Shown here in pieces: positions 1-64,000 of a DNA stretch of 64,000 nucleotides. Source of the stretch: Octopus vulgaris (Eukaryota); assembly GCA_951406725.2 (NCBI GenBank), contig OX597814.1, positions 110,422,001 to 110,486,000 of the forward strand. Reading direction: 5' to 3'. The position numbers were made by a program, and so were the translations under genes. The notes below the pieces were generated by a model. It was not told the DNA's origin. It saw only the letters and a list, made by a program, of their open reading frames with translations, and searched no databases. Each line of letters starts with the position of its first letter. The stretch's first letter is position 1.

Positions 1-622
1 CTAGATTGAACATGCAGTGTGTGTCTGCCAAGTTTGTCCCCCACCTGCTGACCACTGAGCAGAAAGAACATCTCATTGAAATCTTTCGAGATCTCCATCA
101 GCATGCCACTGACGACCCATTCTTCATGTCAAAGATCATCACTGGTGATGAGAGTTGGGTCTAAAGGTATGACCCTGAGATGAAGCAGCAGTCATCACAA
201 TGGATGAGCCCTTCATCTCCATGACTGAATAAGGCACAACAGAGTCACAGCTCAATCAAGAGCATGCTTATCATTTTTGTTTTGACATCTGCATTATTGT
301 GCATCAAGAATTCACCCCACCCCCACCCACCCCGGTCCAGATCATCAATTGAGAGTTCTACTGCAACATTTTGAAGATGAAAAGACAGGCCAAAGGTCAC
401 CATTTTAACACCATTGTTGAAATCCAGAATGAATCGCAGAAGGTCCTCAACTTGCTTATGGAAAACAACTTCCAGGCCAGAATTCAAAAATGGCAGGAAT
501 GCTGGGACCAGTGTATTGTTGTGCAAAGTGACTAGTTTCAAGGAGATGATGTTAAAACTTAGGTAAATAAATTATTTTTTATTAAACATAACTAGTCCAG
601 GAACTTTTTGATACCACCTCAT
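1..622 (+). mobile_element. Decayed mariner (Tc1/mariner) transposon, 3' part with right TIR
   Basis: Translates to VSAKFVPHLLT...IITGDESWV*RYDPEMKQQSSQW and a C-terminal WDQCIVVQSD*FQGD, both mariner motifs; has stops and deletions; ends in a TIR-like ACTTTTTGATACCACCTCA followed by TA. Confidence 0.85.
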
Positions 623-1197
623 ATAATTCAAACATCAAGATTTTTCAACTTTAGAAGCAGTATTGAGATGAACTTAACAATTTTCTGGATGCCATAAAAG
701 ATTTAAGTACTAGCACAAACAAACCCTTTAGAAAAGCTTACTTACAAAAGCACAGGTTTGTGCTACTGCTCCTTTTAAAATTCAATGTTGGTAGAAATAT
801 TTTTTACTTTTTATCAATGAGAACTTTGATAAAGGAGGAATTTCCCTAAAACACTATATTGGTATGACAGAAATACCATTCCAAAAATGACTTTACAATC
901 ATACATTTTCCTTCAGAAACATTGAACAAAATATAGCAAAAGTAATGAGTTACATTTGGTCTTTAAAAGGAAACACTGCAGATTACATTCCCAACTGGAG
1001 GATTGTTGAGAAATGTGATCTACAGAAAAAACTCATTGCAGCCAGAGATATATTCAAATGTCAAATCAAAAGCATTCAGTAAATATAAACATGTCCCATT
1101 CAGTATGTACACAGCTGCACTGAATGAGATTCTGTATTCCTGCAGGTCTGGTAAGTGATCGTAGAGATGCAGATTTCTTTTACGGAGTCTTCTCCTT

Positions 1198-1211
1198 TTA
1201 ATATTCTTTAG
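1198..1211 (-). CDS. BRME1: Putative last coding exon (exon 7) of BRME1-like gene; 3' UTR continues leftwards
   Basis: TTTCAG acceptor (AG at 1213-1212). The phase-1 junction with exon 6 gives A-K-E-Y-stop (TAA at 1200-1198). Very short, so the weakest part of the model. Confidence 0.4.
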
Positions 1212-1929
1212 CTGAAATGTTTTTCCTTCATCTTTTTCTATTTTATCTATTTATCTCTTATTTCCTTCTCCGTTTTAAAATGAGACTATCATTAAACTAA
1301 ACCTTATGCTTTCTGTATCAATCTTATTATTCAATCATTTATTTTTTAAGTAACATTTAACTTCTTTTCAATACAAGTCAACAAAGGCATTATTACAGGA
1401 GTTAACACCTTCAGATTTATTCATAAAGGATCTCCTCTTAAACAAACTTGTGGTTTAAAGTTAGTAAGTAAAGGAAAGAAAAATATTTCAAAAACCCTGA
1501 GTACAAATGAAACTAAGTCTTATATCCTTTGTACCAAGAAGTAGTTATGCATTCTTCCCAAGAACCCTATTAGCCTGATATACATTGGAGTGCTACCAAG
1601 TTACTTGCCAGGGTCATTTAGATTCCCACTACTTGATGTGTGAATGTATGAGTGTGTATGTTTTATGTAGATGTAAATGAAAAACAGTTGGGTATTTAAA
1701 TACAGGGATCAGTCAATTGTTTTCAGAAGAGTACTCTATATGTTTTACAAAGAAAAATTTCAGAAACTGATGACAGCAAGTAAGCCAAAACTTCAATGTC
1801 ACTGTTATCTTTGATACCCTTCCTAACATCAACCACTTTGAGAGTGTAGTGGGTACTTTCTATGTACCACCAGCACATAAAAAGCACCCACTACATTCTC
1901 AGAGTGGTTGACATTAGGAAAGGCATATA

Positions 1930-2176
1930 TCATCATCATCGTTTAACATCCGTTTTCCATGCTAGCATGGGTTGGACAGTTCAACCGGGGTCTGGGAAGC
2001 AAGGAGGCTGCACCAGGCTCCAGTCTGGTCTAGCAGTGTTTCTACAGCTGGATGCCCTTCCTAACACCAACCACTCTGTGAGTGCAGTAGGTGCTTTTTA
2101 CGTGCCACTGACACAGGTGCCAGGGGAGGCTGGCAGCAGCCACGACCGGTTGGTGCTTTTTACATGCCACCAGCAC
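1930..2176 (-). mobile_element. RTE-type LINE 3' tail
   Basis: Reverse complement of the recurrent GGTTGGCGTTAGGAAGGGCATCCAGCTGTAGAA...CCATGCCAGCATGGAAAACGGACGTTAAACGATGATGAT tail. Confidence 0.8.
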
Positions 2177-2221
2177 TATCTATCTATCTATCTATCTATC
2201 TATATATATATATTTTATTTT

Positions 2222-3381
2222 TTTGTTTTTATTTTATCTAGTTTCAGCTCACGAGCTGTGGCCATGCTGGGGCACCACCATTCGGTGTTGCAACATGATT
2301 TTATTTCACAAATGCTTTTTAGCAATTGACATTTGGTGCATGAGAGAGTTTGATGCAGCTACCCTCATCTGCACCTCCTGCTGTGAAGTTGGTTCATCTG
2401 GGACACCTAACAGGAAAAGGTCCAACTTTATTTTAAAGACATCTGCATCCACCCCATGCAGGTCTCTCAGGTCCTTCGGGAGGATATTGAAGAGCTGTGA
2501 ACCTCTGAAGCCCAGGCTATCACAGTATCTTGTCCTACATCTTGATGGCAAATTTGGAGTCCTTGGCACTATGCAGTGGCATCCAGTTCTAGTATTTGTG
2601 CAACTCTCGATGCCAAAGTTTGGGACAAGTCCTTCCAGGATCTTCCCGATGTATATTATGGCATATCTTTCTTGCCTATGCTCTAAGGAATAGAGTCTTA
2701 ATCTCTTGAGTCTTTCCCAATAGCTTATATGCTGCACAGAGGCTATCTTCTTTGTGTAGCTTCATTGGATCGCCTCCAGTTCTGAGATTAATTTGACACT
2801 GGTTGGTGACCATAGCCGAGAGCAATAGTCAAAGTGGCTTAGGACAAGTGTCCTCCAGAGGACCATCATGGTTTCCTGGTTTCTTGTTCTAAAAGCTCTA
2901 AGAATCCATCCGGTCAGCCGCCAACATTTCATTGCCAATTTAGCAACATGCACATGAAAGGTTGCATCATTACTCATGTAAATACCCAGGTCTCGCACTG
3001 ATTGTGCCTCTGGGATTGCAATCCCTCCAGGTCCAGTGTATTTATTGGGTATTGCATTTACTTTTGCATGCTGATAGCATAAAGCTTGAAACTTTTCAGC
3101 ATTGAACTGCATGCTATTCTTTTCAGCCCACTTGTATATTTTGTCCAGGTCACATTGCAGGTGCATAGTATCTTCAGGGTTCTGTATTACCTGTGAAACT
3201 TTTGTATCATCTGCATAACTTGTGATCATGGCTCTCTGCGTGGCTGAGGGCATGTCTGAGAGGACCATTATAAACAGCAGTGGTCCCAAAACAGTGCCTT
3301 GCGGGACACCCGCTCACTATTTGCATGTTATTTGAGGTGGCCCCATTGGCTACTACCACCTGACTTCTATCCTTCAGAAAG

Positions 3382-3384
<3 letters not shown>
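2222..3384 (-). mobile_element. 5'-truncated CR1-group LINE (RT C-terminal half and 3' tail)
   Basis: ORFs 2762-3289 and 2306-2737 give (P)QGTVLGPLLF, YADDTK, DLGI, DYCSRLWSP and YWERLKRLRLYSLE; one frameshift and one stop; 5' end abuts (TA)n. Confidence 0.9.
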
Positions 3385-3422
<38 letters not shown>

Positions 3423-3879
3423 CATATATATATACATACATATATGTGCTAATGACCTGCTTCTTAGAAGTATTTGATCACAGAGTAACAGAAGCTATTC
3501 TAATAGCAATAGAAAAGGTAGTAGAGATTACATTGAGTGTACACTCTTCATCAGTCATCTTTATCAATCTTTCATGCACCCCTGCACCATCACTATATAA
3601 CATGGGACAGTACTATCCATTCTCCCTTCTCTCTTTCTCTCACTAACTCCTGACTGTTCTTTCCTTTCTATTAAAATCAAGTCTCCTCTGTTACTTTCTC
3701 CTCAAACATCTCTCACAACAATAAATCTGTTCATTCCATCATACTTTCACTTCTCTCTACACCTCCTCTAAAACCATCACTATTTCATATTCTCTCTCTC
3801 GTTCTTGGAACTCTACAAGGTGGCTGGAAAATCAAGCAGAGAAAACGTAATGTTGAGAGGACTCTAGTTTTGCTGAAGG

Positions 3880-5760
3880 CATGACAACCTCTATAGTACT
3901 GGTGCCATGAAAAGTGGTTGATGTTAGGAAGGCCATTCAGATGTAGAAATCAAGCCAAAAATGAAATGCATGAACAAGGCACAGTGTTACTACCCATCTA
4001 AGAGGGCAGTAAGTTCAAATAAAACCTGATTTGGACTACGATGACCCATCAAACTGATGCCAACATGGAAAGTGAATATGAATGATGATGATGATATCAC
4101 TTAAACAAGGAGACATGGAAGTGCTATTACGAAAGGTTACCGAATGAGGAGACTGCTTAAAGGAGATAGGATCCTTGCCAAAGTAGACCCAATACAGAGA
4201 CTGGCCATTAAAAGTGACATTTGTATTGTTACAAGTACAATTAAGTCTCTGGGAAACCAAATGGTAGATGAGGGATAGTTGCTGAGATGCTTAAAATAAT
4301 CAGCAAAATAGAGTCACTAACACAGTGACTGGTACAGCAGTATTTTCAACTGTTGTAAAGGAAATGCACTTTAGAGCAGCAGCTTCAAAGGTATTAAACT
4401 GATGGGTCAGTTTATGAAAGTTATGGGAAGAGATAGAAGACAACTGATTAGAAGCAAAATTATTTTTAATGAGATGCTTAATACCAAGAAGCAGTACTAC
4501 CAATATTGTCTTCCTAGTAAGAGAGGTGGCATATTTAGTATTTATATTTTGCATCCATCAACCTAAAGGCAACATTTGAAAGAGTTCTACACACTGTAAT
4601 TTTATGATCACTAAGGAAAGTAGGGGATCGATGAATGGTTTGTGGGGGCCATGCAAGTCATGTACAGCTGTGCAGTCAGCAAAGTGAAAGTCATCAATGA
4701 TCTCAATGAGGAATTTAATGTGCAACAGATGTCCATTAGGACTCAGTTCTCTATTTATTATAATCCTCCAGTCCTAACAGAAGAGTTTAAAGACCAGTTG
4801 TTTGTAGGAATTGAATCTGTAGAAGAGTTAGATAAAAAAAATTCTAGACATACAACCAAAACCTAGAATCAAGAGGCCTCAAAATAAAGTGAAGACAAAA
4901 GTTTTACTTGGTAGGTAATATGTCAGGACTTTACAACTATCAGTAAAACAGATGCGTTCAAAATGCAAAAGTGTTAGTAAAAACTCCATATACAGTAATG
5001 CCTCAACTATCACAGGCGTTATGTTCCAAAACGCCCTGTAATAGGTGAAAATCACGAAGTAGAAACAGTACTGTACTGTATATTTTTATTTTTATAATTT
5101 GTATATATTTATTTTATTATAAATGCAAAACAACACCATGGAGGAATCAACATAAGCTTAAATAAGAAACCATGATATGGCGAGGGATTACTGTAGTGTA
5201 CTCTATGTACAAGAAGTGTGGCAATGATGTTAGACTTCACATGTAGCAGGTGCATAAGAATAGGTAACAGTAAGAAAATATGAGAAATAAATTCCTTCAA
5301 ATACTTGGAAGGCTCCTTGAAGTAGTTGATAGTTTTTTTGTTACCTAGGTAACCTAATTATCATTGAAAGAGGCTGTTCCAAAAGCATACTAACCAGAAT
5401 AAGAAATGAGTGAAGAAAGTCGAGGGAGCTATTACCTCTTCTGTTAGCAAAAAAGTTTCTCAGAGTAAAGGGGAAAATTGTATAATACTAGTGTAAGAAG
5501 TGCAATTGTGTAAGGCAGTGAGAATGGGCTTTGAACACAGAAGATGTGCGAAAACTGGAAAGAAATGAAATGAGTATGCTCTACTGAATGGGTAATATTA
5601 GAATGCATGAACAATGAAGCACAAATGAACTGAGAGAACAACTGAATCTAAGAGGAATGAGATATAGTGTGCAGAAAAACTACACTGGTACATGTTCTGC
5701 ATATGGAGGACACCAACTGTTTAAAGATGTGTTATGTATAGAAGAGAGAGGCCAAGAAAT
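3880..5760 (+). mobile_element. Highly decayed RTE-related fragments
   Basis: Patchy similarity to the better-preserved RTE at 6588-8410 (a 3'-tail-like piece, then RT and NSI-C-x2-C segments); interrupted by a MITE. Confidence 0.55.
4993..5193. mobile_element. Tigger/pogo-like MITE nested in an RTE remnant
   Basis: TA|CAGTAATGCCTC...GAGGGATTACTG|TA termini; a second copy lies at about 48800-48991. Confidence 0.8.
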
Positions 5761-6547
5761 ATGCAAGTATGTTGTCAGGCACATATACATTTATACAGAC
5801 TGGTATGTACATTTACATGTATGTATAAACATATGTGTGCATATCACTGCATGTGCCTGTAATACAGACATGTATAGGGAGTTAAGCCTAGTGTGTATAT
5901 ATGTGTGTGCATGTTTTGGAGAGACTGTTAGCGTGAGTAGTAATAATTTGGTCATTCTAACTGATAGTATACTAGATAGTGAATCAGATCACAAGTTGAT
6001 CAAGACAAGACCCCACTTCCATGTCACATATTACACCCTTTTACCTCTTTTTCCATCCACTATTTAATATTGTGCACATCTTCAGCCACTATGTCACTTC
6101 TGGGAAAAAGATATATATTCACATTCACATCAAAACTAATGTAGTAACTGAACATACTCACCAAGGATAAAGATAAGATAATTATCATTATATATACAAT
6201 TTTCTCATCACTTTTTCAGTAAGGATGGTAGTCTATGCTTTGCTAACGATGTCTAATAAGGCTGAAACATGGTCAGAGTTATTTCCTATACTTAGCCCAA
6301 ATTATTAAAATAATATTTATCATCAAATAAATGTTATCTTTTCTTCACTGCATTCTTTTACTTGTTTCAGTCATTTCACTGTGGCTATGCTGGAGCACCA
6401 CCTTAAAAAGTGTTAGTTGAAGAAATCAACCCCAGGGTTTAGTCTTTGTAAGCCTAGTACTTATTTTATCGGTCTCTTTTGCCAAACCACTAAGTTACAG
6501 GGACATAAACAACCAGCATATGTTCTCAAGCAATGGCAGAGGAACAA

Positions 6548-6587
<40 letters not shown>

Positions 6588-8409
6588 GTCCGCATGGATA
6601 ATGGTGCACTTGCTTTTAATGATTCGGAAAAGAAAGATGCTTGGAGGAGCCATTATGAAAGACTGTTGAACGTGGAGAATGAGTGTGAGGAGGAGAGCCT
6701 GCCAAATGTTGATCCAGTAGAGGGACCAGCTATCCGAATAGACAGCACCCTGGTAGGTAAAGCAATTAAGGATATGAAGCCAGGAAAAGCCCCCGGCCCA
6801 TCAAGAATCACTGCTGAGATGCTTAAAATATCTGGTGGTGTGGGCTATGGCTTAGTCACTCGTATTGTAAACAAGGTAGTTCATGATGGAGTCATATCCA
6901 ATGATTGGCGTAGCAGCACCATAGAACTAGAGAAGAAATTTCAGGTTTGGAAGCAAGGTTTAGAACTGAAGGGCCTTAAAGTCAATGTTGCAAAGACCAA
7001 AGTTCTAGTAAGAAGGAAGGCGAACACATCACACACCTCTTCAGGTAGGTGGCCCTGCTCAATTTGTAGAAAAGGTGTAAGTAGAAATTCCATAAGATGT
7101 ACCCAGTGTAATCTACGGACACTTGAGAGGTGCAGTGACATCAAAGGAAGATTAACCAGGAAGATAGCTTTCACGTGTAGCAGATGCACAAGGGCAATAA
7201 ACACTGAAGATGAAAGAAGAAAATAGACTCCATCACATGCAGGGGGAGAAACTAGAAGTAGTTGAAAGCTTCCACTACCTAGGTGACCAAGTCTGTAGTG
7301 GGGGTGGTTGCTCAGAGAGTGTTACCACTAAGAATAAGAATAGGCTGGGCAAAGTTCAGAAAGCTTCTACTCCTACTGGTGACAAAAAGCCTCTCGCTCA
7401 GAGAGATAGGTAGATTTTATGATACCTGTGTGCAAACTGCCATGCATTACGGCAGTGAAACATGCGCCGTGACTGCTGAAGATATGTGTAGGCTCGAAAG
7501 AAATGAAGCTAGCATGATCTGCTGGATGTGTAATGTCAGTGTGCACACACAACAGAGTGTAAGCGTCCTGAGAGAAATGGTAGACATAAGAAGCATTGGA
7601 TGTGGCGTGCAAGAGAGACATGCGTTGGTATGGTCATGTACTGCGGATAGATGAGAAGAGCTGTGTGAAGAAGTGCCACTCCCAGACAGTGGAAGGAATC
7701 CGGGGTAGAGGGAGACCCAGGAAGACATGGGATGAGGCAGTGAAGCATGGACATCAAACGTTGGGTCTCACAGAGGCAATGACAAAAGACCAAGACCTCT
7801 GGAGGTATGCTGTGACTGAGAAGACCCAGCAAATAAAGTGAGTCCACAGCTGTAACCTACACCAGTGTCGCATAACCAGCCCACTCAAAAGTACCTTGGA
7901 TTGTAGGGCAACATGCCATGCTTGAGGAGAGCTATTGAGTCAAGTACATCAACACCAAATCAAATGGAAATTGTAGTTGTGAGCCCCATGCTGGTAGCAC
8001 ATAAAAAGCACCATCCGTACATGGCTGATGCCAGTGCCACCTTGACTAGCTTCCATGCTGGTGGCACATAAAAAGCACCATCTGAATGTGGTCGATGCCG
8101 AGTCAAGTACATCAACATCAGCAATATCAAAATCAAAACAAATGGAAATTGTAGTTGTGATCCCCGTGCCAGTAGCACGTAAAAAGCATCATCTGAACGT
8201 GGTTGATGCTAGCTCCTCTGGCCCCTTGTGCTGGTAGCACGTAAAAGCACCCACTACACTCTCGGAGTGGTTGGCGTTAGGAAGGGCAACCAGCTGCAGA
8301 AACACTGCCAGATCAGATTGGGGCCTGGTGCAGCCTTCTGGCTTCCTAGACCCCAGTCGAACTGTCCAACCCATGCCAGCATAGAAAACGGACGTTAAAT
8401 GATGATGAT
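6588..8409 (+). mobile_element. RTE-clade LINE remnant with internal deletion and repeat-bearing 3' UTR
   Basis: ORFs give MKPGKAPGPSRITAEMLK, GLKVNVAKTK, a Cys-rich insert, FHYLGD, YGSET, MRWYGHVLR and RGRGRPRKTW; ends in (GAT)n. Confidence 0.9.
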
Positions 8410-8419
8410 ATATATATAT

Positions 8420-8741
8420 ATCATCATCGTTTGACATCCCTTTTTCATACTGGCATGGGTTGGATGGTTTGACTGAGGTCTAGAGAGTCAGCAGCTGCAC
8501 CAGGCTCCAATCTGATCTAGCAATGTTTCTACAGCTGAATGCCTTTCCTAACACGCCTTCGTTCTAAGGCTTAGGTTTTTGCTAGATTAACCCTAAGGCT
8601 TCTCGATTCTAGACCTTGCTTCTACACCCTAAACTTCATCTAGTTCTGGCAGTGACTCGGCTATTAGAGCAAGGTCATCAGCATAGAGGAGCTCCCAGGG
8701 GCAGCCTGTCTTGAATTCCTCTGTTATTGCCTGGAGGACTA

Positions 8742-8744
<3 letters not shown>
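8420..8744 (-). mobile_element. Internally deleted RTE fragment, tail-to-tail with the previous copy
   Basis: Minus strand reads EEFKTGCPWELLYADDLALIAESL, joined directly to the 3' tail. Confidence 0.85.
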
Positions 8745-8789
<45 letters not shown>

Positions 8790-8823
8790 AAAATTTGAAA
8801 ATGCAATTTTAAAAGATGTTTAT

Positions 8824-8869
8824 TTACTTGACCGGTTTCACTTTTTTAGAAAAAGATTGTCAAAAGTAA
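8824..8869 (-). ncRNA. Minimal type-I hammerhead ribozyme motif (U3-A8 core), left arm
   Basis: Exact reverse complement of the motif at 9623-9668. Confidence 0.65.
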
Positions 8870-9622
8870 CTTGTAAAAGCCTTTTTGTGTTAGGTACTGG
8901 TTGTCACAAAATATTATAATACATATATACATTCTTTGATAATAATAAGAACATTTTAAAAACAGTTTACAAGGGAAAATTTTTGGAAAATATAAAAAAA
9001 ATTTGATAAGTTCATTAAAATATTGGGTACAAAAGATTACAATACATATATACATTCTTTGATAATACTTAGAGAATGTTAAAAACAGTTTACAGAAAGA
9101 ATTATTAAAAAGTTCAGAGGAATATTGGTATTGTATCTGTATATATATATACACAGAAAATTATAAGTTCAAAAAGGTTACATTTTGGTAAATATACAAT
9201 GAGGGTTTGAACTGACCTGATTCACCAACACTGTCCCTTGAAATAGAAAATAGTCTTTTACGATAATATGGTGAATCAGGTCAGTTCAAACCCTCATTGT
9301 ATATTTACCAAAATGTAACCTTTTTGAACTTATAACTTTCTGTGTATATATATTGATACAATACCAATATTCCTCTGAACTTTTTAATAATTCTTTCTGT
9401 AAACTGTTTTTAACATTCTCTAATTATTATCAAAGAATGTATATATGTATTGTAATCTTTTGTACCCAATATTTTAATGAACTTACCAAATTTTTTTTAT
9501 ATTTTCCTAAGATTTTCCCTTGTAAACTGTTTTTAAAATGTTCTTATTATTATCAAAGAATGTATATATGTATTGTAATATTTTGTGACAACCAGTACCT
9601 AACACAAAAAGGCTTTTACATG

Positions 9623-9668
9623 TTACTTTTGACAATCTTTTTCTAAAAAAGTGAAACCGGTCAAGTAA
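9623..9668 (+). ncRNA. Minimal type-I hammerhead ribozyme motif (U3-A8 core), right arm
   Basis: TTACTT-TTGACAA-T[CTTTTT cta AAAAAG]T-GAAAC-CG-GTC-AAGTAA: 6-bp stem I, stem II, palindromic ACCGGT stem III, GUC cleavage triplet. Confidence 0.65.
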
Positions 9669-11277
9669 ATAAACATCTTTTAAAATTGCATTTTCAAACC
9701 TTCTTTCATATATAATTCCACTCGTGCGGTACCTTACAACTCCACTTTGTTATATATATATATATATATATACATACATACACATGCACACACATACACA
9801 AAGGGCTTCTTCCAGTTTCTATCTACCAAATCCATTCATAAGGCTTTGGTTGGACCAATGCTATAGTAGAAGTCACTTGCCAAAGGTGCCACATAGTGGG
9901 ACTGAACCTGGAACCATGCAGTTGAGAAGCAAGCTTCTTACCACTTTTTTTTCATTTTTGGTTAACTGCATTAAATATGTTAACACTACCAAAAACATTC
10001 CCTATTTAGTAGTTTTCTCACCAAAGACAGTTGCCCCAAAAAAGCCACTAAAGAATTACTTTATACACCAAACTGACATGTAAAAGTCAATAATCACTTT
10101 CAAAGTTAAAAAGAAATATAATTAAGAAATTTGTAAAGTACTTAAAAAAAACTAATGTAAACCAACAAATCTCCCTTAAGGTCTGTAAAAACTAGTTGAC
10201 AGCTGACTTTCAATAGCACTGTGTCACTCATCTGAATGAACAATGAAACTGACTCTTTATACTTTATAATACTACCAGGAAATAAAACACAATCTAACAG
10301 TATATGTGTGTTCTAAACAACTTGCATGACTTCATCCACGATGTAATTGTTTCAGTTTACACTACTTACCAAGCAAGTACAATACTCAAAAGAGTGAGTG
10401 AGTGAGTGTGCCTGTCTGTGTGTGTGTATATATAGACAATTTCAGGTATATCAAGTATCATACGATATATATTCTTGATTTATAAAAATTAACTCCACCA
10501 CTGGAGGATGCAACATGAAATGGTAATTGAGAACAGTGCCTTATGAGAAGGGAAGACAATCTTCAGACTCAAGAATTCTATAAAATTAGCTTATCATTAA
10601 CCTGTTGATGGTAGGAAAGGGGCACATGAATGTGCATGCCAAACAAGTAAAAACAAAAAAAATATCACTTTTTCTTAAGGATAATTTTAATACTTATTTT
10701 CACTTTAAATAAGAACATTATCTATAATAATTGTTGGTCTTTTGCACAATAAAATTTTTGAAAACCTCAATTGATGGTGTCAGCTGTTCTCTAATGAAAC
10801 ATCAGTTGATGATAAGGGTTTAAGAAAAGGACAGGTTTAGTGTCTAGAGATGAAAGCACAGTAGTAGACATGTTTCTACCTCAGCATGACAATTGTCCTA
10901 CTTTATCTTCAGCAGCCAAAGGACATAGACATATACAGAAAGAGTAGATCACATTTATGGTTTAGACAATTTTCATAAATTAAACAAAAATTGGCAGAGA
11001 AATAACTCAGAGTGGATAGCGGCATGTACATGAACAACACAGACAATTATAAGAATATCAAAAACCATACAACATAAATTCTTAATTTATTAAAATTATT
11101 CTCCATTGAAATATCACATATGTACACAGTCAGCATGTGTGTATGTTTGTTAATTGGTTTAAAGATAATCAAAAATGACTTTGAAAAGTTATTTTTTGTT
11201 AGTGGGGGGCAGGGGTTTAAGTTAATCTGAAAATAATAAATAGACTGTGAAAAGCAATAAAAATAACTAAAATTTAC

Positions 11278-11393
11278 CTAAAAATGTTTGAAGTGTTCCT
11301 TGCTTTTTAATGATATTCTGAGAAGTTGACTGAGCATTTCTCTTCTGTCTAAAAGCATTTTCCATTTCTCTTTGTGAACGAATAATAAATTTG
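11278..11393 (-). CDS. BRME1: BRME1-like gene coding exon 6 (116 nt)
   Basis: TTTCAG acceptor and GTAAAT donor; phase 2 to 1; encodes (N)KFIIRSQREMENAFRQKRNAQSTSQNIIKKQGTLQTFL, continuing the helix begun in exon 5. Confidence 0.85.
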
Positions 11394-11482
11394 CTGAAAA
11401 TTTGAACAGAGAAAGAAACAAAATTTTAATACAATTTTATCAAACCAGACTGCAATTGAATTTTGAATATTCAGCATATATA

Positions 11483-11690
11483 AGGCAACGAGTTAGCAGA
11501 ATTGTTAGCACACTGGACAAAATGTCTAGCAGCATTTCATCCATCTTTACATTCTGAGTTCAAATTCTGCTGGGGTTGACTTTGCCATTCATCCTTTCGG
11601 AATCAATAAGTACCATTTGAACACTGGGGTCAATGTAATTGACTTATCCCTGCCCACAAAATTGCTGGCCTTGTATCAAAATTTGAAACC
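11483..11690 (+). mobile_element. Old SINE (second family)
   Basis: GAGTTCAAATTC B-box-like motif; a related inverted copy lies at about 48120-48325. Confidence 0.6.
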
Positions 11691-11789
11691 AATATATATT
11701 ATGGGTAAATTAGGCATTAGGTAATCTGTTCTTATGTTTTCAATTCAAATCTGGTGTTGTTTCTAAACCTCAAGAAGTTAGAAATAGTG

Positions 11790-13090
11790 TCCCTTTGATG
11801 CCAGTGCCCCTTGACTGGCTCCCATGCCGGTGACATGTAAAAAGTACCATCCAAAAGTGGTCAATGCCAGTGCCCCAACTGGTTCCCATGCTGGAGGCAC
11901 ATAAAAAGAACCATCCGAATGTGGTCAATGCCAGGTCCGCCTGACTGGTTCCAGTGCCCGTAGCACATAAAAGCACTATCCAAACGTGATCAATGCCAGG
12001 GCCCCCTGACTGGCTCCCATGCTAGTGGCACGTAAAGTGGTTGGCATTAGGAAGGGCATCCAGCTGTAGAAACATTGCCAGATCAGATTGGAGCCTGGTG
12101 CAGCCACTGGCTTTCCAGACCTCAGTCAAATCGTCCAACCCATACCAGCATGGAAAACAGACGTTAAACGATAATGATGAGGAGCCTGATCATAAATGTT
12201 ATCCTATCCTAACACTGATTACATTCTCATCAATATCTATAAATCTGAAATCTACTTCAAATTATGAAAGATCAAACCAACCCCACACTTCTCACTACAC
12301 CCAGTTATTGCTTCTCTGAACATTCCCCCTCCCCTTCTAGGATTCCCTACCTACTCTTTGTCTTATCAGAAAATGTTGACAAACGTTTAAGTCAAACGTT
12401 AATGACATTAATTTCGCTATTCTGGGAGAGTCTGCAAGAGCAATAGCTACTACCTCTTCCTCCAAACCAAGCAATTTAAAAAAAGTAACAATCTTTAAAA
12501 TTACCTGAAGGTTTAAAAGTCATAAATTGAGTATTGAATGACATATTACAAACACAAATAAATTGTTAATTGAAGCAGTTTATATTAATTATACAAACTG
12601 GTATTGTTGTTGTTTAGCCCCAGGCCTGTTCTGACTGACAGGCTTATAATCAATGGCATTCTTTTGGTGACTATTCTCTTTGTTTTAGATGAAATGTGTC
12701 TAACACTACATTATGCAAAGTGTCCTTTCCTATTTTAAAGAGCTGTGTGAATATGAGGGATAACCAATCGTGGCCGTTGCCAGCCTCCCCTGGCAAATAA
12801 AAAGCACCATCCGTATGTGGTCGATGCCAGCGCCACTATGACTGGCTTCTGTGCCGGTGGCATGTAAAAAGCACCAACCGATCGTGGCCGTTGCCAGCTT
12901 CCCCTGGCACCTGTGCCAGTGGCACATAAAAAGCACCCACTACACTCATGGAGTGGTTGGCGTTAAGAAGGGCACCCAGCTGTAGAAACATTGCCAGATC
13001 AGACTGGAGCCTGGTGCAGCCATCTGGTTCGCCAGTCCTCAGTCAAACCCATGCCAGCATGGAAAACAGACATTAAATGATGATGATGAT
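11790..13090 (+). mobile_element. Two RTE 3'-UTR fragments (11790-12180, 12765-13090)
   Basis: Tandem GGCACRTAAAAAGCACC units followed by the conserved tail and (GAT)n. Confidence 0.8.
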
Positions 13091-15773
13091 TTCTAGTAGG
13101 TTGAATGACCATTTTAAAGACTTCACTGGATCAAACTATAAAAACTACTGATATATAATGTAACCATTGAAAGACTAAGTGAGAAAAAAAAAGAAAGAAA
13201 GAAATCAAGTGATTGGTGCATACAAGAGTGTGTTAGCATCATCATGTATTGAGAGAAATTGTATAGGAGCAGATTAGATATGTGCAAGTTTAAGAAAACT
13301 ATATTATTAGTAAATGACAGCTTGTAAATTAAACTGTGTGAATGAAGTGTTGTTGATTTGAGACATATATTGATGCTATTCAGATCATATTATAACTGCT
13401 TCTTCTGTCAACTACAAATTATACATGTGTCAAACATGATGGACCACATATTCTGTGACTCATAGAATTTATGTGGCATTGTTCTATCATTAGGTCTTTC
13501 AAAGTTAATAATAACTGGGATCACACCAGCTTCTGGGGCTTACACCCTCATCTGTTCTTAAAGCACAAGCAGTACTAAGAAGATTTGTTCAGATTTCTTG
13601 ACTGCACTGTCTCACTTGAAGAAACTTGGTAGACATTAACATCAATTAACAGAATTGAATCCAATACTTTACTGGTATTTAATTTTATCAAATCTCAGAG
13701 AGATTTAAACATTAAGGCACAACTAAATCGTGCAAGGTATTTTGTCCACGACTAATTTACTATCTTATACCATACATAACAATTATGGATATCAAATTAG
13801 TCATAAAATCTAGAAGATATTTACAGGTGATTAGTGAGAAATATATTTTCATAGTTGAATTTTTTTAACCAGAAAGATGGAATTTCATCTTAACATCTTT
13901 GACACCTTCAAAATCATTCTGAATTCCATTTTTTATATTGATTCCATACACAACTTTAATGTAACAGATTTATAAAAGTAAAAGAAATTCAGTAATGTAA
14001 GTGCCTTTTTCAAAAGTGTTAGGAATGTTAGTGCAGTCTTAATTTAAAGTCATGAAAGAAGACAAAACAACTGAATTAAGAGTAATTACACTCAGATAAA
14101 ATTCATAATATAGCTAGCTCTCCCTTTCGTCAAACATACAACTGACCCTTAATTATAAAGTAAACAGTGGGGTCTGAGTAAATTAGTGGACTGTGTCAGC
14201 TTATTATGAAAACAAGAAGTTAAAAAATGGAATAAATTGGTTTGTCCAGAAAAGGTAAAGTCTAACAATTTCAGATAGTATCCTTCATCACAGAGAGATT
14301 ATAAAAGATTTTCTGATGGTACTGAATAGAAAGAACTCCTGTTCAACAAACAGTGTGACATCCATGAAGATTTCAAGAACAAAACAAGAATGTAACCTAT
14401 TTCCATGTAAGGTAATAGTTTCCCATTACTGGACATGTTTTTGCAGATTACTGGAAATGAATGACATTCATTTACAACAACCGCACAATGTCAAGACAAG
14501 AAGATAAAAAACACACACAACAGGTTCCTATAAGTTTCCATCTACCAAATCCGCTCACACGGTATTGGTTGACCTAAAGGTTATCATAGCAGTCCAAGCT
14601 GCCATACAGTAAGACTGAATCCAAAACTATGTGGTTGGGAAGCAAACTTCTTAACCACACAATCACACCTGCACCTTTTATAAGTATACAGGTAAAGAAG
14701 TTCAATGGAGACAATATTACAAGCTTATCATTTCAGTCTCATCTTTCTTTCCTTCATTTCTTTATTTTACCTCTGTCTTCCTCAATTCAAATAATAGTCA
14801 TCCCCCACCTCAAAGCCACCATTCCCTACATCTATCCTTCAAACCCTACCCAATCTTTACAATTGTTGCCTACCTTCCATTTCTTCATTCTTTGCTCTTC
14901 TATGCACCCTTAGCAAACCCTCACCCCAATACTCTTAATAATTCTGTCAACTCACTTCTACTCACCTCATACATTGAGGAGTCACCTGGATAGCTCATCA
15001 CCATTATTTTTATTTATCTCTTTGCAGTTCCTCCTGGATAATTTCAACCTCTCTTCTAAATGCGAGTAGCCATGCAGTTCCTCTACACCAAGAACCTACT
15101 CTTGTACTTTAACCCTCACTCACTCACACAGACACCCCTAACATAAAACTGTTCCACCACCACCTCCTCAGCTTTCATAGTTTTGTGAGCTGCATGGCAA
15201 CCTTACTAATACTGGTGGTACAAAACAAAATAAAAAGGAAAAAACGCAGTCAGTACATGCAGTTTTAAAGTGGTTGGCATTAGGAAGGACATTCAGCCAT
15301 AGAAACCATGCTAAAGCAGAGAGTGGAATATGATGCAGCTCTTGGACCTACTGCATTCTATCTAATGGACCCATTTGATTCTAACCCATGCCAGCATGGA
15401 ACATGGTGATGATGTATGCATATCTACTTTGCTTTTTCCCCTTTTTCTCTGCTATTGAAATCTACTTTTATCTAACCTATTTTGATTACTTAAATATATA
15501 CAGTTTCTCATTTAGCTTATTTTGTTTAGAATGTTTTGTGTTTTTCTTTGTTTCTTTCTTTGTCACCTTTAATATTTTGCTCTTTCGTAACACTATCATG
15601 TGAATACCATATCAGAATTTATCAATATTTAATATTGATCTTCTGATATTTCTATTGAGTTTTCCTAATGACTACAGACATAAATACAAAAAAAAAACTT
15701 AATTGAAAGCCTAGAGAACAACTTGAGGACAGATATAACTTAAGAATGACATTTAACACAATATTTCTCTCTC

Positions 15774-15817
<44 letters not shown>

Positions 15818-16566
15818 ATATACATCCATGCACATTAATCTGAACAAAATTTTAAACTGCATTTTTTTTCCAGTAAGAACATCTGAACTTGTGTGACCCC
15901 ATTAGTGAAAAAAAAAGAAGAAATCATTAAAATTCCTGTTAACAATCCAAATTACAAATCATTTCAGTGGAATATACTTCATAACTTTCAATGAATTTTA
16001 TCAAATATCTTGATTTGCAGTATTTCCAAAAATAGGCAAATTTAAAAGTATGACCTATAATTATTTAAATTTTTTTAAAAAATCTATTCTCACTCAAAGC
16101 TGCAGATTTTAATTTGTTTTGCATTATCAAATATAACATTTACATGACCATTATATTTTAATATAAATCTGATGATCATCATAAAACATATGACTATCAT
16201 ATCACAAAACCTCTAAGACATTTCATATTTGACAACTCAGCATTTCTGTGTAGAATAATTCTACGGGGAAAGGTGCAGTATATAAATATGAATCAGTTAT
16301 GAGATTAAGATGTTAGACAAAGTAAAAAAACATAAGACTGGGATTTCAAACCTCTCTACAGCTGGTGTATTGGGTCCCTAGAAATGATACATAATTATAC
16401 TTATGCCTGTGTGCAAGGCAGCAGACAGCAGGTTTCACTTATGTTTCAGAAATGAATGGTAAGTAATGGAAAAGAAAAAACAAAAGCAAACTCATATATT
16501 AACAATACGTAAATCTATATTCTCAAAAATCACTTCACTCCTTCTAACAAAGAAATGGGAGCATGC

Positions 16567-16600
<34 letters not shown>

Positions 16601-16859
16601 TTATGTATATATGAATTATATCTATTTGCATAAAATATGTATATAAAAAAAAATTTTTTAATAATAAAATCTCGCTTAGTGATTCTCTCCCCTTGATAGA
16701 AGTTTCTCCCCGCCCTTCAATTTCTTATCAAACCCTATTTCTCTCTGCCTCTGAGGCTGAAAACAACCACAGGGGACAACAGCAGCAACAAAGGTGGTTA
16801 CCAGTTACATTTTACACACACACACACATGTATATTTACATATACTCTTATTCTTATAT

Positions 16860-17230
16860 TTGTTTCAGTCATTTGACTGTGGCCACTCTGGAGCACTGCC
16901 TTTAGTCGAGCAAATCGACCCAAGAACATTCTTTGTAAGCCTAGTACTTATTCTATCAGTCTCTTTTGCTGAACAGCTATGTTACAGGGACATAAACACA
17001 CCAACATCGGTTGTCAAGTGATGGTGGCAGGGACAAACACAAGCACACACACACATATATATACACAACAGACTTCTTTCAGTTTCCATCTACCAAATCC
17101 ACTCACAAGGCTTTGGTTGGCCCAAGGCTATAGTAGAAGACATTTGCCCAAGGTGCCACACAGTGGGCCTGAACCCAGAACCATGTGGTTGGTAAGCAAG
17201 CTACTTACCACACAACCACACCTGTACCTA
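16860..17230 (-). mobile_element. tRNA-derived SINE (major family)
   Basis: Reverse complement of the 21514-21925 copy. Confidence 0.85.
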
Positions 17231-17269
17231 TAAACATAGCCATATATGTTATGTGATGACCTGTCAAAC

Positions 17270-17848
17270 CAAGTGATATCATAGTTGTGGTTGACACCAG
17301 TGTCGGCTGACTGGCACCTATGCTGGTGACACATAAAAAGCACCATTCAAGTCATTGGGCCTCATGGAGGCAGTGACATCAAGTCAATGAGATCGTAGTC
17401 ATAGCCAATGCCAGTATTGTGCAACTGGCCTGTTAAAAACATCCTTCAATCATTGGGTAATATGCTATACTTGGGAAGGCTTGTTGAACCAAGTGAAATC
17501 ATAGTCGTGGCCAATGCCAGTGCCATCTGACTGGTACCCATGAACTGTTCGAGTATTGGGCCTCATGGAGGTAGTGACAGGTGAACAAGACCCTTGGCAA
17601 TATACCATGCTTATGTAGACCTGTCAAGCCAAGTGAGACCATAGTCGTGGCCAATGCCAGTGTGGGGTCAATGACACCTGTGCTGTGCTGTCAAACATTA
17701 AAAAACCCATTACACTCTCAGAGTGGTTGGCATTAGGAAGGGCATCCAGCCAAATCAAATTGGAACCTGGTGCACCCCACCCCAGTTTTCAAACTGTCCA
17801 ACCCATGCCAGCATGTAAAGCAGACATTAAATGATGATGATGATGATA
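17270..17848 (+). mobile_element. RTE 3'-UTR fragment with degenerate tandem units
   Basis: Repeated CAAGTGAnATCATAGTCGTGGCCAATGCCAGT units followed by the conserved tail. Confidence 0.75.
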
Positions 17849-17871
17849 ACTGTGTGTGTATATATATATAT

Positions 17872-18416
17872 AGATGAGAAAGTTGGTTTGTGAAAGCACG
17901 TGGTTGAATATATAGAAAATAGTAAAAAGTGAAAAAACTACAGAAGGCTTGTTTTAAAAGGTTAAAAAATATATATTTGAGTCAATATGTCTGAAGAATA
18001 TTATAAATTTTTTTCTTACAATGACATAGTTTAGAAGAAATGACCGGTTTCGCGTTTAGCTTTTCAAATTTCTTACAGCGTTATGTTTATGTTGAGAAGA
18101 GTTCTAGATAAGGGGAGGTAATAAGTGATTTCTTCCGGTGTAAGGGAGATAATCGCTTAAAATTTTTTGTCTTTCCTTTGGAGTGAATTTCTCTGTATAA
18201 GTATGTTGGAATGGTTAAGTCTGGGCTTGTACTTTTCAATGAAGAATGTTTCCTTGTTTAGTCTAATTTGTGTTGGTGTTCCGATAGCACATTGGTAAAA
18301 TGGAAAGATTAAAAATTGTGGTAGTAGTTGCTTTGCGCATTTCTCAATGTGCTCACTAAAAGGTATCATTCTGTATTCTGGGAATGCAATCTGTTGTCGA
18401 TGCAGTGTGCATCTAC

Positions 18417-18418
<2 letters not shown>
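17872..18418 (-). mobile_element. Penelope-like element 3' remnant (GIY-YIG C-terminus and 3' UTR)
   Basis: ORF 18157-18468 contains HIEKC...IRLNKETFFIEKYKPRLN, a GIY-YIG E...P.LN-type ending; hammerhead motif downstream; flanked by (TA)n. Confidence 0.75.
18035..18074 (-). ncRNA. Minimal type-I hammerhead motif (U3-A8 core)
   Basis: AAGAAAT-TTGAAAA-GC taaac GC-GAAAC-CG-GTC-ATTTCTT, with a perfect 7-bp stem I. Confidence 0.7.
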
Positions 18419-18472
<54 letters not shown>

Positions 18473-21400
18473 TGTACTGGGTGCGTTTTTCATGGTACCA
18501 ACACTAGTGAGGTTACCAAGACAAAGAAGTTTCTCAACCAAGTGAGGTTGTAGTAATGGAGGTGGTATGTGGATGTTGTAATGCTAAAATATGAGAGAGA
18601 TAGGCACAGCTATCTTGCAGGGCTATATTACAAGACATGAGAGTGAGTGGGAGTAGCTGGAAGGAAAATAAGGTATTGATGACAAAGTATCTGAGCATGC
18701 TCTCAAGGTACATGAAGGCAAGTATAAAAGAGTATACAAATTGAGGATAGGGAGGTTGGATGGATAAGTTCATAGGAATGCAAGGGGACAGTGACAGGTG
18801 GCTAGAAATAGGGTAGAGGTTAACACAGTAAATGATGTACAAGGGAAAGGTATGGTTGCTGGTAAATTTCAGTATGGGGGAGAAGGTAAGAGAAATAGCT
18901 CAGGAAGGAGATGATAATTAACAATACAAGCAACTGTAGATAGATAAGAAAATAAGGGAGAGTGGGTGAAATACAGAGATATATGGGGACACAGATGAAG
19001 GTCAGAGGTACAGAATGGTGGCTCTAGTGAGTTGGTGGGGGGGGGACAAAAGTAGGAGACATTAACAGTTAAGAAGAGAAGGTATTGAGAATGATGGCAG
19101 GTATACAAGAATGTTAAAGATGACAAGTGATTCCAAGGAACGGAGGGAAGGGGGGTAACTAGCAGCACAAAGGAGAAAAAATATGTACATCTTCTGCTGT
19201 CATGATTACAACAGCTGAATAGTATCACTGTTAGAAGAGTGATAGAGCGATGGGTGTTAGGAAAATGAAAGTAGAGAAAAACTTGATGGGGATAGACTGA
19301 ACACAGGGGAAGAGACTAATAAGTGTATAGACATAAACCTAATGCTTTTAGGACCTCACTTTTGCTGTGGCACCCAACTGTAGTAACCTATGCTTGTATG
19401 AAAAAAAAACAGGCATAATGTACAAATATGTAGATACATATAACAAATATAACATAAGCATTCAAAACAGATATATCACTGTCCTGTAATCTACACATTT
19501 TGATCTTTCACCAAACATATTGTAGTTAATATATTATAGAATATTAATGGTGTTATTGGTGATGTCCAACATCAAATACTGAATATTTTAATATAAAGTA
19601 GATAGTTTGGCATGGCATACACGCAAAAACAATGTATAGATGCAGATAAAATTTCTAAAATCAATAGTGATGACGTATTTTGAATTTCTGCAGAAATCAA
19701 TAACAGTGAATAATGTTGTCACGCTAATTGGATCGTTATATAAGATAAATTACATCATTATCAAGATAACAACTAGCAATATCACTTTATGTTATTCGTG
19801 AAACAAACAAACAAAAAAACACTTTCACCTGTGATATTTCCTTTAAGAAATAAAAATGAATATTTCATTGATTCTTTACCTCATTTATATTTATGAAATA
19901 ACATATTTGGCATCACTTGTTGATTGATATAGAAGAGAACAATGATGTCCAAAACAAACAATGGTCACTACGGGATTCCATAAAAACCAAACAGGTCAAG
20001 TATTGAAACAAACTGATCACTACAAGATACCAGAGAACAATGAGATCCATTATCGGAATAAGTAGTGATCACTACAGGACACTAATGAACAAAGTGCTCA
20101 AGTATGAAAAGAAACAGTGGCAGCTACAAAACATTGTAGTCAAATAACACCTAAAGAACATTCTGTTAGACTCAACATAGTTTGGACCACCAAAGATGTC
20201 ACCACTAAAAGACTTGACTTGCCACTTAACATTACCTCAAGAGGATGACTAAAGAATGTAGCAACAGCTTACAGCTCTTTGGAGATCAATGTGAAGGTGG
20301 AAAGAAGCTGACTCATTTAATAACATTGAAATCTAAGACAGAAACAAACGAACAATAAGTAGCATAAATATCATCTTGTAGTTTAATGACATTAATACAT
20401 CTTGTAACTGCTTTGTATTTATAGAGAGAACATATGTAATCTTTCATCCAGACATTATCAATGTAGTGTAAACAAAACATTTTATATATGGGAATGTCAT
20501 TCCTGGACTGGGTGGCACATTGTGTCTTGAGAAAGTGAGTTCTTTTCATGTTGCTCAAGTCTGCTAAACCAAAAATGAACACCATCTAGTGCAGCCAAAC
20601 CCTGCCCCTCTCTCTCTTTCTCTCTCTCTCCAGTAATCACAGCTGAATGTTTCATAAGATTAAATGCTTAGATCTGCCTGCAACAATGTAGGTACCTAAA
20701 ACGATTCAGTCATGCTCACTTATGTGTGTAATGATTTGGTTTTAAAATGGAATCAATAGTTTATTTTTATTTATCAAGTTAAAACAAAAATATATTCTTT
20801 ATATTTGTGTTAATTTCAATATATTGGTTAGAATTGTCCAGATCAACAAATTCAAACATTTATATCAGTGCTTGTTAGGTCAATATAATTAGTATCAATC
20901 AAATAGATCAGTGATATTTAATGAGATTGAATAAAACGCGAAAAATCATAAAATTGATATTTATAAATTCTACACCCATCACCACAAGAGTAAAGTGGTG
21001 CAGATATTGGCATTCTTGTTGACTTCATGACGAGTCACTCCACACTTTCAAAGATCTGGAGAATAAAGATATCCCTTAACTATAAAAAGAGAAGGCTGGT
21101 GACAGGAAGTACATCCAGTCATAAATCCTTTCTTAAATTTCCAGTGTGCATATAATCTGTTGTGTGAGCATGCTGACATTGCACATCCAGCAGAGGACAC
21201 TAGATTCATTCCTTTCTAGTCTTGACACATCCACTGCATTCAAGGCTCACATTACTGTTTGTACAGAAGTCTCATACAATTTGTTTTTCACTCTGAGAAA
21301 GAGAGAGAGAGACCGTTCATTGTTCTACTGAGAATCAAATATGATTTCCAAGAAACTACTGATTACAAAGAAGTAGAGATTATTTTAAAACCAGGGTGAG

Positions 21401-21513
21401 CATGTGAAAATGAAGCCAGTAATGGATTTGCTCTTTCATCAATTGATGACACGACTAGTGAAAAGAAACTGTCAGTCGGTCAATATGGTAATTGCTAGGA
21501 AGAAAGAGGAAAG

Positions 21514-21925
21514 AGGCGCAGGAGTGGCTGTGTGGTAAGTAGCTTGCTAACCAACCACATGGTTCCGGGTTCAGTCCCACTGCGTGGCATCTTGGGCAAG
21601 TGTCTTCTGCTATCGCCCCGGGCCGACCAATGCCTTGTGAGTGGATTTGGTAGACGGAAACTGAAGGAAGCCTGTCGTATATATGTATATATATATATAT
21701 GTATGTGTGTGTGTTTGTGTGTCTGTGTTTGTCCCCCTAGCATTGCTTGACAACCGATGCTGGTGTGCTTATGTCCCCGTCACTTAGCGGTTCGGCAAAA
21801 AGAGACCGATAGAATAAGTACTGGGCTTACAAAGAATAAGTCCCAGGGTCGATTTGCTTGACTAAAGGCGGTGCTCCAGCATGGCCACAGTCAAATGACT
21901 GAAACAAGTAAATGAGTAAATGAGT
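21514..21925 (+). mobile_element. Full-length tRNA-derived SINE (major family)
   Basis: A box TGGCTGTGTGG, B box GGTTCAGTCCC, internal (TA)/(TG) tract, tail GGTGCTCCAGCATGGCCACAGTCAAATGACTGAAAC plus short repeats. Partial copies near 6355, 9790, 14520, 22500, 49315, 50570 and 59113. Confidence 0.9.
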
Positions 21926-22468
21926 ATATGAACTAAAGTAATAAGACGTGACGAATGTTATGATTTACATAAATTAATAAAATTACAGATAACTGATATG
22001 AGTCGGTTATCTATAGTTTTAATAAATGTTAAAATATTATTACAAAGAAAAAAAAAACGCCCATGCGGTGCCATGTAAAAGCACCAGCTCACTCTGTGAA
22101 GTGATAGGCATTAGTAAGAGCCATAGAAACCATGCCACATTAGACTGGAACCTGGTGCAGCTACCCAGCACCAGTCAAACCGTCCGACCTATGCCAGCAT
22201 GGTCAATGGATATTGAATGATGATGAAAAAATGTTACTGACATCATCATCAAACTTTAACATGCACTTTTCCATGTTTCCATGGGTCAGATCGAATTTGT
22301 TGAGGCAGATTTTCTACAGCCAGATGCCCCTTTTCTAGGCAAGCAAGGTAATATTTTCCTCTAGGCAGACACATTTTTCATGGAATAGAAACGAACATTA
22401 CTTATATGACAGTGATGCTTGCTTACAACTATCATGTGATGTATAGACAAGAGTATACACAAAAGCAC

Positions 22469-22503
<35 letters not shown>

Positions 22504-23203
22504 CAAGCTTCTTTTTTCAGTTTCCATCTAACATATCCATTCACAAGGCTTTGGTGGGCATGAAATTGAACCCGAGATCACATGGTTGGGAAGTCAGCTT
22601 CTTAACCACTCAGCCACACCTGCATCTGTTACATATCATGCAAAACTAGACTAGCACCAATTTTATATAAACTTCCTTCACAGTCTAATATATGTATAAA
22701 TTGTGTTATAAAATGTATAATATGAAGGTGTATAATTAATTTGCAAAGTTAATACACTGCCCACTAATTTTATGGGAGAGAGTTTAAGTCTTACTAATAG
22801 ATATACTGAGTTGTAAAATGTGCATAATTATGTTTGCTCCAATGATGGGCTAATGGTTGTCATGTTAATGAGTGAAGGTTTGGCAATCAGACAAGAGTAA
22901 AGAAGAATATCCAATATAAGCCACCCTTTACTTGAAAGTATAGGAAAATGCATGTAAAACAGTATAAAATAAATTACTTCAACCTGTCTACATAATAATC
23001 TTAAATAGGTTGTACACACCTGAATGTGCAATAGTAGGCCTGAGTTGATTCTAAAGAGAACTGAACTCACAACAGTCCATTTACAGATCATGTCTTAACT
23101 TTGGTTTTAATGTAAAACATTTCAATGCCACATTTCATAATATACAATGTATAATTAATTTAAACACACAATGATGATTAACTTTAATTACAGGAAAACT
23201 TAC

Positions 23204-23293
23204 TTCAACTGAGCAAGTTCTTTAATTAAATCTTTTACTATTTTGGTTCCATCATTTTCAATCTCTTTAGTCTGTGGTTGCAGGAATAGCTTT
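23204..23293 (-). CDS. BRME1: BRME1-like gene coding exon 5 (90 nt)
   Basis: TTTTACAG acceptor and GTAAGT donor; phase 2 to 2; encodes KLFLQPQTKEIENDGTKIVKDLIKELAQL(N). Confidence 0.88.
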
Positions 23294-23889
23294 CTGTAAA
23301 ATAAAAATAATCTTTTTCTTATTTCAAAATGAAAATAAATATTGTAATCATTAATTTAGAAGAAAATGATAAATAATAAGTTTAACATCAGTAAGGCCAA
23401 TATTTGTAGGTAAAATGTGAGCAGAGAAGTTTCCAGAGGATTGAGGTTCTAGAAAGTGAGTAGTATAAATTTCTGCATGTCAGATACAAAAAGGATAAAG
23501 AAAAATGGAAAGGCAGGTACATCAGATGGCCTTGCGTGAGGGTTCCACACAGAGGAGTAGAAATGGAAACTGTATAAGTCCAAAGAGACAAAGAACACAT
23601 CACATTGATAGGATAATGGTTGGTGAGTATATATTTAGCAATTAGACAGGTTTGCCTATATTTTTTAGTTTTTTTTTTTTTGTATGAGGCTTAGAAAATC
23701 TGATGCAATCTAAAACAAAAGTTGACAGTTGTACTGAATACGTAACCAATAAGGAGACAAGAAGTATGTTATTGTCTTTATCGATGAAATAAACAACAAA
23801 AATGTTTTTCACCATCATATACATAAGTGTATGTGTGCACACGGAAGTGTGTTTGTACATGCATGTGTGCACACAAGTGTGCATGTGAG

Positions 23890-24205
23890 TGCATGTGGAA
23901 GTGTGTCTATGTGTGTGTGCATGTAGAAGTGTGTCTATGTGTGTGCATGTAGAAGTGTGTCTATGTGTGTGCATGCAGAAGTGTGTCTATGTGTGTGCAT
24001 GCAGAAGTGTGTCTATGTGTGTGCATGCAGAAGTGTGTCTATGTGTATGCATGCAGAAGTGTGTCTATGTGTGTGCATGCCGAAGTGCGTCTATGTGTGT
24101 GCATGCAGAAGTGTGTCTATGTGTGTGCATGCCGAAGTGCGTCTATGTGTGTGCATGCAGAAGTGTGTCTATGTGTGTGCATGCAGAAGTGTGTCTATGT
24201 GTGTG
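23890..24205. repeat. 26-bp minisatellite (GCAGAAGTGTGTCTATGTGTGTGCAT), about 12 copies
   Basis: Direct reading; grades into (TG)n-like sequence on both sides. Confidence 0.95.
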
Positions 24206-25771
24206 AGTGTGTGTGTGAGCGTGTGAGTTTGTGCGAGTGAGTGTGTGTGAGTGTGAGAGCGCGCATGCGCGCCTGGAAGTAGTATATATGCTTGTCCTAA
24301 GATTTGTGGTTTTATAGCTAATTGTTATTATTCCTTGAGCTTCCACAGTTTCTGTTTAGCCAAGGTAGAAAGCAGTGGAATTGAACCTGAAACTGCAAAG
24401 TTGCAAAGTGAACTTCTTACCCACATATTGGTTCAAAAGTAATTATTGTTGGATTGCTTTGCTAGCTTCTATTTTTTTATTTTTTTTTTTACTTGGAGCT
24501 GCAACCATAACTGCAGGGTCTCAGAGACAGGTGGAGAAAAAGAAAGCAACCACGACTAACGGGTTGCAGCAGTAGCAAGCTGCACCTAGATTGGAGATCT
24601 GGTCTGAATCTTTGCAATAGAGTGGACTTTGCTAAAGATACACAAGAGGTAGGTCATCATCACGGTCATCATTTAATGTCCATGTTTCATAGTGGCATGG
24701 GTTAGATGGTTTGACAGTATCTGATGGGTCCAAGGACTATATTGTGCTCCACTGTCTATCTTATCAAGATGTTTTTCTTATTACCAACCACTTTATAGTG
24801 TGTACTGGGTGCTATTTTTCATGTCACTAGTACTAATGAGGTTACCATGCAGCTTGCAAGACTACAAACAACCAGATTTGGTGGGAGGCCTTTATGCTAG
24901 GAAATGAGGGATTACGATATGGGAAAAAACCCAGAGTAGAACACATTTCTTGCTGTATTTGAGCAACCTGGTTACTTAGATGTTAGAAGAAATGTGAATA
25001 ATGGTGATGAGGTGTCTGTATGAACCCTGAAAGTGTGAAGTGGATAGCAAAGAGTGAAGACAGAGAAACCAAAAGTGTGGGTGGATAGAGGTCGCAAGAG
25101 AGAGAGAGTGAGAGATGGGGAATAGGCAAGGGATATGCGAATCTAATGAATGAAGAATAAATGTTGAGGGATGGATGTAATGAATGGTAGATGTGGTTGG
25201 GGTTTGTCCAATGATCCATGGGAGTGAAGAGTAGCAGAATAGTAATGTTGGTATAGTAGACAGGAGAAGAAAGATGAGAGAGGGAGATGACATGGTAGGA
25301 TAGGTTGCCAAAATGTTGGTCGTGGGAAAGAAAAGCAGGCATAGTGTAACAGACAAAGGTTGAGAGGCATATAGTGGTGGAGAAGGAGAGATAATTTGGT
25401 AGTTCAGTGGGATGATCAATGTAAAATGTGGTTGAAGAGAACAGTATAAAGTTGTGAACAGCGGTATTAAACTGGATGACAGTTTAAATCTACTATTGAA
25501 TAAGTTTTTGATAAATACAGTGTAGACTGGGGCTGTTTCATATCACGTTATAAAAAGCAATTAAATCAAATTGAATTTATTGATGGTTAAATTAGAATTT
25601 AATAGTGAATACATCTTTACAATTAAATAAAGTATTAGCTTAAATATTAAAAAGGTATACGAAAGAGTACACGGGAAAGGTTATAAATATGGACACACAT
25701 CACAATATAATCCTCTTTCACAGATCTTTAATATTCGCAAATATTCATAAATGTTAATAAAATTCCATTAC

Positions 25772-25856
25772 CCTTTATCAGAGAATTGTTCATTATCTGA
25801 CAGCTCAGAAACACAGATCTGGGAATCTGTTAAATCCATATCATCAAATATATTAT
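25772..25856 (-). CDS. BRME1: BRME1-like gene coding exon 4 (85 nt)
   Basis: TTACAG acceptor and GTAATG donor; phase 1 to 2; encodes (D)NIFDDMDLTDSQICVSELSDNEQFSDK(G). Confidence 0.85.
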
Positions 25857-27639
25857 CTGTAATAACAACAGTAATAAAAACAACACATGACATATCAATA
25901 CGGTACAGAAATTAGTAGGGTAGGGGGTCAGTTATATGACTGATATCGCTTTTATTCACCCTGGAGAAATTGAAGAAGGTCAGAGTGAAATGCTGGCAGC
26001 ATTTGAATTTAAGAACATAAAGGAGTGTATTGTTGAAACCACAAATCACTACATCTTGTACTCTACCATTTCTAATATTCTAACAGCCTGAGGATGAACA
26101 TGATATTAATGGCAATTCAATAATGTGTAGCAAAACTGAAATTAGCAATAAATGAAAGCTTAGTGATAATATATGTATGAAAGAAATATAACATTCAATC
26201 TCAGTGAGGAGAATATAACATTCAATCTCAGTCCTTAATTTCAATTAAGTAAGTGGGTGCCTTTAGATATTTAGTGCATGGTGCATTAGAAATCTAATGT
26301 TGAATGAAATAGGCAGTGTGGAAATAAAAAAATTAATATTAATTTATGACAACTGTTTATACATAAGATTGAAATTTACAGCTGAAGTATTCAGAAAATT
26401 AAATTTTCTCAAATATTTTTGTTGTAAACAGGAGGTAATAAAAAATACTCAAAATTGGATACATTTTTATTAAACATTTTTGTAGTTAAAAAAATGTAAT
26501 TAGAATATTTGGTAAAATATTTGCAATTTTCAATGACAACTAAAATATTATCAAGATTGAAGTTGAATATTTTATGTAAGTGAAGGTATGTAGCCTTATG
26601 GTTAGGGTGTTGCACTCACAACATCAGACCATGGTTTGACTCCCAGACCAGGTGTGTTGTGTTCTTGAGCAAAGCACTTAATTTCAGTTGCTCCAATTCA
26701 CTCAGCTGTAAATGAGTTCCAGCAATAGTTGTGATCCCATTCAGTGGGGAGTGTCTTATATGCCATGAAAATCGGGTTAAGCTCGAGCATTTTGAGCTCT
26801 AAGGCTTATGTCAGACCTAAGCCTAAACCAAGCCAATGTGTGATGGAGAAATCACTTAACAAAGGAATACTTCTCCACATGCCAAATATTTTATAGGGAA
26901 AAAATATTGTATTTTCAAATTAGATTGAAACAATATAAACCTAATAGATTTTTGTCTTATATTTCTGGGTCTGTAATTATATTTAAAAAGTTAAAGGTAT
27001 ATAGAAATGTTTTGATACATTTGACTAAATCCATTTCTCACATCATAGTGTATTTCTCTCAACACTACCTTCTCACAACAAATTCTTTCTGCTCAGCATA
27101 GTGCAACTTCTTTCAGGACTTCACCTAAAGTCATCATTCACTCTCCTAGTTTCTCTTTCAGTGGTGGGGGCTTTTTCACCCTCTATGTCACATAATGACT
27201 TCACTAATACTGGTGGTAAAAAAAAAAGCATCTAGCACACTCAGTAGTTGGCAAATTGAACTGAGACAAAACAGAATTTGAGAAAAATTTTTAACCTTGC
27301 CAATGGCAAGATAACCTCTGTAGTGCTAGTTCCATAAAAATGTGCACCCAGTACACTCTGTAAATTAGTTTCTATAGATGGATACCCCTCCTAACACCAA
27401 CCAAGTCAGACTGAGACATGTGGAACAAGACATGGTACTCTAACTTGTCAGATCCAGTCCAGCATGGAAAGCAGACTAAAATGCTGATGATTATTTCACA
27501 ATTGTCTGTGGAGAGAGATAAGATTTTGACTAATTTATCATTTAGTCAAGAAAACATAAAAGCTGTTTCAAGCTCTCATTGGTTGACAAAGGCACATGCA
27601 TGAGGCTAATAGCATTAATATTAGCGACCTGTTGACTGC

Positions 27640-28203
27640 TTGCGAAGACCTGTTGAGGCAAGTAAAATCAAAATCAAATTCAATGACTGGCGTCCGTGCT
27701 AGTGGTGTGCAAAGAGCACCATAATACAAGTGTGATCATTGACAGAGCGGCTAACCAGCTTCTGTGCCAGTGGCACTTAAAAGGCACCATTCGAGAATGA
27801 TCATTACCGGTGTCGCCTTACTGGCACTCGAGCCCTGTGCTAGTAGGGTATTAAGAGCACCATCCGAGCATGATCATTGCCAGAGTGCTTATCTAGTCGC
27901 CGTGCCAGTGGCACGTAAAAGACACCATTCGAGCATGATTGTTACCAACATCGCCTTACTGGCACCTGTACCGGTGGCATGTGTAAAAGATTCAAGCGAG
28001 GTCATTGCCAGTACCGCCTGACTGGCACGTAAAAGCACCTACTACACTTTCAGAGTGGTTGGCGTTAGGAAGGGCATCCAGCTGTAGAAACTCTGCCAGA
28101 TCAAGATTGAAGCCTGGTGCAGCCATCTGGTTCGCCAGCCCTCAGTCATTTGTCCAACCCATGCCAGCATGGAAAGCGGATGTTAAACGATGATGATGAT
28201 GAT
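27640..28203 (+). mobile_element. RTE 3'-UTR fragment
   Basis: Collinear with 41530-42027 and 61755-62318; (GAT)n end. Confidence 0.85.
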
Positions 28204-29214
28204 GTATCAACCCCAGTACTTAATTGGGTTGATGACTTATTTTATCAACTCCAGAGGGTATTAAAAGCAAAATTAATCTCAATGAATTTAAATTCAGAAT
28301 GTAAAAAGTCAAATAAAACATCACAAAGCATTTTCCCCAACTGTCAATCCACCACCCTCTATTAAGAGTTATAAAAATAATGAAAATGGTGTTAGATAAA
28401 TGTGATATAAAAAGAAAAAAAAATTACAATAGCAGTACAGAAGACATAGGTGTGGTACAATTTGATGATGGACAAATGGTTGAAGAGTGTTTGATAAGAA
28501 AGGTTTGCCTTTTGATAAACCAGATCTTATTTATGGATACAGTCCAAAACTGAAGAGGGCATCATGTAGTGCACCTTCTTAGATATATGGACAGCACTTA
28601 AGTGCAAAGATCTCCTACCTAGTATATGTGTATCACAGAAAAAAAGCATAGATTAACTGCAATCAATATTGGCTGGTATGTAACCAATGAAATAGTATAC
28701 TTGAAAGAAAATTGCATAAAATTTCTTGCCAAACAGTTTTGCCAAATGTTCTAAAATGTAACTAAAAGTTATAAGAAGCTGAGATATCAAACTCTAAGAC
28801 AGAACAACCTCAGGTGCTGCGCACAATTCTGTCAGTCAACTCTGGTAAGACATTTTCATTTTTACAACTTATTCTGTCTTTAATAACCATGAATAATTTT
28901 CATATAAATAACTAAAATATTTTATACAATGAGGACTTTAACTATCACATTTACTATCTCATGTATAGTGTTTTATTCAAACAATTGTTGTACATAGATA
29001 AATAAAAATGTACTGGGTAATATAATATATGTAAACTTATATGTGTCGTTATTCTTATCTTCACACAGCCTAATATTATGTACTACCAACAACAAACTAA
29101 TGACCAAACCTACTAAAAGTTCTAGTGTGAAAATTACAGAAAAATATAACACTATCTGATAAGCAATACTCAAAGTTACAAATAATATTTCATAATAAAA
29201 ACCTAACCATTTAC

Positions 29215-31721
29215 CTTTCATGTGAAAAGCAGAATTGTTTGATGATGAAGATGACTGTGGAAGTTTCAATGGTAAGGTGGTTGTCATTGTGATTTCACTG
29301 TTGCTATTACTTTTCTCAAGAGGTTTTACAATTGATGTAAGACTGGATACAGAATTAGTTTCCTTTACCAAATGGTGTAGCACATTCTTAGGCTGACTTT
29401 TAATGTTTTCACTATCAATTACAGGTTTTAATTTAATTTTGTCTTTAGAAATTTGTCTGAAAGAATCAGCTATTTCACTTGTGTCACCAATAAGCTTAGA
29501 AAAAGAACTCAATGTTTCTAACTCAAACAATTTTTGACTTGTTTGTTCCTTTGCTTGCTGCTCAGCTAATTGTTCTTTTGCTTTCATCTCTGGTTGATTT
29601 TCCTTCACTTTTACCCCAAAGAATTTTTCAGATGTCTTTTGCACATCCAATTGTTTCAGTGTCTCTAGCTCAGAGAAATGTTTTTCTGTTTGAATATCTG
29701 GCAATTGTTTCTTTACCTCTACTGCAAACAACTTGTTTCTTACTGATGGATCAGATGCAGGCACTCTTTGTTGATTTGGTAAATATGCTATTTCTAGATC
29801 TGGTTTCTTTCCTTGCTGTAAATCTGTCAGGTGTTCCACTTGTTGACTACACATATGATCAGTGTTCTGTTGATGTAGCAAATATTCTGTTCTCTTCAAA
29901 TCAAGTAGATGGTTTGTTTCTTGTGGTTGTGGAAGACAGTCTGTGGTCTGTAGATCAAGCATGGAGTCCACACCCTTGAGACCCGATGGATGATCTACTT
30001 TCTGTAAATTAGGCAGGTGATCTACTCTTGGTAGATCAAGAAAGAGGTCCTTTGTCTTTAGATCTGGGTGGCACACAGCTGTTGGTGCTTCTGGACAGCA
30101 TTCGACTGTCGGATCTGGGCAGCACTCTGCTGTCAGTGGATCTGGGTGGTACTCATCTGTTGGTGCCTCTGGATGGTGCTTGACCTTCAGTGCCTCTAGG
30201 TGCTGAACATCTGTTGGTGCCTCTGGGTGCCGCTCAGCTGTCAATGGATCTAGACAATGCTTGGCTGTCAATGGATCTGAGCAATGCTTGGCTGTCAATG
30301 GATCTGGGCGGCACGTGACTGTTGGTGGATTTGGGCAGCGCTCAGCTGTTGGTGCTTCTGGCCAGTGCTTGGCTGTCGATGGATTTGGGTGGTACTCAGC
30401 TTCTGGGTGGCATTCAGCTGTCAATGCCTCTGCCCAGCACTCAGCTGGTGGTGCTTCAGCCTGGTGCTCAGCTGCCGGTGTCTCTGCCTGTTGTTCAGCC
30501 ATTGATGTTTCTGCTTGGTGCTCAGCTGTCAATGGATCTGGCCAGCAGTCAGCTGTTGGTGGATCTGGTTGATGCTCAGATTTCAGTGGATCAGGCCAGC
30601 AATCAGCAGCCGGTGGATTTGGAACATGTTCAGCTGATGGTGGACCTAGAAGGTGCTTTATTATCTGAAGATCTGGCATTTTCTCTCCTGTCTGAAGACC
30701 TAATAATTGACCTTTTGCCTGTAGATCTGAAAGTGCATCCTTTGCTCGTAAACCTGGAAAATTTTCTTTTGTCTGTAAATTTAATTGTTGTGTTTCAATA
30801 TGCAAAGGTAATAGCTGTTTTCCTGACTGAATTTCTGACATTTTCCCAACTGTCTTAATATCAGGTAAATGCTCATTATACAAATTACAGTTTAATCCTT
30901 TAGATAAATTCAGAGTAACTTCCTTATTTACATTAATATTAGTTTGAAAGCTTTCTTTCGCAGATAAAATAATTTGATTATCATTGCTATTAGGAAAATT
31001 ACTTTCCAGTTTCTCACTTTGAAGTGGTAACTTACTCTCACATTCTATTTCTGATATGGAAGAACTAGGAATATTAGAAATGTCAATGTTGGGATTATTC
31101 TCACTACAAATTGATATTGCACACTTATCTTTTGGAATAGTTTCTAGAAAGCTGATAACTCCATCTCTGTTTTTAATATCTTCATTTAGAATGTCAGATT
31201 TCAGAGCACACAGTTCTAAACCTGAAGACATGGCCAAATAAGCCTCAGATTGTTTCACACTTACATCTTCCATAGAAGAAATCAATTTTTCACAATTAGG
31301 TGATTTGTATTCCATTTCTATCTTTCTTACACAATCAACAGTGTTAGAATTCTCAGACAGTTCCAAATGGCTTCCATCTTTGCAGTTTAGTCTGTCTTCA
31401 TTAAGAATCTCCGCTGAAGTTTGATTATCAGATTTAGAATCGTTATTCTTTTTAACCTCAGTCATTTCAAGCTTCTGTAGTTTACTTTCCTTCAAATCAG
31501 CAGCTTGTGATTCTACACAGATCTTTTCTATGTCAGCATTATCTGTACTTATTTGCAGTATTTGCTCAGACACATCACAAGAAGCTTTATTATTTCTATT
31601 TTCTGGTGCCATATTTATTTGTGTTATTTGTTCTACAGTAGGAGTATCATGAGTTGCTTTATCCTTTATTTTACTATGCTTTGGTTCATCTTGTTGCTCA
31701 TGAAATATGCTTTCGGGATTT
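29215..31721 (-). CDS. BRME1: BRME1-like gene coding exon 3 (2507 nt; low-complexity, repeat-containing)
   Basis: The 879-aa ORF frame stays open upstream of its Met to a TCTGTCCAG acceptor (31723-31722); AAG|GTAAAT donor at 29214; phases 2 and 1 fit the flanking exons. Confidence 0.9.
29540..30862 (-). repeat. Coding 27-bp (9-aa) tandem repeat
   Basis: Units such as DPLTAKHCS/DPLTAKHCL/DPLTAERHP/EAPTDEYHP; youngest core about 30060-30650, with diverged DLQxxxxLP-type flanks. Confidence 0.85.
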
Positions 31722-31920
31722 CTGGACAGAATTTGAAACAGAAAATATAAATCAGTTAATTTTCTTTCTTTTTTTATCTTTCAAAATATAATAAAACAAA
31801 GAAAATTTTAGGACTAAAAAGACCTAAGCATTTTGTATAATAAATTTAACATTTTTCATAACTATATTGATAAGAAATTGAGATGACAAGGAAATAAACA
31901 ATTAACTTATGAACTTCATT

Positions 31921-32002
31921 AGCTTACAGCTGTTTCTGCTGTAAGATGCAGTGGACCCATAGTTGAGTGCCTTACTATCATCTTACAGCTTCACTGGAAG
32001 CT
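31921..32002 (-). ncRNA. Hammerhead-like motif with decayed core
   Basis: AGCT-t-CCAGTGA-A[GCTGTAAGATG...CATCTTACAGC]A-GAAAC-AGCT-GTA-AGCT; perfect 11-bp stem II, but the core deviates from CUGAUGA. Confidence 0.5.
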
Positions 32003-32034
32003 CAAACATGAAGTGCAATTTATTTTGAAAAACA

Positions 32035-32072
<38 letters not shown>

Positions 32073-32759
32073 CCCTACTGGTGCTGGCCCCATATAAAAA
32101 GCATCAGTACTGGTCTTGCATAAAAAGCACCCTGTACACAGTGTAAAGTGATCAGCATTAGGAAGAGTATCTAGCCATCAAAACAATGTCAAAACAGACA
32201 ATGGAGCCTAGTATATTTCCCAGCCCAACCCATGACAGCATGGAAAACAGATGTTAAATGATGAGGTTGATGAATATATATATATATGTATGTATGTTGG
32301 GTTATGTTACTGGTACCATGTAACCCAGTACTACTTGTTACATGGTAGGGTCGTCAGCAACTAAACTGGCCCACTCCACCAATTTCACTTGAGGAGGAGG
32401 GTGTGTACTGGACACCCGGCAGGGTTAAAAACAAAACCTGTAAAAGGGTAGAAGAACTGCCAAACCACCTGAGGTGATGGAAGGAGGAGCTGCACTGGGA
32501 CTCAAGCTACAGAGTGACAAGGCCAGCGTGTTGGTGTTTCAGAGAGGGAATGAGATCCCAGAACTGGGCTCAAATACGAGTAGGCAGGAACTGTTTTCTG
32601 TGTGTGGGAAACTGCTGGGACACTACCCGATTGCATGATGGCACCGGACAGCATGCAGCTTCATCAAGAGGCGAGCTGAAGGAGTGAGGTGGAGTGATAA
32701 CATGGGTGAGAAGACAACTGCCATGATGCAAGAAGTCTTGGAGAGTGTGACTGCAGAGG

Positions 32760-34600
32760 ACCCAGTAAGAGGGAACTGTAAGAGGGTATGTGCCCAAATT
32801 GAAGAAGGGGATCATGTGGTGTGATGCCAGCAGCATAGCAACGGAAGTTGTCCTGGAAATTGGAGGTGTTGTGGTGGAGGATACGGCCTGGCTTAAGAAG
32901 AAGGACGACTGCAACCACATCAATGTGGCGGAGCTGGATGCCATGTTGAAAGGGCTGAAACTGGCCCTGAGGTAGGGGCTGCATACCATCGAGATCCAGA
33001 CCAATTTGGCCACTGTACTTAGATGGGTGGGATCAGTGATCATTGGCAAGCGGAGTGTGCAAACCAAAAGGGGTGCAGAGATGCTGATAAAATGCCATTT
33101 GGGAATTCTGGGCAAGCTAGCTGCCAAGTTTAACCTGAGGTTGAGTGTGGTTTTTGTACCCTCTGAGAGGAATAGAGCAGATGTCCTAACCAGAGTAAAG
33201 AAAGCCTGGCTGCAGGTGCCAGAGGATCTGGAGCAAGGAGTGGCTGCAGTGTATCGACTGAGTGACTCGGAGCTGAGGAGATTGCATGCCATGCATCACG
33301 TGGGGGTGGACAGGACTCTGTTCCTTGCCAGGAAAGTTGACTCTGATGTGACTAAGCAGAGTGTGCAAAGAGTAGTTGGGAGCTGTGACAGGTGCCAGTC
33401 CATTGACCCCACTCTGGTGTGCATGAGGCAGGAAGCATTCCAGTGGAACACAACTGGAAACGACTGGCAGTGGACGTCACACACTTCGGGCAGGGGACAC
33501 ACCTCTCGATGGTCGACTACGGACTGGGGTGTTTGGCCATATGGAGAGAAATGAAGACAGATATTCCTAGAATGAGGCCCTGTGGATGAGCTGCTTGTAG
33601 ACAATGGCACTGCATTTCGCTTGGAGGTGCTGGGGAAATGCTTGACAAGTGGCATGTCAGCCGTTTCTTCAGGGCAGTATACCGGCCAAGTGGTAATGGG
33701 GTTGTGGAGAGGCATCATTGTACCATCAAGACCATAGCAGAGAAGGACAACATCTCACTGGTCGAGGCCATTTTTTGGTATAATATGTTACCCAAGACGA
33801 AACAGGCTGAGGTGTCAGTGCCACACAGGGCAATAGTCAAGTAGAAGTGGAGACATCCATGTACCACATCGCCACATCTCGCAGAAGAGAAGGTGCATGC
33901 CTTTGTGCAGGTTGCGGAAGAAGTCTGGGTTAAACCCCCAAATGCATAGTGCACATCACAATGGAAAAAGAGGACAATAACCTCTGGGAATTCGAGGAAC
34001 AATGTGTCTGTAGATGACGTGCCATGACATTTTTTGGATGTGTGCAGGATCATCACTGCGACAGAGGATGGGGCCAACAGTAATGGACAAGAGGACGAAG
34101 CTGGCAGCAACATACCAGGAACTGAAACCAGTCCTGAAGTCTCACAGTAGTAACAGAGGGAGCAGTGCCCTCCTCACTGGTTGGCTGATTAGGTGTCAAT
34201 TTAAGGCATGTGGTCAGGGTTGAAAAGAGGGTGTGGGCAGGTTGGTTGAATGATCTTAAGATCAGGGGGCATGCGAAATTATGAGCCAGGCTGTGTTGTA
34301 GGGAAGGCTCGGAAGTGAGGGAGTATGCATGTCCTGTCGGAAGTGGGGCCTGTGGGTCCCACTGGAAGTGCCGCAGTAGGCATGTGACATCGGGGAAGCA
34401 TGAGGAGTCAGTTGGTGGCGGACAGCACATCAGAGCAAATGTGTGAGACTGTACAGCAATGGATAGTGCATGTGAACATAGAGTGAACCTTGCAGATCAA
34501 GACAGCATGTGGATACTGAAAGTGATCCTTTTTCCGGACCGACAGGTAAGACTACTGTAATTCTCTCTTCGCTTCCATCTTTTACTTCCTTTACATCACA
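32760..34600 (+). mobile_element. Gypsy-type LTR retrotransposon remnant (RNase H, integrase, probable 3' LTR)
   Basis: WCDASS...HINVAELDAM (RNase H); H-x3-H...CDRCQ zinc finger; VDVTH, DNGTAF and GNGVVERHH (DDE integrase); purine tract AGGGGGCA then TG at about 34272, CA end near 34600; multiple stops. Confidence 0.85.
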
Positions 34601-35784
34601 AGAATGATAGTAGAAACATAATTATTGAGTTGAGAGAGAATGGTGGATAGTAATGGAAATGGACAATGATAAGAGATAGTGACTGATGTTGCCGATGGAT
34701 GGCCTGAAGAATAAGTGACGACTAGCAGTGTAGAAAGGCCAATGTTAGAGGGTGACAAAATATTTCAAATATAAAACTCATTTAGTGTTACATATAATTG
34801 TCATGAATTGTATGTAACAATATGTTTTTACTCCCATTTAAGTATTCATTAAAATATTCAATAGCAATCAGTTAATTATGAAAAATTTATATTTAAAACA
34901 TGGGAGAATTAAGTTAATTAATCTATTCATGCAAGTGTGTCATTATTGTTTTCAGCTTCAAAAGACTAGGTAAACACACACACTAAACACACATACACCA
35001 AACACACATACACCAAACACACACACCACCACACCATGTACACATATACCACACACACAAGATGCACACCCACCCACCCAATTTGTAATATGGACCATTA
35101 ATGAGCTAGGAGTGTTTTCTCACAATCAGACTGACAATATAATTGATTCTTTAATGTAACTCTCTTTCCACAGAAAGTCATAGTTCTTCATATACAATAT
35201 ACAATAGTTATGCAAAAATCCACATGTCAGAAAAAACAGGCACTCATATACTGGTTAATAGAGTGAGTATATTATTGTTAATTAAATACAATATTATAGA
35301 TTAATAATGGCCAATTTACCAACTGATTTTGTACCAGGAATTGAGAAAACTATCATCAGAAAAAGCTAAAAGGAATAATATTATGTGGGCTGTTTGTTTC
35401 ACTGGCTGGTGAATTGGTTGTTATTAGATGATATTGTATTTTATTAATAATATGGGATATATGTTCTTTCTTATTTACTCATCCATGTTTGTCATCAGAA
35501 CAAAATTAGTATAGTTGCTTGCTTATTATGAGAATATTACCAATGATGTGATGCAATGTTATCAATAAATATACTTTCTAATAATTTATGCACAAAAAAG
35601 CACCCAGTACACACTGTATAATGGCTGGTGCTAGGAAGGGTATCCATCCATAGAAACTATGTCAAAGATGACACTGGAGCTTGATACAGCCCTGCAGCTC
35701 ACCAGTTCCCTGTCAAACCATCCTAACCATACCAGTATGGAAACAGACAAATAATGATATATATAGAGAGAGAGATATCATCAG

Positions 35785-36667
35785 CACTTCTCTACATGGT
35801 AGTGAGACATGAGCCCCAAATGCAGAGGACATGCAATGGCTGGAGAGGAATGAGGCTTGTATGCTCTGCTGGATGTTTAATGTAAGTGTACATGTTCAAC
35901 AGAATGCTGATGTATTCTGAGAGGGAAATTAAGCGTACGCAAAATTAATGTGCAAGAGAGAAAATTGCACTGGTTTGGTTATATGATGCAGATGGATGCC
36001 AACAGCTCCATAAAGAAGTGCCAATCTCTCAAAGTGAATGGAACACATAGAAGAGGGAGTCACAGGAAGACATGGGACAAAGTTCTGAAGGACAACCTTT
36101 TAGACGAGATAACAAAGAACCAAGAGACCTGGCACTTTGCTGTACTCAAGAAGACCCATCCTCTGCAGCAGACATGTTAAGGCCACACCCCTTGGGGAAG
36201 AGGATTGGCCTGCAAGAGCTGTGTGCCTGTTCCACATGGAAAGCACTTGTGCCAGTTCCACATGGAAAGCACTTGTGCCAGTTCCACATGGAAAGCACTT
36301 GTACCAGTTCCACATGGAAAGCACTTGTGCCAGTTCCACATGGAAAGCACTTGTGCCAGTTCCACATGGAAAGCACTTGTGCCAGTTCCACATGGAAAGC
36401 ACTTGTGCCAGTTCCACATGGAAAGCAATTGTGCCAGTTCCACATGGAAAGCACTTGTGCCAGTTCCACATAAAAGTGTTTGTATGGTGCCATGTTAAAA
36501 GTCCCTTATACACACTGTAATGTGGTTGGCATTAAGAAGGGAATTCAGCCATAGAAACCAAGCCAAATCAGACTAGAACTTGGTGTAGTTCTCCAGCTTG
36601 CCAGCTCTGATCAAACTGTCCAACCCATGCCAGCATGGAAAACATACATTAAAAAGGATGATGATTA
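35785..36667 (+). mobile_element. RTE 3' remnant containing a minisatellite
   Basis: LHWFGYM...RRGSHRKTW, then the 26-bp array and the conserved tail. Confidence 0.8.
36222..36476. repeat. 26-bp minisatellite (GTGCCAGTTCCACATGGAAAGCACTT), about 10 copies
   Basis: Direct reading; nearly identical units with no unique spacers. Confidence 0.97.
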
Positions 36668-37278
36668 TATATATCGTATATCTTTTACTTGTTTCAGTCA
36701 TTTGACTGCGGCCATCATACAAGCGTCACCATCATACAAGCAATATTGTTAGTTTCCAGTCTTTCATGAAATATGTCTAGCTATGAGGAAATATTACCTT
36801 GCTTGATAACAGATAATGGTCAGTGACAGGAAAAATATCTGACCATAGAAAATCTGCCTCACCAAATTCCGTTTGACCCATGCAGGAATAGCATTATATT
36901 GTACTATAGAACAGACCAAGATTTTAGCCAACACCATATAATACAGAGATGTTAACACCTTGTCTTTGGACAGGAAAAGAAGGATAAACCAGTCTAATTT
37001 CAACCCAGGATTTCATCAAAGAATGAATACTCTCCTTAACAGTCCACACAACTCACCATTTCTAAACAAAATATGACTGAGGGCTTAAGTAAATTGAACA
37101 GATCATTTTGCATATTTAATGCATTCTTGACAATTTGATTATCTGGTATATGAATAATGTTTGGTTTCAAAACTATACTATAGAATATGTACATCTATAG
37201 ATATTTAGCTAACACAATGTGACAAATGTAAACACTTTGTTTCTGCATACAATATATTCATGGACAGAAAAAGAGGAA

Positions 37279-37600
37279 TCAGCTAGACTAGTTTCAATCC
37301 TGTGAAGATTTCATCGGTGACTGAATGCCCTCCTCCTCAACTCTCCAACAAAAGACTGCTTATAAACGTAGTATTTCTGAGGGTTTCAAGCAAGCCAGAG
37401 AGCAATTTGCAAATTCAACACATTCTTGACAGCTAGTCCAATAAATATATTATTACTACATTAAATGTAACAAATCGATATTTCTGAATAAATGAAATAT
37501 GCAAATTGGTCTGATAAATCCTCAGTGATGTTTGGACAGTTAAAGAAGGTATTCAGTTACTGATGAGATCCCAACACAAGACTGAAACTAGTTCGGTTGA
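37279..37600. ncRNA. Diverged inverted pair of hammerhead motifs (37279-37324 minus, 37553-37600 plus)
   Basis: Minus: TCAGTCA-CCGATGA-AATC...GATT-GAAAC-TA-GTC-TAGCTGA. Plus: TCAGTTA-CTGATGA-GATC...GACT-GAAAC-TA-GTT-CGGTTGA. Confidence 0.6.
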
Positions 37601-38495
37601 TCCCGTCTTTGATATCTATGAAGTTTCTGTATATAAAGACAAAGTATTTATTACTGTATTCTATACTACAGCATAGCATAATACTTATATTTACTTAAAA
37701 TAAAATATAATTCATAACTGGATTAACACTTCTTCATCCAAATAAACTTTTTCTTGTTTTAAATATTCTTCAATATTTAATTACTCTAATAAAGCACTAA
37801 CAATTATACTGTTCCAAAATTAGATTTCATTTTTAAAATATAAAAGACCAAAAATTAAACAAAATATTTTAATTGACAATAAAATACTCACAGTAATTGA
37901 AAATAAATCAAGGAAAGAAAAAGATTGCAAAATATAAAACTGATGCTGACAAAGTTTTACTCACTTTCTTATTTTTTTACTGTTAATATCTTTAACACTT
38001 TTGTTTCGAGAAGAAAATGCAGGAATAATCTTTTGACTACAATAAATGAATATAAAACTAGTTACTTAATATTTATGCTCAAAAAAATATGCAATAAAGT
38101 CTTTACAAAATATTTTAGTACATTATACTATGTGTGATCATAGAGAGTTATAAATATAATTATCGAAAATAAACCAATAAAAAGTATCTGAAATAGTTGA
38201 TATAGCTAAGTGCTTTGACAATAATTATTTAAGTAAATTAAATTGAAACCTGAACTACAAAGAGCATAATACAAAGTATTTAGTTTTACAACCTTCACTA
38301 TGATTTCATGTGATTTGTTAACTAAAATATTACTACACTTTTATGGCATTTGTACTAATGTGTACTAGTTTTATAGCATTTGTTGATAAACTTCAGAGTT
38401 AGCCAGAGGAAGATACAAAAATAGATAATAGAGAAGGAAGATATATATGGAAACTAAGACTCATAACTGAGAATAGCTTTTGACAAATTCTAATT

Positions 38496-38735
38496 CAGGG
38501 GTTCTCAACCACTTTTTACCCTTTGATTCCTATTTTTACTTGGATAGGCCCTCATAGCCATTTGTTTGAAAAATCTTATTAAATTTTTATAATCAAATAT
38601 CAAGAATTCTATAAAAGAAATTGTTAAAATATTTTGTGAATTGTAGAAGTGTGCCGAATTTAATGCACATGAATCTTAATAAAAAATCTTATATGCACTC
38701 CCAAGAGTCATGTGGACCCCAGTTGAAAACCATTG
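38496..38735. mobile_element. hAT-like MITE
   Basis: CAGGGGTTCTCAAC...GTTGAAAACCATTG imperfect TIRs; TSD decayed. Confidence 0.6.
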
Positions 38736-41040
38736 CTTTAAGTGACACATATGACTGTAAAGAGAAGGATTTAGGTGCTTGTAGCATAAATGACAACTGG
38801 GAATCTATGAAACAAACTGCTTAGTGCAAATGATAAGACATGTAAACTAAGACAAAGTCCCAGCCAAGCCAAAAATAACATGGTAATGGAATGATACAGT
38901 TGATACAGCAACTGGTACTGTAGTTCTTTTTTGCTATTTATCTTTCTCACTACCTGAAATTTTTCCACTTCTTATCCATCTTTCATGTATGAATACTGTT
39001 CTCTCTATCCACACACTGCATTGACCTCACTACCACCAAGCCACCAAATTTTCTCTCCTTCTTCATTACTTGATTTCTCTCCTCTCCTCATACAACTACA
39101 CCAGCCTCTCCCCCACTACATACCATCTCTCACATCCTTTTCCTATCTACTGCATCATACTTACTATTCTACTATTCTCCTACCCCGCTTTTTTCTGTAC
39201 TGTCAGTTATCGCCCAGTTATCCCCCAAATTCACTCCTTATCCACCATTCACTACATCTGCTCTTCGACCCTACTCAATCTTTACTGCATTTGCATACCA
39301 CCCCCTCAGCAATTTTCCACTCTCACCCTAGTGTAGCTCTTTGGCTAGCCAACTCCTGTCAAACCAAGCTACTCATGCCAGCATGAAAGATGGATGTTAA
39401 ATGATGATAGTGATGACAGTGATGATGAACCTTCCATGCACTCTTGCATCCTCCACCCTCACTCTCAGTTCCTCTATCCCTACTCAGTTCTACTCACTTT
39501 GTACCTTGAAGGCTCACCCAAACACCTCATTACAACTATTTCCATCACGTTCCAGCTCCACTTGACCATTCCCACCCTCTCTTCTAGAATATAAGTAACT
39601 CATCTACAGCAAGAAACGTTTTCATGCTCTGGCTTCTCTCATACTTTAACCCCTCATCTCCAAGCATGAAGCACCCCTACACCCCTGAGGTTTGTAGTCA
39701 TACAAGCTGCATGGTGACCTCATTAGTTCTGATATGACAAAAAAGCACCCAGTATACACTGTAGAGTATTTGGCATTAGGAAGGGGCATCCAGCCATAGA
39801 GGCTATGCCAAAGTAAACTCTGGAGCATAATGAAGTCTTTGGATCCATCAGATCCGGGCAAACCACCCATCACAAACCAACAGGGAACATGGGCATTAAA
39901 TCATTATAATGATATACAAATCTGACCAAAACCTAAGTACAGAAAACAAATCTAAATATAGAAAACAGATAATTAAGAATATGATGTGGTTATCTGAACA
40001 TTAGAAAAATAGCTAGAATAATTATTTATTTTCAAACCTGCTAAGAAATTGTTAAAATATGGTGTGTAAACACATTATTTCTCAACATAATTTAAACTAT
40101 GTAAATACTACTATAACAAATAAGAATGTTTGAGAAAAAGAAATGCGACAAAATCCAATTAAAAAGAAACTATAGTCTCAAAATGTCGATCAAAGATTTC
40201 TGATATTGATAACAATTTACCAAGCATAGAAATGGTATATGCATTGAAGAAATAACAGATCCTTCTAGTTTATTATATATGTAGCATGGTCAGGGCAACA
40301 TGCCAAACAGGACATAAACTAGACTGTGTGCCAATAGTTCTTGAGGATAGTGAGTGTATTTTTCTGGAAACAAATAAGTTATTGATGATTTTCGTGTGTT
40401 TTTGATCATTGAACTGGTTATAAATATACTTACAGAAATAAATAGACACATAGTTGTTGCTTGATAGAAATAAGACCAAATGTTATATAACAAGTTAAAA
40501 TGATACAGTAGATCAATACCATACACATCATTAACAGAAGTAAATATTAAAATTGAAATAAATTAAACTATGTTTTGATCTAAGTACAGAATATTGGAAC
40601 CGAAACTTTGCTAATTCTGTGAAATGGATGTTTGGTGAAATATTTATCAAAAGTAACTTGTTTTTATCTCAAAACTTTTGCTTGTATCAATCTGGATTTT
40701 TAATAAATTCTTTCAAAATAAATTTTCAAATGCTCACAAGGATCCCTAAAAGTAGTCGACAGATTCCACTATCTAGCGATTTAATTAACAATGGAGACAA
40801 GTATTCCAAAAGTATAGTAGCCATGGTAATAATGGAGTGGAAAAAGTTAGGAAGCTCTTATCTCTTCTGACAATAAAGAAACTTGCATACAAAGGGCACT
40901 GATACATGTTAGCATGATATGGATACTGAATGAGAAGGATGATTGAGGGCTGGAAAGAAATAAACCCCTTCTGGATGTATATTGTTACTGTGTGCATGAA
41001 TGAGAGTACAAATGAAATGAAAGAATAAATAATAGGTATA

Positions 41041-42443
41041 AGAGGTCTGATCAAAAAGTATTGGGACTGGTACTACAAAAAGAAAACTACTGATCATCAA
41101 TTCAGCATTTAATCTCCTTCAAAGTAGTCCCCTTCGGAAGCCACACACTTAATCCAGTGTTGTTGTCAGTGTGCATACTCGACAGAGTGTAAGTACCTTG
41201 AGAGAAAAGTTGGACCTAAGAAGCATCAGATGTAGTCTGCAAGAGAGACGACTGCGCTGATATGGCCATGTAGTGAAAATGGATGAGGATAGCTGTGTGA
41301 AAAAGTGCCACACCCTAGCAGTTGAGGGAACCTGCAGAAGAGGTAGACCCAGGAAGACCTGGGATGAAGTGGTGAAGCACGACCTTTTAAACATTAGGCC
41401 TCACCGAGGCAATGACTAGTGACCAAGACTTTTGGAAATATGCTGTGCTTGAGAAGACCCGGCAAGCCAAGTGAGACCGTAACCAGCCCACTTATGCATA
41501 CCTTTCCTTCATTGGACACTAAACTCTGCTTGCAAAGACCTGTTGAGGCACGTGAAATCAAAATCAAATTCGATGACTGGCATCTGTGCTAGTGGAGCGC
41601 TAAGAGCACCATCCAAGCGTGATCGTTGCTAGAGCAGTTAACCGGCTTTCATGCTGGTGGCATGTAAAAAGCACCATTCAAGTGTGATCGTTACCAGCGT
41701 CGCCTTACTGGCACTTCTGCCTGAAAAAACATTCAAGCGAGATCGTTGCCAGTGCCACTGGACTGGCTCCTGTGCAGGTGGCACATAAAAAATACCATTT
41801 GAGCATGGCCATTGCCAGTACTGCCTGACTGGCCTTTGTGCCAGTGGAACATAAAAGCACCCACTACACTCTCAGAGTGGTTGGCATTAGGAAGGGCATT
41901 CAGCTGTAGAAACTTTGCCAGATCAAGACTGGAGCCTGGTGCAGGGCATCTGGTTCATCAGTCCACGGTCAAATTGTCCAACCTGTGCTAGCATGGAAAG
42001 CAGATGTTAAACAATGATGATGATGATGTTTCCATTGATGAAAGCATTCCTGGAATTCCATTTTTATAACATTCTCTTAGATTTCCTTAATGTCTTGAAA
42101 TCTTGCTGAGGTCTTTGACTATGAAAACTGAGCTTTGGTTTCAGAGTCATAGCCATAGACCCATGATTTGTCATCTGTTATAACTGTTTTCAAAAAGTTC
42201 TCATCTTCCTTGATGCAATCAAAGAGATCCTGCAAAGCTGAAACTCAATCCCTTTGAGATGATCACACTCTAAACACCAAACTTTCAAGCACTGCTATAA
42301 ACAAAAGAAGTGAGCAAGAACATTATAACTTAGTATGCATGTGCAATAGAGTCTAACATTGGTCTGTGCCAAGCAACTTCATTTCTGCATACTTTAGCTC
42401 TGATACCATAGCAAAAGTCCGAATACTTTCTGATCAGACCTTA
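41041..42443 (-). mobile_element. Internally deleted mariner with both TIRs, interrupted by an RTE insertion
   Basis: TA|AGAGGTCTGATCAAAAAGTATTGGGACT...AGTCCGAATACTTTCTGATCAGACCTTA|TA; minus strand reads VITDDKSWVYGYDSETKAQ, EFQECFHQW and WIKCVASEGDYFEGD*. Confidence 0.9.
41163..42027 (+). mobile_element. RTE 3' fragment nested in mariner
   Basis: RRLR*YGHVVKMDEDSCVKKC...RGRPRKTW, 3' UTR repeats, (GAT)n. Confidence 0.9.
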
Positions 42444-43034
42444 TATGTATAACATGCAAGAAAAAAGACTGATTGTCTGGACAGAAGATGAGAAAGACAT
42501 GGGAAGAAGTAGTGAAAGCTAATCTCAAGAGACTTAATTTCTATAAGAAGACAAAGGTCCACAACAAATAGCAACATGCTTTGCTAGAGAAAACCCAACA
42601 TACACAAGCATGAAGCAGATAATAATGATAACAATGATAACATTCTACACTTTTCTGTAATTCTCTTCTCTCTCTTCATGTGCCATACCTACAGGTATAA
42701 GTGATCATGGACCTACATGCCAAAGTCATAATATTTCTTGTGAAAGATACAATGGTTTCCAGTCACTTTCATCACATCTTTGGCGCTGTGTGATAGACAC
42801 TTAGAGACCAGCCCTTCTCCAAGCCTGTATGACATTGCCACAAGACTGTCTTGTCATTTTAGCCATAACTGAGACCCACGTCACGTACTACCATCCCAAG
42901 TAAGAGTGAATTTGGGAGGAGTGGTGACTAAGAGAATGTCATACTCCTTAAAACTATTGAACCCATAAGCTGGGGCTTCGTCACCAGATGCAGTTTAATG
43001 TCTTGCCAGGACATTCTGTTATTCACTCCACACA

Positions 43035-43390
43035 GAGAAGCTTGCTTCCCAACCACATGGTTCTGGATTCAGTCCCACTGCATCGCACTTTGACAAGTGT
43101 CTTCCACTATAGCCCCAGGCCAACCAAAGCCTTGAGTGAATTTGGTAGACAGAAACTGAAAGAATCCTACCATGTGTTTGTGTTCAGCTCCTACCACCAC
43201 TTGATAACCAGTGTTGGTTTGCTTACATCCCTGTATTTTAGGGGTTCAGCATAAGAGATTGATGGAATGAGTACCAGGCTTAAAAAATACTGAGGTCAAT
43301 TTGTTTGACTAAAACCCTTTAAGGCAGTGCCCAGGCTTGCCATAGTCCAATGACTGAAACATGTAAAAAAACAAGACAAAAGATAAAGAA
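43035..43390 (+). mobile_element. tRNA-derived SINE (major family, diverged)
   Basis: Collinear with 21514-21925. Confidence 0.8.
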
Positions 43391-43560
43391 ATAAAATAAA
43401 ATGAAAATACAAGAATTATACTCTCTATATTTAATATATACAATTAATAGTGTTGCTCTTTGAATCCATCTGGCATTTTAATATGTATAAAGAAAAAAAA
43501 AGTAAAAATAACAAACAAGGAATTCTATCAAAATCATTTTTAAAACTATGCAAAAGCTAC

Positions 43561-43609
43561 CTTTTTGGAATCATTTCATCTTCGTTGCTCTCAGTAATAT
43601 TTTCTGTAC
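43561..43609 (-). CDS. BRME1: BRME1-like gene coding exon 2 (49 nt)
   Basis: TTTTCATAAG acceptor (an in-frame alternative AG lies 6 nt downstream); AAG|GTAGCT donor; phase 1 to 2; encodes (C)TENITESNEDEMIPK(R). Confidence 0.7.
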
Positions 43610-43668
43610 CTTATGAAAATAAAACAAGAATTGACAATAAATATCAGTTAAGAAAGAATCATTTAAAA

Positions 43669-43947
43669 CAGTGGTTCCCAAAGCAGGCAGTATTGCCCCA
43701 CACCACTAGGGGCAGTGGAAAGTTTCAAGGGGTTGGCGAAAAAAAGTAAGGTGATAATGGAGTAGTAATTCATATAAAAACAACAAAATAATGGATTCGT
43801 TAGGTTAAGTTTTATTTGTGAAATACAGTTACTTTGAATTGGTTTCAGAAAGAGGTCTAGGTCTGTGATGGTTAGCTGGGGTGGGGGTGCTAGGAATGTG
43901 GCCTGGGTGTCAAGGGGCAGCAGCCTGGAAAAGTTTGGGAATTACTG
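43669..43947. mobile_element. hAT (Charlie-like) MITE
   Basis: CAGTGGTTCCCAAA...TTTGGGAATTACTG TIRs; 8-bp TSD ATTTAAAA/ATTTAAAG. Confidence 0.8.
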
Positions 43948-44559
43948 ATTTAAAGCATAGAATCAAAAATACCAACAAAACATCTTTTATTTATTTAAGT
44001 ACAGTTGGAAGTGAATCATGTTTACAGTTGGATAGCGTCAGAAAAATAAAAGGTTATAGTAGTAATAAAAAAAATATTAATTGGAAGTCAGAAAGTCGTA
44101 GGGATCAGGAAAATAGAGGTTATTGGAAAGTAATAGATAAAGGAAAATTATTTATTGCATTTTGGAGAGATAATTTTTATTGATTAGTTCAGAAGGTAAA
44201 GTTTTGTGCTTATTGCCTTTAAAGGCACCCCCAATGCAGTTTTAGAAAATAGGCAGTGGAAAAAAGTCCAGTATGTCAAATATTGAGAGAAAGGGCTGAG
44301 TGTTGTGATTAGCGTAGAACCTGAAGGGTGCACATAATATGGAAGGGACAAGTAAAATAGGAGTACTTGAGTGGAGGTGATATGAGATCAATCAGTATCA
44401 AGAAGCTGAAGACACTATTGTGGTAATAAAAAAAAAGGTGGGGATAGAGAGGTTAGAGAGGTACCAACAAACCTATGGGCCACAAATTGAAGTGTTGTTG
44501 GGGAGTGACTTTATGTCAATTTGGTAGATGGCCTTTTGGGGGGAATATGATCTACAATG

Positions 44560-44970
44560 AGCTAGAACATTACTGCCTTACAAGTCTTACTTGAGCTTTA
44601 TAGAAGGCTAGTAGTTTGGGACTGAGGTTTATTCTCTGGACCCAAAGCGGAAGACCAGTCTTTTGTGATGCAATCCTTGCTACGTTATGAATGCACACTT
44701 ACCAGAAGAGATATATCAGAAAGTAATCTAATTACGGCATATGCTAGATTAAAATCTATTGTAGAAAATGCTAACATAGGGAATTAGGTCGATGGTAGAC
44801 TATAGAGTAGCTTCCACCAAGTTTACCAAGCCAACTTTACTCAATATTTACATGAAACTGTCTATTCAATGAAGTTTTCTATGAAGAACGTTTCAGTCTC
44901 TCCTCATTGTTGATCTCTGGCAAGAATGAAGGTTCTAGCCATTGTAGGAGACCATCATCTGCATGATATC
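44560..44970 (-). mobile_element. Possible decayed Penelope-like fragment
   Basis: Minus strand has ..RLVFRFGS.. resembling a GIY-YIG C-terminus, and a degenerate CAGATGA...GAAACGTT hammerhead-like motif at about 44880-44965. Confidence 0.35.
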
Positions 44971-44992
44971 TTAAGAATCTTGAATATAGGAG

Positions 44993-45388
44993 CAGGCATA
45001 ACTGTGTGGCTAAAAAGCTTGCTTTGCGACCATGTGGCTTCATGTTTAGTTCTACTGTGCAACACTTTGGGCAAGTGTCTTATACCATAGCCCTGAGTTA
45101 ACCAAAGCCTTGTGAGTGAATTTGATAGATGGAAACTCTGTGGAAGCCTGTCATGTGTGTGTGTGTGCTTGTATCCTTATGCCCATATTTGTCTCCCCCA
45201 CCCTACACCTTAATGACTAATGTTGGTTTGTGCCCCTGTAACTTAGTGGTTCGGCATAAGAGACAGATAGCATAAGTCTCAAACTTAAAAAATAAGTACT
45301 GGGGTTGATTTGCTTGACTAAAACCCTTCAAGGTGGTGCCCTAGCATGGTTACATTTCAATGACTGAAACAAGCAAAAGATAAAAGAT
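44993..45388 (+). mobile_element. tRNA-derived SINE (major family, diverged)
   Basis: Collinear with 21514-21925. Confidence 0.8.
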
Positions 45389-47185
45389 ATTTTAAACAAG
45401 TTTAGCTGATTGGTGACTGGAGTTAAAATATATATAGTATATAATATATTTTAATAAATTTGAGATAAATGTTTTTGAAAGAGAGTATAGGAACAGTAGC
45501 AGAGAAGGATAATCGAGAATATGCTATTGGGACATCATCATGGCCTGAAGTTTAATTAGAGACATAGATAGATCAAGATAATTTATCAAAGGGGAACAGA
45601 ACTGTAAATGATTTGTTAAAGTTTTTATGCGTAAAAAGGATAAACTAGAGCAAAATGTTTATTTTTACTATCTGCAAAGCCCTGATAAAGCAGAACTATG
45701 GTCAATGGTGTTCCAGCTATTACCATCAGATCATTTAACATTAACTTATCTATTTTTTTGTTCCATGCTACATTTTGTCTTTAGGTGCCATATATTTACA
45801 TGCATACAATACCTGAAACAGAAGTTACCTCAAATAAGATAAAGCAATATGCATTGTTTCTTTTTCAGATAATGTAGTACAGGTCAAAGATTAAAGATTA
45901 ATATGGCTTTAAATCACTAAGAGAAATCGGTTTTAGATAACAATGCTTCCTTGTTCATCATCATTATCATTATTTAACATCCGTTTTCCATGTTGGCTTG
46001 GGTTGGACAATTTGACCAGAGCTGCACCAGGTTCCAGTCTGATTTGGCTGGATGTCCTTCCTAACACCAACCACTTTACAGTGTGTGCCAGGTGCTCTTA
46101 ATGTGAAACTAGCATGAGCACTTATACATGGCATCGGCACAAGTGCTTTTTACATGGTACTGACACTCTACTCCAATCCTTCTTCCCCGGGGGGGAGCAG
46201 CATGAACAATTCTGCTGTGGAGTATAGGTCTTCTTGAGTACAGCAAGGCAACAGGTATCTCAGTCCTTTGTCATCTCGTCCGAAAAAAATTATGCATGTG
46301 TGTGTGTGTATGTGTATTCTGTACGAAATGCAGAAGCAGTCCATGATCTTCTGACACCTCTACAAGGGCAGCAACTCCAGACGAAAATTAACCTCAACAA
46401 CGCCAACCTATCCAACCCACGCTAACATGAAAAACGGATATAAAATAATGACAACAATGAGGAGGATATAAAAACTATCATTGGCAGAATGCCACAACTT
46501 TGCAAAGGATTACAATAAATCGATTACTATAGATTATTACTTTTACATATTTTATCAATCCTCTTACAGGGTTGATATCTTAAGGCATTTTCTTCACACA
46601 AGAGTGAATCTAACAGGAATTTATTACCGCAATAACAACATTAACAGTTTAACAGATGCATGTACACCCACCCCAACCCCCGTAAACAAGATACAGAAAG
46701 ACAAGAAAGGGGACTGGTTGGACTACATTAAAGAATGGATATGGAAGATATTGGAAAACATGAAATTGGCTAACAGCGAAAGGTTGAGAGAAGACATTGC
46801 ATCTGTTGCTGCGCAATTACTACCAGCTTAGCTATGGATTTTGATTGACAACAGGGGAGACTACTTAATGACAACAAGTTCAAAGTGATCTTTCTTGTAT
46901 TTTTTAGCCGTGGGCCTTGTCATAATAATCAGAAGCTAATTCCCAACTATAATCCAAAATGTTTAATCGGGATAACAAAAACAGTAAAAAAAAAAAAAAA
47001 AGAAATTTCATAAGTTATTTAACTCATTATTTTCTCAGTTGTTTATGCTGATGTAGGGCGCAAGTAAAAATGTCATAATTCTATTTTAATTTCTAATTAT
47101 AAACAATTCTGTTCGTTTATGCTATCAATGTTGTCAAGAACAAAATGAATATTTCCCATTATATTTACCGACTTTAAATCTAGTA

Positions 47186-47229
<44 letters not shown>

Positions 47230-47499
47230 CAGTTTCATTTTTAAGTCTAGTAATATATACATATAAGTTTAAGTCTCTGTCTTTCTCCTGAATTTATATT
47301 AAAATTCCACAAGCACAAATGCTACAGCATCTTTAATTTTCCTGTTACTTGTTTTCCTCCTTATGATTTCATTTGTGCAATTTTTTTTTTAACAGTTAGC
47401 ATTTTCATACATTTGACAAAAAATTCAACACTCCCATACACTTTAGACACTGGCCATTAATTTGTGTTTAGATTATTATTATTATTATTATTATTATTA

Positions 47500-48055
47500 T
47501 TGAGTGAGAGAGCAGTGCCTAACATCAAAGTGACACTGGGGTAAAATATACAAAGCCCAGTATACCCATCATAACTACCTGTCTGATAAGGATACACTAG
47601 GCACATGCATCACAACCATATGTGCGCGACATGGTGATCTCATATCAAGATAAACAGCACATGACCTTGCAGGTGGGGCCCAGTTAGAATTTTCTTCTGA
47701 TCGAGTAAACCATCCTGCTCAAAAGGTCCCTGAATAAGGGTTGCTTAAGGATGTTGAATGAAACACCCATGTTTCCAGAGGTAAATAATTCAAACCCCAA
47801 AGAATCCCTCTCAACAAATGGCTATGATGCTCCCCCACTACTGCTCGTGATCAGAGATGCACATATCGTCAGCCACTAAGGGACATGCTCAACTGATTAA
47901 GGTCAAACAACTGACAAGCAAATCTGTGGTATTGAGCAAAATATTTGCTGTAGCCCATCTTTTATACCAAGACAAAACAATGTACATGATAACACTTCCA
48001 ATCAGTTAAGATCAAAAGCCATGAGAGCCACTGCCTGGTACTGCATCAGGGCATT
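47500..48055. mobile_element. Unclassified insertion flanked by (ATT)n on both sides
   Basis: GC-richer 555-bp block embedded in an (ATT)n microsatellite; family not recognised. Confidence 0.5.
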
Positions 48056-48765
48056 TATTATTATTATTATTAGATTATATTAATGTTTGGATAATAGGTA
48101 TTTTCAATATTGCTTTCAGATTTTGGCATAATGCTAGCAATTTGGGGGGAATGTAAGTCGATTACATCAACACCAGTGATCAACTGGCATTTATTTTACC
48201 GACCCTGAAAGGGATGAACAGACAAAGTCGACCTTTGCAGAATTTGAACTCAGAAAATAAAGACAGACGAAATGATGCTAAGCATTTTGCTTGGCATGCT
48301 AACAATTCTGCTTGCTCACCACCTTTGAGGTATTTTCAAGATTAAAGGACTCACCTACCCACCCACTCCACACACACAAACATAAACATGGCTGTATGAT
48401 TAAGAATTTTGCTTCCCAACCATGAGTAACATGTTAGGCAAGTGTCTCCTACTGTTGCTTTGGGTTGACCAAAAACTTATGAGTGGACATATTTCCCTAT
48501 AGCCATTATATATCTATGCTATCTCACACATACACACACATGTATATATGGATACACATGTCTATGTACCTATGTGTCTAGTTACCTGTGTGGGTTTTGT
48601 CATCACATTGGATGGTAATTGTAAACAAGCCTCACTGTCATACAGGTGGGGTTTGTAATAGTGAAATATTACCTTGCTTGGAAACAAGACTGGTGACAAG
48701 AAGGGCATCTGGACATATAAAATCTACCTCTACAATTTCCATCTGACCCACAATGATTATATATG

Positions 48766-48799
<34 letters not shown>

Positions 48800-48804
<5 letters not shown>

Positions 48805-48991
48805 ATCACTCAACTATCATGGGTGTTACATTCCAAAACACCCTGTGATAGGTGAAAATCTGAAGTAGAAACAGTGCTGTACGGTATATTTGTATATATT
48901 TTATTATAAATGCAAAACACCATGGAGGAATCAACATAAGCTTAAATAATAAGCCGCAATAGGTGAATCGCAATATGGTAAGGGATTACTG
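48800..48991. mobile_element. Tigger/pogo-like MITE, second copy
   Basis: Collinear with 4993-5193. Confidence 0.8.
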
Positions 48992-49636
48992 TATATATAC
49001 ACACACACATACATACATTCATACACACCAACACATATTATTCATTTGTACTTTTAACAAGCTTTTCCATGCTAGCATGTCTTGGAGGGGGTGGTAGTTG
49101 CAGGACAGTTTTTAAGGCCAGATGCTTTTCTGGGTGCCAAGCCTTGCCTGCTTTTTTAAATAGGGAATTTTTATTATTTTAGATGAAATTGAAAGTGCAG
49201 AAAATGTCAAAAGGTAACCAGTTATAGCCCAGCTATGAGGATGCCACTGTTTACAGCAGCAACTCAGTGCAGATTGTAAGCATTCATATAGACATATACA
49301 TAAATATATTCAATGGGCTTCTTTCAGCTTCCATCTACAAAATTCCCTGGTAAGTCACTAGTCACCCCAGGGCTATAGAATACACTTGCCCAAGATGCCA
49401 TGCAATGGGGCAAAACTTGAAGTTATGTAGCTGAGAAGCAAACTAGTCAATCACGTGGCTTCAGCCAACTACTACCCCTAACTTTGCATGTAACATTGCT
49501 ACTTCTAACTTGACTAAATTTTACCCAACTAATAACATTACCAGCTACAGTTGGAATTGTAATACTTCCAAATAATGCCCATTTAATTCTATTCTTTTAA
49601 CTAATATCATTTATAAGTGTATCATTACACCTCCTG

Positions 49637-50010
49637 TGGAGGTGCACTGGTCCAGTGGTTAGGGCAGCGGACTCGTGGTTGTAAGATCGCGGTTTCGATT
49701 CCCAGACTGGGCATTGTGAGTATTTATTGAGTGAAAACATCTAAAGCTCCACGAGGCTCCAGCAGGGGTTGGTGGCGAACCCTGCTGTACTCTTTCACTA
49801 CAACTGTCTCACTCTTTCTTCCTGTTTCTGTTGTATCTGTATTTCAAATGGCCAGCCTTATCACACTGTGTTACGCTGAAACTCCAAGAACTACGTTAAG
49901 GGTACACATGTCTGTGGAGTGCTCAGCCACTTGCACGTTAATTTCATGAGCAGACTGTTCCATTGATCGGATCAACTGGAAGCCTCGTTATTGTAACCAA
50001 TGGAGTACCA
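49637..50010 (+). mobile_element. tRNA-derived SINE (third family)
   Basis: TGGTCCAGTGGTTAGG A box and GGTTTCGATTCCC B box; head shared with 59859-60125 and, more loosely, 26590-26800 and 52550-52880. Confidence 0.75.
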
Positions 50011-50077
50011 CTAAAGATTACACCTAGCATCACTAAATTTCATATCTAATTCATTTAAAACAATATTTTATTTACAG

Positions 50078-50420
50078 ACGTGACTGTGTGGTAAGTTTGC
50101 TTCCCAACCACATAGTTCTGGGTTCAGTCCCACTGCATGCTACCTTGGGCAAGTGTCTTCTCTATTATAACCCTGGGCCAAACACAGAAAGAAGCCCGTT
50201 GTATATCTGTGTTGTTGTTGTTGTTTGTTCCCCACCACCACATAACCAGTGCTGGTTTATTTGTCCTCATAACTTAGTGGTTCAGCAAAAAAGACCAATA
50301 GAATAAGTACCAGGCTTAAAAAAGGAAAAAAATGTACTGGGATTAATTCAGTTTGCTCAACTAAACCCTTCAAGGCAGTGCCCCAGCATGGCTGCAGTCT
50401 TATGACAAACAAAATAGAAG
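50078..50420 (+). mobile_element. tRNA-derived SINE (major family)
   Basis: Collinear with 21514-21925, with a deletion. Confidence 0.75.
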
Positions 50421-51430
50421 ATTCTTTTAGGAATCCAAATAGAATATTCTTAACTTAAAGAAATAGAGCTTATATCAGGAAATGAAACGACAATGATATT
50501 CCTTTTAACATTAAAAGGAAAAAGACAAACAAATATTTTATAAAGATGTTTTATTAAATAAACATGTTGCTACACAACCACATGGTTCAGAGTTCAGCCC
50601 TACTGTGTGGCACCTCGGGCAAGTGTCTTCCTCTACAGCCATGTCAACCAAAGCCTTGTGAGTTGGTCTGGTAAAGGAAAATTGGAAGAAACCAGTCATA
50701 TGTGTGCATGTGTGAGAGAGAGAATGTGTTCCTGTCTTATGGCCACAAAGCCTTATGAGTGAATTTAATAGATGAAAATTGTGCGAATGTATGTGACAGT
50801 TGTAAATGAGTATCACCATCATGCAAGCAATATCCTTTGTTTTCAACTTTCTGTGAAAACATGTCCGGCTATGGGAAAATATTACCTTTTTTGGAAACAG
50901 GTAAGGATGGGCTGACAGGAAGAGCATTTGACCATACAAAATCTGCCTCAACAAATTCTGTCTAACCCATGCAAGTATGGAAAACTAGACATTAAAAGTA
51001 ATGATGATGTGCATCTTAAAGACTAATAATCTTCAATAAGAGCTGATACCATGAAGATTTTTTCTTTTAAAGTAAAAGCCACGTACAACTCAGCAATTCA
51101 TCAAATTTGGTATATAATATGTCATTATTACTCAAGGAAACTCAATCAATTGAAAGTGCTAAATTTAAATGGATCAGATAATTATTATTTCTGCTCTTTA
51201 CTATTATTGAGAGAATTACTATCAAGTAGAAACGGTATATATGTACTTTCTGGTCACATAGGGTTTTACTCTCTCTTAGATAAAGTTGTGAGTATTTAAA
51301 ATGTTGATTCAGTTCCACATTAAAGTTCTGTAGGAACTGTTTCAAAAACAACTGAGAACATGTTTTAATTATATATCCCATATATTTAGTTTAAATCTAT
51401 AACAATAAGCCTGGTTATTATTTTACTTAC

Positions 51431-51461
51431 ATGCATCGTTCTTTCTTTTCCTTATATCCAT
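51431..51461 (-). CDS. BRME1: BRME1-like gene first coding exon (exon spans 51431-51471; ATG at 51461)
   Basis: TTTTAG acceptor, AAAATGG start context, MDIRKRKNDA, GTAAGT donor; phase 1 matches exon 2. Confidence 0.72.
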
Positions 51462-52915
51462 TTTCTTGTTTCTAAAATTCAGTATGAAAGATCACTAAAA
51501 TGGAAACATTTATTTAACTTATTGATATCCATTTGTAACAAAAACGAGTAAATAATTACATTTTATTTACTAAATCTCTGAATATAGTCAAATAACTACA
51601 AAGAAATATCAAATATGTTAGAACAAAAGTAAAATCTTGGAAGATATAGTTCAGTTTATATGATCTCACTTTAGTAGTTTTGGGACAGTGTTTCTTTTAT
51701 TGTTTTTTAGGGTTTTTTCTATGTACACAATCACGATTGTCTCCATTTTCCTTTCATATTCCTTCTATTTTTCTTTCATGCCACTTCTTTCATAGTGAGG
51801 TAGACCACACTCTAAACACACACTTTAATTAGAATTACTCTTACTGTAGATTGGTTATCCTTCAACTTCAAGACACAAAGGTACTAGTGATCAGCTGCTA
51901 TCATTCAATTTAGAGTAGCAATATTTCTCAACAACATTTCCTCTTGCACCATGGAAAGAAATATTTAATTATTTAGAAAACAGAAATGAGCTATTTTAAT
52001 TAGAAAAAGTGCTGCGAAAAATGTTGCTATGATAGAGAGAGGGAAAGTGAGAGAATATTATTGTTCCATTCTACTTTCTTCAATTAAAAATATTCTTTCC
52101 TACATTTCAAACAATTAAAATTTTTAAAACTTCCAGAATTCCAATTTTATTTCTCATACATCTACTTGTGTAAGTCTATTATTTTTAGCAGCTCCAGCAA
52201 CCATGAGCAGTTTAATAAAGTCATTTAATAAGGAAATAGAGAAAGGGATGAGAAATATGAAAAGAAAAATGGATTTTTTTAACATGGATAAAAAGAAAAC
52301 ATCAAAACAAAAAGTTAAAATCAAGGAAACTATTTTGAAGGATGAATGGTGGGAGAGGGGCAGGAATTTTGAAAATTTGCATTTAAATTTTTTTTTAATG
52401 CTCACTACAAGATTCAGAAGGTGAGATATTATAGAAATACCAAAGTAATTCATTTTATTCATGACAGCTATTCTGAAAGTTAGCCTTTTATTTAAATTCT
52501 TTCAGAAGGATGGAAAGTAAACTTGACCAACGAGCAAAGATCTCAATTATGGCTCAGTAGTTACAGCGTTGGGCTCACAATAATGAGATATTGAGTTTGA
52601 TTCCCAGACCAGGCTGTGTAGCGTGTTCTTGAGCCAGACGCTTTATTTTACATTGTCCCAATTCATTCAGCTGTAGAAATGACTTGTGATGTCACTGGTG
52701 CCAAGCAGTATCGGCCCCTTTGCCTTTCCCTTGAAAAACATTGGTGGTGTGGAGAGGGGAGGCTGGTATGCATGGGCGACTACTGGTCTTCCATAAAACA
52801 ACTTTGCCTGGACTTGTGCCTTGGCGGGTAACTTACTAGGTGCAATCCCATGCTCATTCATGAGCAATGAGGATCTTTATCACAATCTTTCATCCAAAAT
52901 ATTATCATTGATTAT

Positions 52916-53075
52916 AGGCATAGGAGTGGCTGTGTGGTAAGTAGCTTGCTTACAAATCACATGGTTCCAGGTTCAGTCCCACTGTGTGGCACCTTAGGCA
53001 AGTGTCTTCTACTATAGCCTCAGGCCTTGTGAGTGGATTTGGTAGAGGGAAACTGAAAGAAGCCCGTTGTATATA

Positions 53076-53171
<96 letters not shown>

Positions 53172-53390
53172 GTGTGTGTGTGTATACATTTGTTTGTCTG
53201 TGTTTGTCCCTCCCAACATCACTTGACAACCGATGCTGGTGTGTTTATGTCCCCGTAACTTATCTGTTCGGCAAAAGAGACCGATAGAATAAGTACTAGG
53301 CTTACAAAGAATAAGTCCTGGGGTCGATTTGCTCGACTAAATGCGGTGCTCCAGCATGGCCACAGTCACATGACTGAAACAAGTAAAAGA
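52916..53390 (+). mobile_element. Full-length tRNA-derived SINE (major family)
   Basis: Highly similar to 21514-21925. Confidence 0.9.
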
Positions 53391-53960
53391 GATATTATTA
53401 TTTCAAACTAAAAATATGTTACAGTAAATGTCTAATGCTATCCTTTTGATAAATATCAACTAACTATGAATAATTATAAAACAAAATGTAATTATTTGTA
53501 CATTTTTCTTCAAAGTTCAATGAAATTATTAAATAATTATTGATGAACAATCACTTCTAAGTTAGTTTACTTTCAAAATAACAACCACACGGAGTTTCTC
53601 CATACAGTAAGTTAAGCTACCAAAAATAACGCCTAGATCTCCCTAAAATTATTTCTTGCTATTTTAGTAAAGATATTGTGTAATGTCCTAAATAAACTAT
53701 TTGCCAAAAAATAATTTTTAAAAAATAAAATAGAGAGAGGCAGAGAGATGATCTTCGCTCACAGGTCTGCCGGAGAGTGGAGCTAAACTACTTTCTAAAG
53801 AAAAATTAATGAGCTTACGACTGCATGCAGTGCTCAGGTGCGCTTTAACTCGTCAGGAAAGGTTAAATGACGAGACAGAAAGCAGATGTATTAATCATGT
53901 ATAGAAAGAGATCAACAAAACTAAGAAATACATATGCAATACACAGAAAAAAAAGACAAA

Positions 53961-55075
53961 GGTACTACTTGAGAACAGTGGTCCTGGTGCGCGCACTCGT
54001 GTACTCGGGCATCCGTGCTAGCTAGTCGTGACTCGTCGATCCTACAACGACTACCTAGCAAAGTAATAACTCACAAAATAAATAATTTTTTTACACAAAG
54101 TAAATAATTTTTGTTAAACAAAGTAAATAAAACATAAAAACACAAAGTAAATAACTTTTTAAACAAAGTAAAGGATCTTTTCCTTTTGAACGGCACTTTG
54201 TAACATAATTTCTAGGTAACTAAAAAGTCTTAAACTTCGTATACTGGTAGAATGTGTTTATAAAACATCATTTTCTCTTGGCTTTGAGAAAATTCTCTAG
54301 GTTGTAACATATTTCGTCTTTAATTTCGAGCATTTCGGCAATTTTAACCAATTGCTGACCTCCATTTAGGTAAATAACATTCTGTGCATAATGAATATGT
54401 CCCTCCTTTAAGAAACAGATTGGGTTTATTTACATTGTGAAGAAAAAAAGATACCCTTCCCCAACCCCTAACTAACCCTAACCCTAAATCTAAAATAGAT
54501 TGAAATGCAATAGATCGATACTAGGACCATAATTATGGGTGACATTTTCATTTGACACCGCTAGAAAAAAATCCCATTTTCCGTAGCGGTGTTGTATGAA
54601 ATTGTCACCCATAATTATAACCCTAGTATCGATCTATTGCATTTCAATTTATTTTAGATTTAGAGTTAGGGTTAGGGGTGGGGGAAGGGTATCTTTTTTC
54701 TTCGCAAATGTAAATAAACCCAATCTGTTTCTTAAAGGAGGGACATATTCATTATGCACAGAATGTTATTTACCTAAATGGAGGTCAGCGATTGGTTAAA
54801 ATTGCCAAAATGCTCGAAATTAAAGACGAAATATGTTACAACATATAGAATTTTCTCAATAAAGCCAAGAAAAAATGTTTTATAAACACATTCTACCAGT
54901 ATACGAAGTTTAAAAGTGTTTAGTTAACTAGAAATTGTGTTCAAAAGTGCCGTTCAAAAGGAAAAGATCCAAAGTAAATAACACACAAAAACACAAAGTA
55001 AGGATCGACTAGTCAGGACTAGCTAGCGCGGATGCACGAGTGCGCGCACCGGACCACTGTTCTCAAGTAGTACCC
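53961..55075. mobile_element. Outer MITE with about 75-80-bp TIRs
   Basis: GGTACTACTTGAGAACAGTGGTCC...GGACCACTGTTCTCAAGTAGTACCC; flanking AAGACAAA duplication. Confidence 0.85.
54173..54970. mobile_element. Inner palindromic (fold-back) MITE
   Basis: About 390-bp inverted arms with a 20-nt spacer; GGATC...GATCC ends; exact 8-bp TSD AAAGTAAA. Confidence 0.92.
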
Positions 55076-56829
55076 AAGACAAAAAGTGAACATGAAAATA
55101 ATCTTATGAGAAAAAAGGTGAGCAGGCAGGTCAGGAATAATGTTAATGAATTTTGGGAAACATGAGGTTTTTGAAGGATGCAACATCCTAACTGATTAAG
55201 AACTGATGTGGGTTATTTGTTCCTGGATCTGACAATTCTGAACGTTAAAACACGTTTCCTAAAGTCAAGGATACTACATTGTTTTTATTTTACTTTACAA
55301 GTATGTGATAGAGATACACAATTAAAAAGATGACCATAGGTGTTGGAACGATAGTGGATAATCTTGGGGGCACAAAGTCAGTTCCTTGACGTCCAAACTT
55401 TGAAAATATAATATTCAAGAAAGAAAGCAAATAAAATATATTTTTTGACACTAACTGAATCCAAGTTCGATATCATTCATTTTAATGAGACGGTTTTAAA
55501 CAAAAAACGAAGGTAATTAAGATTTAAGCAGTAAAACTGTTGTTTCAACTTACGCAGAGATGAACCTGTCGTCTGATAATGAATGGAAACCAAAGTATTG
55601 ATTTAAATAGTCAAAATATTAATTATATATATCTATCAAATAAACTGCTAAGTGAAGATTATCTGTAATTGGGTTTAAAAAGTAAAATAATTTGATGTTA
55701 AGATTAATATTAGTTAAATAGTAAAAAGTTGAAAAAGAAAATGTTTTTCATGAAACGTACTTCGATAATAATCGTAAAAATAGATAATTTCGGTAAATAA
55801 ATCGTAAAAATAATTAATCCTCATTAAATAAGATGAAGTGAATAAATAGAATCTTTCTAAAATTCTTCCAACCACCTAAATTATTTCAGTTGTTCACCAT
55901 ATTCTTTGAAATAGTTGGAAGAAATTTAAAAGATCTCAATCATTATTTGGTTCGATCTCATTAAGTCTGGATTAAAATCCATCCAAACAAGATCAACTTA
56001 GCCTTACCAAGATGCGTTTCCCATAGAATTCGGGGTTATGTAAATGTTATTCTCTTATCTCTCCCAAATTTCCTTTCTGTTCATAATTGCTCCTCTTCTT
56101 TGCTGAGCACGAACTCACATTTTCAATGTAGATTAGCTCCAAATGGATGAAGCTCTAATCCTGTGAAGGTGCTTGATTTTTTTTTAATTCTAGAGAAAGG
56201 GTAGATTGATTCTAAGAGTTTGGAACTATTTACTGTTGAAACAGTCTGATCGATCTGATCAATTATTCTAAGTCTCACTTTACTTTGTGAGTGCTAATAT
56301 ATTCTGGAGGTAAGGTTTCCAAGTCCCTATTCTAAGATACAATTAAGAAAGTGTACGTTTGTAATATGTAGTCTTCATAAAACAGGGGTATTTTTTGTTG
56401 CTATCAAAGTTTTCCATTTTTTTTAATTTCTAAAACTGTGACAGCAATAGAAAGATTCAAATAATTAAACATAAGTATAGCTGTTTAATTTTCGGAATTT
56501 TTTTCAATTCGGTTGAAATAAATATATTTTATATCATTATGTTTTATTCTCTATCATATTTCTGAGCTACAAGACCATACCATAACCTTCTGGAGTCGGG
56601 GTAAAATGGAATATGTTTACCTCAGTACATAACTGGTACTTTATTTTAGCCCCACCGCTCAGGAGGAGAGGTAAACTTATCCAACGATTATTATCACAAC
56701 TGTCTCTACTACATTTTATCAAATATTATTAAAATTTCTCAATCTTTAATCAAAAATATTGCTATTAATATATTATTTCCAAATAAAAGTAACGTTACCG
56801 TCAATGTCTGACTCTACCCCTTGTTTTTG

Positions 56830-56869
<40 letters not shown>

Positions 56870-58072
56870 AATATGCATGGATATAAAATAAAATACAATT
56901 ATTTGTATTTTTTCTTCAAAGTTCAATGAAATTATTAAAGAATTATCGGAGAATAATCACTTTTAAGACTTTATTTTCAAAACTACACGAGCCGCTAGAA
57001 ATAACTAAATTTTCCTAAAATTATACATTACTATTTTAGAAAATAAGATATGTATAAGGTTGTTCTAACTTAAATATTCGCAAAAAGAGAGAGAGGGATA
57101 AAGAAAAAAAAGGGGATGACCACGGCTGGAACGTCTTTACTCATACATAGTTCTGCTGGAGAAGGAGCTTAAATAACACTTTCCAAAGAATATAATGAAC
57201 TTTTTGTATAGTATTCAAAAAAGGGGGTAGAAAGACATCAACGGAGGCTAAAAGGTATATACACAATACATAAAAAGAGGGGAAAGTGAGCATTAAGGGT
57301 CATGAAGATGAAAGAATGGTTAAGTCAGGGGCAATGTCGGTGAATTATGGGAGGCATGGAATCTTTTAACAGCGCAATGTCCTAACAGACTAAGAACTGA
57401 TATGGGTTATTTAGTCCAGGATTTAAGAATTCTGATCATAAAAATAATGTTTCCTAAAGTCATGAGTGTCACACTATTTTAATTTTATTTTACAAAGCAT
57501 GTCTACGATTGGAAGAGATATTGAACTGAAACAGATGGCCAAACAGCTTGCTGTAAAAATGGTGGATAATTTTGGGGGCTTCTGTCCATTCAATATCTTG
57601 ACGTCCAAACTACGATAATTATATAAATATTCAATAAAGAATGCAAATAAAATATATTTTTTTATAGTAATTGAATAAATGTTCGATGTCATTAATTTAA
57701 ATGCGACGGTTTTAAACAAAAAATACGAAGATATTTAAGAAGTAAAACCGTTGTCCATACTTACACAGAGATGAACCTGTCGTCTGATTAGGAATGGAAA
57801 CCGAAGTAATGATTTAAATAGTCAAAAGGATTATTACATATCTATCTAATAAATTGTTAAATGAAGATTATCTGTAAATTTTTTGCGAAAATAAAATAAT
57901 AATTATTAATGAAAAAGCAAAAAGTTGAAAAAAAATGAATTTCGTGAAACATACTTCGGTAATAATCGTAAAAGTAAATAATTTCGGTAAATAAATCGTA
58001 AAAAGAATTAATTTTCAGTAAATGGAATAAACGAATAATAAATCAATAGAAAATAAAACAAAATTAAATAAA

Positions 58073-58466
58073 TCTTTATATATAAAAGTCAAGTTGTGTG
58101 TCTGTCTCCTACCATTTAGATTCCTAACTACTCCCACATTTTGCGGTGCAGTTTAACCAAAACCGGGTATCTTATAGTCGTGATTCATATCGAGCCCTTC
58201 TGGGTATTAGCACGCGTCAACGATGAGTCTACGATTTAAAAAAAAATTTACCATCATTTTTTCCATTTTAATGCATTTTTTCGCTATTATATAAGGGAAG
58301 TAACTCTCTAAAAATGTCTACGATGAGTCAACGATTTTTAAAAAATTTACCATCATTTTTTTTCCATTTTTAATGCATTTTTTGCTATATTTTGGCTGTA
58401 ACACTCTAAAAATGCTTATATAGTTATTTCCCTTACAAACCGAGCAACGCCGGGCGATACTGCTAG
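58073..58466 (+). mobile_element. Non-autonomous Helitron
   Basis: A|TC...CTAG|T insertion, subterminal GC hairpin (CCGAGCAACGCCGG), no TSD; internal tandem duplication. Confidence 0.85.
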
Positions 58467-59588
58467 TTTGTTATAAAACTGAATTGAGACCACCATAATG
58501 CCTTATATATATTTTTGTTAATATAATTTACAGATATAAATAATAATAATAATAATAATAATATCAATAATAATAATAATAATAAAATAATTCTTTATTG
58601 GCCACCAGGGCCGAACACAAAACAAAGAGGACGTTACACAGACGAGAGACAGTGAGGTTAAACGTGTAGGCAACCAACAAACACAACAAATATAAAAGAG
58701 ATTAAATTAACAATATGCTTCCCCAATTGTGGGTGAGTTCCACAATAAGGTAACCAAAGAGACCTTACGCCCTTTAGACCCCTTAACATAAGGGCCCGGG
58801 GACAGGGGGTGCAACGGGTGCACTTGCAGCCCCTAAAATTTTGTAGGGGTACAAAATTCAATATTGCACCCCTACTTACCTTTCCCTGACTTAGAAAATA
58901 ATGTTTAAAAATTGACCTGTAAAAAGTTGCTTAAAGATAGGTTACTTCACAAAATAAGAAGAAAGAAGTAAAATATATAAAGAAGCCCCCCAAAAAAATC
59001 CCTGGAAAGATATATTACTGAACTAAAGCAACCTCAACATTAAAATCAAAATTATATATACTAGCAGAGATACCTGGCCTTGCTTGGGATTAAAATGGCA
59101 TAGATTTTTATTGCTTTACTTGTTTCAGTCATATGACTGCAGCCATGCTGGAACACCGCCGTTGGTTGAAGAAATCGACCACAGGATTTATTCTTTGTAA
59201 GCCTAGTACTCATTCTGTCAGTGTCTTTTACCAAACTGCTAAGTTACAGGAATGTAAACTCAGCAACATCAGTTGTCAAGCAATGGTGGGGGTACAAACA
59301 CAAGACACGCACACACATACACAAATATACACATATACGACAGTTTTCTTTCCGTTTCTTACCATTTCCATGTACGAAATCCACTCACAAGGTTTTGGTT
59401 TTAGCCCGAGGCTATAATAAGCATATATATATAGGTTATGAGAGGTAATGGTGTCAAGAAGACCCAAAGGTGTCAGGTAATGCTGAGTAAGTGCTATGGA
59501 CAGACTACAATTAAGCTCCAAGTTTGGTGATTATGCGAATGAGGAATCCAACGTAGGTCATATATTAGCATGCATATATATAAAAAAT

Positions 59589-59860
59589 TAACAGAATGAG
59601 ATAAAAATCCAAGGCTGTGAAAGATTTCAGAACATTTATAAAGAGGTCTTACAGCTGTTTCTGGGATATTTTATATATCCCTTCATTGGAGACAGTGCGA
59701 GTAAATGGTTAAGCAATAGTTATTCTAAAGAACTATTGCTTAACCATTTTCTCACACTGATGAAGGAATATATGAAATATCCTGGAAACAACTGTAAGAC
59801 CTTCCCTTTATAAATGTTCTGAAATCTTTCACAACCTTGGATTTTTATCTCATTCTGTTA
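59589..59860. repeat. Fold-back (about 130-bp arms, 9-nt loop) with outward-facing hammerhead motifs
   Basis: Minus 59646-59693: GTCT-CCAATGA-A[GGGATAT..ATATCCC]A-GAAAC-AGCT-GTA-AGAC. Plus 59757-59800: CTGATGA...GAAAC-AACT-GTA-AGAC. Confidence 0.85.
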
Positions 59861-60143
59861 GGGCAGCGGTCTCACGGTTTCAATTCCCAGACTGGGTGTT
59901 GTGAGTGTTTATTAAGCGAAAACACCTAAAGCTCCACGAGGTTCCGGCAGGGGGTGGTGGTGATCCCTGCTGTACTCTTTCGCCACAACTTTCTTTCACT
60001 CTTTCTTCTGTTGGCCTGCTCACTTAGCCAGCGGGGTGGCATCATCTGAAGGCTAAAACAATGCGAAGAGCATTGTGACCAGCGATGTGTAGAAACATCT
60101 GATAGCCTGGTCGGTCACGGTGACGATGATATATATCTATAAA

Positions 60144-60333
60144 TGTAATATGTGACAATTATTCGGTAGCCATGATAAAACTCCAAGTTTCGGATACCAA
60201 GGTGGAAAAATGCTATGAAAAATGCATTTTTCTGGTGGCCGGATAACTGAAGAGATGGCGGCGTGGTTTTCCACCTTGGTATCCGAAATTTTGGAGTTTG
60301 ATCATGGCTACCGAATAATTGTCACATATTACA
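60144..60333. repeat. Fold-back (about 63-bp arms) with hammerhead-like motif at 60242-60303
   Basis: GATAA-CTGAAGA-GAT...ATCC-GAAA; the left arm preserves GAAAC-TTGGA-GTT-TTATC, which closes stem I. Confidence 0.75.
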
Positions 60334-60359
60334 ATATATATATATATATATATACATAT

Positions 60360-60777
60360 ATTCTTTCGGTGCGAATGGCTTTATTATACGATGCTGCATT
60401 TTACAATCCTGTAAATAATAATAATGGTATTTTTACATAACCTTAAAGCTTATGCTGTTCACCATGCAATGCCTAAGGAAAATAGTCTAATAATGGGGCA
60501 TATAAGCCCTTGACAAGAAAAAGAAGGCTTTCCCATCCACATGGGAAGTGAACCCACTTCCCTTTGTTAACATGACTAAGTGTGCTAACTTTACACACGG
60601 ATGGGAAAGCCTTCTTTTTTCTATAGAGGGCTTATATGCCCCATTATTAGACTATTTTCCTTAGTCATTGCACAGTGAATGCCATAAACTTTAAGCTTAT
60701 ATAAATACCATTATTATTATTTACAGGATTGTAAAATATGGTGTCGTATAACAAAACCATTTGCACCAAAATCATAT
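60360..60777. repeat. Fold-back (about 180-bp arms, 60-nt spacer)
   Basis: 60360-60538 is the diverged reverse complement of 60599-60777; flanked by (TA)n. Confidence 0.9.
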
Positions 60778-60859
60778 ATATATATATATATATATATATA
60801 CACTCACACACACATATATATATATATGTATATATAGGGTGACATGCCCAGTAATTCCC

Positions 60860-61188
60860 GAGAAAGTGGCACATTAAAGCACCCCAGTGTCATGCAAATG
60901 GCACCTGTGCCATTGGCACATAAAAGCACCCCAGTGTCATGCAAATGACACCCATGCCAGTGGAACGTAAAAGCACCCCCAATGTCATGCAAATGGCACC
61001 CTTGCTAGTGACATGTAAAAGCACCCATTATACTCTTGGAGTGGTTGGCATTAGGAAGGGCATCCAGCCATAGAAAACCATGCCAAATCAGACTGGAGTC
61101 TGATGCAGCCTTCCAGCATGCTAGCCCAGTCATACCATCCAGCCCATGCCAGCATGGACAATGGACATTAAATGATGATGATGATGAT
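60860..61188 (+). mobile_element. RTE 3' tail with three to four units of about 47 bp
   Basis: AAAGCACCCCAGTGTCATGCAAATGGCACC repeated, then the conserved tail. Confidence 0.8.
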
Positions 61189-61561
61189 TTGAAGCATTAC
61201 TTTTCCATATATAATAATAATAAATCATTATTACACCTGTGTTGGTTTTATTCCCCATGACACTGATTCTTCCAGCTTGTTGCCTAGAGTTAGTAATAAT
61301 AATTAAATTATTGTGTACGGTGCTCAGGTGCACTACAACTCATCAAAGGTGCATGTACAGTACATAGAATTATGTACAAAAGACAGGAAAGTGAACAGTG
61401 TATGAGTCATGATATACATGTGTATGGAGGGGGGGATATCAGGTGTAGAGTTGGTGAATTTCAGGAAGCTTGAAGTTGGTGAATTTCAGGATGTAATGTC
61501 TCAACAACTAACAACCGATGCAAATAATTTGTTTCATGCTTCAGCAACTAAACTATATTTC

Positions 61562-62318
61562 CGGGATGAAGTGGTGAAGCACGACCTTCAAACATTAGGC
61601 CTCACCAAGGAAATGACTAGCGATCGAGACTTTTGGAAATATGCTGTGCTTGAGAAGACCCAGCAAGCCAAATGAGACCATAACCTGTGGCCTATGCCAG
61701 GAGCGTAACCAGCCCGCTTATGCGTACCTTTTCCTTCTTTGGTCACTAAACTCTGCTTGCGAAGACCGGTTGAGTCAAGTGAAATCAAAGCCAAAATCAA
61801 TTCGATGACTGGCATCCATGCTAGCAGGGTGCAAAGAGCACCATACAAGTGTGATCGTTGACAGAGCGACTAACTGGCTTCCATGCCAGTGGCACATAAA
61901 AGGGCACCATTCAAGTATGATCGTTACCAGCATCGCCTTACTGGCACTTGTGCATGTACTAGTAGGGTGCCAAGAGCACCATCCGAGCGTGATCGTTGCC
62001 AGAGCAGCCAACTGGCTTCCGTACCCGTGGTACGTAAAAGGGCACCATTCAAGTGTGATCGTTACCAACGTCACTTCAGTGGCACGTGTAAAAAGATTTG
62101 AGCGAGGTCATTGCCAGTACCACCTGACTGACCCCTGTGCCGATGGCATGTAAAAAGCACCCACTACACTCTCGGAGTGGTTGGCGTTAGGAAGGGCATC
62201 CAGCTGTAGAAACTCTGCCAAATCAAGATTGGAGACTGGTGCAACAATCTGGTTCGCCAGCCCTCAGTCAAAATTGTCCAACCCATGCTAGCATGGAAAG
62301 CGGACGTTAAACGATGAT
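61562..62318 (+). mobile_element. RTE 3' fragment
   Basis: DEVVKHDLQTLGLTKEMTSDRDFWKYAVLEKT plus 3' UTR; collinear with 41360-42027. Confidence 0.88.
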
Positions 62319-62996
62319 GTGTGTATGGTAGTGTCATTTTCATAAAATGTGCTTGACATTCCATTCTATGTACGTGCAAATCCTAGTGCTTTATGGGTTG
62401 ATGTTCAATACTAGGTTACCAAAATCCACGTGTTATCTTACAAACCAGAAACAACATTGCAGATTCCTTTCAAGCTGTGGATATAAAAGGGAGCAAACTC
62501 TTCCAAACTTTTCACAGTTTAAATACAAAGCAGGATCGAAAATCTCCAATATCTTAAACGATCAAAGTTGTGACCAGGTGAGGTCATTCAGTATCTCTTA
62601 TTATAAAAGGCAGATTTTATCTGCCTCCCTTTGGGAGTTATACAAATCTACAATATAGGATTTCTTCAATTACAATTTACCTAGCAATTTTAAGAGTACA
62701 ATGCATCGCGTCATGCCAGGTCCAGTTTTTAAAATTTAAACTCCAATTAAGCAAAATTTACAGAAAACTCACATTCTGGTGTGTGTGTCAAATGCTTTTC
62801 TTAGTCTGGTTTACACCACACGCAAACGCACACACACAGTGGGCAACGAATAAAGTGAAACTAGATGTAATATTTGTTTCTCTCTATCACGCTGATAGAT
62901 ACATGAGTAAAATGTATGGGAAGCTAACACATAAGTGTGAGTGAAAATGTTCTTGGAAGAGAGTAAATAGCCAGAGATAGTGATTTGAGGAACACT

Positions 62997-63135
62997 CATA
63001 CATACATACATACATACATACATGCATACACACACACATACATACATACACACACACATACATACATACACACATACATACATACATACATATACATACA
63101 TACATACACACACACACACATACACACACACACAC
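62997..63135. repeat. (CATA)n/(CA)n compound microsatellite
   Basis: Direct reading. Confidence 0.95.
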
Positions 63136-63369
63136 AGTATTGAAGCTTGAGAACAATCAGATACATTTGCAACACATCTGTTGAAAATATTATTGTTCAC
63201 ACACATACATATACATATATACAGACAGACAGACAGATAGACACACACACACATGATCCAGCATGGCCACAACCTCAAGGCTGAAACATATAAAAGAATA
63301 ACAGAATATAAATGTGTGCATGTGTGTGAGAGAGAGAGTGTGTGTGTATATGTATGTATATATATATAA

Positions 63370-63800
63370 TAATGCGGTTTTTTCAACAGCTTGAACTAAA
63401 AGTCAGAGGGGAATGGGATAAACTACTTATATTAACTTGCTATAAAAGCAGGTAGTAATTTTATCTTGTCCTTATTCATAGTGCAAGTTTTGAAGAGTGC
63501 ATTTCGATTTTAACAGCTATTTTTTTCAAAGCTATATTGGAACAGCCTAGAAGACGAGCCTCATCCTGAAAGATCTGTAGAACTCGACAAGGACATCCTG
63601 AAAACCCTGGTGGAACAAAATCTCATCGTAACTGTTGAGGAACTAGCAGAGAAGCTTGGATTTGGTCATTCAACCATTCATTGAGACCTGTGTGCTATCG
63701 GAAAAGTCAGCAAATTGGGTCAATGGGTTCCTCACGAACTTTCCGAGTCTAATTGCATGCAGAGAGTGAATGTATGCTTTTCTTTGCTGTTACATCTCAC
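63370..63800 (+). mobile_element. Mariner transposase N-terminal remnant
   Basis: SLEDEPHPERSVELDKDILKTLVEQN..TVEELAEKLG..HSTIH*DL..IGKVSKLGQWVPHELS (WVPHEL motif). Confidence 0.88.
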
Positions 63801-63819
63801 CACTACTGCGCTATGTATA

Positions 63820-64000
63820 TCTATATATATAAAACTGTAGTTGTGTGAGTGTCTGTCCCCTTCGATTTAGATTCCTAACTACTCCCACATTTTGCGGTGC
63901 AGTTTAACCAAATTCGGGTAGCTTATAGTCGTGATTCATATCGAGCCCGTCTGAGTATTAGCGCGCGTCTACGATGAGTCTACGATTTTAAAAATAATTT
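63820..64000 (+). mobile_element. Non-autonomous Helitron 5' part (runs off the window)
   Basis: A|TC start; closely matches 58073 onward. Confidence 0.85.

Follow-up and report, generated by a model that had tools for sequence, protein, structure and literature searches.

The window, a stretch of 64,000 nucleotides of the Octopus vulgaris genome (contig OX597814.1, positions 110,422,001 to 110,486,000), contains on its minus strand a real, spliced gene which carries no name in the database records examined. The first coding exon (51431..51461) provides the start ATG, encodes a basic N-terminus, ends at a GT donor and shows a 100% match to the start of the O. sinensis protein P0002 and the O. 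bimaculoides protein P0003. Exon 2 (43561..43609), bounded by AG/GT, is present in P0001, P0002 and P0003 and is followed by an in-frame cassette exon of 72 nt (37965..38036; AG/GT), which was located by tblastn with P0002 and P0003. As the cassette exon is contained in the annotated O. vulgaris protein P0007 and absent from P0001, both forms are annotated, and the product comprises 986 amino acids with and 962 amino acids without it. These upstream exons are based on the gene models of O. sinensis and O. bimaculoides; the contig comparison covered another 20 kb. Exon 3 (29215..31721; 2507 nt), delimited by its open reading frame, encodes an extended acidic region that is devoid of Pfam domains and 79–100% identical across three Octopus species. 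Within it, TRF and protein alignment revealed degenerate 27/54-nt coding tandem repeats (30125..30644) that encode a Pro/Ala/Glu/Cys-rich stretch varying in length by species. Exon 4 (25772..25856), which is joined in the contigs, carries the motif D[LF]TDSQ[IL]C, here with DLTDSQI at 25836-25816, which is kept in all five aligned mollusc sequences. Exon 5 (23204..23293) encodes the first half of a predicted MEILB2-binding helix (V934 and L941, numbered in the 986-aa form), and the coding part of the terminal exon (11267..11393) adds the second half (I948) and ends with FLGKF followed by TAG; the intron between these two exons (23204/11393) interrupts the helix in phase 2, within the Asn codon of its LN pair. 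The 3' UTR (11070..11266) contains an AATAAA at 11091-11086; the contigs end at 11070-11072 in three runs and at 10787 in one run.

In all four runs, which belong to one study and whose RNA status is predicted, the end of exon 3 is joined in a single contig to the downstream exons with no other letters between them. Exon 4 is listed in three of these runs, and the fourth (X3) has an unlisted 85-letter stretch at its place. The four runs, which carry no tissue label, recover 73–98% of the words of exon 3, at a low contig depth that is uninformative on tissue. Spliced contigs thus connect the exons encoding the helix, the junction support on which the initial annotation had made its model depend. 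This annotation had proposed seven minus-strand exons, of which six are real with AG/GT boundaries, whereas the seventh is unused and the 72-nt cassette exon was missed. All four contigs read through the donor at 11278 proposed for a splice to exon 7 (1198-1211, minus strand), the acceptor of which has 5 pyrimidines in 20 positions compared to 11–16 at the real acceptors. Moreover, exon 7 is found in none of the annotated proteins, and FLGKF is the end of all five annotated Octopus proteins compared. Since the contigs join the small exons and run into the 3' UTR, exon 7 must have been assigned in error, and FLGKF forms the C-terminus of the protein. The seven-exon splice does yield 963 aa without a stop, as computed, and both peptides quoted from it are found in the translation, but the true product has 962 or 986 aa.

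The proposal that this protein is a homologue of the meiotic factor BRME1 (also C19orf57 or MEIOK21; PF15710; structures 8A51_B and 7Z8Z_B) is supported, Brme1 being top in Pfam, PDB and ESM Atlas with no better family. BRME1 is described as acidic, disordered and free of domains (PMC7498267). The octopus protein has the same long, acidic, disordered body without domains: its pI is 5.2, its net charge is -45, its ESM Atlas pLDDT is 0.40, and full-length P0001 and P0002 returned no Pfam family. It is longer than BRME1 of human (668 aa) and mouse (600 aa; PMC7498267), and unlike the vertebrate proteins it contains species-variable Pro/Cys-rich repeats and has no detectable similarity to them beyond the helix. 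The additional likeness to mammals claimed for the DSQ motif and the basic N-terminus was not confirmed, as Pfam matched the helix only. In a search with the last 100 amino acids, Brme1 (PF15710) ranked first of 24,736 Pfam models with E 0.021 at positions 633-671, and the matched part of this 699-position model is confined to 631-671. The profile check suggested beforehand therefore returned Brme1 as the best match, at 14.1 bits for the octopus tail and 18.6 bits for the tail of an abalone relative, both of which lie below the curated gathering cut-off of 27 bits; full-length octopus and abalone proteins gave no Brme1 match in Pfam. Among 177,635 PDB sequences, human BRME1 (8A51_B) came first for the last 100 amino acids (E 0.027) and also when the O. 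sinensis protein was searched in its full length of 915 aa (E 0.49). The top two matches listed by ESM Atlas are both BRME1 clusters, with 0.77 and 0.76, values under the bar of 0.9 which provide a lead only; the structure matches in ESM Atlas were generic helices only. Word-indexed and HMMER searches with the mollusc proteins returned neither a vertebrate BRME1 nor a non-mollusc relative, and a search of genomes with PF15710 gave no match anywhere, the controls also being blank, and is uninformative. The homology spans approximately 35 residues of an amphipathic helix. In mouse BRME1 the core residues for MEILB2 binding are V548, L555 and I562 (PMC11297322), and V934, L941 and I948 of the octopus protein align with them, so that the V-L-I heptad core is kept and the pattern EL..LN..I....R..E is common to both helices. 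Taken at the level of the gene, we regard an orthologue of BRME1 as very probable.

The partner of BRME1 in vertebrates, MEILB2/HSF2BP, was expected in the same genome and was found there on another contig (G000:C5), where six collinear exons extend over 292 kb and splice, with the first and last exons excluded, to 251 aa without a stop. Two of these exons match HSF2BP chains in PDB with E 3.2e-10 and E 1.1e-6. The exon encoding alpha1 matches the corresponding alpha1 chains of HSF2BP with E values of 0.19 and 0.38, behind a designed protein, a further exon reaches E 0.12 in PDB behind AcrIIA4, and another gave no PDB match. A first search pattern yielded 74 matches compared to 63 in the control, and of the 33 checked in context none was real, the true exon having Leu where the pattern demanded Met. 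A second pattern yielded 56 matches compared to 41 in the control, of which one was chosen by eye, making its E 1.1e-6 partly circular; the exon with E 3.2e-10 was found later, when the locus was scanned with a short motif. Alpha1, the coiled coil and the ARM groove are all present and follow the same order as in vertebrate MEILB2/HSF2BP (7LDG, 7BDX, 8A50, 7Z8Z_A). The groove residues W132, G188, N192, G199, R200, M235, Y238, N239, I242 and N243 are all kept, although the search pattern itself had included the last five. Of 26 residues highlighted in the literature, 18 are identical, six of these 18 being fixed by the search pattern, and C120, E122, M123, A127, V140, L186, E201 and one more position show different residues or conservative changes. 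In some invertebrates, genes are already labelled as HSF2BP-like by automatic annotation, which makes the BRME1 assignment the newer half of the result.

The C-terminal helix of the octopus protein is predicted to bind the MEILB2 of the same genome. A 2:2 model of the helix with MEILB2 alpha1 scored 0.66, compared to 0.06 for the best of three controls, the runs agreed in at least 86% of contacts, the partner pLDDT was at least 75, and V934, L941 and I948 sit in the modelled interface. In a calibration that excludes peptides, 51 of 78 solved pairs reached the score mark applied, compared to two of 108 mismatched pairs; for eukaryotes the corresponding numbers were 39 of 65 and two of 126. As like complexes are solved (8A51, 7Z8Z), the model may be a reproduction of these vertebrate structures.

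The explanation towards which we lean is that the acidic protein of 962/986 residues would be the octopus BRME1, whose C-terminal helix may pair 2:2 with MEILB2 alpha1 in a four-helix bundle, and that by analogy to mouse the pair would help BRCA2 to load RAD51/DMC1 at meiotic DNA breaks. For germline expression, the contact with BRCA2 and the meiotic role, this is what we infer from the mammalian system. The genome also encodes BRCA2, including BRC repeats and a helical domain (PF09169, E 2.3e-11; PF00634, E 6e-70, 11 stretches). The initial annotation had placed the BRCA2-MEILB2-BRME1 module in molluscs; MEILB2 and BRME1 are in line with this, but the BRCA2 leg is not established, since the scans of octopus BRCA2 did not reveal the MEILB2-binding motif expected between the BRC repeats and the DNA-binding domain. 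In the genomic translation of 100 kb of the BRCA2 locus the motif did not rise above background, the best stretches, two on the coding strand and three on the control strand, agreeing in 5 of 7 positions, and yet the residues of the ARM groove are kept. This would fit a somewhat unlikely alternative, in which BRME1 binds MEILB2 but the pair is not docked on BRCA2 via the vertebrate two-repeat motif and acts in meiosis via another ARM groove partner or DNA. It is also in line with a mouse deletion of BRCA2 exon 12 which is reported to disrupt HSF2BP binding without producing the phenotype of HSF2BP loss (PMC8322138). However, an intron may interrupt the motif in the genomic sequence, or the motif may have diverged or lie in a part absent from the assembly. 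A phase-compatible candidate exon of 82 nt at the expected place (G000:C7:60341965) loosely resembles motif 1; it has no match in PDB.

A BRME1 assignment with MEILB2 as its partner is shared by both of these readings and is opposed by a quite improbable one, namely that an unrelated disordered mollusc protein carries a coiled-coil helix that resembles BRME1 by chance or convergence. The match is short and sub-threshold in Pfam, no similarity was seen outside the helix, and for the single octopus query other coiled coils rank near, prefoldin being a close second in PDB (E 0.085). Against chance resemblance stands the abalone protein, the only non-octopus match among 1.84 billion representatives (E 4.6e-5), with a heptad core of I, L and V. 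On its own it matches Brme1 in Pfam with E 8.9e-4, and it has two matches only in PDB, both of them BRME1 chains; its tail gave no usable match in the ESM Atlas feature search. Two divergent mollusc lineages with 35% tail identity hence both put BRME1 first. A two-sequence profile of octopus and abalone retrieved 8A51_B (human) with E 2.4e-4 and 7Z8Z_B (mouse) with E 3.2e-3 in PDB, the next match having E 0.59, so that BRME1 is separated from it more than 100-fold in E. Moreover, the overall layout is the same as in BRME1, and the predicted complex scores far above its three controls. The abalone proteins (Haliotis rubra LOC124271180, H. cracherodii and H. asinina) are acidic like the octopus protein and share with it the D[LF]TDSQ[IL]C motif and, downstream of it at the C-terminus, the helix; they differ in length (503-533 aa), are 22-26% identical over the whole alignment, and are likewise unnamed and uncharacterised. 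A larger, different protein arising by fusion to an upstream gene of 216 aa, with which the O. vulgaris proteins P0001 (1168 aa) and P0007 (1192 aa) start, is barely credible: O. bimaculoides, O. sinensis and Argonauta each have the 216-aa protein as an independent record that terminates at its own stop, the last exon of this protein continues to the same end in the O. vulgaris genome, beyond the window, and the O. sinensis and O. bimaculoides models begin at exon 1 (51461).

MEILB2 homologues were stated to occur in vertebrates only (PMC6374363), and MEILB2 and BRME1 were stated to lack sequence conservation outside vertebrates (10.64898/2026.06.19.733317). Given the BRME1-like helix and its predicted binding to MEILB2 of the same genome, molluscs likely also possess this fertility-related DNA-repair pair, which has been described as restricted to vertebrates. 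The finding broadens the distribution of a known system and does not represent a new mechanism. No literature report of a mollusc MEILB2-BRME1 pair was found, supplementary alignment figures, which might include invertebrates, being outside the scope of this search; the readable text supplements of PMC8322138 do not mention Octopus, Crassostrea, Nematostella or invertebrates. A precedent, not a relative, is SPATA22, a different protein in a different complex (as partner of MEIOB): this meiotic recombination factor was called vertebrate-specific in the title of an earlier report, and searches with its short conserved parts later detected it in molluscs, echinoderms and cnidarians (10.1101/2020.02.04.934042). 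With both genes in a cephalopod and a BRME1-like gene in three abalones, the origin of the pair would, if the assignment is true, date back at least to the protostome-deuterostome ancestor, and the pair would have been lost or have diverged in worms and flies. A further-reaching proposal, which we consider unlikely, is that MEILB2-BRME1 represents an ancient bilaterian meiotic module that operates in octopus without the vertebrate BRCA2-docking motif. If true, the core job of the module would not be recruitment of BRCA2 through this motif, which would explain the intact mouse meiosis after the contact is broken, and it would suggest that the conserved ARM groove binds an as yet undescribed ligand. 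The comparison also reduces what is conserved in BRME1 to a single helix and a short DSQ motif upstream of it, and it puts a name on a set of uncharacterised mollusc genes that are candidate meiosis markers for farmed molluscs.

The minus-strand BRME1-like (C19orf57-like) gene is a real gene that requires a corrected structure and probably encodes a new member of the BRME1 family. Both peptides quoted in the initial annotation were found on the minus strand of the window, and its seven-exon splice gives the proposed 963 aa once exon 4 is set to 25856-25772 and exon 5 to 23293-23204, but its exon 7 was wrong and one exon was overlooked. The latter is a 72-nt in-frame exon at 38036-37965 (minus strand); the protein has 986 aa with and 962 aa without it, each version agreeing with an annotated isoform from residue 11 onward. 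Contigs of four runs from a single study, classed as RNA by the tool's guess, were aligned to 9700-29699, a stretch excluding the 5' exons. Each run contains one contig of 2.0-3.2 kb linking the exon 3 end (exon 3: 31721-29215) to downstream exons with zero mismatches; exon 4 is listed in three of the four, and in the fourth an unlisted 85-letter stretch fits it. The start of one contig coincides exactly with that of exon 3, as expected from a branch between two upstream exons. The proposed exon 7 (1198-1211) was rejected, since all four run contigs read through the proposed donor at 11278 and the annotated Octopus proteins examined (five of five) have FLGKF as C-terminus; the BRME1-like protein therefore terminates with FLGKF. 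The contigs end at 11070-11072 in three runs, approximately 15-20 bases past an AATAAA, and at 10787 in one. Three proteins, each labelled hypothetical or uncharacterised, match exon 3: one of O. vulgaris with 100% identity, one of O. sinensis with 90% and one of O. bimaculoides with 79%. Judged by eye, ORFs downstream of the gene and in an intron (2306-3313, 6417-7654, 32570-33754) look like fragments of LINE reverse transcriptase and LTR-element integrase. Intronic repeats at 11550-13030, 16800-17800, 21500-22430 and 27700-28200 are deeply covered by contigs in which A>G and T>C differences are numerous, a pattern that could reflect other repeat copies or A-to-I editing.

With a pI of 5.2 and a net charge of -45, the protein body is acidic; it is modelled at low confidence, carries repeats variable between species and yielded no Pfam domain. 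A search of 1.84 billion representatives returned two matches: one was the O. bimaculoides protein, the other (E 4.6e-5) came from Haliotis rubra. Two further abalone proteins were found afterwards. The abalone tail alone matches Brme1 in Pfam (E 8.9e-4) and has the two BRME1 chains as its sole PDB matches, and a profile of both mollusc tails retrieves human BRME1 at E 2.4e-4 and mouse at E 3.2e-3, the next entry following at 0.59. Upstream of the helix, the motif D[LF]TDSQ[IL]C is conserved in all five mollusc sequences and lies outside the Pfam Brme1 match, which is restricted to the helix; the connection to a mammalian DSQ motif made in the initial annotation is thus putative. The S-Q pair of the mollusc motif represents the ATM/ATR consensus. 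In the abalone proteins P0004, P0009 and P0010, a further TDSQ motif lies close to the N-terminus (residues ~32-46), in addition to the conserved one ahead of the helix. Octopus V934, L941 and I948 correspond to mouse V548, L555 and I562, which, according to PMC11297322, form the core of a four-helix bundle and abolish binding when substituted by glutamate.

A search pattern built from HSF2BP residues named in PMC8322138 gave 56 matches vs 41 in the control, one resembling the expected helix. The MEILB2 (HSF2BP) orthologue expected in the same genome was found by walking this locus: six exons at G000:C5 55663494-55955726, all AG/GT bounded and covering 292 kb, splice to 251 stop-free aa. Five of the six were queried against the PDB: two match HSF2BP chains, one at E 3.2e-10 and the other, partly circular, at E 1.1e-6, two match them weakly without ranking top (E 0.19 and 0.12) and one has no match. 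The first exon, with a weak score, aligns with the BRME1-binding alpha1 helix of 8A51 and 7Z8Z. Transposase-like fragments, mariner-like by eye, lie within a MEILB2 intron (G000:C5:55776869-55777400). A 2:2 model of octopus MEILB2 alpha1 with the BRME1-like helix scored 0.66 vs 0.06 for the best of three controls, with at least 86% of contacts shared between runs, partner pLDDT of at least 75 and V934, L941 and I948 in the interface. Among solved pairs, 51 of 78 attained the mark, compared with 2 of 108 mismatched ones (eukaryotes: 39/65 and 2/126), and because similar complexes are already solved, this pass indicates likeness rather than binding.

In the modelled arrangement, a pair of C-terminal helices would pack on a pair of alpha1 helices from MEILB2. 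The mouse and human counterpart of this packing makes MEILB2 more stable, keeps it from associating with itself and adjusts the BRCA2-MEILB2 oligomers, leading to RAD51 and DMC1 loading at meiotic breaks (PMC7188823; PMC10610910). We consider it rather likely that the octopus gene has the full vertebrate-like role, germ-cell expression being presumed. A BRME1-MEILB2 pair that is not docked on BRCA2 via the MEILB2-binding motif is less likely, and a BRME1 resemblance due to a chance helix is improbable. Octopus BRCA2 is encoded on G000:C7 (BRC repeats E 6e-70, helical domain E 2.3e-11); in its genomic translation no MEILB2-binding repeat as described in PMC8322138 was found, the best windows agreeing at 5 of 7 positions, with two such windows on the coding strand against three on the control strand. 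A rightly placed, phase-compatible 82-nt candidate exon shows loose likeness to the motif and no PDB match, and the BRCA2 contact, third leg of the module, is putative. BRCA2 also has 11 near-identical BRC-type repeats with 35-residue spacing (G000:C7:60363753-60359900) and two more further on, looking like a recent tandem expansion.

With the last 100 aa as query, Brme1 ranks first in Pfam at E 0.021 and 14.1 bits (cut-off 27), human BRME1 tops the PDB at E 0.027 (also top with the whole protein, E 0.49), and two BRME1 clusters top the ESM Atlas at 0.77, a score too low to count as anything beyond a lead; none of these rankings is sufficient individually. Although the whole protein falls below the Pfam cut-off, helix, core residues and architecture all agree with BRME1 and the partner is present in the genome, and the protein is therefore filed as a probable member of this family.

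BRME1 is called conserved in vertebrates (PMC7188823; 10.1101/2020.02.14.950204), MEILB2 is reported in vertebrates only (PMC6374363), and a 2026 preprint finds neither sequence-conserved beyond vertebrates (10.64898/2026.06.19.733317). The octopus BRME1-like gene and MEILB2 contradict this published range. Subscription papers and alignment figures aside, no report of mollusc BRME1 or MEILB2 was found in the accessible literature, which also covered 10.1101/2023.04.27.538421, 10.1101/2023.10.06.561239 and PMC7498267. SPATA22 provides a precedent for a comparable range extension (10.1101/2020.02.04.934042). The finding raises a testable question on BRCA2 contact without uncovering a novel type of system.

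The annotated O. vulgaris proteins P0001 and P0007, without and with the cassette exon, respectively, fuse the BRME1-like gene with an upstream 216-aa gene, which is probably an annotation error, a real fusion protein being very improbable. The 216-aa gene, for which no convincing Pfam family was found, lies on the minus strand of the window contig at ~67,700-97,900 (window numbering) and is near-identical in Octopus and Argonauta.
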